Assembly (NCBI GenBank): GCA_963713975.1
Contig: OY970218.1
Location: forward strand, 1,152,001 to 1,216,000
Source: an uncultured Chloroflexia bacterium
GTDB lineage: Bacteria; Chloroflexota; Limnocylindria; Limnocylindrales; CSP1-4
DNA: 64,000 bases
Direction: 5' to 3'
The stretch's first letter is position 1; each line of letters starts with the position of its first letter. Below the pieces are notes generated by a model, which was not told where the DNA came from, made no database searches, and was given only the letters and a program-made list of their open reading frames with translations. Positions 1 through 64,000 of the stretch are shown here, piece by piece. Made by a program: the position numbers and the translations under genes.

Positions 1-520
1 GATCGACCTCCTGGATCGGCGGCGCGCCGACCGGCTCACCGCGGCGCGAGGACTGCTGGCCGCGGCCATGACGCTCACGAAGTCCCTGGAGCCGGCTCCG
101 GTCACCGCCCCCGAGACCCCAAGGCGGCGGGCGAAGGGCCGGGTGCCCGCCGATCCACCGGCCGCCGCCGATGTTCCCGTGCCTGGTCAGGATGCGGTGG
201 ATCCGGACCAAGGGGTCGAGACGACCTCCGGCAAGGCCACCGCTGCCGAACGACGGCGGGCTTTGGCGCTGCTCCTGGACCTGTGGCGCGATCTCGCCCG
301 GGATCTCGCCTGCCTTCAACGCGGCGCGAGCGGCAGCATCCGGGATGTAGCGCTCATCGAGGAGCTCGAGGATGCCGCCCGCCGTCTGCCGGTCGGTGCG
401 GCGGCCGACATGCTCGCCCGTCTCGTCCGGGCGACCGAGCTGCTGGAAGTGAACGCAACGCCGGAGCTCGTGCTCGACGTGCTGCTGCTCCGCTGGCCGA
501 GACCGGGCCGGATGGCATGA
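1..520 (+). CDS. holB: DNA polymerase III delta' subunit, C-terminal part (5' end outside window)
   Basis: C-terminal helical region LLLDLWRDLARDL...LEVNATPELVLDVLLL resembles the HolB C-terminus. The ATPase domain is not visible in the window. Confidence 0.6.
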   Translation, partial: IDLLDRRRADRLTAARGLLAAAMTLTKSLEPAPVTAPETPRRRAKGRVPADPPAAADVPVPGQDAVDPDQGVETTSGKATAAERRRALALLLDLWRDLARDLACLQRGASGSIRDVALIEELEDAARRLPVGAAADMLARLVRATELLEVNATPELVLDVLLLRWPRPGRMA

Positions 521-834
521 CGGGTCTCGGGGCCGGCACCGGCCGTGTCCGCCTCGATGCCGCGGTCCACGGGCGCGTCCAGGGCGTTGGCTATCGCGTG
601 TTCGCCCTGCGCGAGGCCTCGGCGCTCGCCTTGGCCGGCTTCGTGGCCAACATGGGCGATGGCAGCGTCCGCGTGGTCGCCGAGGGCGCCCGGCAAGATG
701 TGGAGATGCTCGTGGAGCGGCTGGAGGAGGGGCCTCCGGCCGGCTGGGTCGACCGCGTGGTGGTGCGCTGGGAGCCGGCGCGCGGCATCGGGCCGGGCTT
801 CCGCATCGAGAGTGGGGCCCACCGGGGCGACTGA
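517..834 (+). CDS. acyP: Acylphosphatase
   Basis: VHGRVQGVGYR and GFVANMGDGSVRVVAEG signature motifs; ATGA overlap with the upstream gene. Confidence 0.92.
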   Translation: MTGLGAGTGRVRLDAAVHGRVQGVGYRVFALREASALALAGFVANMGDGSVRVVAEGARQDVEMLVERLEEGPPAGWVDRVVVRWEPARGIGPGFRIESGAHRGD

Positions 835-927
835 CCCGGCGATCGCTTCGCCTGCCCTTGCTGGCGCCCAAAGGCCCGCGACCGGGCGACCCGGCGCGGC
901 AGGTGCAGGGGCGCACCGCCCTGACCG

Positions 928-1254
928 ATGCCGCCACCCACCGGGACTCACCGCCCATTCCCGATTCGGCCGGGATCGCGCAGGCTGCGCTCCGTGGACG
1001 AGTCCATTGGGCCCGAGGACATGCCGCTCCTCTACCGCGAGGTGCTGGATCTGGTTGCGCGCCTGGAGCATGGCGGCGAACGACGTGCGGCCTACGAGGT
1101 CCGCCGCCGGGCCATTCGCTTCTACTCCGTCCGCTGGGATGAGCGGAGCTACCGCAACCTCCAGAAGCTGGCCGGCGAGGCGCGGGCGCGCCTTGCCTCG
1201 GGACGCCACCGTGAGGCAAACGCCGCGCTGACCCGGACCGGCGAGCCCGCCTGA
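928..1254 (+). CDS. Hypothetical small helical protein (true start probably later, near 994-1021)
   Basis: ORF with genome-typical codon usage from VDESIGPEDMPLLY onward; no recognised motif. Confidence 0.55.
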   Translation: MPPPTGTHRPFPIRPGSRRLRSVDESIGPEDMPLLYREVLDLVARLEHGGERRAAYEVRRRAIRFYSVRWDERSYRNLQKLAGEARARLASGRHREANAALTRTGEPA

Positions 1255-1313
1255 TTCACCGCGCCTGACCGCGGCTGTCCGTCGCGGATCCCGCTCGCGG
1301 CGTACGCTCACAG

Positions 1314-1616
1314 GTGATGACCGCTTCCGTCGCCGATCTCATCGACCGTGCGCTGTCCGGGTTCGACGTGCTTGCGGCGACCGCCGAGCCCATCACGGAC
1401 GAGTGGCAGTACCTGGCTGACCTGGACACGGTCTGGCGTGCCCGGTTGCGTGCCATCGCCGATGCTCGTGGGAGCGAGGCGCCGCCGCCCGGTGCCGAGG
1501 CCGCGATCGCGGTGCTCGTCGATGAGGCGGCGCGCGTAATGGACCCTCACCGCGCCATCGACTGGCTCTCCACGCTACCGCAGGTCACCCTCGCGGCGCT
1601 GGCAGAGACCGCCTGA
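1314..1616 (+). CDS. Hypothetical protein
   Basis: Typical codon usage; stop overlaps the next ATG (TGATG). Confidence 0.7.
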   Translation: MMTASVADLIDRALSGFDVLAATAEPITDEWQYLADLDTVWRARLRAIADARGSEAPPPGAEAAIAVLVDEAARVMDPHRAIDWLSTLPQVTLAALAETA

Positions 1617-2302
1617 TGCGGTTCATGGACGCGCGACCCGATGGACGGGCCGTTGTCTATGCCCACATCCAGGCGGACCCGCTGGTGGCGCGGATCGCCG
1701 GGCTGCTCGCTGTGGCGACCACCACGCAGCGGCTCCTGGCGAGGGCGGCGATGAACGGCGAGTCAACGGATCCCGCCACCTGGCGCACGATGTTTCCCGC
1801 CCTGTTCGGTGTGGCTGCCCCCGCGCCGGGCGATCCCGTCCGGGACCGGTCCGAGGCGATCCTCGTGGCATCGCTCGAGGTGGCCGATCGCGGTGAGCAG
1901 ACCCGCAGCCAGTTCCGCGGCGCGATCGTGGAGGCGTTGACGGAACGGTTGCTGGCCGAGCGCACGGGTCCCGTCCGCCGCGAGCGCAGGGTCCTGTTCG
2001 ACGGCCGCCCCGCGGAGATCCACCCGTACGACGTCACGGTCGAGGCGGACGGGTCCGGCGAGGCGTGGGACTGCAAGTGGGGCGCCCGCGGGATCAAGGC
2101 GGACGTGCTGCACCAGCTTGACGATGCCCGTCGCGGCGCCGCGGACGAGGGCGGCCGCCTCCTCGTCGGCCTGGTCGTCTTCGACGCCCGTCGGTCATGT
2201 GAGGTGCGCTTGGTTCGGGAGCGGGGCCCGGTCGCGCTCGAGGGACTGAAGCTGATCGCCCTCGAGGGCCTGGACCGGCTGGCCGGACGCAAGCCGGCGT
2301 GA
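1616..2302 (+). CDS. Hypothetical protein, possible PD-(D/E)xK nuclease fold
   Basis: VEALTE...HPYDVTV...AWDCKWG pattern fits E...D...(D/E)xK; translationally coupled on both sides. Confidence 0.55.
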   Translation: MRFMDARPDGRAVVYAHIQADPLVARIAGLLAVATTTQRLLARAAMNGESTDPATWRTMFPALFGVAAPAPGDPVRDRSEAILVASLEVADRGEQTRSQFRGAIVEALTERLLAERTGPVRRERRVLFDGRPAEIHPYDVTVEADGSGEAWDCKWGARGIKADVLHQLDDARRGAADEGGRLLVGLVVFDARRSCEVRLVRERGPVALEGLKLIALEGLDRLAGRKPA

Positions 2303-3078
2303 GCCTCAACCCTCCGGCCAATGGCTACACCGTCCCATATCGCGTCCGGTTCGACGAGTGCGGGCCGGATGGGAACGCACGGACCTCGGCGTTGCTGAGG
2401 TATGCGCAGGACATCGCGTGGCTCCACTCAGACGCGCTGGGGTTCACCCGGGACTGGTACGCGCAGCGCGGCCTCGCGTGGGTCGTGCGGGCCGTCGAGA
2501 TGGCGATCCTGGCCACTGTCCCGCTGGGCGGCACGATCCTGGTGTCGACGGCGCCGACCGGGTTCCGTCGCGTGTGGGGGCGCCGCCGGACCGAGGCGCG
2601 CGTCGAGGACGGCTCGCTCGTCATGTGGGGTCACACCGACTGGGTCATGACCGACGGCCGTGGCATGCCGGGCCGGATCCCGGCTGAGTTCCCGGCCGCG
2701 TTCGCGGTGCCGCCGGGGACCTTCGAGCCTGTCCGTGTCCCACTCCCGGACGCGCCCGCGGATGCGACCGTCCTCAGCGCGGTCGTTCGACGGCAGGATC
2801 TCGACCCGATGGGCCATGTCAACAACGGCGCGTACCTGGACTACCTCGAGGAGGCGCTCGACGCTACGGGCGAGGCGGGCCGCTTGGCGCTGGCGGCGGT
2901 TCCGCGCCGGATCCTGCTGGAGTACGCGGCCGCGGCGGCGCCGGACACCCGACTGACCGGCACCGCCTGGCGGGATGATCGAACCGACGGTGACGGGTGG
3001 TTCTGGCGACTCACCGATGACGAGCGCCGCGACCTGGCGCGCGGCAGGGTGGTCCTCGACAAGTGGGAGGCGAGATGA
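2299..3078 (+). CDS. Acyl-ACP thioesterase (double hotdog fold)
   Basis: YRVRFDECG at the N-terminus and DLDPMGHVNNGAYLDY catalytic motif. Confidence 0.88.
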   Translation: MSLNPPANGYTVPYRVRFDECGPDGNARTSALLRYAQDIAWLHSDALGFTRDWYAQRGLAWVVRAVEMAILATVPLGGTILVSTAPTGFRRVWGRRRTEARVEDGSLVMWGHTDWVMTDGRGMPGRIPAEFPAAFAVPPGTFEPVRVPLPDAPADATVLSAVVRRQDLDPMGHVNNGAYLDYLEEALDATGEAGRLALAAVPRRILLEYAAAAAPDTRLTGTAWRDDRTDGDGWFWRLTDDERRDLARGRVVLDKWEAR

Positions 3079-4277
3079 CACGGACGGTATTCCGGGGTGG
3101 ATCGGTATTCGACGGATCGGGCGCGGATCCGCGACCCGCGGACATCGTGGTCGAGGACGGCCGGATCGTGGACGTCGGGACCGGCCTGGACGGCGACGTG
3201 GCCGTGGAGCTGGCCGGGAAGACGATCCTGCCCGGGCTGTTCGACTGCCATGTCCATGTCGTCTTCAGCCACGTGGATCTGTGGCGCTCCGTGAACACGC
3301 CGTTCTCCTACAGCTTCTACGAGGCCGCCCGGAACCTCCGGTCGACCCTCCGCATCGGGATCACATCGGTCCGGGACGCTGGTGGGGCAGATCTCGGTGT
3401 GAAGCAGGCGCTGATCGACGGCCTGATCGAGGGCCCGCGCATGCAGCTCAGCCTCACGATGCTCAGCCAGACCGGTGGCCATGGTGACGACTGGCTCGTC
3501 TCCGGTATCCGCGTCCCGATCCTGCCAGAGCATCCGGGTGTGCCGTCGGCGATCGTGGACGGTCCCGACGAGATGCGCCGTAAGGTCCGCGAGCTGCACC
3601 GGATGGGCGCCGACGTGGTCAAGGTGGCGACCTCGGGCGGCGTGCTGTCGCCCCGTGACGATCCGCGGCAGGCCCACTTCCGCCCGGCGGAGCTCGAGGT
3701 GCTGGTCGAGGAGGCAACCGCGGCCGGGATGTTCGTGATGGCCCACGCCCAGGGAGCGGACGGGATCAAGAACGCCGTGCGGGCCGGCATCCGCTCGATC
3801 GAGCACGGCATCTACCTCGACGACGAGGCGATCGAGCTGATGCTCGAACGGGGCACCTGGCTGGTGCCGACACTGGTCGCCCCGCAGGGCGTGATCGATG
3901 CTGCCGCCTCGGGTGTGGTCTTCTCGCCCGGCGTGCTCGAGAAGGCGACAGCCGTCGTCGAGATCCACCGCGATGCCGTGCGCCGCGCCGTCGCGGCGGG
4001 CGTGCGGGTTGCGATGGGCACGGACTCCGGGGTCACCCCACATGGCCGCAACCTGCGCGAGCTGGCCCTCATGGCGGAGGTCGGGATGGCGCCGGGCGCG
4101 GTCCTGGAGGCCACGACCCGCAGCGCGGCGCGACTCATGGGCGTGGACGAGGACCTCGGGACGATCGAGCCCGGCAAGCTTGCCGACCTGGTGATCGTGG
4201 ACGGTGACCCATACGCCTTTGCGACGCTTCCCGAGCGCATCGAGGGTGTCTGGATCGGTGGCAGCCGGGTCGTCTGA
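3075..4277 (+). CDS. Metal-dependent amidohydrolase (Xaa-Pro dipeptidase-like)
   Basis: [33 protein letters not shown] and [13 protein letters not shown] motifs. Confidence 0.9.
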
Positions 4278-4492
4278 GGCCGCGGGGCGGCCCATGGTTG
4301 CGGTCGCGCCGACCCCCGTACTTTCGGACCATGACCGCGCGGGTGCCGCGCGGTGCCCGTGGGAACCGGTGCGGGCACGCGCGCTCGCCGGGGGGACCAT
4401 CGCCCCATGTTGAGCGGGGTGTCCCAGGCCATAGGCTAGGCGTGCAGGTGCGACCGTCGGGGATCGCGCCGAGACGGAATGCCCGAGGCACT

Positions 4493-6064
4493 TTGGACAT
4501 CCTGACCGCGTCGCTCGCCACCGCGCTGATGGTCGCGCTGATCGGCGCCCTCGCAGGCTCGGCCGGCTTCGCCGCACTGGTCGTGCGGCGCCAGAACCGC
4601 CGCTTGGCGACCCTCGCCGAGCAGCTGACCGCCGCCCATGACGAGGGCTCGCTCGCAGCCATCGATGCTGGGCGGATCCAAGACCCGAGGCTGCGTGCCG
4701 CGTTCACCGACCTTGCCGACCGCGTCGCGGACACCTGGCGCCTGGCCACGGTCGACCCGCTGACGGGTATCGCCAACCGGCAGGCCGTGCTGGCGCGTGT
4801 GGACGAGGAGCTGGCTCGCGCGATGCGCTACCACCACCCCCTGTCCGTGATCCTGATCGACCTCGACCACTTCAAGCGGATCAACGACTCGCACGGCCAT
4901 GCCGCCGGCGACCAGGTCCTGCGCCACGTCGGGGGGCTGCTGGCCGCGAGCGTCCGGACCATCGACACGGCCGGCCGGTATGGCGGCGAGGAGTTCCTCG
5001 TCGTCCTGCCGGAGACCGATGCCGACGCCGCCGCGTCGGTCGCGGAAAAGCTCCGGCGGATCGTCGGGAGCGCCGTGGTGCAGCTGCCGGACGGAGAGTC
5101 GGTCTCTGTGACGATCTCGGCTGGTGTCGCCGGTGGTCACGGCGGCATGCTCAGGCCCGACGTCCTGGTACGCGACGCGGACTCGGCGCTGTACTCGGCC
5201 AAGGCCCTGGGACGCGACCAGGTCTACGTGTTCCGCGAGACGGGCGACGAGGACACCGTTCGGCGCGCCCCGATTGCCGCCCACGCCCGCAGTCGGGCCA
5301 TGGATGTCGGCCGGGAGGCGATGGCCGCCGCACAGGATGCCCTCCTGCGGACGCTCGCCGACCGCGCCGCCTGGGCGGGCCGGCCGTCGATGCTGATCGC
5401 GGAGGCGTCCGTGTCGCTGGCGCGCGCGATCGACCTGCCCGCCGGCGAGCTTGACCGGATCCGGACAGCCAGCCTCCTGCACGACCTGGGCAAGCTCGCG
5501 ATCCCCGACGAGATCCTGGCGAAGCCCGGTGACCTCGCGGCGACCGAGTGGCGCGTGGTCACGGAGCACCCCAAGATCGGACAGGTGGTGCTGGAACAGG
5601 CCGGTGCCATGCGTGACGCGGCGAGCATCGTCCTGCACCACCACGAGTGGTACGACGGTCGCGGCTACCCGCATGGCCTCGCCGGCACCGAGATTCCCAT
5701 CGGCGCGCGCATCGTCTCGATCGTCGACGCCTATGAGGCCATGATCGCCGGGCGACCGTATCGCGGGGCCATCACCCACGTGGAGGCCATCGCGGAGCTG
5801 CGGAGGATGGCCGGCATCCAGTTCGACCCGGAGCTCGTCGAGCTGTTCGCCGAGATCTTCGCGGACGGTGTCCCGTGGGAGCCCGAGGCCCACGACCAAG
5901 ACCACGATCACGACCATCGCCATGACCACGGCCATGACCAGTGGGGCCCGGAACGGGTGACTGTGGCCGCCCGTTCGTCAGGCGGGCGCGCTCGTGTCGC
6001 GGGCCGCGCCCGCCCGACCGCGGAGATCCACGACGCCGTCCACGAGCGCCGCCGAGTCGGCTAG
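4493..6064 (+). CDS. Membrane-anchored GGDEF + HD-GYP c-di-GMP enzyme (start uncertain)
   Basis: N-terminal TM helix; [20 protein letters not shown]-site, RYGGEEF; LLHDLGK and [12 protein letters not shown]. Confidence 0.92.
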
Positions 6065-6075
6065 CTGACGCCGAG

Positions 6076-6438
6076 CTAGGACCCGCTCGCCCAGGCTGCG
6101 GCCTCATCGACCGCATCGAGCGGGAAGAGCTTGACGTCGCCCGGGAAGGCCCAGGCCACCAGGTGGATGCCGTCGCGGACCAGGTGCTTGTCCGTGACGA
6201 TCGCGATCCGCTCCCACGCGGACCAGGTCCTCCTGCCCATCTTGACGTCCTCGCGCATCGCACCTTCGCCGAAGCCCGTGGCGTCGGGCCCCATGACCAT
6301 GACGACCCGCAGCTTGTGCTCGCCGGCGGCCGAATCCAGGATCGGATCCAGCGCCGCACGATAGTCGTCGGCGCTCAGCTTGCCGATGACCTCGAAGCCG
6401 ATGACGCCGGCGGGCATGTTTGGGAGGCTTTTGATCAT
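6076..6438 (-). CDS. STAS/SEC14 (SpoIIAA-like) domain protein
   Basis: VIGFEVIGKLSADDY...WERIAIVTDK...AAAW family pattern; GGAG upstream of the ATG. Confidence 0.8.
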   Translation of the reverse strand: MIKSLPNMPAGVIGFEVIGKLSADDYRAALDPILDSAAGEHKLRVVMVMGPDATGFGEGAMREDVKMGRRTWSAWERIAIVTDKHLVRDGIHLVAWAFPGDVKLFPLDAVDEAAAWASGS

Positions 6439-6463
6439 CGCTTTGAGCTCCATGAGTGGATGC

Positions 6464-8140
6464 CTAGTCGACGTCGCGCCGCCGTATGCCCCAGGCGCCC
6501 AGCAGGATGCCACCGACGGCGATGGCCACGCAGGCCACGATCCCGACCGGATCCCAGCTCCCGGCCATCGGCTGGCCGAGGTGCGCCGTAAGGGCCAGCT
6601 GGTGGAACCAGTCCGGCAGGCCGAGCGGAGGCACCAGGAGGTCTACGAGGTAGGTGGCAACCACGAATAGGGCGGAGATCTCCGCCGCCAGCGACGTCCG
6701 CCACAGCCCACCGACCGCGACGCCGATCCCGACGACGGCCGCGGCATAGAGCCCGAGCGCCGCGGAGCCGAGCATGGCCTCGCCAGCGCTGACGTCGCTC
6801 GACGCCGCCCCGAGCCCGATACCGCCTGCGAACAGGAGGCTCATGACCACGGTCGCGCCGATGGCGGCGGCGCCGCCGGCGAGCGCCCAGCGGGCCCGGC
6901 TTGCCGGTGAGGTGAGGACGAGCTCGAGGCGCCCGTCCGTCTCGTCCGATGCCCACTTCGAAACGAAGGTGGCCGCGGCAAATCCGGCTGCGATGTAGAG
7001 AAGCGCCACGTAGAGCTGCAGGAAGCCGCCGGCCGAGGCGAGGTCGAAGTCCGGGAAGATGGTGCTGAACACTCCCAGCATGTCCGGGCTGGACCGGATC
7101 TGGTCCGCCATCGGCCCGACCAGGGACGCGAGCAGCGCGCCGGCGAGGCCGAGGCCGATCCCCCACGAGGCGGCCCGTGGCAGCTGATCGCCGAAGGCCC
7201 GGCTGATGGGCCCTCGGACGCCGAGGATGCCCGCCGGCAGGCCGGGAAGGGACAGGCCGGCCGTGACGCCGAGGTCGCGACGCACGAACAGCTCCACGCC
7301 GATCGCGAGGAACACGACGCCGACGATGCCCACCAGGGCCAGCGCAGGCCAGTCGTACATGCCAACGAGCCCGATGTGGTCGGCCGTCCAGGCGAACGGG
7401 CTGAGGGCCACGAGCGGTCCGCCGATCTCCATGCCGGCGGCGACCCACAGGAAGGCCATGGAGATCCCGGCGACACCGGCCGAGCCGGCGCGCCCGAGGA
7501 CGGGCGAGAGCGCGAACGCGATCCCGCCGAAGAACATGGCGAGGAACCCTACCCACAGCACAAAGGCGATGGAGGCCTGGAGCGGGATGGTGTCGCCCAG
7601 GGCGGCATCCCCGAAGACCGTCGAGCTGAGCGTCGTGACGACCGCGAAGATCGCCAGCGCCAGCCAGAGGACGGTCAGGTGGGCCGCCAGCTTCTCGAGC
7701 GCGATGCGGCGCTTGCCGAATGGCGTGGCGGCGACCAGGTCCAGGCTGCCCCGTCGGGCCTCGCCGGCGAGCGTGCCGGAGAGGGCCATGATCGACCACA
7801 GCGCGGCACCCAGGGCGAAGATGGCGCCGTACTTGAAGGTCATGTAGCCGCCAAGGGTCCCGAGCGCGACCGGCCTGCCGAAGAGATTGACCATGGACGC
7901 CGGCATGCTGCCGATCAGCGCATCCACCTCGAGACGGGCGGCGGGCGTCGGGAACACGGTTGTGACGGCGGCACCCATGACGAGCGCCATGCCGCTGAGG
8001 AGGCCGGTGGCGATGATGAAGGCGAGGCGCGAGTCGCGCACCGTCTTGCCATAGATGCTGCCGAGGCCGTAGATCCGGCTCAGCCGGGTGGCCTGGGTAC
8101 GGGCCGCCGCCAGCGGCGGCGTGCCGGCACTAGCTGACAT
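6464..8140 (-). CDS. ABC-2 type exporter permease (duplicated domain)
   Basis: About 12 TM segments with two repeats (AGEARRGSLDLV, ASDETDGRLELVL); coupled to the ATPase. Confidence 0.85.
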   Translation of the reverse strand: MSASAGTPPLAAARTQATRLSRIYGLGSIYGKTVRDSRLAFIIATGLLSGMALVMGAAVTTVFPTPAARLEVDALIGSMPASMVNLFGRPVALGTLGGYMTFKYGAIFALGAALWSIMALSGTLAGEARRGSLDLVAATPFGKRRIALEKLAAHLTVLWLALAIFAVVTTLSSTVFGDAALGDTIPLQASIAFVLWVGFLAMFFGGIAFALSPVLGRAGSAGVAGISMAFLWVAAGMEIGGPLVALSPFAWTADHIGLVGMYDWPALALVGIVGVVFLAIGVELFVRRDLGVTAGLSLPGLPAGILGVRGPISRAFGDQLPRAASWGIGLGLAGALLASLVGPMADQIRSSPDMLGVFSTIFPDFDLASAGGFLQLYVALLYIAAGFAAATFVSKWASDETDGRLELVLTSPASRARWALAGGAAAIGATVVMSLLFAGGIGLGAASSDVSAGEAMLGSAALGLYAAAVVGIGVAVGGLWRTSLAAEISALFVVATYLVDLLVPPLGLPDWFHQLALTAHLGQPMAGSWDPVGIVACVAIAVGGILLGAWGIRRRDVD

Positions 8141-9044
8141 TGCCCGTCTCCTCGAAGGCCTGCGCGCCGTACTGGGCGAGGAACGTCTCCTCGAGGCTTG
8201 GCTCCCGGCTGACGAAGTCGAGCAGGTCGTACTGCGCTGCCGCACGGACGACCGGGGTGATGGCGCCGGTCACGCGGAGCCGGAGGACGTGGTCCTCCGC
8301 GACGACGTCGCTCACGCCGGGCAGGTCGGCGAACGCGTCGACCGGCACCGTGTCCGTGAAGCGCAGCTCCACCTGGTGGTGGGCGAGGTCCCGCAGAGCC
8401 TCGACGGTGTCCGTCTTCACGATCCGGCCCTCGCGGATGATCGCGACCCTGCCACACGTCTTCTCGACCTCGCCCAGGATGTGGCTCGAGAGGAAGACCG
8501 TCCGGCCCTCCGACTTCGCCTCCTGAACGAGCCCGAAGAAGGATTGCTGCACGAGGGGATCGAGGCCCGACGTCGGCTCATCGAGGACGAGCAGGTCCGG
8601 GCGGTGCTGGAGCGCGATGACGATGCCGACCTTCTGCTTGTTGCCCTTGCTGTACTCCTTGAACCGGCGTGACGGGTCGAGGTCCAGGCGGGCGATGAGG
8701 TCCTGCTGGTAGTCCGCGTCGACCCCGCCCCGCAGGTTCGCGAAGTACTGGATCGTCTGGCCGCCCGTGAGGCGGTCGTACAGCGCGAACTCGCCCGGGA
8801 TGTAGCCCACCCGGCGATGGATCGCCACCGGGTCCACGGACGATTCGATGCCGAACACGCGGGCCACGCCGCTCGTCGGGCGGATCAGGTCGAGGAAGGT
8901 GCGGATGGTCGTCGTCTTGCCGGCGCCGTTGGGGCCCAGGAATCCGAACACCTCGCCCGCTTCGACCGCGAGGTCCACCTCGACGATCCCGCGGTGGCTC
9001 CCGTAGCTCTTGGTGAGGCGCTCGACCTCGATGACTGCGGTCAT
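8130..9044 (-). CDS. ABC transporter ATP-binding protein
   Basis: Walker A GPNGAGKTT, signature YSKGN, Walker B LVLDEP, H-loop SSH. Confidence 0.95.
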   Translation of the reverse strand: MTAVIEVERLTKSYGSHRGIVEVDLAVEAGEVFGFLGPNGAGKTTTIRTFLDLIRPTSGVARVFGIESSVDPVAIHRRVGYIPGEFALYDRLTGGQTIQYFANLRGGVDADYQQDLIARLDLDPSRRFKEYSKGNKQKVGIVIALQHRPDLLVLDEPTSGLDPLVQQSFFGLVQEAKSEGRTVFLSSHILGEVEKTCGRVAIIREGRIVKTDTVEALRDLAHHQVELRFTDTVPVDAFADLPGVSDVVAEDHVLRLRVTGAITPVVRAAAQYDLLDFVSREPSLEETFLAQYGAQAFEETGNVS

Positions 9045-9577
9045 GCCTGCTGGTTCCTTTCCGGCGCATCGGCGGCCTGGATGATGCTCATGGCCTTCTC
9101 GGGCGCGATCGGGCCGGCTGCCGGTTTCCGGTCAGCCACGTAGCTGCCGACGAGGAGGGGCCACTCGCGCTCGTAATAGGCGTAGAGGTCGCGGAACTCG
9201 AGGAGCCGGGCCCGGTCCGCGGCCGGCCGGGCGGCGAGCAGCGCGAGGCCCTCGTCGGCGATCTCGCGGCCCTGGCCCATCACCGCGCCGGCGTTGGCGA
9301 CCATGCGCCGGATGGCACCCGGCGGGGCGCTGAAGAACTCGCGCCGGTCGCCGCGCCGTCGGCTGCGCTGGACGACGCCCGCTGCGGTCAGCGCGCGCAC
9401 CGCGCCGCTGATCGCCCCGCGACTCGCGTGGAGCTCCAGCGCGAGCTGCTCGGCCGTCTGCTCCGCCGGTTCGCAGATCAGCAGCCACGCCCACACCCGG
9501 CCCGCCATCCGCTGCATGCCCCTGCCGTACAGGTGCTGGCCCAGCTGTTCGACGAAGGCGGCCTCAGGATCGTCCAT
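9041..9577 (-). CDS. GbsR/MarR-family transcriptional regulator
   Basis: GMQRMAGRVWAWLLI...LALELHASRGAISGAVRAL...RRGDRREFF winged HTH; first gene of the ABC operon. Confidence 0.85.
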   Translation of the reverse strand: MDDPEAAFVEQLGQHLYGRGMQRMAGRVWAWLLICEPAEQTAEQLALELHASRGAISGAVRALTAAGVVQRSRRRGDRREFFSAPPGAIRRMVANAGAVMGQGREIADEGLALLAARPAADRARLLEFRDLYAYYEREWPLLVGSYVADRKPAAGPIAPEKAMSIIQAADAPERNQQA

Positions 9578-9792
9578 GATTGGCATGCTAGAAGTGCATG
9601 AGATTTCTGTCAATTGTGAACGTACGCTGCGCGCGATCCAGCGGTGAGCCGGCAGTCGAGGATCCAGGTGTGCCCGTCCCCCTGCCGGAGCACGCCTCAA
9701 CGGGACCATCGACTGATCGCTGACGACAACCGGCGAGTTGAGGACGGGGCCGCGGCCGCGTAGAGTCGCCCCGCGTCCTCTCCTAGCCCGGT

Positions 9793-12129
9793 GTGAGCAT
9801 GCTCAAGCAACTGTCCCGGCAGCGACTGGCAGGGGAGCTCCTCACTGAGGAGATGCGCGCGGCGAGCCGCGGCGCGGCGCCATGCCCGGACGGTCGCGTG
9901 TCGAGGAGCGCGGTCGTCGCCCCACGAGAGATCACGATCGACAACATCCCCGACGCCGTGTTCGCTACCGACCTCGAGAACCGAATCACCCATTGGACCG
10001 ACTCGGCCGCATCGCTGTTCGGCTACGCAGCCGGTGAGGCGGTCGGACGGCCCTTCGGCGAGCTGCTCCCGTCCCGGATGCGCAGTGCCGCCACCGAGGC
10101 GGAGCTGATCGCGGCGGTCAGATCCGGTCGAACCTGGCGTGGCGTTGGCACGGTCCGCCTCCAAGACGGCACGGAGCGTTGGATCGAATCGACCGTCAAA
10201 CCGTGGGTCGACGACGGCAGGATCGTGGGCAGCGTCTCAGTGAGCCGAGACGTTACCGAGACCGTCGAGGAGGAGCTCCGGCTGGCGCAGGAGAGCCGGT
10301 TCGTGAGCGGCGTCCTCGATGTCGCCGGGTCGCTCGTGATCGTGCTCGACCCCACGGGCAACGTCGTACGCTTCAACGCCGCCTGCGAGCAGCTCTCTGG
10401 ATACCGCTCGGAGGACGTGGTGGGACGCCCGATGCGGGCTTTGCTCATTGCGGCCGACGAGCGGGACGGCGTCGATGCGGCGTTCGCGGACCTGCGGGCG
10501 GGCCAGTTCCCGAACGGATACGAGAACCATTGGATCCGGCGTGACGGGACCAGGCGGCTGATCAGCTGGTCCAGCACCTGTCTCACCGATGACGCCGGGG
10601 CCGTCACCCACGTGATCGGGACCGGTACCGACATCACCGAGTCTCGCAGGACCGAGGCAGCGCTTCGCGGGATCGCGCTCGTCAGCCAGGCTCTCGCGAG
10701 CCAGGAACCGACGGCGGAGACGCTCGACGCGGTCCTCGGCGCGCTCGCCGGCGAGATGGGCTACCCGCACCTCCGCCTGCTCATTGTCGAAGGTGACCGG
10801 CTCACGGTGGGCGCAGCGCGCGGCCAGGCCGGGATCCCGGACGGGATCCCGCTGGGTACCGGGATCGTGGGCAGGGTCGCCCGCACGGGAGCCGCAGCGT
10901 GGGTTCGCGACGTTCGATCTGACCCCGACTACCTCGAGACGAACCCCGACGTGCACTGCGAGATCGCCGTTCCGCTGTGTGCCGACGGCAAGACGATTGG
11001 GGTGCTCGACATCGAGGCCACGGCGGAAGTGCCGCTCACCGAGCGTGACCTCCGGCTCGCGCAGACCGTCGCCGAGCGGGTTTCGTCGGCACTCCTTCGC
11101 TGTCGGGAGCAGGAGGCGCTGGCGCAGCGCGCCAACCTGCTGGCCGCGTTGAGCGACTTCGCCCGCGCGACGAACGCCATCCTCGAACCCGAGCGACTGT
11201 CGCCGGCGCTGATGGATGCGCTCCAGAAGATCTTCCCGGGCGACGTCATGACGCTGACCACGCTTGACCGCGAGACCGGGACCTACCGGCTTGCCGCCGC
11301 CCGCGGTGTCGGTAGCTCGAGCCTCGGGGCGGAGGTGCTGGTCGGCGACGGGCCGGCGGGCCGGGCGATCCAGCAGCGTGCGTTCATCGGCCCCGTGAAG
11401 CTGGATCGCGCCGACTACGCACGCGCGGTCCGGAGCGAGATCGTCCCCGAGTCGTTGATCTCCGTGGCAGTGCCGCTCATCCGGGACGACCTCGTCCTGG
11501 GCGCGATCTCGGTCGGTCGGGCGCAGCTCGAGCATCCGTTCACCGCCGTGGAGTGCGAGGTCATGGGGCTCCTCGGCGCGCAGGCCGCACTTGCGCTCGC
11601 GAACGCCCAGCTCCACAGGGAAGTCGCCGAGCTCGCGATCCACGACGGGCTCACGGGCCTCTACAACCGACGCCACTTCGACGTGGCGCTCGACCTCATC
11701 CTCGCACGGTGGCGGCGTCGCGGCCCGGCGGCCGGCCTCGCGGCGATCATGGTCGACCTCGACCACTTCGGGCGGTTCAACAAGGAGTACGGCCACCAGG
11801 CGGGTGACGCAGTTCTCCGGGCGTTCGCGGGCTTGATGCGCGAGCGCCTCCGCTCGAGCGATCTCGTCGCGCGCTATGGGGGCGAGGAGTTCGTGGTAAT
11901 CCTCGAGGACTGTGGGCTCGAGGAGGCGACCCTGGTCGCCGAGGACATCCGATCCTCGTTGGAGGCGCGGATCATCGAGGGCCCGGCCGGAGAGCAGCTC
12001 AGTGCGCGCGTCTCAGCGGGGTGTGCCGCGATCGACCCGACCGAGGCGACGAAGGAGGCACTCCTGCGAGTCGCCGACGCGGCGCTGTTCCGAGCCAAGC
12101 GCAGCGGTCGAAACCGGGTGGCGTCCTGA
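9793..12129 (+). CDS. PAS-PAS-GAF-GAF-GGDEF diguanylate cyclase (start uncertain)
   Basis: Two PAS domains (ITHWTDSAASLFGY; RFNAACEQLSGY), two GAF domains, DGLTGLYNRR, RSSD, RYGGEEF. Confidence 0.92.
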   Translation: MSMLKQLSRQRLAGELLTEEMRAASRGAAPCPDGRVSRSAVVAPREITIDNIPDAVFATDLENRITHWTDSAASLFGYAAGEAVGRPFGELLPSRMRSAATEAELIAAVRSGRTWRGVGTVRLQDGTERWIESTVKPWVDDGRIVGSVSVSRDVTETVEEELRLAQESRFVSGVLDVAGSLVIVLDPTGNVVRFNAACEQLSGYRSEDVVGRPMRALLIAADERDGVDAAFADLRAGQFPNGYENHWIRRDGTRRLISWSSTCLTDDAGAVTHVIGTGTDITESRRTEAALRGIALVSQALASQEPTAETLDAVLGALAGEMGYPHLRLLIVEGDRLTVGAARGQAGIPDGIPLGTGIVGRVARTGAAAWVRDVRSDPDYLETNPDVHCEIAVPLCADGKTIGVLDIEATAEVPLTERDLRLAQTVAERVSSALLRCREQEALAQRANLLAALSDFARATNAILEPERLSPALMDALQKIFPGDVMTLTTLDRETGTYRLAAARGVGSSSLGAEVLVGDGPAGRAIQQRAFIGPVKLDRADYARAVRSEIVPESLISVAVPLIRDDLVLGAISVGRAQLEHPFTAVECEVMGLLGAQAALALANAQLHREVAELAIHDGLTGLYNRRHFDVALDLILARWRRRGPAAGLAAIMVDLDHFGRFNKEYGHQAGDAVLRAFAGLMRERLRSSDLVARYGGEEFVVILEDCGLEEATLVAEDIRSSLEARIIEGPAGEQLSARVSAGCAAIDPTEATKEALLRVADAALFRAKRSGRNRVAS

Positions 12130-12155
12130 TGCGGCCAGCCGGGAATGGCCAGGAT

Positions 12156-12282
12156 TGGCCCGTGGCTGCGCCCGGTCAAAGCCGAAGAACCAGCGATAGT
12201 CGTCGTGGTTCATGACGACGATCGCGGCGATGCCCTGCTCGCTCACCAGCGCCTGGGCACGCTCGATCCGGTCGTAGCGCAC
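12156..12282 (-). pseudogene. N-terminal fragment of an M24 aminopeptidase/creatinase family gene
   Basis: RIERAQALVSEQGIAAIVVMNHDDYRWFFGF resembles Creatinase_N; similarity stops after about 42 codons. Confidence 0.55.
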
Positions 12283-12366
12283 GGGGGCGGGCTGAACCGG
12301 TCGTCACCCTCAGATCGTGCCACGGGATTCCAGGTGGAGCCCCAAGGCGCGGTCCTTAGCATCGTA

Positions 12367-12382
12367 ATCTTGCAACATGCGG
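12367..12382. promoter_or_regulatory. Candidate ArsR operator, copy 1 (ATCTTGCAACATGCGG)
   Basis: Exact 16-bp match to 20088-20103; lies in an AT-rich patch upstream of hyfB. Confidence 0.65.
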
Positions 12383-12448
12383 TATCTTAGATAAAGTCCC
12401 AAGGACAGTCCCACCACGCCGATCGGGGGCTGACCGACCGTCGCGAAG

Positions 12449-14491
12449 GTGGAGCTGCGCTTGATCCCCGCGCCTGATGCCGCCGCGCTTGGTGGCGTCA
12501 TCCCCTGGCTCCTCGGTGCGACGGCCGTTGCGTTCATCGCCGCTACCGTGGCGGCACTCATCCGGCCGATCGCCCCGCTCTCCCCTGCGCTCTCGACCGT
12601 GGGCGGCATCGCGGCCGCGCTATCCGGGGTCGCTCTGCTCGCAGGTGGGAGCCCCCTTGTCGCTCGGGCGGACGCGCTCCTCCTCGGGTCCTCGGTCCTC
12701 GACGTCCACTACGACGGGCTGAGCGGGGCGTTTCTCGTCGCGCTCGGATTCTCCGCGACGGCGGCATCCCTATCGATTGCTGGAGCGCGGGCCCGATCCT
12801 CCCTTGAGGCTGCAGCGTTTCCCGCGTTCCTGCTGAGCATGGTCTTCGTCCTCGGGGCTGCGAACGGGTTTGCCTTCCTCTTTGCCTGGGAGCTGATGGC
12901 CCTCCTCTCCGCCCTGCTCGTGATCGGCCTCCGCCCGAGCCGTGCGGTGGTGTCTGCCGGCTATCTCTACGTCTCGATGACGCACGTTGCGACGGCCGCG
13001 ATCCTGGTCGCGTTCGCCATCCTCACCGCAGCAACCGGGGGCCAGCTCGCGTTCGACGCTTGGCGGGCCGCGGCGTCCACACTGCCGGCCGTGACGCGCG
13101 ACGTCGTCTTCGTCCTGGCGTTCATCGGGTTCGGGACGAAGGCCGGGGCGCTGCCGCTGCACGCCTGGCTTCCGAGAGCCCACCCGGTGGCGCCATCGCA
13201 CGTGTCGGCGGTCATGTCCGGGGTGATGATCAAGACCGGGATCTACGGCCTGATCCGGATCGTGATCGACGTCCTTGGTGGCGGACCTGACTGGTGGGGC
13301 CTCGCGATCCTCGTCGTCGGCGCCCTGTCCGCCGTGCTTGGCATCCTGTACGCATTGATGCAGCACGATCTCAAGCGGCTGCTGGCGTTCAGCAGCATCG
13401 AGAACATCGGGATCATCCTGCTCGGCATCGGCAGCTCCCTGGTCCTGACGGCGCACGGGGCCACCGCCCTCGCGGCGCTCGCGCTCACGGCCGCCCTCTT
13501 CCACTCGGTCAACCACGCCATATTCAAGACGCTGCTCTTCCTTGGCGCCGGGGCTGTCCTCCACGCGACGCGCCTACGCGACCTCAATCGGCTGGGCGGG
13601 CTCGGGCGCGTCATGCCCGTCACGGCGATCACCGTCGGGATCGGAGCGGCGGCGATCAGCGGGCTGCCGCCGCTCAACGGGTTTGCCAGCGAGTGGCTCA
13701 CCTTCCAGGGGCTGCTGGGGACGGTCAGGACGGGTGCGGTGCCACCACCGATCCAGTTCGCCGCCGCAGTGACCATCGGAGCCTTGGCGCTCACGACGGC
13801 ACTGGCGGTCGCCGGCTTCGTGAAGGCCACGGGGATCACCTTCCTGGGGCTGCCGCGGAGCACCGAGGCCGCAACGGCGCACGAGACAGGGCGCCCGGCG
13901 CAGGTTGCCATGACACTCCTCGCGGCAGCGTGCGTGGTGCTTGGCCTGGGCGCGGGTGTCGTGGGTGATGCAATGACGACGGTGTCCCAGGCGATCATCG
14001 GGGCCGCGCCACCTCGGCCGGCCGACCTCGCCGCGGTGGTCTCGCTGCCGCGTTCGAGCATCGCAGCCAGCTACGCGGCATGGGCCGGAGGGCTGCTGGT
14101 CCTCGTCGCCGTCGGTGGCCTGATCGTGCTCGTCGCGCGGGCTCGACAGGGCACCCGTCGCGTTGACACGTGGACGTGCGGGATCGCACCCCAGCCGGCC
14201 TACCAGTACACGGCGACCAGCTTCGCGAAGCCGATCCGACTGTTCTTCCGCCGGATCCTGCTCCCCGAGCGCGAGGTCGAGGTTGAATACCACCCCGGCA
14301 CGCGCTTCCCCGTGTCCATTCGCTACCGGAGCGAGATCACCCTGGTCCTCGAAGACCGCATCTTTCGCCGGGGGCACGACCTGGGCATCCGGCTCTCACA
14401 GCACGCGAGCAGGCTTCAGAACGGGGCGATCCAGCTGTATCTCGCCTACACGGTCGTGACGATCCTGATCCTGCTGTTGTTCGCCCGATGA
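12449..14491 (+). CDS. hyfB: Hydrogenase-4 component B-like antiporter-like membrane subunit
   Basis: FLFAWELM, GFGTKAG, HAWLPRAHPVAPSHVSAVMSG, KRLLAFSSIENIG, WTCG...QYTATSFAKPIR. Confidence 0.9.
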   Translation: MELRLIPAPDAAALGGVIPWLLGATAVAFIAATVAALIRPIAPLSPALSTVGGIAAALSGVALLAGGSPLVARADALLLGSSVLDVHYDGLSGAFLVALGFSATAASLSIAGARARSSLEAAAFPAFLLSMVFVLGAANGFAFLFAWELMALLSALLVIGLRPSRAVVSAGYLYVSMTHVATAAILVAFAILTAATGGQLAFDAWRAAASTLPAVTRDVVFVLAFIGFGTKAGALPLHAWLPRAHPVAPSHVSAVMSGVMIKTGIYGLIRIVIDVLGGGPDWWGLAILVVGALSAVLGILYALMQHDLKRLLAFSSIENIGIILLGIGSSLVLTAHGATALAALALTAALFHSVNHAIFKTLLFLGAGAVLHATRLRDLNRLGGLGRVMPVTAITVGIGAAAISGLPPLNGFASEWLTFQGLLGTVRTGAVPPPIQFAAAVTIGALALTTALAVAGFVKATGITFLGLPRSTEAATAHETGRPAQVAMTLLAAACVVLGLGAGVVGDAMTTVSQAIIGAAPPRPADLAAVVSLPRSSIAASYAAWAGGLLVLVAVGGLIVLVARARQGTRRVDTWTCGIAPQPAYQYTATSFAKPIRLFFRRILLPEREVEVEYHPGTRFPVSIRYRSEITLVLEDRIFRRGHDLGIRLSQHASRLQNGAIQLYLAYTVVTILILLLFAR

Positions 14492-15459
14492 GCGACTTCG
14501 CTGCCGCGAGCGTCAGCAGCACGCTCGTCCTGGTCGTCCTGCAGCTGGGCACGTTCCTTCTCTTCGCGCCACTCCTCGCGGCGACGATCCGGCGGACGAA
14601 GGCGCGCCTCCAGGGCCGTCACGGCCCCCCCCTCATGCAGCCCTATCGCGACTTGGCCAAGTGGTGGGGAAAGGCCCCCCTGGTCGGCGGACCAGCCGGA
14701 CACGTCGCCCGGCTCGCGCCCGCAGTGGTCCTGGCAGCCCTGTTGATCGCATCGCTCCTGGTCCCGTTCTCGGCTGTGCGCCCGCCGCTGCCCGGGTGGG
14801 GCGACCTGTTCGTGGTCGTGGGACTCCTCGCACTCGCCCGGTTCGCGCTGGCCCTCGCCGCGCTTGACTCCGGCAGCGCCTTCGGGGGCATGGGCTCGAG
14901 CCGGGACGCGGCGATCTCGGCCCTCGCAGAACCAGGCCTGGTCCTTGCCCTGGCCGGTGCCGCCGTGGCGGCAGGGTCCAGCAACCTCGCGACCATCAGT
15001 GCGTTCGGCTCCCAGCAGGGCCTGGGCCTCCTCGGGCCGGCGCATCTCCTCGCCGCCGCCGCCTTCGGGATCATCATCGTCGCCGAGACCGGGCACCAGC
15101 CGGTTGACAACCCCGACACGCACCTCGAGCTGACGATGATCCATGAAGGGATGCTCCTCGAAGCATCCGGGCGGTCCCTCGCCACCCTGGTGCTCGGGTC
15201 CGAGATCAAGCTGGTCCTGCTCGCGGCCCTGTTCGCGGCGGCGTTCCTCCCGTTTGGTGCCGCCACCGAGCTCGCCCCGGGCCCGCTGCTCGTCGGGACC
15301 ATCGTCGGGCTGGGCAAGCTGCTCGTGGTTGGCCAGGGTCTTGCGCTGCTCGACGCGTCCGTCGCCAAGATGCGGATCCTCGGGCTCCCGGACCTCATCG
15401 GCACCGCGTCCCTCCTCGCGCTGGCGGGCCTCGGGACGCAACTGCTCCTCACGCCATGA
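14488..15459 (+). CDS. hyfC: HyfC/HycD (NuoH-like) membrane subunit
   Basis: KARLQGRHGPPLMQPYRDLAK, SAFGGMGSSR, PVDNPDTHLELTMIHEGM. Confidence 0.9.
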   Translation: MSDFAAASVSSTLVLVVLQLGTFLLFAPLLAATIRRTKARLQGRHGPPLMQPYRDLAKWWGKAPLVGGPAGHVARLAPAVVLAALLIASLLVPFSAVRPPLPGWGDLFVVVGLLALARFALALAALDSGSAFGGMGSSRDAAISALAEPGLVLALAGAAVAAGSSNLATISAFGSQQGLGLLGPAHLLAAAAFGIIIVAETGHQPVDNPDTHLELTMIHEGMLLEASGRSLATLVLGSEIKLVLLAALFAAAFLPFGAATELAPGPLLVGTIVGLGKLLVVGQGLALLDASVAKMRILGLPDLIGTASLLALAGLGTQLLLTP

Positions 15460-16121
15460 GCCTCGACCCGGTCGCCGCCGCCCACCTCGTCGACGCCTGC
15501 GCTGCCGGCATCGTCGTCGTTGGCATCCTGATCGCCGGCACGCGTTCGATCGGGCGGGCGGTCTGGCTCGTCGCCGTCCAGTCCATCGTCCTCGCTGCGA
15601 TCGGGGTCGGGGTGGGGATCGCCACGGACACAAGCCACCTGGTGCTCGGCGGGGTCCTCGCCGGCGCCACCAAGGGACTCATCATCCCGGTGATCCTCGG
15701 CCGCATCCTGCGCCAGAGCCCCGTGCGCTCAGAGCGGCACCCGTACCTCTCCCCGCGCGCCACGCTCATCGTTGCGGTCGTGATCGTGTTTGTTGCCGAC
15801 GCGGCGGTGGGCGGGGCCACGTTCGGCGGCTCGCTCGACGCACCGCGCGTCCTTCCCGCCGCGGTGGCGGAGATCCTCACGGGCCTGTTGATCGCCATGA
15901 CCCGGCGCAAGGCTCTCTCAATCATCGTGGGCCTGCTCGTGTTCGAGAACGGCCTGGCGCTGACCGCGTTCGGCATGACCTACGGCATGCCCCTCGTGAT
16001 CGAGTTCGGGATCGCATTCGACCTCCTGATCGTGATCGTCGTCGCTTGGGTCTATGCCCGCCGGATGCTGACCATCCTCGGGTCCACGTCGACCGACGAG
16101 TTGCGGAGCCTGCGCGGATGA
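15456..16121 (+). CDS. hyfE: HyfE membrane subunit
   Basis: TKGLIIP, RRKALSIIVGLLVFENG, GMPLVIEFGIAFD. Confidence 0.88.
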   Translation: MSLDPVAAAHLVDACAAGIVVVGILIAGTRSIGRAVWLVAVQSIVLAAIGVGVGIATDTSHLVLGGVLAGATKGLIIPVILGRILRQSPVRSERHPYLSPRATLIVAVVIVFVADAAVGGATFGGSLDAPRVLPAAVAEILTGLLIAMTRRKALSIIVGLLVFENGLALTAFGMTYGMPLVIEFGIAFDLLIVIVVAWVYARRMLTILGSTSTDELRSLRG

Positions 16122-17596
16122 GCGAGCTCCTCGTGGCGGTCCTGCTCCTCGCCCCGATCCTCGGCGGTCTCGTTGCCTGGGGCCGGCGCGGCATGGTCGC
16201 CGAGCGGGTGGCGAAGGTGTCGTTCGCCCTGGCCGCCGTCGCCGGCCTCGCCCTGGCCGGCTTCGCCCTCGTCGACGGCCCAGTCGTGGCGTTCGATACG
16301 ATCGTCGTCCTCGACGCCCTCGGGGCCTATCTCCTGGCCGTCACGATTGCGGTGGCCGCCCTGGCCCTGGGGGCCTCGGCGCGCTACGTCCATCACGAGA
16401 TCGCCTCCGGCGTGCTGCGCCAGCGCGACGAGAGCCGCTACTACGCGCTCCTCCTCGGCTTCGTGGCGAGCCTGCTCGCCGTGCCGCTGCTCGACAACCT
16501 TGGTCTCCTGTGGGTGGCGATCGAGGCCACGACCATCATCTCCGCCCTGCTCGTCGGGATCACGCGGACCCCCGAGGCCATCGAGGCCGCCTGGAAGTAC
16601 CTCGTCCTGGGGACGGTCGGTGTCGGCTTCGCCCTGCTGGCCACGATCCTGGCGTACGCCTCCTCCGTCGGCGTCCTCGGGGACAGTTCGGACGCTCTCA
16701 ACTGGACGCGGCTGGTCTCGATTGCCCCATCGCTCGATCCGAACCTGATCCGCCTGGCGTTCGTGTTTGCGCTGGCCGGCTACGGGACAAAGGCGGGCCT
16801 CGTCCCGTTCCACACCTGGCTGCCGGATGCCCACAGCCAGGCGCCCAGCCCGATCAGCGCCCTGCTGTCGGGCGCCTCCCTCGCCGCGGCCCTCTATGCC
16901 ATGTCGCGCTTCCACCTCGTGGCGATGGGGGCGCTCGGGCAGGACTTCTCGTCCACCCTGCTCGTGGCCTTCGGGCTGCTCAGCCTGGCCGTCGCGGTCC
17001 CGTTCATGGTCGCCCAGGAGGATCTCAAGCGCCTCCTCGCCTATTCCAGCATCGAGCACATGGGCCTGATGACCCTCGGCATCGGGTTCGGTGGCCCGGT
17101 CGCCCTGCTCGGGGTGGTCCTGCACCTAGGGCTCCACGCCCTCCTCAAGGCGACCTTGTTCCTGGCGGCCGGGGAGCTGGTCCAGCAGTTCGGAACGCGG
17201 CGCATCGCTCGAATGAGGGGTGCCCTGCGGGACGCCCCCGGCACCGGCGGCGCACTCGCAGTGGGGATCATCTTCCTGGGCGGACTCCCGCCCTCGGGCG
17301 TCTTCTTCACGGAGTTCGCCATCGTTGTCGGCGGGGTCATGCGGGGTTACACCCTGGCGGCGGCGCTCGCCGCCTTGCTCCTCGCCCTCTCCTTCGTCGC
17401 CATGGCCTCCCATGGCACTCGCATCCTGTGGGGGAAACCGGTGCCCGAGATCACGCTCCATCGTCCGGGTCGGCTTGCGGGCGTGATGCTGGGACTGCCG
17501 CTTGCGATCGTGGCGGTCGTCGGTCTCTGGATGCCCGGGTTGGTACGGGACCTGCTCGTCGGCGTGGGCGCGGTGTTGGGCGGCTCGCGTGGCTGA
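16118..17596 (+). CDS. hyfF: HyfF antiporter-like membrane subunit
   Basis: LWVAIEATT, AIEAAWKY, GYGTKAGLVPFHTWLPDAHSQAPSP, KRLLAYSSIEHMG. Confidence 0.9.
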   Translation: MSELLVAVLLLAPILGGLVAWGRRGMVAERVAKVSFALAAVAGLALAGFALVDGPVVAFDTIVVLDALGAYLLAVTIAVAALALGASARYVHHEIASGVLRQRDESRYYALLLGFVASLLAVPLLDNLGLLWVAIEATTIISALLVGITRTPEAIEAAWKYLVLGTVGVGFALLATILAYASSVGVLGDSSDALNWTRLVSIAPSLDPNLIRLAFVFALAGYGTKAGLVPFHTWLPDAHSQAPSPISALLSGASLAAALYAMSRFHLVAMGALGQDFSSTLLVAFGLLSLAVAVPFMVAQEDLKRLLAYSSIEHMGLMTLGIGFGGPVALLGVVLHLGLHALLKATLFLAAGELVQQFGTRRIARMRGALRDAPGTGGALAVGIIFLGGLPPSGVFFTEFAIVVGGVMRGYTLAAALAALLLALSFVAMASHGTRILWGKPVPEITLHRPGRLAGVMLGLPLAIVAVVGLWMPGLVRDLLVGVGAVLGGSRG

Positions 17597-19220
17597 GCAG
17601 GAGCCCGGCAAGCGTGGGCCAACGGTGAGCTCGCCGGTGACAAACGCGACGTCGGCGACGGTGAGCGAGGCGCTACAGGCGCGACTGGGTCACCCGGTGG
17701 GGGCCTCGGGACCGGTCGACGAGTTGCTCGTGGCCATCCCGCCCGATGAGCTGCCCCACGCCGTGGAGGTGGTCACAGAGCTCGGTGCGATCCACGTGAT
17801 GTTCCTCGGGCTGGACCTGCGCGGCATCGATCCGGCCGGCGCCCTGGCGGTGGAGGAGGTCCTGGCCATCCCTGGTGGACCGATCGTCCGCCTTCGCGCG
17901 TCGGTCGCCGCGGACCGGCCGGCATTCCGATCGATCACGCCCCTCCTCCCCGCTGCCCAGTGGGACGAGCGCGAGGCGCACGATCTGTTCGGGGTCGTCC
18001 CGGTCGGCCACCCGGACCTGCGACCACTGGTGAACCACGAGCCCGTGCCCGGCCTTCCCCACCCGCTGCTCAAGGTCCCGCCCCTCGGCGATACGACGCC
18101 GCCGCCGCCCTTCCGCTCGTTCGTTGCCCATGGCGAGGGCGTCTACGAGCTGCCGGTGGGACCCATCCATGCCGGGATCATCGAGCCCGGGCACTTCCGG
18201 TTCTCCGCCGTGGGGGAATCGATCCTCCATCTCGATCCCCGGCTGTTCTACTCGCATCGGGGGATCGAGAAGCTCGTCGAAGGCCGCCCGTTCGACCGTG
18301 CCCTCGCGATCGTGGAGCGATCCTGCGGCGTGTGCACGGTCACCCACGCGACAGCGTTCAGCCGGGCCGTCGAGCGCCTCACTGAAACGAGGATCCCGCC
18401 GCGGGCGCGTCTGGCCCGCGTCCTCCTCGCGGAGCTGGAGCGCCTCTACAATCACGTCGGCGATCTCGGGAACATCTGCGCGGGCGTGGGCTTCCACTAC
18501 GGGACCTCAGGCCTCGCCTGGCAGAAGGAGCGCCTGCTGCGCCTGAACGAGGCGCTCACCGGCCACCGCTACCTGACCGGGATCGTGGCACCGGGCGGGC
18601 TGCGCGTCGACCTTGACCCGGGCGGGCTGGCATCCCTCGCGGTGTCGGTGCGGGAGATCGACCACGACGTGCGAACGATCGTCCGCCGGCTCGTTCGGTC
18701 GGCCAGCTTCATGAACCGCCTCCACGGGACTGGCATCGTGTCGGCCGCCAAGGCACGACGCCTCGGGGCGGTCGGCGTCGGCGCACGCGCGAGCGGGCTT
18801 GCCCGCGACCTTCGCGCGGACCGGCCCGCCGACGGCTACGAGGAGCTGGAGATCCCGATCGTCACCCAGTCGACCGGCGACGTTGCGGCGCGGTTCCACG
18901 TCCGCGCACAGGAGGAGGCCGTCTCGGCTGGAGTCGTCCAAGACCTCGCCATGCGCCTCCCGAAGGGCCCGGTCCGCGTCCCGCTTGCCACGGCGGCCGA
19001 GTCGGGGGTGTCGACGCTCGCCGGGGCGGAAGGCCCTCGCGGGGCGTCCTGGATCTGGCTGATGGCCGGTGCCGACGGCCGCGTGGAGCGGCTCCACCTG
19101 CGATCCGCGTCCTACGCCAACTGGCCGGTCGTCGCCGCGGCCGTGCCCGGCAACCTCGTGCCCGACTTTCCGCTGATCAACAAGAGCTTCGAGCTCTGCT
19201 ACGCCTGCACGGATCGCTGA
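17589..19220 (+). CDS. hyfG: Group 4 [NiFe]-hydrogenase large subunit (HyfG/HycE-like, NuoC+NuoD fusion)
   Basis: EREAHDLFG...GHPDLRPL, GPIHAGIIEPGHFRF, HRGIEK; L1 ERSCGVC and L2 SFELCYACTDR-stop. Confidence 0.88.
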   Translation: MAEQEPGKRGPTVSSPVTNATSATVSEALQARLGHPVGASGPVDELLVAIPPDELPHAVEVVTELGAIHVMFLGLDLRGIDPAGALAVEEVLAIPGGPIVRLRASVAADRPAFRSITPLLPAAQWDEREAHDLFGVVPVGHPDLRPLVNHEPVPGLPHPLLKVPPLGDTTPPPPFRSFVAHGEGVYELPVGPIHAGIIEPGHFRFSAVGESILHLDPRLFYSHRGIEKLVEGRPFDRALAIVERSCGVCTVTHATAFSRAVERLTETRIPPRARLARVLLAELERLYNHVGDLGNICAGVGFHYGTSGLAWQKERLLRLNEALTGHRYLTGIVAPGGLRVDLDPGGLASLAVSVREIDHDVRTIVRRLVRSASFMNRLHGTGIVSAAKARRLGAVGVGARASGLARDLRADRPADGYEELEIPIVTQSTGDVAARFHVRAQEEAVSAGVVQDLAMRLPKGPVRVPLATAAESGVSTLAGAEGPRGASWIWLMAGADGRVERLHLRSASYANWPVVAAAVPGNLVPDFPLINKSFELCYACTDR

Positions 19221-19222
19221 CC

Positions 19223-19567
19223 ATGCCGCTCGACGTCATCCACCGCCTCCTCACCCCCCTCCGCGCCCCGATCGTCACGTCGCACTACCCGGACGAGCCA
19301 CCGCTGCTGCCGGATGCGGCACGCGGGCTTCCCGAGGTCGATCCCGCGCGCTGTGAACGTGACGGCGCGTGCGTCAACGCCTGCCCGACCGGCGCCATCC
19401 AGCTGGCCGCGACCGGCTGGTCAATCGACGCCGGCCGCTGTGTCTTCTGCGGCCTCTGTGCCGACGCGTGCCAGCCGGGGGCGATCCGGCTCGGACGGCG
19501 CATCGAGCTGGCGGCATCAGACCGGACGGCCCTCGTGGAGCTATCGGGCCTTGGGAACCGACCGTGA
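19223..19567 (+). CDS. 2x[4Fe-4S] ferredoxin subunit (HyfH/NuoI-like)
   Basis: CERDGACVNACP and CVFCGLCADACQ; the first cluster has Asp in place of the second Cys. Confidence 0.88.
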   Translation: MPLDVIHRLLTPLRAPIVTSHYPDEPPLLPDAARGLPEVDPARCERDGACVNACPTGAIQLAATGWSIDAGRCVFCGLCADACQPGAIRLGRRIELAASDRTALVELSGLGNRP

Positions 19568-20049
19568 GCGCCGAACCGGTCGCCGATGCGACGCGGGCCG
19601 ACGATCGTCTTCGGGCGTGGATCGCCCGGCACCTGGGCAGGTCGCTGCACGTACGCCACCTCGATGCCGGCTCGTGCAACGGCTGCGACTGGGAGATCGC
19701 GGCACTCCTCAATCCCTACCACGACGTGCAGCGCCTGGGGATCGACTTCGTCGCATCGCCGCGCCACGCTGACCTGCTGCTCGTCACGGGGATCATGACC
19801 CGCAACCTCGAGGAGGCGGCGCGACGGACATACGATGCGATGGCGGAGCCGAGGCTGGTTGTCGCTGTCGGTGCGTGTGCGATCAGTGGCGGCGTCTTCG
19901 CCGGCAGCTACGCCGGCCGAGACGGTATCGGCGGGACGCTGCCGGTCGATGTCTTCGTTCCGGGCTGCCCACCGCGGCCAGAGGCGATCATCGAGGGCAT
20001 CCTCATGGCGGTCGGCAGACGCGATCCTCGTCGCGGCCGGAGCGGCTGA
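19564..20049 (+). CDS. hyfI: Hydrogenase small subunit (HyfI/NuoB-like)
   Basis: GSCNGCDWEI, SPRHADLLLVTG, VGACAISGG, VPGCPPRP. Confidence 0.9.
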   Translation: MSAEPVADATRADDRLRAWIARHLGRSLHVRHLDAGSCNGCDWEIAALLNPYHDVQRLGIDFVASPRHADLLLVTGIMTRNLEEAARRTYDAMAEPRLVVAVGACAISGGVFAGSYAGRDGIGGTLPVDVFVPGCPPRPEAIIEGILMAVGRRDPRRGRSG

Positions 20050-20087
20050 CGCGTGGGACTGGGCACCGTCCCGCTCGTAATATCCAT

Positions 20088-20111
20088 ATCTTGCAACATG
20101 CGGCAGTTGCA
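20088..20111. promoter_or_regulatory. Candidate ArsR operator, copy 2 (TGCAAC-N8-GTTGCA palindrome)
   Basis: ATCTTGCAACATGCGGCAGTTGCA upstream of the ArsR gene; first 16 bp identical to 12367-12382. Confidence 0.7.
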
Positions 20112-20141
20112 TAAGCAGCCGATGCGGTCTAGTGTTTGCCC

Positions 20142-20510
20142 ATGCCCGCGAACCAAAGGCCAGACGACCCGGACGGCCTCCGACAGTTCAAGGCCGACTT
20201 CTTCAAGGCTCTCGCCCATCCGGTGCGGATCCTCATCCTCGAGCTGCTTCGGGACGGGCCGCTCAGCGTGGGGCAGCTCCAGGAGGCGATCGGAGCGCCC
20301 CCATCGTCGATCTCCCAGCAGCTTGCCGTGCTACGCGGTCGCGGCATCGTGTCCACCCAACGTCACGGCACGACGGTCATCTACGCCGTCGGCGACCCGG
20401 ACATCTTCGAGCTGCTCGACGTGGCCCGGAGGATCTTCAATGCACACCTTTCGGACACGATCGACCTGCTCCGCCTCGTCGACTCGGAACCGGCCGGTGC
20501 CCGGCGGTGA
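20142..20510 (+). CDS. ArsR/SmtB-family transcriptional regulator
   Basis: FKADFFKALAHPVRILILELL...SISQQLAVLR. Confidence 0.92.
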   Translation: MPANQRPDDPDGLRQFKADFFKALAHPVRILILELLRDGPLSVGQLQEAIGAPPSSISQQLAVLRGRGIVSTQRHGTTVIYAVGDPDIFELLDVARRIFNAHLSDTIDLLRLVDSEPAGARR

Positions 20511-20995
20511 CGGACGGACGAGTCCGGCGCCTCGATCGGCCGGCGGGCGTCATTCGGGGCTGACGCTCGGTCGAACGCCGGCCCTGACGGCGAAGCGAAT
20601 GATGGTCGGCCGCCACGAGCGGAGGCTCCGAGTCTGGGGCTGCACACAAGTCGCCTGACCGCGTCGTGAGACGAGAGCCTGCAGCGCCGCACTGCGACAT
20701 CGCCCCAATCGGCCGACTAGCAGCGAAGGCCCGCGGCCCGCACCCTTGGGGCATGACGGCGCGCTGGTCAGATGCACGTCGACTCCCTGGTTCCCGACTG
20801 GGTACATCCGCGACGGCACCCCCGCGGATGCCCAGTGCGCGGAGTCGAGTTCGTCCTGGCGTTCCTCGCCGGGGTCGCCCGGCGGCTGGGGCCAGTCCGA
20901 CAGCCGCAGCGGGGACGGGTAACGAATTGACGAAGATCGCGTCAACGGACTAAGGTGCGACCCATCCTGGCCAGCATCGCGGACAGGCAGGGCAG

Positions 20996-21442
20996 GTGGT
21001 GATTGACCTCCACGCGGACGAGATCGTCGAGCCCGTTCGGCCGCTTCGGCTCGCCCATCACCTGATCATCGGTTTGGCGGCGGCGTTGATCGCGCCGTTC
21101 ACCGGTTTCGCGTGGCCGCTCGCCCTGCTCACCGGGTTCGTGATCGGCGAGTCGGAAGCCGAGCGTGCTCGCGGGATTCGCAGATCGACCGGCGTCCGCC
21201 TCGTTCGGATCCTGGCGGTGACGGGCGGCGTGCTCGGGGCGATGATCCTCGGGGCGGTGGTCGGAGGGATCATCGCATTCCTGATCATGGCCCTCGCGGC
21301 GTCCTCGGAGCGCATCGCCGCCGGGACCTCTCGAGACGACCACTTCATCAGTCGCCTGCTCGTGATCGTCGTCACCACCGCTGGCTGGCTCATCCTGTTC
21401 ACGGTCCTCGGTATCCATCTCGAAGCGCGCTTCGGCCTCTAG
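20996..21442 (+). CDS. Hypothetical membrane protein
   Basis: About 4 hydrophobic segments; typical codon usage. Confidence 0.7.
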   Translation: MVIDLHADEIVEPVRPLRLAHHLIIGLAAALIAPFTGFAWPLALLTGFVIGESEAERARGIRRSTGVRLVRILAVTGGVLGAMILGAVVGGIIAFLIMALAASSERIAAGTSRDDHFISRLLVIVVTTAGWLILFTVLGIHLEARFGL

Positions 21443-21494
21443 ATCGAACGCCAGCGGTCAAATGATCCACGGCTCAGTCCAGCTTGTCCCCGCG

Positions 21495-21683
21495 CTCGTC
21501 GGCGCGCGACTCACGCCGGAGGCGTACTCGCTGGGCCTCGCGCTCGCGCTGCCCGAGCGCGTTCAGCCGGCGCAGGAGTGGGTACTGGCGCGCCCGACAG
21601 GTGTTGGATGCTCGATTTCAACCTACACCATCCCGATCGAGGGCCGCGAGGAGTGGCTGGCTGCGGCGAGGCGACTGGCGTGA
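21495..21683 (+). pseudogene. Extreme C-terminal remnant of a large serine recombinase, reading through att site A
   Basis: ARLTPEAYSLGLALALPE...LARPTGVG...TYTIPIEGREEWLAAA aligns with the longer remnant at 46111-46643. Confidence 0.6.
21586..21638. repeat. att-like site A (tRNA-Arg 3' end-derived core plus conserved arm)
   Basis: TGGCGCGCCCGACAGGTGTTGGATGCTCGATTTCAACCTACACCATCCCGATC; differs at 2 positions from copies C and D. Confidence 0.85.
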
Positions 21684-21928
21684 AGGACGGATACCTGCGC
21701 GGCTCCTTGCCGGGGACTCGGACGGCCCGCCAGGTTGACGTTCTGGCCGCCTTCGTTGCCCCGGGCGGATCTGTGTCGGAAGCGGCGGAACGTCTCGGCA
21801 TCCGGCCCAGCTCCGCGAAACGGCATCTCGCCGATCTGCGTGCGCGATCGGGTCTCACCACCGAGCAACTGATCTACCGGGGGCGAGCTGAGGGCTGGCT
21901 CGTGGCGCCGAGTCTGGAGCTGAGGTGA
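21680..21928 (+). CDS. Small LuxR-like HTH protein, copy 1
   Basis: TARQVDVLAAFV...GSVSEAAERLGIRPSSAKRHLADLRARSG; GTGA overlap with the recombinase tail; paralog at 46640. Confidence 0.75.
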   Translation: MKDGYLRGSLPGTRTARQVDVLAAFVAPGGSVSEAAERLGIRPSSAKRHLADLRARSGLTTEQLIYRGRAEGWLVAPSLELR

Positions 21929-21993
21929 GGGCGCACAGCCGACAGGTGCGGCGTAGTGCGTCTTAGCATCGGTCATCGAGCGGGAGAATACGT

Positions 21994-22737
21994 CTACGCC
22001 GACCAAGTCCATGGTCGGCCTTTCGAACGGATGTCGGATATCACGGGGTGATCGCGTTTGGCTCCATCGGGTCTGTCTGCTGCCAGTACCTCGTCGTCGA
22101 GAACAGGCCCGATCAGTCCGGCCTGGAGCGCCGTGGCGACGGCTTCCGCGCGATTCCGGGCGCCGAGCTTCGCGTAGCCATGTGCCAGATGCGACTTGAC
22201 GGTGTTCCTCGACACGAAGATCTGGCGGGCGATGTCGTCGGTCTTGAGACCGGCGGCCGCGAGACTCAGGACCTCGAGCTCGCGAGTCGTGAGCGGGTCG
22301 ACCGTGCTGGCATCCGTCTGGCGCGCCCGCTTTCCTGACGCCAGTGCCGCAGCCCGGAGGCGAGCGGCGAGGATCGCGACGAATGTCCCTTCAAGCACAA
22401 ACAAGGCTAATCGCACGAGGTCGGCCGGTTCCGTGAGCCACGGGTGACCGCGAAGCGGCACGAGGAGCGAAGTCCCTATCGCGCACAGGCCGAGAGTGAG
22501 CAACGCGACCCTGAAGCCCAGACCGATCGCGACGACCGAAACCGGGAGCAGCAGCAAGAGGAAGGCGCCGCCGCCGGGCAAGATGTCGGCCGTCTGATCG
22601 ACGCTGATGACCGCCCCGAGCGTCGCCGCGACCGGTAGGCCAAAGCGGAGACGGGGTCTGAACTGGGACGCAACCGCGAGGCTGGCGATCGCTCGTTGGG
22701 CGGCGAGCTCCACCGCGCGGCCATCAATGACGGACAC
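21994..22737 (-). CDS. Membrane-anchored LuxR-family regulator (DUF4118-like TM domain plus HTH); start uncertain
   Basis: 4 TM segments, then PLTTRELEVLSLAAAGLKTDDIARQIFVSRNTVKSHL. Confidence 0.82.
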   Translation of the reverse strand: MSVIDGRAVELAAQRAIASLAVASQFRPRLRFGLPVAATLGAVISVDQTADILPGGGAFLLLLLPVSVVAIGLGFRVALLTLGLCAIGTSLLVPLRGHPWLTEPADLVRLALFVLEGTFVAILAARLRAAALASGKRARQTDASTVDPLTTRELEVLSLAAAGLKTDDIARQIFVSRNTVKSHLAHGYAKLGARNRAEAVATALQAGLIGPVLDDEVLAADRPDGAKRDHPVISDIRSKGRPWTWSA

Positions 22738-23070
22738 CCAGTAAAGGGTAGGTAGGTTCGCGCGGACTGTCCACCGATGACGACCCGGCAGCACTGAAAC
22801 CAGGGGCCCGGCCAACCCGAATCACCCGAACGGGGGATGACGACCGACCGTGCCGGACGCGACGATTTCGGTTTCCCGACGCCGCGTTTCTGTAGGTGGG
22901 CCTTCGTTTCTACGGCTGGCCCCGGCGGTGACCCCACACGACCGAGGTGCCCATGGACCCCACCAACACGCCACCTGCGAACCGAGTCCTGAGGACCGCG
23001 CCCGCTCGCCAAGCCGACACCGACAGGCGCTGCGCTTCATGAACCTGTCTACCCCAACAGGGCCCCGAGC

Positions 23071-23985
23071 ATGAACGTCGTCGAAGTCACCGAGCTGACC
23101 AAGCAGTACGGCAGTCACGTGGCCGTCGATGGCGTGTCCTTCGCTGTCGAGGAGGGCGAGATCTTCGGCATTCTCGGCCCGAACGGCGCCGGCAAGACGA
23201 CGACCGTCGAGACGATCGCCGGTTTGCGCACGCCCGACGGCGGGACGATCCGAGTCCTCGGGCTTGACCCGCAGCAGGATCGTGACCGGCTGCGGCCGCT
23301 GGTCGGCGTCCAGCTCCAGGAGAGCGAGCTGCCCGAACGGATGACGACGGGCGAAGCGGTCCGGCTGTTCGCCTCGTTCTATGCCAATCCGGAGGGTCCG
23401 ACAGCCCTGATCGGCGATCTGGGGCTGACCCAGAAACGCGACACGCAGTATCGCCATCTGTCCGGAGGTCAGAAGCAGCGCCTCTCGATCGCTCTCGCAC
23501 TCGTCGGCAAACCCAAGGTCGCCATCCTTGACGAGCTGACGACAGGCCTCGACCCGCAAGCTCGCCGCGCGACATGGCAGGTCATCGAGTCGATCCGCGA
23601 ACGGGGCGTCACCGTGCTGCTCGTCACCCACTTCATGGAGGAGGCGGAGCGCCTCGCAGACCGCGTCGCCATCGTCGACGGTGGCCGGATCGTCGCGATC
23701 GACACGCCTGCCGGGATCATCTCGCGTCTCGACGCCGAGCAGACGCTTCGCTTCCGCCCGTCGGCGCCGATCGAGGATCAGCTGCTCACTGACCTCCCAG
23801 AGGTGAACGACGTCAACCGGGCGGGCCCCGTCGTCGTCGTCACTGGCATCGGGAATCTCATCCACGCCGTCACCTCGGTTCTGGCCCAACAGGGGGTCGT
23901 GGCCAACGACCTCCGGGTTGAACAGGCCAACCTCGACGATGCGTACCTCGCTCTGACGGCCCGCACCGCAAAGGAGCTGTCATGA
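23071..23985 (+). CDS. ABC transporter ATP-binding protein
   Basis: GPNGAGKTT, LSGGQ, ILDELTTG. Confidence 0.95.
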   Translation: MNVVEVTELTKQYGSHVAVDGVSFAVEEGEIFGILGPNGAGKTTTVETIAGLRTPDGGTIRVLGLDPQQDRDRLRPLVGVQLQESELPERMTTGEAVRLFASFYANPEGPTALIGDLGLTQKRDTQYRHLSGGQKQRLSIALALVGKPKVAILDELTTGLDPQARRATWQVIESIRERGVTVLLVTHFMEEAERLADRVAIVDGGRIVAIDTPAGIISRLDAEQTLRFRPSAPIEDQLLTDLPEVNDVNRAGPVVVVTGIGNLIHAVTSVLAQQGVVANDLRVEQANLDDAYLALTARTAKELS

Positions 23986-24716
23986 ACGGGATGCGTGCCC
24001 TGATCGTGGCCGAGACGAGGCTCCTCCTGCGCGACCCGATTAGCTGGATCCTGTCGATCTTCCTGCCAACGGCGATCCTGCTGGTCTTCGGTTTCATCCT
24101 TGCGCCCCACCGCCCGGACCCGGCGTTCGGGGGCCTGCGGTTCATCGACGTGTTCGCCCCGTCGCTGATCGTGATCGCCATGGCGATCCTCGCCCTCCAG
24201 ATCCTGCCGGTACGCCTGACGAACTACCGTGAGCGAGGCATCCTGCGTCGCTTCTCGACAACGCCGGTCCACCCCAGGCGGCTGTTGTTCGCCCAGCTTG
24301 TCGTCTACTCGGTGACGGCGACCCTCGGCGTGGTCCTGCTGGTCGTCGTCGGCAACCTCGTGTTCGACATCCAGATCCCGGCCAATCCCATCGGCTTCGT
24401 GGTCGCATTCGGCCTCGGGATGGCGGGGCTCCTCGCGATCGGGCTGCTGCTCGCCGCAGTCGCGCCGTCGGCCGGCGTCGCCACGGCCGTCGGGGTCCCG
24501 GCGTTCATGGTCGTGCTGCTGCTGGGCGGCGTCTACGTCCCACGGACGATCCTGCCTGACCTGCTCATCCGGATCGGCGAGTTCACGCCGCCGGGCGTCC
24601 AGGGGCTGCAGGACGCATGGACGGGTGCCACGCCGCAGCTCCTGCCGCTGGCCGTGCTGGCTGCCCTCGCCGTCGCCTTCGGGCTGATTGCCAGCCGCGC
24701 GTTCCGCTGGGAGTGA
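23982..24716 (+). CDS. ABC-2 type permease
   Basis: 6 TM segments, YRERGILRRFSTTP, C-terminal FRWE. Confidence 0.9.
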   Translation: MNGMRALIVAETRLLLRDPISWILSIFLPTAILLVFGFILAPHRPDPAFGGLRFIDVFAPSLIVIAMAILALQILPVRLTNYRERGILRRFSTTPVHPRRLLFAQLVVYSVTATLGVVLLVVVGNLVFDIQIPANPIGFVVAFGLGMAGLLAIGLLLAAVAPSAGVATAVGVPAFMVVLLLGGVYVPRTILPDLLIRIGEFTPPGVQGLQDAWTGATPQLLPLAVLAALAVAFGLIASRAFRWE

Positions 24717-24870
24717 CTGCCCGCATCGGACCGAATGGTCGCGGGCCGAGCGCCACGCTCTGGCGAGACCGAATCGCCGTTGCGTTCCCGGCTCAGGGAC
24801 ACCCTTACACCGTACAGACGCAGGAGTCCGAGATCGCTCGGGCCGACCAGCAAGAAGCAAGGAGAGGCCT

Positions 24871-25884
24871 ATGACCGCCAGGGTGACAGACCAGATCACG
24901 ATGAAGGCAATCGTGCAGGACAGGTACGGCTCGGCCGATGTCCTGCAGCTGCGCGACATCGACAAGCCCGGGTTCGGCGACGACGAGGTCCTCGTCCGCG
25001 TTCGCGCGGCCGGCGTCCATGCCGGCGACTGGCACCTCATGGCTGGGCTGCCGTACCTCGTCCGCATGGGGTTCGGGCTACGCGCGCCCAAGCAAACTGT
25101 CCGGGGCACCGATGTCGCAGGGACGGTCGAGGCGGTCGGCAAGAACGTGACCCGGTTCCAGCCCGGTGATGCCGTCTTCGGCATCGGCGCCGGCGCGTTC
25201 GCCGAATTCACGATCGCTCGAGAGGACAAGCTCGCGCTCATGCCCGCCAACCTCAGCTTCGATGCGGCCGCGACGGTGCCCACCTCCGGGTCGACGGCGC
25301 TGCAGGGTCTTCGCGACGTGGGAAAGCTGCAGGCGGGCCAGAAGGCACTGATCATCGGCGCGGCCGGAGGCGTGGGGTCGTTCGCCGTGCAGATCGCCAA
25401 GGCTCTCGGAGCCCACGTCACCGGCGTCTGCAGCACGACGAAGGTAGACCTGGTCCGATCGATCGGCGCGGATGAGGTCATCGACTACACCCGAGAGGAT
25501 TTCGCTGAGGGCGGGCAGCGCTTCGACCTCATCTTCGATACCGCCGGAGGCCGTTCCCTCTCCCAGCTGCGGCGCGCCCTGGCGCCAAAGGGGACGCTCG
25601 TGATCGTGGGAGCCGAAGGAGGCGACCGGTGGATCGGCGGCATCGATCGCCAGCTCCGGGCCAGTGTGCTGTCGCCGTTCGTCGGCCAGAAGCTGGGCAC
25701 GTTCATGTCGAAGGAGAAGAACGAGGACCTGCACTCCCTGAAGGCCTTGATCGAGTCGGGCAAGGTCACTCCGGTTATCGACCGGACCTACCCGCTGGAC
25801 GAGGTTCCCGACGCGATCCGCTACCTGCACGAGGGACATGCCCGGGGCAAGATCGTGATCGGCGTTGACCGTGCGACCGCCTGA
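24871..25884 (+). CDS. NAD(P)-dependent MDR-family oxidoreductase, paralog 1
   Basis: MKAIVQDRYG, GTDVAGTVEAVG, GAAGGVG, VIDRTYPL, GHARGKIVI; RBS GGAGAGG. Confidence 0.92.
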   Translation: MTARVTDQITMKAIVQDRYGSADVLQLRDIDKPGFGDDEVLVRVRAAGVHAGDWHLMAGLPYLVRMGFGLRAPKQTVRGTDVAGTVEAVGKNVTRFQPGDAVFGIGAGAFAEFTIAREDKLALMPANLSFDAAATVPTSGSTALQGLRDVGKLQAGQKALIIGAAGGVGSFAVQIAKALGAHVTGVCSTTKVDLVRSIGADEVIDYTREDFAEGGQRFDLIFDTAGGRSLSQLRRALAPKGTLVIVGAEGGDRWIGGIDRQLRASVLSPFVGQKLGTFMSKEKNEDLHSLKALIESGKVTPVIDRTYPLDEVPDAIRYLHEGHARGKIVIGVDRATA

Positions 25885-25950
25885 CGAGGTGGATGCCGTG
25901 ACCCTTCGCCCGGTCGGTGCGCCAGCGAAGAACTCAGGGAGGGTTGACCC

Positions 25951-26112
25951 GTGCACAACAAGCGATTGAGCCAGGGGGCGTGCGTCGCCCTCGGTGCCGG
26001 GATCGGCGCCACCATCGGGATCGCCATCGGCAACGTCGGCGCTGGCATCGGCGTGGGTGTCGCCATCGGTGCTGCCCTCGCAACCAGGGTGTCGGGCGGT
26101 GAGGCGAGGTGA
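25951..26112 (+). CDS. 53-aa glycine-zipper membrane peptide (below the ORF-track cutoff)
   Basis: GGAGGG RBS, GTG start, GACVALGAGIGATIGIAIGNVGAGIGVGVAIGAAL; GTGA overlap with the next gene. Confidence 0.7.
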   Translation: MHNKRLSQGACVALGAGIGATIGIAIGNVGAGIGVGVAIGAALATRVSGGEAR

Positions 26113-27082
26113 AGGCGATCCGCCGAGACAGGTACGGCCCGCCCGACATCCTGGAACTCAACGAAGTCGAGAAGCCCGTCCCGAAGGACGACGAGGTCCT
26201 GGTCCGTATCCGGGCGTCATCCCTGAACCAGGCTGACCTCGATTACCTGCTGGGCAAGCCCTTCCTCACGCGCATGGGCACCGGGCTCCGCACGCCGAGG
26301 AACCGCGGCCTGGGCTTGGACGCGGCCGGGCAGGTCGAGGCCGTTGGCCCCGACGTGACGGCGTTTCAGCTGGGCGACGACGTGTTCGGAGACCTGACCG
26401 CGTTCGGCTACGGTGCCTTCGCCGAGTACGCGTGCGCTCCGGAGGACGCCTGGGCGCGGATGCCCGCGGGCCTGACCTTCGAGGAAGCGGCGACCATTCC
26501 CCAGGCGGCCATCCTGGCCCTGCAGGGCCTCAAGCGAGGGAGCGGCTCGGGTCGGGAACGAGGGTGCTGATCAACGGTGCGTCAGGCAACGTGGGCCCGT
26601 TCGCCGTCCAGATCGCGAAGGCCTTCTGCGCCCACGTGACCGGCGCCTGCAGCACCGCCAAGGTGGACATGGTGCGGGGGCTCGGCGCCGACGAGGTCAT
26701 CGACTACACCCGCGAGGACTACACCCGGCGGGGACAACGGTACGACTGGATCGTCGATGTCGCGGGCAACCGTTCGATCCTCGAGTGCCGGCGGGCGCTG
26801 AAGCCTGGGGGCGTCTACGTCATTGTCGGCGGTCCCACGAGCCGCATCCTGGGCGCCCTGCTGCTCGGTCCGCTGATCTCGCTGGCCGGGAGCAGGACGA
26901 TGGGTCTCATGCTGGGGTGGAAGCTCTTCAAGAAGGAAGACGTGGTCCTTCTGAAACAGCTCATCGGGGCTGGGAAGATCCGGCCGATGATCGATCGGAG
27001 GTATCCACTGACGGACGTTGCTGCAGCGCTTCGGTACCTGCATGGCGGACACGCTCGGGGGAAGGTCGTCATCACCGTGTGA
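26109..27082 (+). pseudogene. MDR-family oxidoreductase paralog 2, frameshifted near 26530-26560
   Basis: N-half in ORF 26109-26570 up to LALQGL; C-half (VLINGASGNVG...GHARGKVVITV) in another frame. Confidence 0.85.
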
Positions 27083-27190
27083 GGTCCCGCGCACGGCCCA
27101 GACCGAGGCGTTGTCGCGCAACGGATCGTCCGCAAGGCGTAGCACCACGGGCGAATAGACCGCAGCGCCCGCCCCGTCGACGATTCGGGG

Positions 27191-27634
27191 GTGAAGCTGT
27201 GCACGGTCTGCGGTGTCATCACCAGCCGCGCGGGTAGTCGCTGCACCGAGCACGCTCGCCAATCCAACCGCAGCAGGCACAACGCCATGTACAGCACGCG
27301 GGCCTGGCAACGAATCAGCGCCCGCGTGCTTCGTGCCTGGCGTGGTGAGCACGGCAACTGGTGCCCCGGCTACCAGCGCCCCGCCCACCCCGCGCGTGAC
27401 CTGACCGTCGATCACGTCGTATCACTCTCGGTTGGCGGTGCGCCGTTCGACATCGGCAACACCGCCGTGCTCTGCCGCTCGTGCAACTCGACCAAGGGTG
27501 CGACGACCGAGGGGGGCGGGGTAGCCCATGGGGGGACGCGGCTGCTCCCTGACCGCGCCCGGCGAGTGTGTGCACGCGGCCGAGTTTCGTGCTTAATGGG
27601 GGGTTTTCGCCAGGGGGCGATGCGCGAGCTCTGA
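27191..27634 (+). CDS. Phage-type HNH endonuclease
   Basis: N-terminal CxxC...C..H, YSTRAWQR, TVDHVV...GG...NTAVLCRSCNSTKG. Confidence 0.85.
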   Translation: MKLCTVCGVITSRAGSRCTEHARQSNRSRHNAMYSTRAWQRISARVLRAWRGEHGNWCPGYQRPAHPARDLTVDHVVSLSVGGAPFDIGNTAVLCRSCNSTKGATTEGGGVAHGGTRLLPDRARRVCARGRVSCLMGGFRQGAMREL

Positions 27635-27647
27635 CGCCCTCGACACA

Positions 27648-27842
27648 ATGGCCGCGGCCGCGACGATGACCCTCCGCGCGAGCCTCGCACCGCCGCGCCA
27701 CTGCCCGGCCTGCGGTGCCGGGCTCCCGTATCTCGGCGGGCGGGGCAGGCCGCGCCGGTGGTGCGAGGCCCACCATCCCCGTCCCGCGCGTCTTCGCCCA
27801 CGGACGGCACTGGACGCCGGCGTGTCTGCCGCCACGGCCTGA
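27648..27842 (+). CDS. Small zinc-ribbon protein or remnant
   Basis: CPACG...GRGRPRRWC pattern, common in small mobile-element DNA-binding proteins. Confidence 0.5.
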   Translation: MAAAATMTLRASLAPPRHCPACGAGLPYLGGRGRPRRWCEAHHPRPARLRPRTALDAGVSAATA

Positions 27843-28285
27843 GGCGCCGCACCGAGACCGGCCCCGCGACCTCGCCGATCTTCGCCCGTGCGGGCCTACG
27901 TTGGTCGAAGGGCGGCTCTGAGCCTGCGGGAGCCACCAGTGCCACCGGCCCCGGGCCTGGCGTAGCGCGAGGGCGACCCGTCCGTCGATCGCCCTCGTCC
28001 CGTTGGCGGTGATGGTCGGCGGGCCCCGGTTGGCGGTGTAGGGCCCGCCCGCCGCCGACGGCTCGGCGCCGATGCGCTGGCGGGCAGGCCGTCTGCTGGG
28101 CAAGGCCCGTTCGATGGCCGTCTCCGTGCAGACCCTGTCCCGCGCCCCGAGCAAACACCGCAGACGCCGCTGGGCTGACTCCGTTGGAGGTCGGAGGCAA
28201 CGGGCCTACGGTCGAGCCAGCTCGAGCGACGGTGCACTGAGCCCGTCCCCCGGGAGCACGGATCGACCACCACGAGGAGCGTCCC

Positions 28286-29323
28286 ATGAAAGCGATCGTC
28301 CAGGACCACTACGGCTCGGAGGACGTCCTCCAGCTCCGCGACATCGACCGGCCGGTCATCGGCAACGGCGACGTGCTGGTGCGCGTCCATGCCGCGTCGA
28401 TCCATATCGGCGACCGGCTGATCATGCAGGGGAGCCCCTTCCTGGTCCGCATGGCCACCGGCCTCGGGCGCCCGAAGCAGCCCATTCCGGGCACCGATAT
28501 CGCCGGCACGGTCGAGGCCGTGGGCAACGACGTTACGCGCTTCAAGGTCGGCGACGAGGTCTTCGGCTGGACGTCTGGCGCCTTCGCCGAGTACGCCTCG
28601 GTGCCCGAGGACCACCTGGCGGCCAAGCCGGCACGGCTGAGCTTCGAGGAGGCCGCGGCCGTGGGCGTTTCCGCGACGGTGGCGCTCCAGCTCCTTCGCG
28701 ACGATGGCAAGGTGAAGCCCGGTCAGAAGGTGCTCATCAACGGGGCGTCGGGCGGGGTCGGCACGTACGCCGTCCAGATCGCCAAGGCGTTCGGCGCGGA
28801 GGTCACGGGCGTGACCAGCACTCGCAACGCGGAGATAGTCAGGTCAATCGGCGCCGACCACGTCGTTGACTACACCAGGGAGGACTTCACGAAGGGGACC
28901 GAGCGGTACGACTTCATCCTCGACAACGTCGCCAACCACTCCCTGGCCGAGACGCGTCGCGCCCTCTCCCCGACGGGAACCCTGCTTCCGAATGGTGGCG
29001 GCCACACGGGTGGCGGCGTGGGCCGGCTGATCCGCGCCACGATCGCCTCGATGGTCTTCCGCGGCCAGGGCCGCCCATCCGTGAAGTTCCAGAACGCCGC
29101 GGACTTGGCTGCCCTCGTGGGGCTCGTCGAGACCGGCAAGATCACGCCGGTCATCGACCGCACCTATCCGCTGGCCGAGACCGCCGCGGCGCTGCGCCAG
29201 GTGGGCACTGGGCATGCACGCGGCACCGTCGTGATCAGCATCGCGGGGCCGGCGGCCGGCACCACGACCTCGGCAGGCACCGTGGGCGCGGCCACACCGC
29301 TTGCCGCGGGCGGTGTGGCATGA
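28286..29323 (+). CDS. MDR-family oxidoreductase, paralog 3
   Basis: MKAIVQDHYG, GTDIAG, NGASGGVG, GHARG; RBS GAGGAG. Confidence 0.92.
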   Translation: MKAIVQDHYGSEDVLQLRDIDRPVIGNGDVLVRVHAASIHIGDRLIMQGSPFLVRMATGLGRPKQPIPGTDIAGTVEAVGNDVTRFKVGDEVFGWTSGAFAEYASVPEDHLAAKPARLSFEEAAAVGVSATVALQLLRDDGKVKPGQKVLINGASGGVGTYAVQIAKAFGAEVTGVTSTRNAEIVRSIGADHVVDYTREDFTKGTERYDFILDNVANHSLAETRRALSPTGTLLPNGGGHTGGGVGRLIRATIASMVFRGQGRPSVKFQNAADLAALVGLVETGKITPVIDRTYPLAETAAALRQVGTGHARGTVVISIAGPAAGTTTSAGTVGAATPLAAGGVA

Positions 29324-30492
29324 CCCTCCTGCGCGAGCTGGGCCGCCGGAAGCTGCGGACCACGCTGACGGTGCTCGGCATCACCATCGGCATCTGGGCG
29401 CTGGTGGTGTTCAGCTCCATGGCCAACAAGATCAACTCGTTCGTGGCGAGCGGCAGCGACTACTACACCGGCAAGGTCCTCGTGAGCGACGGCTCGAGCG
29501 GCGGGATCGGCATCAGCCTCGTGCCCGTCGACCTGTCCGTCGCCGACCGGATCGGCGAGATGGCCGGCGTGGCCGCCGTCGACCCCCAGGTGCAGATCCC
29601 CTACGACGAGGCGGGCACCACGATGTTCAGCATGCCCCGCATGATCGTGGGCGCCGTGGCGGACGCGGACAAGGGCCTCGCGCGCCTCGATCTGCAGCCT
29701 GCCGTCGGGCGACGGCTGACCGCTGCCGACGAAGGATCCCGCGTCATCGTCCTGGGCAGCGACCTGGCAAGAGAGCTGGATGTCGCCGTCGGCGAGCAGA
29801 TGCTGCTCCGCGGCGGCACGTTCGAGGTCGTGGGCGTCCTGCAACCGACGCTCAGCACGCCGGACACGACGGCGATGGTGCCGCTGGCTGCAGGCCAGGA
29901 CCTCTTCCTCGCGACCCTCCCGCACACCCTGGGCTCGGCCCTCGACCCGACCAGAATGGCGTCGCAGATCGTCGTGTATGCCGAGGATGGCACCGACCCC
30001 GTCGAGCTTGGCGGCCATATCGAGGCCGCGGTCGATCAGGTCACCACGATGACCAGCGCCGACTTCGACCAGCAGGTGGGTACGACCACCCTGATCTTCA
30101 ACGCCATCATCGTCGGCGTCGCGGTCATCAGCCTGATTGTCGGCGGCCTCTCGGTGATCAACACGATGGCCATGAGCGTCACCGAGCGCACCCGGGAGAT
30201 CGGGATCAAGCGCGCGATCGGCGGCTCTCGCCACCGGATCATTCGCGAGCTGGTCGCCGAGGCGGCCCTCATCGGCTTGATCGGCGGGGTCATCGGCCTC
30301 GCGCTCGGCGCCGTCGGGGTCACGCTGGCAAACGAGGCCGGCCGAAGTTCCGGGATGAACCTGTTCGACCTGACCCTCGGCACGGCCGTGTTCGCCGTCG
30401 CCTTCAGCACGATCCTCGGCATGGTCGCCGGCGTCGTGCCCGCCTGGAACGCGGCCCGGCTCGACCCGGTCGCCGCGCTGCGATACGAGTGA
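29320..30492 (+). CDS. MacB/FtsX-like ABC permease
   Basis: RRKLRTTLTVLGITIG, periplasmic domain, NTMAMSVTERTREIGIKRAIG, LDPVAALRYE. Confidence 0.92.
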   Translation: MTLLRELGRRKLRTTLTVLGITIGIWALVVFSSMANKINSFVASGSDYYTGKVLVSDGSSGGIGISLVPVDLSVADRIGEMAGVAAVDPQVQIPYDEAGTTMFSMPRMIVGAVADADKGLARLDLQPAVGRRLTAADEGSRVIVLGSDLARELDVAVGEQMLLRGGTFEVVGVLQPTLSTPDTTAMVPLAAGQDLFLATLPHTLGSALDPTRMASQIVVYAEDGTDPVELGGHIEAAVDQVTTMTSADFDQQVGTTTLIFNAIIVGVAVISLIVGGLSVINTMAMSVTERTREIGIKRAIGGSRHRIIRELVAEAALIGLIGGVIGLALGAVGVTLANEAGRSSGMNLFDLTLGTAVFAVAFSTILGMVAGVVPAWNAARLDPVAALRYE

Positions 30493-30499
30493 GGACGAG

Positions 30500-31216
30500 A
30501 TGACCACACTGCTGGCAGGTCGCGACCTGCGCAAGACCTACCGCCTGAGTCGGGACAACAGCCTGCATGCCCTTCGCGGCGTGAACGTGGCCATCGATGC
30601 CGGCGAAATGGTGGCCATCATGGGAGCGTCGGGATCGGGCAAGAGCACGCTCATGCACATCCTGGGCCTGCTCCATGCCCCAGATGGTGATCCTGGTCCG
30701 ATGCCGCAGCTCCACTTCGACGGCACGGATGTCACGCGCCTGTCGGACGCCGAACGAACCCGCCTCCGCGCCAACCGGCTGGGCTTCGTCTTCCAGTCGT
30801 TCAACCTGGTGCCGACCCTGACCGCGATCGAGAACGTGATGCTGGCCGCGGACTATGCGGGCGAGGACCGGAGAACCGCGCGACGTGTCGCCACCGAGGC
30901 GCTGTCCTGGGTGGCACTAGAGGCCAGGGCCGGCCACCGTCCAATGGAGCTCTCGGGCGGGGAGCAGCAACGAGTAGCCCTCGCGCGGGCCCTGGTGAAC
31001 CAGCCTACGTTGCTGCTCGCCGACGAGCCGACCGGCGCCCTCGACTCGGCCCGATCGACCGAGGTCATGGCCCTCCTCCGACGCTTCAACCGGGAGCGCG
31101 GGCAGACGATGGTCATCGTCACCCACGACCCCGTCGTCGCTCGGGCCACAGACCGCGTCATCCACATGCAGGACGGCCTTGTCGTTGACGCGCCGCCCGT
31201 GGCGCTCGTCGCGTGA
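30500..31216 (+). CDS. LolD/MacB-like ABC ATPase
   Basis: GASGSGKST, GFVFQSFNL, LSGGEQQR, LADEPTG. Confidence 0.94.
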   Translation: MTTLLAGRDLRKTYRLSRDNSLHALRGVNVAIDAGEMVAIMGASGSGKSTLMHILGLLHAPDGDPGPMPQLHFDGTDVTRLSDAERTRLRANRLGFVFQSFNLVPTLTAIENVMLAADYAGEDRRTARRVATEALSWVALEARAGHRPMELSGGEQQRVALARALVNQPTLLLADEPTGALDSARSTEVMALLRRFNRERGQTMVIVTHDPVVARATDRVIHMQDGLVVDAPPVALVA

Positions 31217-32127
31217 CGGCGATGCGGGCCGTCGTGCTCCCGCGGCCGGGGTCGGCGGACGTCCTCGAGCTCCGGGAGTTGGAGGTGCCCACCCCGGGCG
31301 AGCACGAGGTCCTGGTCCGCGTTCGGGCCGCGACAGTCACGCGCGGCGACGTGGCCCTCAGGCGCGTGCCGCGACTCATGTGGCCCTTGCTCCGCATCGG
31401 GATGGGGCTCCGGCGCAAGCGGATCCTGGGCCACGAATACGCGGGCGAGGTCGAGGCGGTGGGCCGCGACGTAACCCGCTTCGCTCCCGGGGATGCCGTG
31501 TTCGGCACTACCACCGGGCTGGCGACCGGATCACACGCGGAGTACGTGTGCGTGCCGGACGATGGCGTGCTCGCCGCGAAGCCCACGAGCGTCGCCTTCG
31601 AGGAGGCGGCGGCGGTCCCGGTCGGCGCGATGACGGCTCTTCGGCTCCTTCGCGACGCTGGCGTCACGACAGGCTCGAAGGTCCTTGTCCACGGCGCCTC
31701 CGGCAGCGTGGGGACGTTCGCGGTGCAGTTGGCGCGGCACGAGGGCGCCGTGGTCACCGGCGTGTGCAGCACTGCCAACATGGAGTTGGTGGCGTCGCTG
31801 GGAGCCACCACGGTCATCGACTACAACACCATGGACTACGCGGCGGGCGATGTCCGGTATGACGTGGTTGTGGATGCCGCCGGCAAGGCCTCGCGCGACC
31901 GCGCCAGGGCGGTGCTGGCCGAGGGCGGTCGGTTCGTCTCGGTCCGATCCGCTGCCCGCGAACGCGCCGCCGACCTGGTGCACATCGCGGGCCTGCTGGA
32001 GCAGGGAGCTATCAGGCCCGTCATCGACCGCGCCTACCCGCTGGCGCGGATCGCGGAGGCCCACCGGTACGTCGAGGGTGGTCACAAGGTTGGGAACGTC
32101 GTCATCACGCTGGGGCCCTCGACATGA
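31213..32127 (+). CDS. MDR-family oxidoreductase, paralog 4
   Basis: LGHEYAGEVEAVG, HGASGSVG, VIDRAYPL, GHKVGNVVI. Confidence 0.92.
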   Translation: MTAMRAVVLPRPGSADVLELRELEVPTPGEHEVLVRVRAATVTRGDVALRRVPRLMWPLLRIGMGLRRKRILGHEYAGEVEAVGRDVTRFAPGDAVFGTTTGLATGSHAEYVCVPDDGVLAAKPTSVAFEEAAAVPVGAMTALRLLRDAGVTTGSKVLVHGASGSVGTFAVQLARHEGAVVTGVCSTANMELVASLGATTVIDYNTMDYAAGDVRYDVVVDAAGKASRDRARAVLAEGGRFVSVRSAARERAADLVHIAGLLEQGAIRPVIDRAYPLARIAEAHRYVEGGHKVGNVVITLGPST

Positions 32128-32680
32128 AGGCGTGGATGCGGGAGCAGTACGGCCCGTCGGACGAGCTCGAGCTCAGGGACGTGCCCAAGCCCGCCATCGG
32201 CGATGACGGGGTGCTGGTCCTCGTCCGCGCTTCGTCCCTGAACCAGGCGGATCTCGACTACCTCTACGGTCGGCCATTCCTCACCCGCCTGGGCACGGGG
32301 CTTCGCCGGCCCAGGAACCGTGCCTTCGGGCTGGACGTGGCGGGGCAAGTCGAGGCGGTCGGCAGCGGAGTGACCGCCTCCCGGCCGGGCGATGAGGTGT
32401 TCGGGGACCTCACGCAGTTCGGATACGGCGCCTTTGCCGAGTTCGCAGGTGCGCCGGAGCGAGCCTGGGCGCACAAGCCGGCGCCCGTGACGTTCGAGGA
32501 GGCCGCGACCGTCCCGCAGGCGGCCGTCCTCGCCCTGCAGGGGTTCCAGGGCTCATCGAGACCGGCAGGATCAAGCCGGTCATCGACAGAATATTCCCCC
32601 TGCACGAGGTCCCCCAGGCACTGCGGTATCTCGAGGAGAAGCGCGCCGTCGGGAAGATCGTCGTGACTGTGTCACCGTGA
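32124..32680 (+). pseudogene. MDR-family oxidoreductase paralog 5 with internal deletion of the Rossmann domain
   Basis: After QAAVLALQG the sequence jumps out of frame to LIETGRIKPVIDRIFPL...GKIVVTVSP-stop. Confidence 0.85.
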
Positions 32681-33450
32681 TATCCGGCGAAGCGGACGAG
32701 AACACCATGCAGGCGATGGCTGATGCCGGGGACAGCTCCATGGGCGGAACACCTCCAACCGTGGCGGACCATCCACCCGCCGCGCGCCGCTGGCTCGAGG
32801 CAGCGATCCCCTCGGCCCCGGTCCCGATCGACCATGATCCCGGCCCAACCCGACTCCGCGTCCGGGGCTCGATCTGTCGTTCCCCCGGCGGGAGCTGGAT
32901 GGACTGGGAAGGGCACCATTCGATCGAAGCCGACGGGCTCGGCTTTCGGTGGCAAGCCAGGCTGCGGTTGGCGCGGTGGGCATGGGTCGACGCCGAGGAC
33001 CGGCTCGATGTCGGGGGCGGATACGGTGGCGCGCGACTTTTTGGCGTCATTCCGGTTGGGTCTGCCCGAGGGCCCGAGGTGACGCGGTCGCAGGTCGTCC
33101 GCAATCTCGCGGAACTTGCGTTCGCTCCACTCGCCGCGTCGCGAGCACGAGGGATCGTCTGGGTCGCGGACGGCGACGACGCCTTCACACTCGCGGCTCC
33201 TGGGATCGACGCCGCCGCGATCGTCCGAGTCACCATCGATGAAGCTGGCGACGTTCGATCGGCCCGGTCGCCGGATCGGCCTCGAGAACACGGACGAGCC
33301 GGATACCTGCATGAGCCATACCGACTCGAATTTGGCCGCCACGAACGCCGATCGTCGGGCGAACGGATCCCGCTCCGCGCCTCGGGCACCTTCGAGACTG
33401 CCAACGGGGACTGGCCCTACTGGCGGTTCGAGGTGCTCGACGCGTTGTGA
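32677..33450 (+). CDS. DUF6544/DUF6920-like protein (start uncertain)
   Basis: GFRWQARL...ARLFGVIPV...GPEVTRSQVVRNLAELAFAP...YWRF family-like pattern. Confidence 0.6.
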   Translation: MISGEADENTMQAMADAGDSSMGGTPPTVADHPPAARRWLEAAIPSAPVPIDHDPGPTRLRVRGSICRSPGGSWMDWEGHHSIEADGLGFRWQARLRLARWAWVDAEDRLDVGGGYGGARLFGVIPVGSARGPEVTRSQVVRNLAELAFAPLAASRARGIVWVADGDDAFTLAAPGIDAAAIVRVTIDEAGDVRSARSPDRPREHGRAGYLHEPYRLEFGRHERRSSGERIPLRASGTFETANGDWPYWRFEVLDAL

Positions 33451-33522
33451 TCGGTCGCTCGCGTCCAGCTTGCTCGAAAGGCCGAGCCCGGACGGCACCC
33501 ACCCTCGATCGAGGCGATCGCG

Positions 33523-34179
33523 TCAACCCGGACCGCGAAGGTGCGCGAGGACCGCGAGCACGCGACGGTGGTCGTCGGCGGCGGGTTCCAGCTCGAGCTT
33601 CGAGAAGATGTTGGCAATATGGGCCTCAACCGTCTTCCGCGCCATCCCGAGGCGATCGCCGATCGCCTGGTTCGATCGACCCTCGGCCATCAGCGCCAGG
33701 ACGGCGCGCTCCCGCTCGGTGAGGTCATCCAGCGGGACGCGCGAGCGGCGACCGACCAGTACCGCGACAACCGCCGGGTCGATGACCGAACCTCCCTTGG
33801 CGATCCGCCTGATTGCGTCTGCGAGGTCGTCGATGTCTGACACGCGGTCCTTGAGCAGATATCCGACGCCTCCGGCGCCATCGCTCATCAGGCGAAGCGC
33901 AAACGATGGCTCCACGTGCTGCGAGAGCACCAGGATGCCGACAGCCGTTCCATGCTCCGCGCGGATCGCTTGCGCGGCCCGCAACCCCTCGTCGGTGTGG
34001 GTCGGGGGCATCCGGATATCGACGATCGCCACGTCCGGGAGCAGCTCTCGGGTGGCCTTTAGGAGCGCATCGGCGTCGCCGACCTGCGCGACCACCTCGA
34101 AACCGACATCACCGAGCAGGCGTGCGACCCCCTGGCGGACAAGCACCGTGTCGTCGGCAAGGACGAGCCGCAGCGTCAT
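33523..34179 (-). CDS. NarL/LuxR-family response regulator
   Basis: VLADD, VDIRMPP, YLLKD, LTERERAVLALMAEGRSN. Confidence 0.95.
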   Translation of the reverse strand: MTLRLVLADDTVLVRQGVARLLGDVGFEVVAQVGDADALLKATRELLPDVAIVDIRMPPTHTDEGLRAAQAIRAEHGTAVGILVLSQHVEPSFALRLMSDGAGGVGYLLKDRVSDIDDLADAIRRIAKGGSVIDPAVVAVLVGRRSRVPLDDLTERERAVLALMAEGRSNQAIGDRLGMARKTVEAHIANIFSKLELEPAADDHRRVLAVLAHLRGPG

Positions 34180-34532
34180 CCCCGCTCCACCAGCGCCTGG
34201 ATCCTGGCCCCGGAGACCTGCTCCTTGGGAATGAATCCCAGGCAGTCGCTGGTCCTCAGCCGGCGCCCATACGCACGCGCATCGCGGCTCGACGTCAGCA
34301 CGACGAGCGGAGGCGGTCCGTCGACCGCCAGCTCGCGCGCCACCGAGAACCCCTCGACATCGGGCAGTCCGATGTCGAGGAGGACGAAGTCCGGCCGGAG
34401 TGATCGGGCAGCGGCCAGTCCCGATGCCCCGTCAACGGCCTCGCCGACAACGACGAAGCCATCCGCCTCGAGGAGCTCACGCGCCTGCATGCGGAACCGC
34501 GCGTCGTCGTCGACGATCAGGATCGTGCTCAT
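34176..34532 (-). CDS. Single-domain response regulator
   Basis: ILIVDDD, LLDIGLP, LTS, FIPK. Confidence 0.9.
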   Translation of the reverse strand: MSTILIVDDDARFRMQARELLEADGFVVVGEAVDGASGLAAARSLRPDFVLLDIGLPDVEGFSVARELAVDGPPPLVVLTSSRDARAYGRRLRTSDCLGFIPKEQVSGARIQALVERG

Positions 34533-34574
34533 GGGGCCATCGTGCCATGTGGGCGAGCCGTCCTCCTACAGGGT

Positions 34575-36344
34575 TCACACGGGGCCCGGCATAGGTTGAT
34601 TGGTCGGGATCTGCGCCGAGATTCGTGTCCCGCCACCAACCGGGCTCACGACCGTGATCGTCCCGTCGAGCGCTGCGAGTCGGTCGGCGAGACCACGCAG
34701 GCCACTGCCGGAGCGAGGGTCGGCGCCGCCAATCCCGTTGTCGTCGACCTCGATGGTCAGGTGATCGTCGAGTCCCGTCACGCGCACCGTCGCCTTGCTG
34801 GCATTTGCGTACTTGGTCACGTTCGCGAGGGCCTCAGAGATGACGAAGTACGCGGCCCCCTCGACGGCCGGCGCGTAGCGCTCCGGGCCGACGTCGACGG
34901 CAACGTCGACCGAGGTTCGATCGGCGAGGGACTCCACGGCGGCGCCCAGCCCGCTCTCGGTGAGGATCAGGGGATGGATCCCGAGCGCCAGGTCGCGGAG
35001 CTCGGCGAGCGCTTCCAGGGCTTCTTGTGCCGCTCGATCCAAGCTGCGTCGGATGGCCGGATCGCCATCATCGCCAAGAGCGCGTCGCGCGACCTGCAAC
35101 TCGAGGCTGAGCGAGACGAGCCGTTGCTGGGCGCCGTCATGGAGGTCTCGCTCCACACGCCGGCGCTCGACGTCTCCGGCCTCGACGATCCGTGCGCGCG
35201 AGGCGCGGACCTCCTGGAGTCGTGCTTCGACCTCGGCAGTAAGCCGATCGTTCTCGACGGCCAGCCGCATGGCGCTCGCAACCGACGCGATCAGCCCCGG
35301 TTCCTCGAGGAGCGCCGCGTCGTGGATGATCGCGGCCTCGGTGACGCCGTCCCGCTCGAGCAGCGTCACTGCTTGGCCAGCGCCGTCTCCAGGTAGCTCG
35401 ACCATCCCGCCCCCCGCATCGACGAACGCATCCCGCGCTGGGTCCCACCACGCTACCTGGAGAGAGGGGTCACCGAGCGCGTTGGCGAGGGCATCCCGGA
35501 GCCGGGCCGGTGTCGGGGTCTGTCCCAGCTCGACGACGAGGTCCGCGACGCCGGCCCGGGCGAGCTGGGACCGGAGCATGACGCCGACGATGGCGATGGG
35601 AATCGCGATCTGCGCCGCGAGCACCAGGTTGTTCAGCTCCGGCACGGTGATGCCGAGGGGCTGGAGGATCCAGGATGCCGACGCGAGGAGGATGGCAGCG
35701 GCACCGACGAGGACCGGCGTCGTCTGGCGTCGGGCTGGTCCGCTCGACCGCAGCCAGCGGCGGCCAACGGACCCGACGAGCAGGACGGCGGCGAAGGCCA
35801 GCGAACTGCGCTGCACCGCGTCGATCACCTGGGCGGCGCGTTCATCCGGCGCGATGGCGAGGACGTTCAAGCCACCTTGGAGTTCGTAGAACAACAGCCA
35901 CAGGAACTCGAGCGGGACTGACACGAACAGGAAGATCGCGGCGATCGCACGGTCGACGCGTGAGGCGATGCGGCCACTCGGGAAGGACAGGAGGAAGATC
36001 GCGAAGGCGGCGGCAGAGAGGTCGGAGATCCAGAGGCCGGCGGTGAACAGGATCGGCTGCTGGATGAGCAGGAGGGACCGTCCGAGCAGCCATAGCCCCC
36101 CGAAGGCCACCATCAGGTAGCCGATACGGCTGCTGGGACGCCGTGCCCAGAGGAAGGTGCCGGAGGCGACGAACGACCAGCCGACCAGCACGGCGAGGAG
36201 CGCGCTGATCGTGAGCGGGCCGGGTTGTGTGCCGCCGACCAGCATCCATAGACCGAGCGTGACCGCGGTGATCAGCAGCAGGGCGCGCGCCCATGTGCGG
36301 CCTGACGACGGCAACGAAGAAGTCCTGCCCAATCGGGTCTCCAT
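34575..36344 (-). CDS. Membrane sensor histidine kinase (HisKA_3)
   Basis: Multiple TM segments; ERDLHDGAQQ H-box, EALANVTKYA, DDNGIGG, GSGL. Confidence 0.93.
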   Translation of the reverse strand: METRLGRTSSLPSSGRTWARALLLITAVTLGLWMLVGGTQPGPLTISALLAVLVGWSFVASGTFLWARRPSSRIGYLMVAFGGLWLLGRSLLLIQQPILFTAGLWISDLSAAAFAIFLLSFPSGRIASRVDRAIAAIFLFVSVPLEFLWLLFYELQGGLNVLAIAPDERAAQVIDAVQRSSLAFAAVLLVGSVGRRWLRSSGPARRQTTPVLVGAAAILLASASWILQPLGITVPELNNLVLAAQIAIPIAIVGVMLRSQLARAGVADLVVELGQTPTPARLRDALANALGDPSLQVAWWDPARDAFVDAGGGMVELPGDGAGQAVTLLERDGVTEAAIIHDAALLEEPGLIASVASAMRLAVENDRLTAEVEARLQEVRASRARIVEAGDVERRRVERDLHDGAQQRLVSLSLELQVARRALGDDGDPAIRRSLDRAAQEALEALAELRDLALGIHPLILTESGLGAAVESLADRTSVDVAVDVGPERYAPAVEGAAYFVISEALANVTKYANASKATVRVTGLDDHLTIEVDDNGIGGADPRSGSGLRGLADRLAALDGTITVVSPVGGGTRISAQIPTNQPMPGPV

Positions 36345-36549
36345 GCGCGTGCGGCATCGTCCCACAAGCGCGCGCCGGTGCAACCCCCGGAATCCGTGCA
36401 GGCCCTCTCTCCGTCCCCGTGCAAACACCCGCCGGAACGCTGGGTTGTCTCCGTTGGCCGGAGGTCCATGCGGCCCTACGGTCTCGGTGAGACACGAGCG
36501 GGCCATTTACCACAGCCCGATCGCTGCTCGCCTGTCCACGAGGGATGAG

Positions 36550-37878
36550 ATGACTGACAGATCGATGAAAGGCCCGGATCGCCCCACCGCCGGAGCGTTC
36601 GAGCAGCCAGCCGCAGGCACGCGGTCCCCGGTCCCCGGCATCATCGCGTCGCTCGCCGCCGGCGGAGTCCTTGCCGTTGCTCTCCTCCTCGGTCCCGTCG
36701 CTGGCGGGTCGGAACCCCTGGTCACCGGGTCGGTGCTGCTTGCTTTCGGGCTCGGCTGGGGCCTCATGGCCGTACTGACGACCCGCTTCAGCGCACAGCC
36801 GCAAACCTGGATGACTGTGCCCGCCATGTTTCTCGGCTCGATCGGGCTCGTCCTGATCGCGTTCCAGCCGGGTCCGGCGGCCATGGACCTCCTGAGCTGG
36901 ATCTGGCCGGTCGCCCTGGCCATCGTGGCGATCTGGATGGTTGTGCAGGTCCGCCGTCATCTCGGTGGTCGCGGCCGGTGGCTGGTGATCCCGATGATCG
37001 CGACGCTCCTCGTCTTCGCCGTCGGCGGCGCCATCGCGACCGTCAGCGCGGCCACCCGTTCGAGCGCCTCCGCACCATCCGGCCGGATGGTCGACGCGGG
37101 CGGTCGTAGCCTCTACCTCGAGTGCGCCGGTTCCGGGGGCCCGACCGTCATCCTCCAGGCGGGCCTCGGCGAGTCGTCCGCCTCCTGGGGACGCATCGCG
37201 CCGCAGGTGGCCGCGTCGACCACGGTCTGCGCCTACGATCGCGCGGGTCACGGACGCAGCGATGAGGCCGGGCCGCAGGACGGGATCGCCCTCGCCACTG
37301 ACCTGCACGGCTTGCTCGACAGCGCGGGCGTGACCGGACCGTTTGTCCTGGTCGGCCACTCCTCTGGCGGCGACTATGTGCGGGTCTTCGCCGCCCGCTA
37401 TCCCGACGAGGTCGCGGGCCTGGTCCTGCTCGACGCCCAGCCGGCGGATGCGTTCAGTGCACTGCCCGACTACCCCGCCTTCTATCAGAACTACCGACGC
37501 GTCGCGACGCTGTCGCCCTCGCTGGCTCGCATCGGACTCGTCGGGCCGATGCTCGGGCTACCCGCCGACCAGTCGACGCCGGCGGCGGCGCGCGGCGCGC
37601 GCGACGAGGTTCTCGCACTTCCTGCCGCCCTGCAGCAGGCGCAGGCGCTCACGAGTCTCGGCGACCGACCGCTCGTCGTGGTCACGGCCGGAACCGGCCA
37701 GCAGGCTGGCTGGCTCGAGGCGCAGAACAGGCTCCCGCACCTCTCGACGGACAGCGCCCACCGCGTCCTCGAGGCCGCCACGCACGCCTCGATCATCTCT
37801 GGCCCGGATGCCTCCACGTCCACGCAGGCGATCCTGGATGTCGTGGCGTCCATCCAGTCCGGGACGGCCCTCCGATGA
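36550..37878 (+). CDS. Membrane-anchored alpha/beta hydrolase
   Basis: N-terminal TM helices; YDRAGHGRS, GHSSGG nucleophile elbow, C-terminal His (ATH). Confidence 0.88.
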   Translation: MTDRSMKGPDRPTAGAFEQPAAGTRSPVPGIIASLAAGGVLAVALLLGPVAGGSEPLVTGSVLLAFGLGWGLMAVLTTRFSAQPQTWMTVPAMFLGSIGLVLIAFQPGPAAMDLLSWIWPVALAIVAIWMVVQVRRHLGGRGRWLVIPMIATLLVFAVGGAIATVSAATRSSASAPSGRMVDAGGRSLYLECAGSGGPTVILQAGLGESSASWGRIAPQVAASTTVCAYDRAGHGRSDEAGPQDGIALATDLHGLLDSAGVTGPFVLVGHSSGGDYVRVFAARYPDEVAGLVLLDAQPADAFSALPDYPAFYQNYRRVATLSPSLARIGLVGPMLGLPADQSTPAAARGARDEVLALPAALQQAQALTSLGDRPLVVVTAGTGQQAGWLEAQNRLPHLSTDSAHRVLEAATHASIISGPDASTSTQAILDVVASIQSGTALR

Positions 37879-38738
37879 GCGCCCGGTCCGATGCGCTCCT
37901 GAGTCGCATGGGTCGGCCGATCCCGGCGATCGCGATCGGCGGCCGCCTGACGCGCGCGGTCGTGGCCTCGCTCGTGGTTGGCGGCTACACGGCCCTCGGC
38001 GCCACGTTCAGGCTCAGCGCCGAGGGGTACCTGCTTCTGGGCATCCCGATCACCATAGCCTTCCAGGCACTGGTCGTCCGCCGCCCGCTCCGGGCGCTGT
38101 GGCTTCGCAATGCCGCACCTCTTGCGCTCACGCCACGATCGATTCTGGCGATCGTCGCCGTCGCGATCGCCCCGGCCGCGATCGCCGTCCGAGGCGCGCA
38201 GCAGGGTGACCCGGTCCTGACCGCCTACGGGGTCGCCGCGATGTTCGGCGCGGTCGGAGCTGTCTACGCCATCCGTGCGATGAGCCGCGACGCAGCACGC
38301 GCGAGCGCTCAGGCATCCCTGGTCAACGGCGCCATCCTCGCAGGCGTCATGGTCGCCTTCCGGCTCGCCACGGGTGGGTTCCACGGGAGTCTTGGCGAGG
38401 CGGTCGTCACGGCCGTCATCTCCGTCGCCACCTACCTGCCCGTCGTCTTCGTCATGGAGGAGGTCTTCTTCCGCGGGCTCCTCGATCCCTACCTGCACGG
38501 CTTCACGCCCGGACGCGATCGCGCCTCGGCCCTGTACGGATCGGCCCTCTGGGGGCTATGGCACCTGCCGGTGATGTCCCTCGACCTCGGGCCCCTCACG
38601 ATCCCGTACCTCGTGGCCATCCACACCGCGATGGGCTACGTCCTCGTTACCGCGTGGCGGCGGACGGGGAACCTCGCCGCTCCGGGCATCGCACACGCCG
38701 TGGCCGACGCCTTGAGAAACGCGGTGGCGGTCCTGTAG
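37875..38738 (+). CDS. CPBP (CAAX protease-like/Abi) intramembrane metalloprotease
   Basis: EEVFFRG, WGLWH, HAVAD motifs. Confidence 0.88.
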   Translation: MSARSDALLSRMGRPIPAIAIGGRLTRAVVASLVVGGYTALGATFRLSAEGYLLLGIPITIAFQALVVRRPLRALWLRNAAPLALTPRSILAIVAVAIAPAAIAVRGAQQGDPVLTAYGVAAMFGAVGAVYAIRAMSRDAARASAQASLVNGAILAGVMVAFRLATGGFHGSLGEAVVTAVISVATYLPVVFVMEEVFFRGLLDPYLHGFTPGRDRASALYGSALWGLWHLPVMSLDLGPLTIPYLVAIHTAMGYVLVTAWRRTGNLAAPGIAHAVADALRNAVAVL

Positions 38739-38783
38739 CTGACCACAACGGACCGGTGGTCCTGCCTCGCGGCTGCACCGAGA

Positions 38784-40490
38784 TCAGTCGTCCAAGTGGT
38801 GCTCGAGGTATTCGTGGACGTAGCGGACCGCGACGGAGCCTTCCCCGACGGCCGAGGCGATCCTCTTCGTGGACCCGGCCCGGGCGTCACCGACGGCGAA
38901 GACCCCGGCCATACTTGTCCGGAGTGGTGATCCTTGGAGGCCCGGAAGGTACTCGCTCGCATCGCCCGTGAGCACGAACCCGCTCTCATCACGCCGGATG
39001 TCCGGCGGCAGCCAGTCCGTTCGCGGCGTCGCCCCGATCAGGATGAAGGCTGCCGCCACCAGGCGCTCGGTGGTCTGTCCGGTCAACGCGTCCCGCAGCG
39101 TCACCGCGGCGAGCCGGTGCTCGCCAAGGGCGTCGACAACCTCCGTGTTGGTGACGACGACCACCTTGCCGGAGGCTTCGATCTCGCGGACCAGGTACTC
39201 CGACATCGTCTCCTTGATCGATGGGCCGCGGACCACGAGCGTTACAGTCCGGGCGAATCGACACAGATGGACCGCGGCCTGCCCCGCCGAGTTGGCGCCG
39301 CCCACAACGATCACGTCCTCGTCGCGCATCGCCGGCGCCTCGGATGTCGCGGCCCCGTAGTACACGCCACGGCCCACGAGGCGCTCGAGCCGGGCGACTC
39401 CGAGGCGACGGTACTCGACACCGGTCGCCAGGATCACGGCGCGGCCCTGAACATCGGTCCCGTCATCGAGCGCAACGGCACGGTCGTCGCCGTCGGCTCG
39501 AAGGCCGACCGCCCGGCATCCGAAGAGGAACTTCGCGCCAAGGAAGTAGGCCTGACGGTAGGCGCGCGCCGCAAGGTCCTGACCGGAGATGCCGGAGGGG
39601 AACCCGAGGTAGTTGCGGATCAACGAGCTCGTTCCCGCCTGGCCACCATGGGTGTCGTGGTCGATGACCAGCACGTCGAGGCCCTCTGACGCGCCATACA
39701 CGGCCGCCGCGAGACCGGCAGGACCTGCCCCGACGATGATCAGGTCGCAGCGCGCGTCGGCCGGGCCGGCGTTCGCCCCGACAGCCATGGCAATGTCGGT
39801 GACGCTCGGCTGGACCAGGACCCGTCCGTCGTGGAAGACGGCGACCGGCAGGCCCGCGTTGGCGCTCGCCAGGCGGAGCAGGCGTTGGCCCACCGACGAG
39901 CCTGGTTCGTGGAACGCTGCCGGGATCGAGCTCCGCTCGAGCATGTCGCGGAGCGTGTGGGTCTCCGGCGACCATCGCTCGCCCACGACCTGGACGGCCT
40001 CGAAGCCAGAGTGTCGCCGTCGCGCCCAAAGGTCGAGCAGCTCGCTGATACCGCCGAAGAACGCCTCATCCGGGTCGGCCGTCGGTGCAACCACGAGCCT
40101 GTCGAACTGGCCCAGGACCGATGCTCGGACCAGGTCGCTCTTCGCCTCGGGGTCACGGCCCCATGCCTCCGCCCAGTCGACGAGCAAGCCCCTGCTGGCA
40201 CCCGGCGCCGTCACGAGCGCGTCGGCGAGGACCTCCCCCCCAGATGCGTCGGCGAGGCGACGGCCGACAATGACCAGGGCCGCGTCACGTCCGGCGGCCG
40301 TGAGCTCCGATAGCCGTGCCAGGCTTTCGGCACGAGTGGTGCATCCCAGGATCTCGTAGTCGCTGCCGAAGCGGCGCTGGAGCACGGCGCGTACCTCCGC
40401 GAGCCGTCCGGCATCAGCGAGGACGACCAGGAGCACCGGCGCCGACGGCTGGGAGTTGGTGTGGGCTGGGCTCCGCGGGTCGTCGTCCAT
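38784..40490 (-). CDS. Receiver-like domain fused to thioredoxin-reductase-like flavoprotein
   Basis: GAGPAG, GGQAGTSSLIRNYLGFP, GGANSAG, FAVGD; GAATSE in place of CxxC. Confidence 0.88.
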   Translation of the reverse strand: MDDDPRSPAHTNSQPSAPVLLVVLADAGRLAEVRAVLQRRFGSDYEILGCTTRAESLARLSELTAAGRDAALVIVGRRLADASGGEVLADALVTAPGASRGLLVDWAEAWGRDPEAKSDLVRASVLGQFDRLVVAPTADPDEAFFGGISELLDLWARRRHSGFEAVQVVGERWSPETHTLRDMLERSSIPAAFHEPGSSVGQRLLRLASANAGLPVAVFHDGRVLVQPSVTDIAMAVGANAGPADARCDLIIVGAGPAGLAAAVYGASEGLDVLVIDHDTHGGQAGTSSLIRNYLGFPSGISGQDLAARAYRQAYFLGAKFLFGCRAVGLRADGDDRAVALDDGTDVQGRAVILATGVEYRRLGVARLERLVGRGVYYGAATSEAPAMRDEDVIVVGGANSAGQAAVHLCRFARTVTLVVRGPSIKETMSEYLVREIEASGKVVVVTNTEVVDALGEHRLAAVTLRDALTGQTTERLVAAAFILIGATPRTDWLPPDIRRDESGFVLTGDASEYLPGLQGSPLRTSMAGVFAVGDARAGSTKRIASAVGEGSVAVRYVHEYLEHHLDD

Positions 40491-40864
40491 GAGGCAACCC
40501 TACAAAGGGCCGTAGCTGGACAGCCGCCGCACGTTTCGTAGGACACACAATCGAGCAATGGCGATTGTGACGCCGTGTCTGGCGCCGGCTGGATCTAGGT
40601 GTCGATCGCGGCCGCCAGGGCATCGAACCAGGCGTCGAGCACTGCCGAGAATGCCGACCCAAGAACGCCCGTGTCCGGTCTCGGCAGGCCAGAGGGCTGC
40701 CGTATCGGCGCCATGTCGCGCATGTCAAGTGCGCGAAACGCGCGTTTGAAATGCGCGGCCGTGCTGCCGGCAGCTCGGCCCACGGAAGTCGGGCAGCGAG
40801 CGACTACCCGCACGTATCCCGATGTGTCGGGAAGTGCCACTCGACCGCGATGGGGATCTCTGCG

Positions 40865-41422
40865 TCAGGGCGCGCGCCGGTAGTGCATGGCGACCGCGCC
40901 GCAGCGAAGCGGCTTCGCGGAGACCAGCTCGAGCCGGCGCGTGCTCGCCAGCCCGCTCTGATACAGGGTCGGGCCGTGACCAGCGACCCTCGGGTGGACG
41001 AGGAATTTGTACTCGTCGATCAGATCCAGCCGGTCCAGCTCGGTCGCCAGCTTGCCGCTACCGAGGAGCACGCCGCCCGGGGTCTCGTCCTTGAGCTGCT
41101 GCACGCCCGTGCGCAGGTCGCCCGCGATGTGGTGGCTGTTGCTCCACGGGAAGTCCGTTCGCGTCGACGACACCACGTACTTCGGCTTGGCATCCAGCTT
41201 GACCGCCCACTCGCGCATCGCCGGCGGCGCCTCCTCGTCGCCCCGGGCGACCGCCGGCCAGTAGCTCTCCATCATCTCGTAGGTGACGCGGCCCCAGAGG
41301 ATCGCCCCGCCCTCGTCCATGAGGCGAGTGAAGTAGGCGTGTGTCTCGTCGTCGGCGATCCCCTCCTGGTGGTCGACGCAGCCGTCCAGGGTGACGTTGA
41401 TGCTGAAGGTCAGGAGTCCCAT
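40865..41422 (-). CDS. Dihydrofolate reductase-like (RibD C-terminal) protein
   Basis: INVTLDG, WGRVTYEMM, KYVVSST, GSGKL, LIDEY. Confidence 0.9.
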   Translation of the reverse strand: MGLLTFSINVTLDGCVDHQEGIADDETHAYFTRLMDEGGAILWGRVTYEMMESYWPAVARGDEEAPPAMREWAVKLDAKPKYVVSSTRTDFPWSNSHHIAGDLRTGVQQLKDETPGGVLLGSGKLATELDRLDLIDEYKFLVHPRVAGHGPTLYQSGLASTRRLELVSAKPLRCGAVAMHYRRAP

Positions 41423-41635
41423 GCGGCGAGTCTATCGGCCTTGGCGACTCGCCCTTCGAGCCGTGCGGTTCAATCGGGTCGGAGCGTCTGATCAGGGGTT
41501 CCCGGTACACTCCGCGCTGCGCCCAGACCGCTTCCGCCGCGCCTGTACGGATGGCGACGGATCCACGTCGACGAGGTCGGGCTCCGCAGGCCCCGAGTTG
41601 CCGCATCAGCCCATGGCACCCGACACGGAGGCATC

Positions 41636-42301
41636 ATGAAGCTGCTCCTCACATCCGGGGGCGTCACGAACACGAGCATTCATGACGCGCTGATCGACCT
41701 GCTCGGCAAGCCGATCGCCGAATCGACGGCGCTCCTCATCCCGACGGCGCAGTGGGGTCACCCGATGTGCGGACCCGCCTCGGTGCGGGGCTTCGTCACC
41801 GGCCTGCCCCCGTGGGGCGGCATGGCCTCCCTTGAGTGGAGGTCGCTCGGTCTCCTCGAGCTGACTGCCCTGCCCACGATCACCGCGGAGCGCTGGGTCC
41901 CTTGGGTCCGAGAGGCGGATGCGCTGCTCGTGGACGGCGGCGACGCGACCTATCTGTGCCACTGGATCCGAGAGTCCGGCCTCGCCGACCTGCTGCCGTC
42001 GCTGACCGACACCACCTGGGTCGGGGTGAGCGCCGGGAGCATGGCGATGACGCCGCGGATCGGTGACTTCTTCGTGGAGTGGCCGTCCGCGCCGAACGAC
42101 CGCACCCTCGGGATGGTCGACTTCTCGATCTTCCCGCACCTGGACGTCTTCCCGACGAACACCCTCGCGGCAGCGGAGCGCTGGGCCGCCGGCATCGACG
42201 GCCCCGCTTACGCCATCGACGACGAGACCGCCATCCGGGTTGTAAACGGCAGGGTCGACGTCGTTTCCGAGGGGACCTGGAAGCTACTCGGCTCCCGGTA
42301 G
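41636..42301 (+). CDS. Peptidase E (S51, class I GATase-like)
   Basis: MKLLLTSGG, IPTA, VDGGD, GVSAGSM, FPHL, YAIDD. Confidence 0.9.
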   Translation: MKLLLTSGGVTNTSIHDALIDLLGKPIAESTALLIPTAQWGHPMCGPASVRGFVTGLPPWGGMASLEWRSLGLLELTALPTITAERWVPWVREADALLVDGGDATYLCHWIRESGLADLLPSLTDTTWVGVSAGSMAMTPRIGDFFVEWPSAPNDRTLGMVDFSIFPHLDVFPTNTLAAAERWAAGIDGPAYAIDDETAIRVVNGRVDVVSEGTWKLLGSR

Positions 42302-42339
42302 TCCGCCGCTGCGGGGATGCCGTCGGCAAGGGGGACGAG

Positions 42340-42665
42340 ATGAGCGAGCAGGGCTGGCTGGCGTTCCTCGACGCCGAGGGTGTGGATGACTGGGTCAGAA
42401 CCGCCGACGAGATCCTCGCCAAGGCGGTGCGCAAGCGCCCAGCCACTTCCGAATCGGGGCACTAGGGCATCGAGCCGGAGCATGTCGGCCTCGCCCGGGC
42501 GGGGTCCCGGGCGGCGCGGTCACACGGCGCAGTCGCGGCCTGGAGTGAGGTGCAGGAGGTGCAGCTGGCGGTCGCCGCGAAGCCGGACGCCATCGACTTG
42601 GGTTTCTGGCGAGCCGGCCTCGACTACGCACCGATGCACGAGGACAACGCGATCGACCCGCCCTC
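42340..42665 (+). pseudogene. Disrupted pterin-dehydratase-like/VOC family gene
   Basis: MSEQGWLAFLDAEGVDDW at the start, and ...VQEVQLAVAAKPDAIDLGFWRA...DNAIDP resuming after 42465; truncated. Confidence 0.55.
42391..42465 (+). mobile_element. IS630-family right-end remnant
   Basis: WVRTADEILAK...TSESGH-stop ending in CACTAG resembles IS630 transposase C-termini (W.KTADEIL...SGH*) that end in the terminal IR. Confidence 0.6.
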
Positions 42666-42749
42666 ACGCCGACTCGCGGCGAGGCGACCGTCCCGGTCCC
42701 CAATGTCGAACTCGACCCTGACGAGGAGGCGCTGGACCTCGCAACGCAG

Positions 42750-43817
42750 CTACTCGCCAGCTGCCATGAGTTCAACAAGCTCCGGGACATGAAGGGGCAA
42801 GGCGCTCAATCGCTCGGACGGCGCATACCAGCGCCCTCGCGTGGCGCCGCGCGGCTCGAGCCAGCCAGCCCTCGAGAGGCGGCCGAGTTCAGCCCGAGCG
42901 GCTGGCAGCGAGCGGCCGGTGAGCCCGGCGAGCGCTGCGGTGCGCAGCCGACCGACACGGGCGGCGAGAAGCGTCGGGGCCCACTCGAACGGCTCGCCTG
43001 CGTCGGCGAGCACCGAGACCAAGAGCCCGATGTCGGTCGGGAGCCGGCCCAGGAGCCGATTCCGAGCTTCGAGTCGATCCAGCGTGATCCTGGTGTAGTA
43101 GTCGAGCCATTCGGTGACCGGATGTTGATCAGCGTCGTAGGTTGGTCCGAGCGTCGTGCGCAAGGCGTCGATGTACTCGTCTCGGTTCCGGCGAAGGTAC
43201 GCCTCGATGCTGATCAGCTCCGGCGAGTGAATGCCGTCTCGGACGAGCTCCATCGCGGCGAGGATCCGCGCCGTCCGGCCATTGCCGTCGTTGAACGGAT
43301 GGACGGCGATGATGTTGAGATGGAGTAGCGCCGAGCGAACAAGCGGCGGAGTTTGGTCCGCGAGCCTGAGCCAACCGATCAGCTCGTTCATCAGGTCCCG
43401 GACTACGAGCGGGCTCGGTCCTGTGAAGATCCCCACGAAGACGTCTTCGCCCGGACCCCGGTAGTCGCCGCGGGTGTCTTGCGGGAGCCCTTCCATGACG
43501 GTCGCATTGATCAGCTGGATCACCTCATGCGACCAGGCGAACCCCGGACGGGCCGCGGCGTCGCTGGCAAGGTTGAGCGCCCGGTTGTAGTTCTCTACCT
43601 CGCGGATGTGACCGGCGTCGGCGTCGACCGCTGCGCCGGCCAGGATCTCCTCAACCTGATTCGGCGAAAGAGGATTGCCCTCGATGCCTGTGCTTCCTGA
43701 GATCGCCGCATCTCGGGCCGCTGGCCACATGGCGAGCATTCGCCAGTTTCCAGGGCCAAGCTCCACATCGCGACGGGCAGCGTCTTCCCACCGGTCGAGC
43801 CGTTCCCGAATGGTCAT
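42750..43817 (-). CDS. Fic-domain protein with C-terminal wHTH
   Basis: STGIEGN inhibitory-type motif, HPFNDGNGRTAR, GATRGRWY tail. Confidence 0.92.
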   Translation of the reverse strand: MTIRERLDRWEDAARRDVELGPGNWRMLAMWPAARDAAISGSTGIEGNPLSPNQVEEILAGAAVDADAGHIREVENYNRALNLASDAAARPGFAWSHEVIQLINATVMEGLPQDTRGDYRGPGEDVFVGIFTGPSPLVVRDLMNELIGWLRLADQTPPLVRSALLHLNIIAVHPFNDGNGRTARILAAMELVRDGIHSPELISIEAYLRRNRDEYIDALRTTLGPTYDADQHPVTEWLDYYTRITLDRLEARNRLLGRLPTDIGLLVSVLADAGEPFEWAPTLLAARVGRLRTAALAGLTGRSLPAARAELGRLSRAGWLEPRGATRGRWYAPSERLSALPLHVPELVELMAAGE

Positions 43818-43918
43818 GGTGGGCGTGTACGTGAGGTGGAGAGTCATTCGCTTGGCGCACGAGCGGTTACCGTCGAGAGGATGATAGAAGCAATTCGCTC
43901 GTCGCGCAAGCGGTTTCT

Positions 43919-43945
43919 TGGCGCGCCCACAGGTGTCGGGCGCGC
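43919..43945. repeat. att-like site B
   Basis: TGGCGCGCCC-ACA GG TGTCGGGCGCGC (1-bp deletion in the left arm), followed by a diverged tail TGVGRAATMRFVKVPIA. Confidence 0.75.
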
Positions 43946-43992
43946 GGCCACCATGCGTTTCGTCAAGGTCCCGATCGCGCCCCGAGGCCTGT

Positions 43993-44601
43993 ATGGGCGC
44001 GCTCGAACTGTTCCTGCACGCTCCGGATCCGGGCGTGCCCGAGCTTGTGCGCGCCGCTATCGTCCACGTCCAGTTCGAGACGATCCACCCGTTCCTCGAT
44101 GGGAACGGACGTGTCGGGCGGCTCCTGATCCCGGTCATGCTCGCGCACGCTGGCATCCTGCGGCAGCCGCTGCTCTATCTGAGCCTGTTCTTCCGCGAGC
44201 ACCGGGACGAGTACTACCGGCTCCTCGGGCAGGTCAGGACCGACGGTGACTGGGAGGCCTGGGTTGACTTCTTCCTCGAGGGCGTGGAGCAGACCGCGGG
44301 TGGTGCCGTTGCGACGGCGAACCGGTTGCTGGAGCTGATGCGCAGGGATCAGGTCAGGGTCGCGGGCCTGCAGCGGTCGGCTGGCGCGGCGTCCCGTGTG
44401 TTCTCGGTTCTCTGCGAGCGGCCGATCGCGTCGGTGGGCGATGCGGCCTCGCGTCTCGGCGTCTCCCTGCCGACTGCGACGCGCGGCATCGGGGCCCTCG
44501 CGGGCCTCGGCATTGTCAGCGAGATCACCGGGCGTCAGCGCAGCCGCCTCTACGCGTACGACGAGTACCTCTCGATCCTGACGCGGGAGCCGGCGGCCTG
44601 A
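43993..44601 (+). pseudogene. Fic-family protein, N-terminally truncated
   Basis: HPFLDGNGRVGR and C-terminal HTH (EITGRQRSRLYAY); the usual N-terminal half is absent and replaced by site B. Confidence 0.78.
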
Positions 44602-44775
44602 GTGCGGCCAGGCCCGCGAGCGACTCTCTCCCGCGGCCGGACACGGACATTGTCGCGACAACTGCACGCAACTCGCTTGATCCGAGTGAGCCTCTGGGGC
44701 ACGCTCTGGGCACCAGGTCCAGCGGATCGGATGGCTCGACCACCCCGGCCGCCAAGAGGGCGGCTGGTGCGGCTC

Positions 44776-44830
44776 TTTGGCGCGCCCGACAGGTGTTGGA
44801 CGCGCGATTTCAACCTACACCATCCCGATC
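44776..44830. repeat. att-like site C
   Basis: 55 bp identical to 46544-46598. Confidence 0.9.
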
Positions 44831-45077
44831 TGGGGCCGCGACGAGTGGCTCGCCGCGGCGGGCCTGAGTGCGTGCGGCCAGGACCCGGAGCTAACGAAGT
44901 CAGCCCATGCATCCTCCTGCCGCTCCCGGGCGCGATCCTTCGCGCTCCTGGGGCTCGAGGCCTCGGCCTTCTGGCGGGGCGTGACGTGAGGACGGTTAAG
45001 GCATGAACGCAGCGGACCCGACTCTGCGTTTCTGCGCGTGCTTCGCGCTCCTGCGAGTCGCGTATGCTCTGACCCCC

Positions 45078-46055
45078 ATGGCCGACTTCGTCACTTCTCT
45101 TCCCAAGGCCGAGCTGCACATTCACGTCGAGGGGACGCTCGAACCCGAGGTGATGTTCGCCCTTGCGGATCGCAACGGGATCACGCTTCCCTTTGCCACG
45201 GTCGAGGCGGTGCGGGCCGCCTACGAGTTCACCGACCTGCAGTCGTTTCTCGACCTGGTCTACCAGGGCGCTGCGGTGTTGCACACCGTCGAGGATTACG
45301 ACGGCCTGATGTGGGCGTACCTGCAGCGGGCGCACGCCGATGGAGTGCGTCGCGCCGAGATCTTCTTCGACCCCCAGGTCCACACCGAGCGGGGCATCGG
45401 GTTTGAGGTATTCATGAATGGCTTCGCCCGAGCAAGGCAACGCGCCGCGGCCGAGCTCGGGATGACCACGGCTCTGATCATGTGCTTTCTCCGTCACCTC
45501 CCTGAGTCGGCGGCGCTGCGCACGCTCGAGGCCGCAGGGCCGTACCTCGATCAGATCGTTGCGGTGGGCCTGGACTCGTCAGAGGTCGGACATCCACCCT
45601 CCAAGTTCGAGCGCGTGTTTGCCCGGGCGCGGGAAGCGGGGTTGCGGGCGGTGGCGCACGCCGGGGAAGAGGCGCCACCGCAGTACGTGTGGGAGGCGCT
45701 CGACCTACTAGGGGCGGAGCGCATCGACCACGGTGTCCGTGCCGAGAGCGACGCGGCACTGGTGTCCCGGCTGGCTGCCGACCGCATCCCGTTGACGATG
45801 TGCCCGCTCTCCAACGTGCGGCTGCGGGTCATCGATCGGATCCAGGACCACAACCTCAAACGGCTGCTCGATCGCGGGGTGGTGGTGACGGTCAACTCCG
45901 ACGACCCTGCGTATTTCGGCGGCTACATCGGGGACAACTACCGGGCGGCCCAGGCCGCTCTCGGGTTGAGCGACGCCGAGATTCGAACCCTCGCCCGGAA
46001 CTCGATCGGGGCGAGCTTCGCCGACTCAGCGGAGAAGGCGCGCCTGCTGGCGTAA
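45078..46055 (+). CDS. add: Adenine/adenosine deaminase
   Basis: LPKAELHIHVEG, FFDPQ, AHAGEE, RIDHG, CPLSN, NSDDP. Confidence 0.93.
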   Translation: MADFVTSLPKAELHIHVEGTLEPEVMFALADRNGITLPFATVEAVRAAYEFTDLQSFLDLVYQGAAVLHTVEDYDGLMWAYLQRAHADGVRRAEIFFDPQVHTERGIGFEVFMNGFARARQRAAAELGMTTALIMCFLRHLPESAALRTLEAAGPYLDQIVAVGLDSSEVGHPPSKFERVFARAREAGLRAVAHAGEEAPPQYVWEALDLLGAERIDHGVRAESDAALVSRLAADRIPLTMCPLSNVRLRVIDRIQDHNLKRLLDRGVVVTVNSDDPAYFGGYIGDNYRAAQAALGLSDAEIRTLARNSIGASFADSAEKARLLA

Positions 46056-46110
46056 CTGCCGCTCGCGTTCGTCTGAAGCTCTCTGGCTGGCGGTGACGTG
46101 ATCTAACGAC

Positions 46111-46643
46111 CTCACGCAGGTCGAGGGAATCGAGCTCGACGACGCGACCATCGGCGCCGTCGTCGCCAGCCTCGGGTCCGGTCCCCGGCCGGTGGCGATC
46201 GACCAGGCGCGGATCGATCGCCAGATCCGCGAGCTCGCCCTGGAGCACGCCGCGGCCGCCTCCAGGACGCCGTCTACCTCGAGCGGCTCCACGAGCTCCG
46301 GGGGGCCAGGGAGAACTTCGAGCGAACGAGCGCCGACGGGATCTCGCCCGAGCGGGCCGTGGCCCGGCTGCGCGAATTGTCAGCGACGTGGCGCGCAGCC
46401 GAGGTTCCTGCGGAGAAGGCCGACCTGCTCCACGCCATCTACGACCGAATCACCGTCGCAGGGAGGAGGAACGTGTCCGTCAGGCTCACTCCGTCGGCAC
46501 ACACCCACGGAATCGCGCTGGCTCTGCCGGAAAAAGGTCGCAATTTGGCGCGCCCGACAGGTGTTGGACGCGCGATTTCAACCTACACCATCCCGATCGA
46601 CGGCCGCGATGAGTGGCTGGCAGCGGCAGGGCTGCGGGCATGA
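46111..46643 (+). pseudogene. C-terminal remnant of a large serine recombinase (coiled-coil region; frameshift near 46255)
   Basis: ARIDRQIRELALEHA/GRLQDAVYLERLHELR...W...EKADLLHAIYDRITV is typical of LSR C-termini; catalytic domain absent; reads through site D. Confidence 0.7.
46544..46598. repeat. att-like site D
   Basis: 55 bp identical to 44776-44830; lies within the recombinase reading frame (LARPTGVG). Confidence 0.9.
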
Positions 46644-46942
46644 GGGACGGCTACCAGCGCGGCGAGCTGACGCGAACTCGAACCGCCCGTCAGGTGGAGG
46701 TGCTCGCCGCATTCGTGGCGGCCGGAGGCTCCGTGCTGGCGGCAGCACAGGTGGTCGGGATTCGGCCGAGTACCGCCAAGCGACACCTCGCCGACCTGCG
46801 TGCCCGGTCGGGCCTCACGACCCAGCAGCTGATCTACAGCGGTCGAGCTGAGGGCTGGCTCGTTGTTCCCAGCCTGGAGCCGACATGTGGGACGGGGCGG
46901 TGGCCAGCCGGGCCGGTGCTCCATTCGCTGTCGGACGTCTGA
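46640..46942 (+). CDS. Small LuxR-like HTH protein, copy 2
   Basis: Close paralog of 21680-21928; ATGA overlap with the recombinase tail. Confidence 0.75.
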   Translation: MRDGYQRGELTRTRTARQVEVLAAFVAAGGSVLAAAQVVGIRPSTAKRHLADLRARSGLTTQQLIYSGRAEGWLVVPSLEPTCGTGRWPAGPVLHSLSDV

Positions 46943-47005
46943 ACACGGTCATGGGTCACCGGAGTGGCCAGAGCCCTACGGGCTGTCTGACCTTCCCCAA
47001 GATCC

Positions 47006-47413
47006 CTACCCGGCAGAGGTGGTCGCGATGTAGCCGACGAGTAGCGCGGCCACGATCGTGACTGAGGCCATGCCCCATCGCTCGAAAGGGTGCCGCCCGG
47101 TCAGGTTGGACACGGTGTTGAGCGCCAGGAAGCCGGCGACAACCCATGCCGCCCAAACCAGTGCCTGGCTGCCAAGGAAGATCGGCGTGACGTGAGCCCG
47201 GCCGAGCACGATCCAGGCTGCGAGAACCAGGATGACCGCGCTGCCCAAGGCGATCGCACGGTACGGCGGCTGCAGGACACCGTCGACCGTCGCCGCGCGG
47301 CCGCCCATCGTGGCTTCACCAAGTGGCAGCCCGGCCGCGAGCGCCACCTGGAAAGCGGCAACACCTGCCATCAGCACTGCCGCGGCAACCGCCGCAAGCT
47401 CGACGGGGGTCAT
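47006..47413 (-). CDS. Hypothetical 4-TM membrane protein
   Basis: FQVALAAGLPLGEATMGG...ALNTVSNL...ERW family-like pattern. Confidence 0.75.
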   Translation of the reverse strand: MTPVELAAVAAAVLMAGVAAFQVALAAGLPLGEATMGGRAATVDGVLQPPYRAIALGSAVILVLAAWIVLGRAHVTPIFLGSQALVWAAWVVAGFLALNTVSNLTGRHPFERWGMASVTIVAALLVGYIATTSAG

Positions 47414-47916
47414 CGATCTATCCAGACGATCGTGAGTGCGACGGCCGTGACGAGGAGACCGACGCCGTAGACGGTGTGGGTCGCGAGGTTCCGAAGCCGC
47501 GCCGCGCGGGGATCCGGTGTCTTCGACCCTGCGATGCCGGCGCCCATCCCGGGCTGAAGGATGAACCAGGGAGCGACGATCGTGCCCAGGCCGATCAGCA
47601 TCGGGGGCAGGATGGTTGGAGAACGAGCCCAATCAAGCCCCCAGACCGCAAGGAGCAGGAACGCGAACGCGATGCCGATCGAGTAGTGGGCCACCCAGCC
47701 GAGCGGCCGTTCCCCGCGGATCGGTTCGGCGGACGCGATGCGTTCGTGGAAGAAGCGCCGCCGCGGGAAGTGGCCGATCCACCGCCCCAACATGGCGTAG
47801 TCGAGGCCTCGGATGTCGAATGCGCGACGCGCGAACAGCGCCCAGGCATCCATCAAGACGGCAGCTCCGACACCGATGAGCACACCCCGCGCGAGAAACT
47901 CCACAGCGTCAATCAT
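47410..47916 (-). CDS. DUF2938 family membrane protein
   Basis: GVGAAVLMDAW, GRWIGH, LGWVAHY, MGAGIAGSKTP, H.VYG.GL. Confidence 0.82.
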   Translation of the reverse strand: MIDAVEFLARGVLIGVGAAVLMDAWALFARRAFDIRGLDYAMLGRWIGHFPRRRFFHERIASAEPIRGERPLGWVAHYSIGIAFAFLLLAVWGLDWARSPTILPPMLIGLGTIVAPWFILQPGMGAGIAGSKTPDPRAARLRNLATHTVYGVGLLVTAVALTIVWIDR

Positions 47917-48015
47917 CGGAGCACTCGGTGACCCGGTATATCGCTCTGCGGAGCCCCCAGAGGATGCGGAGGACATGGCGTGGGACCGGCCGCTCCTCCG
48001 GAGCCCCTTCGATGG

Positions 48016-48765
48016 TCACGCGGCACCTGCCTTGGCCGCGAGCCCGACCGGCGCCGGCCCGGACGGCTGAGCCCGACCTGGCTCTTCCGAGAGCGCGATC
48101 GGGGAGTTCTCGTTGAAACCCTTGAACGTCAGCCAGAGACCGAGCACCAGTTCCCAGATGAAGAACGGCAGGACCGCGACGACGTGGAACGGGGTCCCGG
48201 GTGCAGTCAGGCCGAGCATCATGGCGATGACCCAGGTGATGAGGATCGGCGCGCCGATGAGGCCGAGGGCCGGGATCGCGCGAGGGACCAGCCGCGCCCG
48301 GTAGAGTGCCGTGCCGAGCATGAGCGCGTTGAACGCTGCCATGTTCCCGCCGATGACCATGGCCCACGTCCGGATGTCGATGAGGGCGAGTGCGGCGGGC
48401 TGGAAGGACGCGGCGTCGGCCGCGGTCGCGGCTTGCTGGTGCAGCGAGGTGACGGCAAGCAGGCCGAGAACGCCCACGGTGATCATCGCGCCCTCGAACA
48501 ACCGGGTTGACAGGTAGCCGATCGCCAGGCCCTCGTGGGCCTTCTTGATGACCGAGAACAGGGCGACTCCGCAGCCAATGAGTGCGAACACGTTGACGAG
48601 CTCGAAGATGGCTCCGAGGGCGACCTGCTGGTCCGCCCCGGGGCCGGTGATGTAGTTGGGATCGCTGATGGCCGGGCCGACGAGGGCCGCTGCCCCAATC
48701 GATCCGAGGAACGTCACCAAGTAGAGGATCCCGCCGACTAGCGCGGTCTTTCGATACGAGGTCAT
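48016..48765 (-). CDS. DUF4386 family membrane protein
   Basis: RKTALVGGILYL, LYRARLVPR, WELVLGLWLTFKGF. Confidence 0.85.
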   Translation of the reverse strand: MTSYRKTALVGGILYLVTFLGSIGAAALVGPAISDPNYITGPGADQQVALGAIFELVNVFALIGCGVALFSVIKKAHEGLAIGYLSTRLFEGAMITVGVLGLLAVTSLHQQAATAADAASFQPAALALIDIRTWAMVIGGNMAAFNALMLGTALYRARLVPRAIPALGLIGAPILITWVIAMMLGLTAPGTPFHVVAVLPFFIWELVLGLWLTFKGFNENSPIALSEEPGRAQPSGPAPVGLAAKAGAA

Positions 48766-48859
48766 TGATAGTTCCCTTCGTGTCTGTGGTCTCCGGCGGC
48801 GTCAGCGCGCCGCCGGAGAGGTCGCGACTCCACCCCGGGGTTCGGTCGCGTTGGGAGGA

Positions 48860-49546
48860 TCAGTCGACCGCGACGGGCTCGAGCCTTGAAGTCACGGGAC
48901 TCACCGCGGGCACGAGGCTTGAGGCGCGCTGCGCACGCCAGAGGGAGTAGCCGAGGCCGACCAAGGCGAGGCCGGTCGGGATAGCAAACAGCCGCTCATA
49001 TTGCGGAACGATGCCGGCACCGATGGCTGACAGGGTGCCCACGGCGAGGAGCGCTGACGCCCAGCGGGCGAGGACGTTGGCACGGAAGAGGGCGACCGCG
49101 AAGAGGACGCCGCCGGCGATGTAGGTGAGTCCAGTGAACATGATCGCGACCTGCATCGATCCGATGTCGCCGGTCGTCGGGCGGTTGTTTGCGATCGAAA
49201 TGACGTCGTTCACCCAGCCCGTCGAGGTGTCAGCGATGGACGGGAGCACGAGCGCGGCCACGTACTGGGTCCCCAGCATGCTCAGGTAACCGGCAGCGAA
49301 AACGACGTAGCCGATCAGGCCCAGGACGCCGATCCTGGTCACCTGGAACAAGTAGACACCGGTGATCCCGGCAAGCGCGAGAGCGGCCATGAGCAGCTTC
49401 AGCGAGTTTCGGACGATCACGTCGGTCGTGGTGATCGAGGTGGAGTCAAGGTATGGGTGGCCGATCTGGACGCCGATGAAGATGAGTCCAGCGGCGGCTG
49501 CGGCAACGGAGGCCGCCCGGAGCAGGAATCCGTGGGTGATGGTCAT
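48860..49546 (-). CDS. Hypothetical membrane protein
   Basis: 6 hydrophobic segments; RBS CAGGAG upstream. Confidence 0.75.
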   Translation of the reverse strand: MTITHGFLLRAASVAAAAAGLIFIGVQIGHPYLDSTSITTTDVIVRNSLKLLMAALALAGITGVYLFQVTRIGVLGLIGYVVFAAGYLSMLGTQYVAALVLPSIADTSTGWVNDVISIANNRPTTGDIGSMQVAIMFTGLTYIAGGVLFAVALFRANVLARWASALLAVGTLSAIGAGIVPQYERLFAIPTGLALVGLGYSLWRAQRASSLVPAVSPVTSRLEPVAVD

Positions 49547-49642
49547 TTCATTCTCCTGGGAAGTGATGGGTGAGCACCGGATCTCGGCGCGATGACTTGG
49601 GTTGGGCAAGCTCATTCCTGTCGCAGATTCACGCTCCGGCCA

Positions 49643-49861
49643 TCAATCGCCCCCTTCCAGCGTTGGGATCGACGTGAGGGCGATGACCTCGGAACCGCGC
49701 AACGCTTCCAGGAAAGGCTGGAAGCTGCCACTCACCAAGCAGGTCAGCCGGCGGCCGTTGACCTTGACTTCGCTGACCCCCGAAGCGCGCTTCAGTTGCC
49801 GCGCGGGTGGGGTGCCGACGAAGGTCACGTGAACTCGCTGCTGGAGTCGCGGTTGCGTCAT
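49643..49861 (-). CDS. Small protein resembling the C-terminal accessory domain of ABC ATPases
   Basis: RVHVTF...GVSEVKVNGRRLTCLVSGSFQPFLEAL resembles the tail of the 8130-9044 ATPase. Confidence 0.5.
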   Translation of the reverse strand: MTQPRLQQRVHVTFVGTPPARQLKRASGVSEVKVNGRRLTCLVSGSFQPFLEALRGSEVIALTSIPTLEGGD

Positions 49862-49954
49862 GCCCCGAGACTGACCACCCGTCGGGCCGCGCATATCGTC
49901 TGAATTGATGATTGGCGGTCGGTTGACCTGCTCGTCGCGTACCCTGCATGGATC

Positions 49955-52255
49955 GTGGCAAGGCCCAGGCGCCGATCCGGCAACCTTCCAGCCGAGGCGA
50001 CCAGCTTTGTTGGGCGTCGGCGTGAGCTCGCCGAGATTCGCAAGAAGCTGACGACCGCCCGAGTCATTAGCCTCGTAGGCCCCGGAGGCGTCGGCAAGAC
50101 GCGGCTGGCGATCCGCGCGGCAGACAGCCTGGGGCGTGGGTTCGCGGACGGTCCCTGGCTGGTCGAGCTTGCCGACCTGCACGATCCGGCCCTCGTGACC
50201 AACGCCGTGGTCGCCGCGCTGGACCTGCGAGATCAGACTGCAGCGGAGCCGCTCGACGTCCTCGCCACGTATCTCCAGGACAAGCAGGTGCTGCTTGTCG
50301 TCGACAACTGTGAACACCTTCTCGACGCGACCGCGCAGCTTGTGGCCCTCATCGTCCGAACGTCGACGAACGTGCGGGTGCTCACGACCAGCCGTGAGCC
50401 GCTCCAGATTTCGGGCGAGTACGTGGTTCCTGTGCCCCCGCTGGAGCTACCAGAACCCACGACGACGGCGTCGCTCGCAGAGCTGCGCCAGAACGAAGCG
50501 GTGATGCTCTTCACGGAGCGCGCTGCGGCGGCATCCGGGACGTTCGAGTTGACCGAGGCCAATCGCGCGGCGGTCGTCCAGTTGTGCCGCCGTCTGGACG
50601 GTCTGCCCCTGGCGATCGAGCTCGCGGCGGTGAGAACGAGAGCCCTGACGGTCGAGGAGATCGTCGCTCGCTTGACCGACCGATTTGCGCTGCTCACCGG
50701 CGGGCGACGGGAAGCGCTGCCGCGGCACCAAACCCTGCAAGCCACGATCGACTGGAGTCACGATCTCCTGCCGCCCGAGGAGCAAACCCTGCTGCGGCGC
50801 CTCTGTATCTTCGGTGGGTCGTTCACCGCCGAAGACGCGGGGTCGGTGTGCTCGTTCGACGAGCGATCCACCGCGGGGACCGCGGACATGCTGGCCTCGC
50901 TGATGGAGAAGTCGTTGATCGTCCGAGAGGACTTCGCGCAGCGTGCCGGCTATCGCCTGCACGAGACGATGCGTGAATACGCGCGTGTCAAGCTGCAAGA
51001 GGCCGATGAGTCGGACCTCGTCGAGGAACGGTGCCTCGAGCATTACCGAACCAGGTGCCTTGGGTCGGCGGATCAAGCTCGATATGAGCTTCTCGAGTGG
51101 CTCGAGTGGGTCGACCTGGAGATCGACAATCTCCGGGCGGTGCTGCAACGCTGCATCGCGCGCGGCGACCTCGCCCATGGGTTGGATATCGCTGCCTCGC
51201 TCGGATACTTCTGGATCACTCGCGGGACCACGGAAAGTGTGCGCTGGCTCGACCAACTCCTGCCAGCCGGCGATGCGTCTCCGGAGACGGAAGTGCGGGC
51301 GTGTCTCGTGCGCGGGCGGCTGAGCCTCCTGCGGGCCGAGTCGGCCGATGCTCGGCGCTGGCTGGCTCGCGCGGTGACAATTGCTCGCCGTGCTGGGCTC
51401 CGGTCTGAACTCGCCCAATCGCTGTCTCTCGCTGCCATGGCCGCGAACGCCGGCGGCGACGCAGCCGCCGCCGGCCGCCTCATCGACGAGGCGGCAACAG
51501 TGACGAAGGAGCTCGACGACTACCAGGCCACGATCGAGCTGTTGCAGGCTCAGGCCGTCCATGCGGTCTTTTCGGGGGCTATGCAGGAAGCCAAGGACTT
51601 CGCCACCGAAGGTGTGCGCTTGAGCCAAGCGGCTGGTGACGTCTACTACCTCGAATCTTTCCGGCGCAACCTCGCGAGTGTCGCGATGTTCGCCGGCGAC
51701 CTCGACACTGCAAAGGTGCAGACGGTCCTCGCGTTACGCCTGGCCCGGGACCCGGACAACCGAGTCGCCATGTATTACGGGTTGTCGGCTCTGGGATGGC
51801 ATGCGGCCAACTCTCGACAGCCGCGACTTGGGGCACGGCTACTGGGTGCGGCCGCGGCGATCGGCATCGGTGCCGGCGCCGACATCAGCGGGCCGTTCGA
51901 GCCATTTCTGCGTCAGGCCACGGAGTCGGCTATCTCGGTGCTGGGGAAGGCCAAGTTCGACGCCGAGTTCGGCGCTGGTAGAAGCATGAGCCGTGAGACG
52001 GCGTTGCGGCTGGCGCTCGGCGAATCCGCCGACGTCGCGGTCGATGGGACAGACGACATCGAGAGCGGACCGTTGGCGAAGCGGGAGGTCGAGGTCGCGC
52101 GCTTGATCGCGCAAGGCATGAGCAACAAGGAGATCGGAGCTCGGCTGTTCATCTCGCAGCCGACCGTGGCGACCCATGTTCGGAACATTATGAACAAGCT
52201 CGGGTACAACTCGAGGGCACAGATCGCCGGCTGGGTCGCGTCGGGAAGTCGGTAA
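49955..52255 (+). CDS. STAND-type ATPase/TPR/LuxR transcriptional regulator
   Basis: GNLP..TSFVGR, GPGGVGKT, LVVDNCEH, LDGLPLAIELAA, C-terminal LuxR HTH. Confidence 0.92.
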   Translation: MARPRRRSGNLPAEATSFVGRRRELAEIRKKLTTARVISLVGPGGVGKTRLAIRAADSLGRGFADGPWLVELADLHDPALVTNAVVAALDLRDQTAAEPLDVLATYLQDKQVLLVVDNCEHLLDATAQLVALIVRTSTNVRVLTTSREPLQISGEYVVPVPPLELPEPTTTASLAELRQNEAVMLFTERAAAASGTFELTEANRAAVVQLCRRLDGLPLAIELAAVRTRALTVEEIVARLTDRFALLTGGRREALPRHQTLQATIDWSHDLLPPEEQTLLRRLCIFGGSFTAEDAGSVCSFDERSTAGTADMLASLMEKSLIVREDFAQRAGYRLHETMREYARVKLQEADESDLVEERCLEHYRTRCLGSADQARYELLEWLEWVDLEIDNLRAVLQRCIARGDLAHGLDIAASLGYFWITRGTTESVRWLDQLLPAGDASPETEVRACLVRGRLSLLRAESADARRWLARAVTIARRAGLRSELAQSLSLAAMAANAGGDAAAAGRLIDEAATVTKELDDYQATIELLQAQAVHAVFSGAMQEAKDFATEGVRLSQAAGDVYYLESFRRNLASVAMFAGDLDTAKVQTVLALRLARDPDNRVAMYYGLSALGWHAANSRQPRLGARLLGAAAAIGIGAGADISGPFEPFLRQATESAISVLGKAKFDAEFGAGRSMSRETALRLALGESADVAVDGTDDIESGPLAKREVEVARLIAQGMSNKEIGARLFISQPTVATHVRNIMNKLGYNSRAQIAGWVASGSR

Positions 52256-52288
52256 GCTGCCAAGCAGGCGTGGTCGTGCACCGTGCCC

Positions 52289-53635
52289 TCAGCGGACACC
52301 CTTCACGGGCAGGATGGCGAACGCGCCGATGATCGCGCAGAGCCCGGCGGCTGCATAGAGCACACCGTAGCTGCCGCTGCCGATGGCCAGGATTGCGGGC
52401 GCGATCGCTGGTGCGATGGCGAACGGGACCGCGCTCGCCATGTTGAACACGCCGAGATCCTTGGCGACATCGTCGTTGTCCGGCAGCACGTCGAGCACAA
52501 GCGCGAGGTCCACAGCGAAGTACATGCCGAAGCCGAGGCCGCTGATGGCCATGCCGACCAGGAAACCGTTGAAGTCGCTGGCGACGGCGATCACGAACAG
52601 CGCGATGCCGTACACGACTGACGCGGCGAAGACGAAGATCTTTCGCCGGCCGGTCCGGTCAGTGAGCTTGCCGCCGATGAGGGAAGCGGCGATGAGGAAC
52701 ACGGACTGGGTTAGCGTGCCGAGGAAGATCTGTTGGGGCACGTCGGCCTCGGCGCTGCCGATCTTGTCGAGCAGGTAGTAGGCCAGGTACGTGACCAGGA
52801 AGGCATAGGCCAGAACGAATAGGAAGCGACTGATGAACGCCCAGGCGAAGTCCGGGCTCTTCCGCGGATCGACGTAGAACGACCTGGTGAATTCCCGGAG
52901 CGACCAGTCTGGCCTGTCCTCTCTGGCAAGCCGGCGATCGTTCAGCGTCACGGCAAAGAGCAGGATGAAGAACCCGCCGATCGCACTCGGGACCAGGAGC
53001 ATCGCGAGTTCGTTACCCGTGAAGAGTCCTACCAGAAATGTGCCGCTGACCGCCGCTATCGGCAGACAGACGCCGACGAGACCGGAGACCATGCCGCGTT
53101 GAACGGTCGGGACTTGATCCGGGATCACCGCGACCTGGGCAGCGAGGAGTGCATTGAAGGACAGCTGGGCGAGGCACCACCCGACGAGGACGACCGGGAT
53201 GGTCGGTGCCAGCCCGACGATGAGGATGCCGATGGAACCGCCCGCCAAGCCGAGGAACAGCCACGGCCGCCGCATGCCCAGCCGCGACGTTGTGCGGTCG
53301 CTCATCCTGCCGAAGAATGGATTGGCGAAGATGGCCAAGAGTGCGCCGACGCCGGCGACAAGCGCCAGGCTGTTCGGCGCCTGGTCGATCCCCACGAGCG
53401 AGTTCACCTTCAATGGCAAGGTCACGAGCAGCGGCGCCAGGAACACGAGGTTCGTTCCGATGAACGCTAGCGTGTACAGCGAGATGAAAACCCAGCCAAC
53501 CCGGTGTGCCGCCGGCGACGCTGGCGCGAGCGCGACCTCGGCTGCGGTTCGGTACGGCATCGCGTCCAGCCCGGCGGTGGGAGGCACATGGGGCTGGCTT
53601 GGCCCGCTTGGGAGCGGACCGGAAGGCTTCGGCAT
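52289..53635 (-). CDS. MFS transporter (start uncertain)
   Basis: 12 TM segments; GRMSDRTTSRLGMRRP and GKLTDRTGRRK motif A. Confidence 0.92.
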   Translation of the reverse strand: MPKPSGPLPSGPSQPHVPPTAGLDAMPYRTAAEVALAPASPAAHRVGWVFISLYTLAFIGTNLVFLAPLLVTLPLKVNSLVGIDQAPNSLALVAGVGALLAIFANPFFGRMSDRTTSRLGMRRPWLFLGLAGGSIGILIVGLAPTIPVVLVGWCLAQLSFNALLAAQVAVIPDQVPTVQRGMVSGLVGVCLPIAAVSGTFLVGLFTGNELAMLLVPSAIGGFFILLFAVTLNDRRLAREDRPDWSLREFTRSFYVDPRKSPDFAWAFISRFLFVLAYAFLVTYLAYYLLDKIGSAEADVPQQIFLGTLTQSVFLIAASLIGGKLTDRTGRRKIFVFAASVVYGIALFVIAVASDFNGFLVGMAISGLGFGMYFAVDLALVLDVLPDNDDVAKDLGVFNMASAVPFAIAPAIAPAILAIGSGSYGVLYAAAGLCAIIGAFAILPVKGVR

Positions 53636-53900
53636 TGCGCTCCCTTCAGGGGTCGGCGGATACGCAGTGTGACAGCAAGGCGGTCCGTGACCGGGCGCAG
53701 TCGTCCTCGGGCTCATCACCCGCAGCCAAGTGAGCCCGGTGTGAGGGACGGGTCGCGTAAGCCGAGCTGACGGCGCGTCGTCGCTGGGCTCTCAAGTCCG
53801 CCTGCGAGCAGCCGGCGCAGATTTCTGGCCCGATCCATTCCTATTGCCCCGCATATGGCGCATCATCGAACGCCCCTGCGGAGCAGCCGAACTGACAACG

Positions 53901-54230
53901 CTGGACAACGCACCCCCGCTGATCGAGACGAAGTTCTACGTCCCCAGGCGCCGAGGCGTGGTCGCACGTCCGAGACTGCACGAGCGTCTGTCCCGCGGGG
54001 TCGAGTCGAAGCTGTCGTTGGTCTCCGCCCCGGCAGGCTTCGGCAAGACGACGCTCCTAGCCGAATGGCTCGCCTCCGCTCCGAGCGGCCGAAGGTCGGT
54101 GGCGTGGCTCTCGCTCGACCCAGGCGACAACGAGCCCACCTCCTTCTGGGCTTACGTGATCGCGGCGCTGCAGGTGGCGGCGCCGGGGGTCGGCGCGAAT
54201 TCTCTCCCGCTGCTGCGGGACCCGCCAAGG
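53901..54230 (+). pseudogene. N-terminal fragment of a MalT-like LuxR regulator
   Basis: LIETKFYVP...ARPRL...SAPAGFGKTTLL...AWLSLDPGDNEP..FW; stops about 100 bp before site E. Confidence 0.82.
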
Positions 54231-54281
54231 GCTACTGGCGCAACCTACGACGAGACCCCGGCCGATGGCCGGGGTCTCCAG

Positions 54282-54338
54282 CGACTGACTGACTCACATG
54301 TCCCGACTCATGTGACTCATATGTCGCGACTCATGACA
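54282..54338. repeat. Short GACTCA-containing direct repeats abutting site E
   Basis: GACTCACATGTC, GACTCATGT, GACTCATATGTC and GACTCATGAC within about 50 bp. Confidence 0.75.
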
Positions 54339-54363
54339 TGGCGCGCCCGACAGGAGTCAAACC
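54339..54363 (-). repeat. att-like site E: tRNA-Arg 3' fragment
   Basis: Minus strand GGTTTGACTCCTGTCGGGCGCGCCA gives T-loop, acceptor stem 3' strand and CCA; compare tRNA-Arg(CCG) ...GGTTCGAATCCTGTCGGGCGCGCCA (from memory). Confidence 0.8.
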
Positions 54364-54676
54364 GCCGGGTACCCACTCTGGATTCAAGTCGATCCCGATC
54401 GCGGGCGCGCACGATTGGGAGGTCGGAACAATGCGCAGCGCGTAGCCGTGTTCGAGCGCTGGTCGACACCTGGACTGAAAGCTGCTGAAGCGGGACGCGT
54501 GCCATTGACAATTCGCCCAGCGAGTTCCCTGGGAGCGCGGCGCCCACAGGTTGGCGTGAACGCCCATGCCGAGATGGGAATCGGCGTCGGCGATGATCCT
54601 CACGAATCGCCCGCTCGTGCCCTCTTCGTCCGACTATCATCTGGCCATTCGGTCGGCGCCGGTTCGGGGGGCATCC

Positions 54677-55807
54677 TTGAGCTCAGAACGTTTCGACGCG
54701 TGGGGGCTCCGCGGAGCATCCCCCATCGCCGAACCGCGCCTGCGGCTGAACGTCGTATGCCCCTACTACACGATGTTTCCGCTGTCCTTCCCGCTTGCTG
54801 CGCTGGCGGACGCCCAAGTTGGTGACGCGGTTCTGGACCCATTCTGCGGGCGGGGGACGACCGCGTACGCGGCCCGGCTGCGGGGCATGAGGTCGGTGGG
54901 AGTCGACGCAGACGCTGTGGCAGTCGCGGTTGCGAGGGCGAAGCTCGCATCCGGCTCGCCTGAGCAGGTCGAGGCCCGATTAGAGGAGCTCTTGGGGACA
55001 GTGCCCATACCGGCACACGTGCCCACTGGGGACTTCTGGAAGCTGGCATTCGACCACGGGACCCTGCTGGACATCTGCCGTGTCCGGGAAGCCCTCCTCA
55101 CCCGTGACACGGCCTCCGACGTGCTGCTTCGGGCGATCCTCCTCGGCGTGCTCCACGGACCGCAATCGGTCAAAGCGCCCAACTACCTGTCGAACCAGAT
55201 GCCGCGCACGTATGCGACGAAGCCCGGACCGGCCGTGAGCTACTGGATTCGAACCGGGCACCTCGCCAGGCGCGTCAACATTCGCGAGGTGGTGCGCCGA
55301 CGTGCGCGGTACATCCTGCGCGACGTGCCGGACGTGTCCTTCGGGAGGGTGCTGCGTGGCGATTCGCGGCGCCTCCTTGACCTCGGCATAGTCGAGCGAT
55401 TCGACTACGTCGTGACTTCCCCGCCATACCTCGGAATGCGGAGCTACCGGCCCGACCAGTGGTTGCGGCACTGGTTCCTCGGCGGCCCTGAGGACGTGGA
55501 CTACGGTATGACCGACATGATGTCGCCGCGGCTCGAGTCGTTCTCATCGGAATTGGCCAAGGTCTGGCATGGGGTAGCGAAGCTGAGCAGGCCGAGAGCC
55601 TCACTGACCGTCCGCTTCGGCGCGCTTCCCAGCGTCAAGGCCGATCCGGAGCGCGTCATGCGTGCGTCCTTGGTAGACACGGGCTGGGAAGTCACCTCAG
55701 TGAGGTCCGCGGGCACGGCGTCTGCGGGCAAACGTCAGGCGAACCACATGAACAACATTGGCGAGCCGGCGGACGAGATCGACCTCCGCGCTCGCTTGAT
55801 CGCTTGA
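54677..55807 (+). CDS. Amino (N4-C/N6-A) DNA methyltransferase (start uncertain; ORF open from 54566)
   Basis: PYYTMFP (motif X), VLDPFCGRGTT (motif I), VTSPPY (motif IV). Confidence 0.88.
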   Translation: MSSERFDAWGLRGASPIAEPRLRLNVVCPYYTMFPLSFPLAALADAQVGDAVLDPFCGRGTTAYAARLRGMRSVGVDADAVAVAVARAKLASGSPEQVEARLEELLGTVPIPAHVPTGDFWKLAFDHGTLLDICRVREALLTRDTASDVLLRAILLGVLHGPQSVKAPNYLSNQMPRTYATKPGPAVSYWIRTGHLARRVNIREVVRRRARYILRDVPDVSFGRVLRGDSRRLLDLGIVERFDYVVTSPPYLGMRSYRPDQWLRHWFLGGPEDVDYGMTDMMSPRLESFSSELAKVWHGVAKLSRPRASLTVRFGALPSVKADPERVMRASLVDTGWEVTSVRSAGTASAGKRQANHMNNIGEPADEIDLRARLIA

Positions 55808-56970
55808 TGTTCGACGACGAGAGCCTGCCGCGGATCCGGGCGGCAATCCGTGAGCAAACTGTCGGCGACCGTGTCTTGCTCGACGGCATTCGCTCGGAGG
55901 TAAGGCCAGTTGCCGGGAACGTGAGAGCTATGCGCCCGCGGACCGCAACTGCCGTCTCGCTCGTTGCCAGTGATGGCGGCAACAACAAGCTCGAGTTCGA
56001 TCCGTTCTACGTCCAGCTCGTTCGGGTTGTCGATTCCTACGGGAAGGAGCTCTTCTTCGACGTGATTTCGCCGTCCACGGACACCGATGAACTCAGCAAT
56101 CGGCAGTTCGATGCCGACGGTGCCCCGCAGACAGCCCTGGGTCTCCTAATGAAGGACCTAGGGGTCGACCGACTATACCGATTGAGCCCGATGATCCCGA
56201 CCGGTAGGAAGACGCGCGAAGAACCAGAGAAGGTCGCCCCGGGTTGGGTGATGACCTACCGGGACCTGTGCGAGTGGGCGGTCCTCTACGAGCGCATCGT
56301 AACGACCAGGTTCGGCACCGACACCCTCATCGTCCGCGACGGCTTCCTTCGCTCGAAGGTCTTCTCAGGCGACCTGTTTGTCAAGATGGGCGAGCATGTG
56401 CAGGCAGCGATCGACCGGATCTACCGCCAGGATCGACTCCGGGTCTTTCTCGTCGGACTGGCTAAGCACAGCCAAGTGCTCACGCGATACAGCCTTGCGA
56501 TGGCCATCGAGGGCACTCTGCCTCCTGGTGAGCCCAGGTACCTCCCGATTCCACGAGAGATGGAGGCTCGGGCGTACCGCTGGTCTGAGTACGCCCGTGG
56601 GCGCGAGGACGAGGCTGCCAGGGAGGGTGAAGCCGCCAAGTTCGTCCTTGGTTCGATGTACTTTGCCCGCTTCGGGAAAATGGCTGGCGACCCGGTGTGG
56701 GCGATCGACCTCCTAAGCTCCCAGACTGGGGCGGCGGCGGAGATCTTCGGCTATCTACTGCAGGATGCCATCGATGGTTTCCCGGTCCCGTACTACCCGC
56801 GGTGCCTGCAGCGCGCCCACGAGCACGCTCAGATCGTCGACTTCGACCTCCAGATACTTCAGGACGAGGTCTATCGGGCCGTCCGAGACCTTCTCCCTGG
56901 TGACAAGCAACCGGTACTCGACGCGCTGCAGCTGGGCGTGGGCGATGTCGCCGCAAGGAGGTATGGGTGA
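55804..56970 (+). CDS. NurA-family nuclease
   Basis: ASDGG, RDLCEW, IVRDG, VGLAKHS and YPRCLQRAHEHA match the NurA motif order (DGS/E/DG/K/YP..L..AH). Confidence 0.8.
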   Translation: MMFDDESLPRIRAAIREQTVGDRVLLDGIRSEVRPVAGNVRAMRPRTATAVSLVASDGGNNKLEFDPFYVQLVRVVDSYGKELFFDVISPSTDTDELSNRQFDADGAPQTALGLLMKDLGVDRLYRLSPMIPTGRKTREEPEKVAPGWVMTYRDLCEWAVLYERIVTTRFGTDTLIVRDGFLRSKVFSGDLFVKMGEHVQAAIDRIYRQDRLRVFLVGLAKHSQVLTRYSLAMAIEGTLPPGEPRYLPIPREMEARAYRWSEYARGREDEAAREGEAAKFVLGSMYFARFGKMAGDPVWAIDLLSSQTGAAAEIFGYLLQDAIDGFPVPYYPRCLQRAHEHAQIVDFDLQILQDEVYRAVRDLLPGDKQPVLDALQLGVGDVAARRYG

Positions 56971-59099
56971 GGATCTTCCCGAAGGACAAGGTTGTCGGGA
57001 TCTTTCGGGGATTCAGCGAGGGCGGGCTCGAGTTCCACGCGGATCTCGTCCTCCCGTACCGCCCCGAGTTCCAGGCCTCGCCCATGCATGGCCAGTTCGT
57101 CGTGGTCGCGCTCGAGTCCGATGACGAGGCCGTCCTTGGCAGGATCACCTCAGTCAGCGCCCAAGGCCGCCTCGCCTCTGGTCCAGGTGAGGACTACAGC
57201 CTTCGGGCTGTCCGCGACGAGCGGTCTGTTCCGGAAGACCTTCGCGAGCAATACTTGAAATACCAGGTCGACATCCGGGTCCTCGGGGTGATTCGTGCGG
57301 TGAACGGCGAGGTCGTCTACGCGGCATCGCATCGACGACTCCCCCACGTCGGCAGCAAGGTCGCCTTTCTCGGCGACGAGCTCGTCTGCGAACTTGCCGG
57401 GGCAAACGCTGAGGGAGCCGAGCTTGGCTACTTCGCGCTCGGTGAGTTCATCTATGCGGGCGCAGACGAGAGATTCCAGGCGGAGCCGTGGATGCGGATG
57501 ATGGCGCCGCGGGTGACGCCGAAGTTCCCGGTCCAGCAATTGGTTTCGCGTCGGACCTTCGTCTTCGCGAGGGCGGGCTTCGGGAAGTCGAATCTCGTGA
57601 AACTCCTGTTCAGCGACCTTTACAGCCAGACGCCGACCGTCGAGAAGCGCGGTGGTCGACGCGTACCGGTTGGGACGGTCATCTTCGACCCCGACGGCGA
57701 GTACTTCTGGCCGGACGACAAGAATCGGCCCGGTCTGTGCGACGTACCAGGCCTGCGCGACCAAATCGTCGTTTTCACCAACCGAAAGGGTCCAAGCGCC
57801 TACTACCAGTCGTTCGTGGTGGGCGGGATCAAGCTCGACATCCGTCGCCTACGGCCGGCGGATGTTGTCGCGATCGCCCTCGCCCCTGAGAAGCAGGATC
57901 AGCAGAACGTGCGGAAGCTGAAGGGCCTGAGCGACGGCCGCTGGACACAGCTTGTCGACGAGATCTACCGAAACGGAAACAACGCGGACGAGCAGAAGCT
58001 GATCGAGATCCTAGGGCTGCAGGATCGCCAGGAGATGGAACTCTACGCAGCCCGAGCAAACATGACAGAGATCGTTCGGATGCTCCACGATCCGAGCAGC
58101 CAGATGATGGATATGCTCCTCGCGGCACTTCGCGACGGGAAGCTATGCGTCATTGATGTCTCCCAGATGCGGGGAACTCCCGCACTCGTTCTCTCGGGCC
58201 TAGTCCTCAATCGCATCTTCGACCACAACCAGCAGGAGTTCACCGAGGCTGCCCCTAAGACGATCCCGACAATCGCGGTCGTCGAGGAGGCACAGTCGGT
58301 CCTGTCGAACACGGGAAGCTCCGGATCAGGGCCCTACATCTCGTGGGTGAAGGAGGGCCGCAAGTACGACCTAGGCGCCGTCTTGATCACGCAGCAGCCG
58401 GGGAGCATTCCTCAGGAGATCCTCAGCCAGGGCGACAACTGGTTCATCTTTCACCTGTTGTCGGCTGGGGATCTCGCAGCCGCGAAACGTGCAAACGCTC
58501 ACTTCAGCGACGACCTCCTCAGTTCGCTGCTGAACGAACCGCTCCCAGGACACGGCATCTTCTGGAGCTCTGCCGGGGGCCGGGCCTACCCAGTGCCAAT
58601 CCGCGTTCTTCTGTTCGAATCGCTTTACCACCCATCCGATCCAACGTACACAAGAGATGCCGAGGACACCTACGCTGCCGGCCTCCGGGAGCGCTTCAGG
58701 AACACCGTCTCGCAGGTAAGCGATGCCGCGGGTGGGGCGACAGAAACACCCGCATCCGCCGATGATACGGCCACCGACGAACATACGATCGACTTCCTCG
58801 AGACCCTTAAGGAGTCGGCGATCCGCAAGGTCGAGAGGGACGGCGAGGTAGGCCGGCGCGTGAGGGGCGGCGGCATGCCATGGCGCGGGGTGGTGCAGTC
58901 CCTCGAGGACGCGCTACCCGACGAGATCGATGACAAGAACAATCTCGCCTACCAACTCGTGCGGCCCGCCCTCGACCAAATCCTCGGCCTTAACGGCTGG
59001 CATACAGAGCGCCGCGAGTCTAGATCAGTGGCCGGCAGGACGACCGTGTGGGTCGTTATGGGTCCCGAGCCTGCAGCTGATCGTCCTGCAGAGTCCTAA
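56967..59099 (+). CDS. HerA-family (DUF87) ATPase/DNA translocase
   Basis: N-terminal HAS-barrel-like region; ARAGFGKS, IFDPDGEY, VVEEAQ, EGRKY, ITQQP. Confidence 0.9.
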   Translation: MRIFPKDKVVGIFRGFSEGGLEFHADLVLPYRPEFQASPMHGQFVVVALESDDEAVLGRITSVSAQGRLASGPGEDYSLRAVRDERSVPEDLREQYLKYQVDIRVLGVIRAVNGEVVYAASHRRLPHVGSKVAFLGDELVCELAGANAEGAELGYFALGEFIYAGADERFQAEPWMRMMAPRVTPKFPVQQLVSRRTFVFARAGFGKSNLVKLLFSDLYSQTPTVEKRGGRRVPVGTVIFDPDGEYFWPDDKNRPGLCDVPGLRDQIVVFTNRKGPSAYYQSFVVGGIKLDIRRLRPADVVAIALAPEKQDQQNVRKLKGLSDGRWTQLVDEIYRNGNNADEQKLIEILGLQDRQEMELYAARANMTEIVRMLHDPSSQMMDMLLAALRDGKLCVIDVSQMRGTPALVLSGLVLNRIFDHNQQEFTEAAPKTIPTIAVVEEAQSVLSNTGSSGSGPYISWVKEGRKYDLGAVLITQQPGSIPQEILSQGDNWFIFHLLSAGDLAAAKRANAHFSDDLLSSLLNEPLPGHGIFWSSAGGRAYPVPIRVLLFESLYHPSDPTYTRDAEDTYAAGLRERFRNTVSQVSDAAGGATETPASADDTATDEHTIDFLETLKESAIRKVERDGEVGRRVRGGGMPWRGVVQSLEDALPDEIDDKNNLAYQLVRPALDQILGLNGWHTERRESRSVAGRTTVWVVMGPEPAADRPAES

Positions 59100-59158
59100 G
59101 CGCAAACGGGAAGTCTAAAGTCCCACTCCGGGGCATCGCGAAGGTTCTCGAGCGTTCG

Positions 59159-59710
59159 ATGAGCGCGGACACGATCGGACGCTGGGAGCGCCGAGGCGAA
59201 GAAGGCCGCGAAGGGCGTCGGGGCGTCCTATCAGCCGGTCGGCTTGCCCGTGGACGAGATGCTGCACCCGTGATCATCTACGAGCCAGTCGAGGCCCACG
59301 CGCCACTCGGCGAGGATGACTACTGCGCGGCCCATGACCGCGAGCCGGGCCGCGACCGTTGGGACGCCGACGCGTATCACCGCAGACTCGCGGCCAGCGG
59401 CACCCGGGCCTGGCAGATCACCACCACGGGAGCGCGTGCGTTGTGGATCCAAGCCAGGGCTGGGTTCTCGTTCGCGGACGTCGGTCCCGAGCATGAGCCG
59501 TCGGCGCTGATCGCCCTCGCGCCCGGCACTCGGCTGCGCCTCGACTCTGTCAAGGTCGAGCGCTGCTACACACCCGAGGACCACGAGTCCACGACACGGC
59601 GTTTCTGCGTCCTCGACGGGCCTTTCGCGGGCACATGCTGGAGCGCCAACGAGTCGGTCGCGCACGGGTCCGACTGGCGCTCGGACGACCCTGTCGACCC
59701 GCTCGCCTGA
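59159..59710 (+). CDS. Hypothetical protein (start uncertain)
   Basis: ORF with plausible codon usage in its 3' two-thirds; no recognised motif. Confidence 0.5.
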   Translation: MSADTIGRWERRGEEGREGRRGVLSAGRLARGRDAAPVIIYEPVEAHAPLGEDDYCAAHDREPGRDRWDADAYHRRLAASGTRAWQITTTGARALWIQARAGFSFADVGPEHEPSALIALAPGTRLRLDSVKVERCYTPEDHESTTRRFCVLDGPFAGTCWSANESVAHGSDWRSDDPVDPLA

Positions 59711-59742
59711 GCGGTCGCGGATGCGCGATCGTGTCGACAGCC

Positions 59743-60202
59743 ATGACTGATCCGCGACTCGTGGCCTTCACATATCCAGGCGAGGACAAGCCGGTCGGCG
59801 TGATCGAGCGCGGGATGGCGCCAGACGTGGTCGGCATCATCGTCTCGGCCGCCGCCGCTGTTCGCCGCAGCCTCGACGCATTCCCTGGCCGCCGGATTGG
59901 ACTGCCGCCATGCCTGCAGGGTGTGGGAGGTGGTTCTGAGGGACGAGAGACTCGCCGTGTGGACGAACGGCGGCGAGGGCGTGGACGACGACGTGGTGTC
60001 GTCCGACTACCGCATAGTGCCCCTCGACAAGCGCAGCGGCTATCGGGAGCGCGACGGCCAGGTTCACCGGCACTACTGGCTCGAGATCGGCCCCGAACGT
60101 TTCCTCTTCGACCCGACGGCCCACCAGTTCGACGACACAGGCGGCGTCTCGCTCGACCGGTACACGGTCAACGGCGAGGCCCTAAACCCTGCTGGCGAAT
60201 AG
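59743..60202 (+). pseudogene. Frameshifted protein with a papain/transglutaminase-like C-H-D pattern
   Basis: MTDPRLVAF... shifts frame near 59895 into DCRHAC...HYWLEI...FDPTAHQF. Confidence 0.45.
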
Positions 60203-60220
60203 GTCGGCGGCAGGCCGCCG

Positions 60221-60905
60221 CTATGCAGTCGCCCGTGGCAGGGTGAAGCCCGCGGCCTCGAGGACGGCGTTGAGGCGATCGTCGGCGATCCGGCGCTGCT
60301 CGTAGACGGCCGTCGCTACGAAGATCAGGCCTCCCTCGTTCTCCGCGATCAGCGCGTCGGCGCGGACCTCGGCGTCGGCGACGAGTTCTTGGATCCGCAC
60401 GATCGTGCGGGTCTTGACGTCCGACGTGAGATAGCCGTGCGGGAGACCGTCCTCGCCGCGGCAGAGGTCCGGGCCGCCGAAGCCCGCCTTGATGAACCGC
60501 ATCGCGATCGCCGTGGCGGTGTCGTAGTCGTTCTCGCAGCCGCTGGTGTGCTCCCCTAGGATGCATCGCTCCGCTGCGGCCCCGGCCATCGCAACCAGGA
60601 GTGTGTCGAGCATTCGGCCCTTGGTCTCCCAGGGCACCGATGTGTCCTCGAACGGCCCGCCGAGCATGGTCGCCCCGCCGTGGCGAAGGGGTGATGTCAA
60701 TGCCGCGCACCAGCACCTTGGTCGGCGAGGCCGCGGCGGCAATGGCATGCCCCTATTCGTGGATGGCCACGAGCCGCTGGCTGGCGTCCCACGCGAGGAT
60801 GTGGTCGCGGGCCGCCGGGCGGACGGTCATCTCGACCATCTCGGTGTTGGACTTGAGGGCCGGGATCGTCAGGGCTGTCGTGCCCGTCTGCGCTTCTTCG
60901 TTCAT
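60221..60905 (-). pseudogene. Stand-alone peptidase M41 (FtsH protease domain)-like gene, frameshifted
   Basis: RLVAIHE|IGHA split by a 1-bp loss; AMAGAAAE...TSGCENDYDTAT; no AAA domain. Confidence 0.72.
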
Positions 60906-61040
60906 GCAATTCACGCTGCGGCAGAAGGCTCGCAAACGCAATGGGGTCCGGGATCAAGCGTCCGCGAATTTGACGGCCGGCCGCTCAGGCCGAGGGTCCG
61001 GCATCCAGACCACCGTCCCGCCCTGAAGAAGGACCTCGTC

Positions 61041-61479
61041 ATGACAATCCGGATCCCCGCCGCCTGCGCGGTTGCCTTGCTCGCCGCCGCATGCGGCGCC
61101 CCGCAGCACTCGATCACAGGCATTGTCGTTCTCGAAGACAGCGCGTCGGCGTTCTACAACGGCCTCACCGATGGCGTGGTCACATCTCCAGACGGTTGGA
61201 AGGGGATCGACGGCTACGACGACATCGCCCGCGGCGCGGTCATCAAGTTGGTCAACGAGGCCGACACCGTCCTAGCCGTCGGCTCCCTGGGCATCGGGGT
61301 CCTGGGCACCGATGGCAAGCCGGGAGAGAACGGGTGCACCTTCCCGTTCACGTTCGAGAAGGTTGGCCGATGCAATGTCCTACTCCGTGACGATCGGCAC
61401 TCGCGGCGGACCGGACTGGACGCAGGCCCAGATGGAGTCGAACCACTGGAACATGGCGCTCACGCTCGGCACGTCCTAG
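61041..61479 (+). pseudogene. Lipoprotein, frameshifted near 61365
   Basis: Lipobox LAAAC; GYDDI...CTFPF; continues in another frame YSVTIGTRGG...LTLGTS-stop. Confidence 0.55.
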
Positions 61480-61512
61480 CGCCGATTCTTGCCACACTTC
61501 AGGCCGGCGGCC

Positions 61513-62715
61513 CTACTTGCGCTTGCGGACAGACGTCTCCTTGGACCACTTCGAGTACAGGACCATTGCGCGCTCGATGTCGTCCGCCCAGCCCGGCAGG
61601 CGCTCGAGCGCCAGTTCAGGCGTTATCAGGCTCACATCGGGGTTGGCCGAGATCGTGAATGTGTTCCAGTGACTTGAGGGCCCTGACGTGGTGCCCTGAG
61701 GCGGGCTGAACCGCCCGATGCGCTCGGCCGTGCGCTGGACTTGGCCCCACTTGTCGTTGCTCCACGCCGTGTCCTTGGTCAGCGGCTCCTTCGCCAGCCT
61801 GCCGTCGAGCGACGTCGGGTGGCGCTCGATCAGTTCGACGAGGCGCGGGTCCACCGGCCCGGCATCGATCAGCACCGCCAAGGGTGAGACCGGCCGAGGA
61901 ACCAGAATGTTGGGATCGAGGTCCCGGGCATTCCAGCGCCTCCGGTGGTCGCAGGCGAAGCACTGCTTGGTTCGGGGTTCCCGCTCGGTCAGCGCCCACG
62001 GGCCGTCCCTCTTGCCACAGAGCGTCTTCCGGCCATCGCCGGCGTGATAGCCGGCCCGGAGCACGGTCTTGCCTTCCCCACGCTGGGCCAGCCGCATCAT
62101 GTAGACCTGCTGGACGATGTCGAATCGCGCCAGGTCCACCTCCGGCATTGCGGCCATGGCCGTAAGGCACGCCTTGCACATGGAGCCCCTCGGCCAGCGC
62201 TTCAGCGATGACGTCCAGCGCCCGGCGGCCTCGCAGAGCGGCGTCTGCGCGCCGACGTGCCATGTCGACGACCCGCGACTGCCCGCCCGGTCGGACAGCA
62301 GCCTCAACTCCTGGTCGCCGACACGCTGGATGTAGGTCGGGGGCTTGGGCTTGGGCTCCGCCCGGGGGCGGGTCGGCCTGAGGACCGGTCTCGGCGCGGG
62401 TCGCTCCGTCACCAGGGGCTTCGGGGCGGGCGGCGGGACCGGCACCTCGCCGCCGCCCGCGTCGATCCACTCGTCCAGCCATGCGCGCCTGAACCGGATC
62501 CGGTCGCCGACCCGAGTGGAGCGGACCTTGCCGCCCACGGCGAGGTTGCGCACCGTCGTGGTCGAGACGGCCAGGTAGCGGGCGGCGTCAGCGATCGAGA
62601 ACAGCGGCTCCGGAGCGGCGGCGGACGCCGGCTCGCCGCCCGCGGCCGAGCGAACGAAGTCCGCGAACGCCCGGATCAGCGTCGCCTCGGCCGAGTCGTC
62701 CACCTCCTCATCCAC
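61513..62715 (-). CDS. Excisionase-type HTH protein with Pro-rich linker and two putative zinc fingers
   Basis: FSIADAARYLAVSTTTVRNL...RVGDRIRFRRAWLDEW; H..LC..CKAC and H..LC..CFAC. Confidence 0.8.
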   Translation of the reverse strand: MDEEVDDSAEATLIRAFADFVRSAAGGEPASAAAPEPLFSIADAARYLAVSTTTVRNLAVGGKVRSTRVGDRIRFRRAWLDEWIDAGGGEVPVPPPAPKPLVTERPAPRPVLRPTRPRAEPKPKPPTYIQRVGDQELRLLSDRAGSRGSSTWHVGAQTPLCEAAGRWTSSLKRWPRGSMCKACLTAMAAMPEVDLARFDIVQQVYMMRLAQRGEGKTVLRAGYHAGDGRKTLCGKRDGPWALTEREPRTKQCFACDHRRRWNARDLDPNILVPRPVSPLAVLIDAGPVDPRLVELIERHPTSLDGRLAKEPLTKDTAWSNDKWGQVQRTAERIGRFSPPQGTTSGPSSHWNTFTISANPDVSLITPELALERLPGWADDIERAMVLYSKWSKETSVRKRK

Positions 62716-62850
62716 CGCACGAATCTAGCCCGCAGTCCTCTCGCCGGCGCGTCGAGAACGTTGACGCGGTGATGGACTCGCCGATGTTCCGGTCAGCGGC
62801 TTGCGACCGGCGACACCAGTCGTCGAACGGGCCCGACCGAGGGCCCGAAT

Positions 62851-63385
62851 GTGGTGAGCAGGAACGACCGCCGGACCGAGGATCTCGTCCGCGACCACTT
62901 CAGGCGAGACGCGTACCCGCGTCTGACCTCAGAGGAGCAGAAGAGCGCAGCCCCCCGGATCACGAAGTGCCTCGGGGCCGCCAGCAAGCAGGGCCCCGGG
63001 ATCGGCAAGCCCGAGTTCCTGCTCCATAGCCCTGACGCTCCCGGGTTCGTCGTGGTGATCGAGTGCAAGGCCAATTCGGCCAAGCACGCGAGCCGGAGCG
63101 TCGACCTCGCAGCCCCGTGACACGCGGGAGGCCAAGGACTACGCCGTCGACGGCGCCGTCCACTACGCCAAGCACCTCTCCACCGCGTTCGACGTCATCA
63201 CGATCGGCGTCAGCGGCGAGACGGCCGGGACCATGAAGGTCTCCACCTTCCGCCGTCTCAAGGGCGCGACGACCGCAGAGGAACTGCGCGACGAGAACGG
63301 CCCGATCACGACCCTGCTCGGGTTCGACGACTACCAGCGCCTCCGCAACTTCGAGCGCATGAGTCTCGGGAGCACGGCGCTCTAG
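62851..63385 (+). pseudogene. BcgI-alpha-like (type IIB) restriction enzyme N-terminal nuclease fragment
   Basis: GKPEFLL...VIECKA...H, frameshift near 63115, then DYAVDGAVHYAKHLS..FDVITIGVSG; stops before any MTase domain. Confidence 0.7.
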
Positions 63386-63440
63386 TCAAGCACGTTTCGA
63401 GGGTCGAGAGATCACCCAGGTCACGACCAGCCAACAGATC

Positions 63441-63468
63441 GTCACGCATCCGGGCAGCGATGCGTGAC
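63441..63468. promoter_or_regulatory. Perfect 10-bp inverted repeat with 8-bp spacer upstream of the R-M gene
   Basis: GTCACGCATC-CGGGCAGC-GATGCGTGAC. Confidence 0.5.
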
Positions 63469-63490
63469 TACAGCCCGTAGGCTGTCTCTC

Positions 63491-64000
63491 ATGAATGTCA
63501 GTCGGGGGACCATTCGCTCCTACCTCAAGGGGCTCCAAGACATCTCGCTCGTCTCCGGCGCGACGGAGCACACGTACCGCGAGCCGCTCGTGACCTTCCT
63601 CGTGGCGGCGAGCAAGGACCTCGGCCTCGGGCAGGTCGGCGTCCACGGCGAGTTGCGCCTCGCGTCCGTCGGCCAGCCCGACCTCCAGGTCGTCAACGCG
63701 GCCGGCTCGCCGATCGGCTACGGCGAGACCAAGGTCCCGGGCTCCGCGACCGACTTCGCCAGGACCCTCGAGAGCGAGCAGGTCGAGCGGTACCGAGCCA
63801 GCATCCAGAACCTCCTCGTCACCGACTTCATCCACTTCTCGCTGTTCCGCGCCGACGTCGGCCGCCTCGACGTGACGCTGGTCGAGACACCCGCCAAGAT
63901 GGCCGCCGGCTCGCACGCGGTCTCGGAGCCCGTGCTCCTACAGTTCAGCCAGATGCTGGCGGCGTTCTTCTCGGCGTCCGCCCCGAGCGCGACCTCGGCC
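63491..64000 (+). CDS. Type IIG/ISP-like restriction-modification enzyme, N-terminal nuclease domain (runs off window)
   Basis: ATEHTYREPL...GQPDL...IGYGETK...EQVERY...NLLVTDF (PD-ExK); open to the window end; absent from the ORF track. Confidence 0.75.
   Translation, partial: MNVSRGTIRSYLKGLQDISLVSGATEHTYREPLVTFLVAASKDLGLGQVGVHGELRLASVGQPDLQVVNAAGSPIGYGETKVPGSATDFARTLESEQVERYRASIQNLLVTDFIHFSLFRADVGRLDVTLVETPAKMAAGSHAVSEPVLLQFSQMLAAFFSASAPSATSA

Follow-up and report, generated by a model that had tools for sequence, protein, structure and literature searches.

The locus considered here, a stretch of 64,000 nucleotides (the window) from an uncultured member of the Chloroflexota, raises the question of how five copies of one short sequence came to be aligned in the same orientation, and of what lies between them. 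An earlier note, based on the window alone, had proposed repeated integration at one tRNA-Arg gene by related serine integrases, and this proposal is supported by the tRNA match, by the integrase found (Int1) and by breaks in relatives. With a probability of roughly 0.85, tandem integrative elements were stacked in the 3' end of a single tRNA-Arg(CCG) gene and have since decayed, leaving the five sites as their joints.

The repeated core of 16 nt, TGGCGCGCCCGACAGG, occurs in exact form on the plus strand of the window at positions 21586 (site A), 44778 (site C), 46546 (site D) and 54339 (site E), and lacking one base at 43919 (site B), which reproduces the positions and the common orientation reported before. 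Allowing up to two mismatches, 0.35 matches would be expected in the window, and four or more were reached in none of 100 shuffles. The repeat is not dispersed genome-wide; the 3.62-Mb genome contains six exact copies, five of which are co-oriented inside 131 kb. Of the two copies beyond the window, one lies at 1304879 (window-equivalent 152879) and the second, in the opposite orientation, at 2262752. When reverse-complemented, the core reads CCTGTCGGGCGCGCCA; this had been taken for a tRNA acceptor 3' end, and tRNA-Arg(CCG), c[1304879-1304954], ends exactly in these 16 nt. No tRNA gene is present within the 64-kb window; the intact gene, anticipated on the minus strand past the right edge, is located on that strand 88.9 kb beyond it.

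Relative to this gene, the five core copies lie 98.5–131 kb away on its 3' side, on one strand, with spacings of 22,333 bp (A–B), 859 bp (B–C), 1,768 bp (C–D), 7,793 bp (D–E) and 98,540 bp (E–tRNA). The proposed unit sizes of about 22.3, 0.9, 1.8 and 7.8 kb are thus retained, whereas the last unit measures 98.5 kb and not about 10 kb. Screening of 51 tRNAs by their 3' 16-mer revealed co-oriented multi-copy arrays only at Arg-CCG, Arg-TCG and Pro-CGG (4, 5 and 3 extra copies, respectively), which are the tRNAs adjoined by the Int1-type integrase family in the genus; a few further tRNAs are accompanied by one or two additional copies. As in a tandem array, an intact gene has its 3' end repeated several times in one orientation on one side, over about 100 kb, and the units, according to Pfam maps, are unrelated in content and carry an integrase in some cases only—intact in the tRNA-proximal unit, as stubs at sites A and D. 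The features are compiled in the table.

Table. Features of the core-bounded array and of its tRNA target (window positions unless stated otherwise; P, P' and B', half-site arms; joint structures are interpretations).
Feature	Position	Strand	Evidence or joint structure
Site A, left arm: 16-nt core preceded by the 37 3'-terminal codons of an Int1-type integrase	21496..21601	+	106-bp direct repeat; P1-GG-P2', hybrid joint
Site A, right arm: type-2 P' half-site TGTTGGATGCTCGATTTCAACC, encoding alternative integrase tail VGCSISTYTIPIEGREEWLAAARRLA and stop	21602..21683	+	
LuxR/GerE-like HTH gene, 82 aa	21680..21928	+	Weak Pfam HTH matches (HTH_1, E 8.7e-6)
Site B: core with one base deleted, 13–14 nt of type-2 P' arm TGTCGGGCGCGCG, arm cut by deletion	43919..43947	+	Truncated P2' joint
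5'-truncated Fic-domain gene, filling the B–C unit	43918..44601	+	Pfam Fic profile positions 38–93 only
Site C: exact core, type-2 P' arm, decayed tail	44778..44877	+	Flank-GG-P2'
Adenosine deaminase gene	45003..46055	+	Pfam A_deaminase, E 1.6e-97
Second serine integrase gene, decayed 3' part, reading into core D	46111..46565	+	tblastn
Site D: exact core (46546–46561), type-2 P' arm and tail VGRAISTYTIPIDGRDEWLAAAGLRA with stop (to 46643), HTH	46546..46942	+	Integrase stub-GG-P2'
LuxR-like HTH gene of site D, ATGA overlap with tail	46640..46942	+	
IS481-family right end, truncated: last transposase codons, hairpin, terminal repeat	54221..54338	+	Abuts core
Site E: exact core (54339–54354), type-1 P' arm AGTCAAACCGCCGG-GTACCCACTC, tail VKPPGTHSGFKSIPIAGAHDWEVGTMRSA and stop in integrase frame	54339..54446	+	IS481 end-GG-P1', proposed attL of youngest element
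Probable youngest element, left 9.6 kb, continuing past the window	54447..64000	+	
Int1, intact large serine recombinase, 511 aa	Genome 1303408–1304943; window-equivalent 151408–152943; L005:7408-8943	+	Pfam Resolvase
Intact tRNA-Arg(CCG) target	Genome 1304879–1304954; window-equivalent 152879–152954	minus	ARAGORN; P1-GG-B', putative attR

A plus-strand serine recombinase converging on the tRNA had been predicted, and Int1 is this enzyme; the final 65 nt of its intact gene overlap the tRNA, and the core lies within its reading frame as codons LARPTG. By its domains and fold, Int1 is a large serine recombinase (LSR). It possesses the resolvase-type N-terminal catalytic domain of LSRs (Pfam Resolvase PF00239, 38.8 bits at a cut-off of 23.3, E 1.3e-9), including the motif WVRESTEGQ of the R-x-S-x-x-Q type, in which R26 and S28 do not vary among 12 aligned homologues. 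The match to Pfam Recombinase PF07508 (18.6 bits) falls under the cut-off of 21.1, which is passed by a paralogue at tRNA-Arg(CCT) with 29.4 bits; a profile of the 12 homologues assigns this domain to the family by matching the recombinase/zinc-ribbon region of the A118 integrase in the PDB (4kis, residues 76–316, E 1.8e-11), and it also matches PhiC31 and SPbeta SprA. Pfam Zn_ribbon_recom gave no match in Int1; C292 and C294 are strictly conserved among the 12 homologues, with H314 and C320 almost as constant, and the AlphaFold model places strands at 290–330, followed by helices up to 450. In Foldseek searches, the model aligned over its full length with integrase complexes of SPbeta type (6e-16), PhiC31 (7e-13) and Bxb1 (5e-12), at TM values of 0.2–0.3; sequence identity to the top-ranking full-length structures of integrases (ranks 1–10) is 13–16%. 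The best NCBIfam match is CcrB, albeit a weak one (E 3.8e-5).

Around a central GG, the arms P1/P1' and P2/P2' form, as judged in silico, imperfect inverted half-sites of the kind that make up the att sites of LSRs, which measure about 40–50 bp and have a non-palindromic 2-bp crossover. The inverted repeats described earlier for sites A to D recur in the inner 14 nt, where the right arm agrees with the mirrored tRNA-end arm at 9 (A), 11 (C and D) and 12 (B) of 14 positions. When the outer positions are compared in register, P1 and the right arm of E share 11 of 16, a value reached by random 16-mers with P = 5.8e-4, and every other arm pair shares at most 7 (left versus right arm of D, 1/16). 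The arm pairs of the orthologues in genomes G004 and G044 show 10/16 mirror matches each, and P2/P2' of G032 shows 21/30. Hybrid joints are found in both orders, P1 with P2' at site A and P2-like with P1' in G012; the former is what stacking predicts. Beyond the core, the tail reading frame is open to a common stop at 11 of 14 P2' sites and 4 of 5 P1' sites. The variable columns of the type-2 tail are distributed over the codon positions as 9/7/17 (10 ungapped P2' tails); the counts for the type-1 tail, 7/4/6 from four sequences, carry no information.

For site E, a retained T-loop had been noted. Site E differs in kind from A to D, its right arm being an Int1 half-site and its left flank an IS481 end, and the supposed T-loop is better read as the attP P' arm together with integrase-tail codons. 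The IS481 remnant, of which 118 bp are kept in the window, stops exactly at core E. This end is 98.5% identical over 131 bp to genome positions 1737390–1737520 and about 80% identical to IS ends abutting tRNA-Arg(TCG) and tRNA-Val(TAC); the full copies belong to the IS481 family, their DDE transposase (L007:10670-11872) exceeding the NCBIfam model cut-off of 224 bits (248.3 bits, E 1.1e-73). In G008 and G012, the intact tRNA-Arg(CCG) directly adjoins an IS481 end, an arrangement that we propose as the precursor state for site E. On the right of E, about 130 bp are conserved in four other genomes, the left flanks of which are unrelated. We propose site E as the attL of a 98.5-kb Int1 element, and this E-to-tRNA segment is probably the youngest of the stack, because a truncated IS481 end flanks E on the left and the right arm of E is a mirror of the arm belonging to Int1 itself. 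Its window part encodes a methylase, a HerA-like ATPase and an excisionase-HTH protein (Pfam); overall, the cargo comprises conjugation-type, restriction-modification, metal-efflux and sugar-metabolism genes in addition to intact Int1.

The 106-bp repeat at site A is 98.1% identical to genome positions 1304789–1304894, the integrase end beside the intact tRNA, and by tblastn its stub corresponds to Int1 residues 461–497 (35/37 identical). The GTG start of the following HTH gene overlaps the stop codon of the integrase tail (GTGA); the HTH protein has paralogues at site D (78.8% identical) and at genome 1800451–1800690 (82.5%), and its gene shows variation at third codon positions. The D stub corresponds to Int1 residues 339–497 (44% identical, with a frame break; tblastn). 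Both stubs enter their cores in the Int1 frame, and no integrase stub was found to the left of B and C. At site B, the previously noted truncated Fic gene does abut a site, the frame starting at B and aligning with residues 269–453 of the neighbouring 468-aa Fic protein (42750–44156, minus strand); a hairpin lies downstream of it, directly before site C. A truncated MalT-like gene had likewise been placed next to a site; this was not confirmed, and the STAND/LuxR gene at 49955–52255 touches none of the sites. At site C, the tail is without a stop codon and the HTH gene is lost. The adenosine deaminase gene is the sole intact cargo of the C–D unit. The B–C and C–D segments had been called elements; their site spacing holds, but they are instead read as stubs of decayed elements.

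Within the genus, the Int1-type family is present in 46 of 70 genomes, and a tRNA is found at the integrase 3' end at 21 of 30 loci. The core occurs in 60 of the 70 genomes, with at least three copies in 30, and a reversed-pattern control gave 0 in all 70. Among the matches listed (5 P1' and 13 P2' sites), the left flanks at the core are unrelated and the right flanks are conserved; similarity ends exactly at the left edge of the core, in line with the expectation that relatives break at these sites, and flanks compared between species diverge at the core edge. No empty-site relative was found among the 30 relatives searched, in which the left flank is non-syntenic; the right flank (mod genes beside the tRNA) is retained only in G013 and G004. 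G013 and G074 (the latter 50% complete) have Int1 orthologues of 95% and 92%, with no P1' site within 3 mismatches. Public sequencing runs, in which at most 9% of the sampled words were present, in the form of short contigs, yielded no recombination products or excision joints.

Rather than being remnants, the inner, integrase-less units might be cis-mobilizable, with usable att joints, so that Int1 or incoming relatives could still excise or move them in trans, singly or with their neighbours. We consider this doubtful. The exact cores at A, C, D and E and the mutually identical, well-kept P' arms of C and D speak for it, as does the reading of repeat-bounded, integrase-less units in Dehalococcoides in the accessible part of PMC3146451. 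However, the Int1 arm motif GTGGGTAC is mirrored at E only and absent as a mirror from A to D; hence, Int1 should not recognise P2' arms. Moreover, the genome contains no intact type-2 integrase, its three PF00239 matches including none of type 2 beside the sites, and site B is truncated and bears a deletion.

It is improbable that the array originated mainly from homologous recombination or segmental duplication of modules, or came ready-made in one large element. A 98% identical, 106-bp repeat does bracket the entire 131 kb, the A and D modules are 78% alike across 349 bp, and tandem copies by homologous recombination are considered for integrase plasmids in the accessible text of PMC12884075; yet, no cargo is common to the units, different arm types meet exactly at the GG, and the same pattern recurs with unrelated flanks in many genomes. 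Very improbable are tyrosine-integrase tRNA islands with the serine recombinase as a passenger, even though tRNA-linked islands mostly use tyrosine integrases (PMC4383910, as far as its available text goes) and the 106-bp direct repeat resembles a tyrosine-type identity block. This origin is contradicted by the three PF00589 matches, which lie at 2.27, 2.87 and 2.93 Mb, the nearest about 0.96 Mb distant; none falls within 1.17–1.30 Mb, and the Islander signature of a tyrosine recombinase gene inside the island is absent. It is further contradicted by the palindromic arms about a 2-bp centre and by the 90 bp beyond the core, which are integrase coding sequence, and a serine recombinase overlaps the tRNA at the 21 loci mentioned. 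Chance, or a generic GC-rich hairpin or REP-type repeat with no tie to integration, is practically negligible in spite of 70.8% G+C and plentiful fuzzy core matches, being refuted by the shuffles, the copy number and the reversed-pattern control.

For the tandem stack, the anatomy of the sites, the fold and family of the integrase and the recurrence among relatives are observed, whereas we infer the crossover point, the order of events and any present-day activity. Successive elements would enter the tRNA-Arg(CCG) 3' end, the newest lying closest to the gene. The responsible LSR family would carry attP in its own 3' coding end, the LARPTG codons being antisense of the last 16 nt of the tRNA, with a presumed crossover at the GG, the first two bases of the T-stem 3' strand. 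Each integration would provide the tRNA with a new, element-derived 3' end, shift the old one to the far joint, and exchange the last 25–31 integrase residues (the IPIxGxx(D/E)W tail) for 15 residues antisense to the tRNA. Arm P1 would be that of Int1 and arm P2 that of a second clade, whose element would start with the LuxR-like HTH gene, the translation of which is coupled to that of the tail. LSRs catalyse attP × attB integration, in canonical cases pairing attP only with attB, and excision needs a directionality factor. Stacking requires insertion next to the arm of a resident element, which LSRs are not known to perform, and the hybrid joints may be a hint of relaxed requirements for one attB half.

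A tentative possibility is that the attP-in-ORF layout acts as a built-in sensor of the integration state, the tail isoforms differing in directionality or stability. The excised or tandem-joint form would make an integrase with the conserved tail and, in type 2, this form would also co-translate the LuxR-type HTH protein from one message; the integrated form would make the tail-swapped enzyme, and integration would strand the HTH gene at the far end. With its conserved alternative tail, the layout makes this idea testable. If true, serine integrases would thereby have an equivalent of the integration-dependent immunity seen in some mycobacteriophages, whose integrases are of the tyrosine type.

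Island-building by successive tRNA insertions is known; the unusual part is a serine-type integrase as its driver. For serine-family integrases, an older survey knew no tRNA-gene targets (PMC4383910, available part), and insertion at tRNA genes is rare according to the accessible text of PMC3218068. The present genus, composed of uncultured Chloroflexota from soil and freshwater, appears as a whole to employ LSRs at three or four tRNA genes, where they have produced large, variable islands. For genome engineering, the genus may offer a natural LSR panel, for which attP and attB are legible from genomes (Arg-CCG, Arg-TCG, Pro-CGG and Arg-CCT targets).

Characterised large serine integrases mostly target protein genes. 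Int1 probably shares with A118/LI (4kis), PhiC31, Bxb1 and SPbeta SprA the domain order and, as modelled, the fold, and its att sites resemble theirs in being imperfect palindromes around a non-palindromic central dinucleotide; it differs in the low sequence identity given above. Tandem accretion is reportedly described by the ICESt1 model attributed to Pavlovic and colleagues (2004), with tyrosine integrases and the protein gene fda as the target. In both systems, site-specific insertions follow one another at a single att site, deletions bring about decay, and units lacking an integrase lie between the copies of att. The present one differs in using serine integrases and a tRNA target and in having hybrid joints of half-sites.

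The closest precedent, as far as the accessible part of the paper describes them, are the Dehalococcoides ssrA islands with the CcrB-like DsiB (McMurdie et al. 2011, PMC3146451), to which Int1 can be likened by description only. Both are from Chloroflexota and have a large serine recombinase adjoining a small-RNA gene, an insertion point in the T-loop/T-stem region, tandem islands that lie within about 100 kb and are bounded by a short repeat, in direct orientation, of the 3' end of the gene (20 bp versus 16 here), and many units without an integration module; CcrB is also the weak best NCBIfam match of Int1. In contrast, the target there is tmRNA and here tRNA (Arg-CCG; in relatives Arg-TCG and Pro-CGG), and the second, small recombinase DsiA and the six-gene module found there were not seen adjoining Int1. 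In the present system, attP lies inside the integrase reading frame, with a conserved alternative tail. Serine recombinases at tRNA genes are further described, in the available texts, for phiRSM1 (tRNA-Ser) and a group of Mycobacterium AICEs (tRNA-Leu) (Ghinet et al. 2011, PMC3218068), and among Prochlorococcus tycheposons and cryptic elements, 27 of 937 of which carry a large serine recombinase and which also stack with degenerate remnants (bioRxiv 10.1101/2020.12.28.424599). All share a serine-family integrase and insertion at the tRNA 3' end, the likeness of their enzymes to Int1 being one of description only; the accessible texts call such cases rare, whereas here the family occurs in 46/70 genomes, with arrays at three tRNAs of a single genome. 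An attP inside the coding end of a serine integrase itself was not described in the literature found. SSV-type archaeal integrases, which belong to the tyrosine family, have attP within the int gene, and integration splits that gene in two. An attP inside the integrase gene and a tRNA target are thus shared with these integrases; in the present system, however, only the last 25–31 codons would be exchanged, and the enzyme would stay whole.

The earlier note had proposed tandem accretion by serine integrases at a tRNA-Arg gene, and this reading is essentially right, in that the tRNA has been located, a large serine recombinase (Int1) converges on it, and the repeats are confirmed. A sequence search of the window returned every core position that had been claimed, including the one-base deletion at B; the 16-nt core, TGGCGCGCCCGACAGG, is exact at the remaining four sites (Table). 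By chance, 0.35 matches with up to two mismatches would be expected in the window, and four were reached in 0 of 100 shuffles. While the window itself contains neither tRNA genes nor Rfam families (ARAGORN and Rfam search), the source genome, a single 3.62-Mb contig with a G+C content of 70.8% in which the window occupies bases 1152001-1216000, holds six exact cores: A, C, D, E, a copy on the opposite strand elsewhere, and the 3' end of the sole tRNA-Arg(CCG) gene, which is the intact minus-strand tRNA anticipated past the right edge. Between E and this gene, degenerate cores were not found, a fuzzy search (up to three errors) giving noise typical of a GC-rich genome. As a control, the terminal 16 nt of every tRNA (n = 51) were counted across the genome; co-oriented multi-copy arrays occur only at Arg-CCG (four extra copies), Arg-TCG (five) and Pro-CGG (three, plus three elsewhere), with one or two extra copies for a few of the remaining tRNAs. 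Regarding the units between the repeats, the proposed sizes of about 22.3, 0.9, 1.8 and 7.8 kb agree with measurement; the last unit, put at over 9.6 kb, measures 98.5 kb.

Coordinates and contents of the array and of related loci (w, window; g, genome)
Feature	Position	Size or strand	Description
Site A	w 21586	+	exact core
Site B	w 43919		core minus one base
Site C	w 44778	+	exact core
Site D	w 46546	+	exact core
Site E	w 54339	+	exact core
tRNA-Arg(CCG)	g c[1304879-1304954]	minus	core copy at 1304879; 88,879 bp past window right edge, 98,540 bp from E
Int1 ORF	g 1303408-1304943	511 aa	convergent on tRNA-Arg(CCG), 65-nt overlap
Unit A-B		22.3 kb	HTH gene, DUF4118-GerE regulator, two ABC systems, five zinc-dehydrogenase paralogues, HNH nuclease, histidine kinase and two response regulators, oxidoreductases, Fic gene
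Unit B-C		0.86 kb	Fic gene without first ~230-270 codons
Unit C-D		1.77 kb	adenosine deaminase, integrase stub
Unit D-E		7.8 kb	HTH gene, DUF2938, DUF4386, STAND-LuxR regulator, MFS transporter, IS stub
Unit E-tRNA		98.5 kb	defence-type (DNA methylase, HerA-like ATPase, Type ISP-like restriction-modification protein), excisionase-type HTH protein; conjugation-type (T4SS pilin, TadE, CpaB, CpaF/VirB11-type, TraG/VirB4-like ATPase, M23/SLT hydrolase, Replic_Relax); three cation-efflux genes, IS21 element, antitoxin-domain genes, sugar-metabolism block, Int1
Dehydrogenase paralogues	w 24688-32666		five zinc-type alcohol dehydrogenase/quinone oxidoreductase genes
Defence-like block	w 54566-64000, on to g 1218655		first genes of Int1 element
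Stub at D	w 46111-46565		left of core D
IS481 end at E	w 54221-54338		98.5% identity to g 1737390-1737520
IS481 full copy (L007)	g 1755598-1756930	1.3 kb	right end exactly at CCA of tRNA-Arg(TCG)
IS481 full copy (L008)	g 3178496-3179828	1.3 kb	right end exactly at CCA of tRNA-Val(TAC)
~180-bp stretch	w 20696-20876		one further copy, g 1802068-1802251
Tandem repeat	g 1150805-1151272	102-bp period	just left of window
Sixth core	g 2262752-2262767 (L010:7752-7767)	minus	exact core
Arg-TCG array (L006, L007)	g 1668029-1757006		16-mer at 1668029, 1729737, 1730920, 1735657, 1737510; 15-nt copy at 1755598; serine recombinase gene at 1746641
Pro-CGG array	g 816549-834282		three tRNA-Pro(CGG) 3'-end repeats
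Further Pro-CGG ends	g 1300577 (L005:4577), 1731268, 1806165	opposite strand	one near right end inside Int1 element
tRNA-Arg(CCT) locus (L009)	g 2958611-2967434		serine recombinase, 530 aa

From about 0.70-0.74 left of window position 20 kb, the G+C content falls to 0.62-0.72 beyond. The dehydrogenase paralogues of unit A-B share 64-74% DNA identity and are interleaved with the HNH nuclease ORF and a MacB-type ABC system. The Int1 element opens with what looks like a defence block, made up of the DNA methylase, a 388-aa unknown, the HerA-like DUF87 ATPase, a 400-aa excisionase-HTH protein and a 1063-aa Type ISP-like restriction-modification protein. Left of A, a stretch of ~180 bp, over which lies an ORF without Pfam match, is found in many genomes of the genus at 69-83% identity, with as many as five copies in a single genome; since several relatives have it a few kb or less (~1.5-9 kb) away from a gene or stub of a serine integrase, it may be part of what remains of the oldest element. 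The tandem repeat further left comprises ~4.6 copies, 97-99% identical, within a 696-aa ORF.

No recombinase genes are present among the 69 ORFs scanned between 17.5 and 63 kb of the window. Int1, which lies beside the intact tRNA, is a large serine recombinase according to Pfam, a homologue profile and structure prediction. The Pfam Resolvase domain scores above the cut-off and the Recombinase domain slightly under it; R26 and S28 of the WVRESTEGQ motif are kept in 12 aligned homologues, likewise a C-x-C...H...C pattern. With the profile of these homologues, the A118 integrase is hit in its recombinase/zinc-ribbon region (4kis, E 1.8e-11), and further hits are PhiC31, SPbeta SprA and TP901-1. 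The AlphaFold model (mean pLDDT 74.9) shows the expected domain order with the final 28 residues disordered, and in Foldseek the whole model aligns with integrase-DNA complexes of the SPbeta type, PhiC31 and Bxb1 (E 6e-16 to 5e-12). TM-scores of these alignments are low, in keeping with the flexibility of a multi-domain protein. Two further PF00239 genes exist in the genome, one convergent on tRNA-Arg(CCT) and one within the Arg-TCG array; the three tyrosine recombinases are every one ~1 Mb or more away from the array.

The core is itself part of the integrase reading frame, where it encodes the Int1 residues LARPTG. At site A, the core together with the 90 bp to its left is 98.1% identical to the end of the Int1 gene, and the translation corresponds to residues 461-497 (35 of 37 identical). 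Left of core D, a stretch 44% identical to Int1 residues 339-497, with one frame break, terminates in ...ALALPEKGRN-LARPTG. Both sites thus carry decayed integrase ends (stubs) on their left side; at B and C, a translated search with Int1 did not find any.

To the right of the core, A, C and D share the flank TGTTGGA(C/T)GC(G/T)CGATTTCAACC, termed type 2, A and D being 78% alike over 349 bp. Read in the integrase frame, it encodes an alternative C-terminus, VGRAISTYTIPI(E/D)GR(D/E)EWLAAA..A*, the stop of which overlaps the start (GTGA/ATGA) of a gene of ~82-100 aa with weak LuxR/LysR-type HTH matches. A search allowing up to three mismatches located 14 such sites in 11 of the 70 genomes of the genus, own genome included. 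With B not counted, the frame is open to the common stop in 11 of these 14; the exceptions are C, which is without a stop, one site with a mutated stop, and one frameshifted ahead of a contig end. In the ten ungapped tails, 9, 7 and 17 variable columns fall on codon positions 1, 2 and 3, respectively. Left flanks of the 13 sites other than A, read by eye, comprise six integrase C-termini, one end of an IS481-family insertion sequence and six unrelated sequences, so that, with A added, an integrase end lies on the left in 7 of 14.

The right flank of E, AGTCAAACCGCCGGGTACCCACTC, is unlike the type-2 flank and defines the Int1-type right half-site (P1'). It was found in five of the 70 genomes, namely the own and four others, two of which carry 95%-identical Int1 orthologues. 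At these five sites, ~130 bp on the right are conserved and the left flanks are all different; the frame, open in four of five, reads VKP..THSG.KSIPI.GA.(D/E)WEV....*. An IPIxGxx(D/E)W motif is common to the type-1 and type-2 tails and to the Arg-TCG-type site at 1730920. By eye, a tRNA-like fold of 72 nt can also be drawn on the minus strand right of the E core. As a tRNA it is rejected: neither ARAGORN nor Rfam reports one, the other four P1' sites do not conserve the 5' bases that resemble an acceptor stem, and this part of the flank forms an integrase-tail frame that is open and conserved. The fold would be fortuitous or, at the very most, a trace of distant ancestry.

For the left flank of E, an origin from the terminus of a second family of integrases was considered and is ruled out by its identification as an IS481-family insertion sequence. 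It is ~80% identical to the right ends of insertion sequences of 1.3 kb that stop precisely at the CCA of tRNA-Arg(TCG) and of tRNA-Val(TAC) and have a 400-aa transposase (NCBIfam IS481, 248 bits, cut-off 224). In relatives, the intact tRNA-Arg(CCG) is abutted by such an IS end (G008, G012), by a short integrase stub (G017) or by unrelated sequence (G002). In view of the IS ends abutting the tRNA, E can be read, from left to right, as an IS481 end followed by the former tRNA 3' end, GG and the Int1 P' arm, and hence as the probable distal joint (attL) of the element through which Int1 arrived. The IS481 element also lies beside several att-like sites, and TGGCGCGCCCGGAGG precedes both of its full copies, the tRNA-Val one included; it either has a strong preference for tRNA or att ends or carries TGGCGCGCCCGGAGG along.

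The pairing of arms was examined with 30-nt arms taken left and right of the central GG, every left arm being compared with the reverse complement of every right arm. The Int1 arm (GAGTGGGTAC + TGGCGCGCCCGACA) mirrors the right arm of E at 11 of 16 outer positions in exact register, a value reached by random genomic 16-mers with P = 5.8e-4; the remaining arm pairs in the window attain at most 7 of 16. Int1 orthologue arms of two relatives (G004, G044) match their own P1' sites at 10 of 16 each, and a type-2 site with nearly a whole integrase on its left (G032) shows an arm mirror of 21/30 (inner 13/14). From these comparisons, site A combines an arm of type 1 on its left with one of type 2 on its right. 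The converse is seen in G012, where a type-2-like left arm (23/30 against the G032 right arm) precedes a type-1 right arm (11/30 against its own). Such hybrid joints of both orders are what would be left if one element inserted next to a resident of the other type. Site D is not a clean attP, given that its two arms are not mirrored in register (1 of 16 outer positions); an apparent 8/12 match shifted by 2 nt was set aside as too weak.

Relatives of Int1 (E <= 1e-20) occur in 46 of the 70 genomes, many of them fragmentary or with stop codons. Among the best 30 loci, 21 have a tRNA at the integrase 3' end (Arg-CCG 15, Arg-TCG 1, Pro-CGG 5); several of the other nine are cut by contig ends or partial, and two (L038, L039) are near-full-length with flank yet without tRNA. 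The exact core is present in 60 of 70 genomes, with at least three copies in 30, and co-oriented cores on one contig are common (five in G052:C1, six in G053:C10, five in G058:C1); a control with the pattern reversed gave no occurrence in any of the 70 genomes.

Other tRNA genes of the own genome show comparable arrangements. The Arg-TCG array has long, palindromic arms, GTGTTGTTC...GAACAACAC, and its site at 1730920 combines a PIEGR-type tail with an HTH-gene-like module. The Pro-CGG repeats lie within 18 kb of their gene, and a Fic paralogue adjoins the outermost copy. At tRNA-Arg(CCT), the convergent recombinase (Pfam Resolvase, Recombinase and zinc-ribbon) and a single direct repeat of the tRNA end 8.7 kb off resemble a lone, compact element of broadly the same type. 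The sixth core has the left flank of a G050 P1' site, GCGGGGTGGTT, and a right flank of low G+C that is neither P1' nor type-2 (P2'); it lies ~8 kb from a tRNA-Gly(TCC) island with a tyrosine integrase and a relaxase-like (Replic_Relax) gene. In two relatives (G009:C4, G005:C26), several partial copies of the tRNA-Arg(CCG) 5' half and upstream flank on the gene's other side suggest that a different element family may use this tRNA from the opposite side.

Crossover would take place at the central GG, and the order of insertions and any present activity are likewise inferred. With canonical serine integrases, attP recombines with attB alone. For stacking, the outer left half of attB would have to be unimportant, or the joints would have another origin. 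In a search of 30 relatives with 4 kb from the left side of A and 3.2 kb from the right side of the tRNA, the two flanks were not syntenic and never occurred together, and no empty site was found. In public sequencing runs, the best of which contained no more than 0.09 of the sampled words in the form of short contigs, the contigs over window 50000-58000 showed no excision or circle joint at a core. In a peat-metagenome contig, the match begins exactly at 54339 with a different left flank, as at E-type sites in relatives.

These data point to a new, genus-wide family of tRNA-targeting large serine integrases with a predicted attP embedded in their own coding end; also new are the conserved alternative tail and the hybrid joints that appear to record stacking. 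In the open-access literature searched, no description of an attP within a serine integrase's own gene and nothing relevant on Limnocylindria integrases was found. Serine-recombinase insertion into tRNA genes is called rare, with phiRSM1 and a Mycobacterium group named (Ghinet et al., PMC3218068); serine integrases are described as not known to target tRNA genes, and tandems of at least three number only 4 among 3919 islands (Islander, PMC4383910); and a large serine recombinase is reported in 27 of 937 Prochlorococcus elements (bioRxiv 10.1101/2020.12.28.424599). The nearest published system is that of the Dehalococcoides ssrA islands (PMC3146451), which are likewise tandem, bounded by a 20-bp repeat of the tmRNA gene 3' end and associated with a CcrB-like large serine recombinase, with insertion in the T-loop and many units without an integrase.
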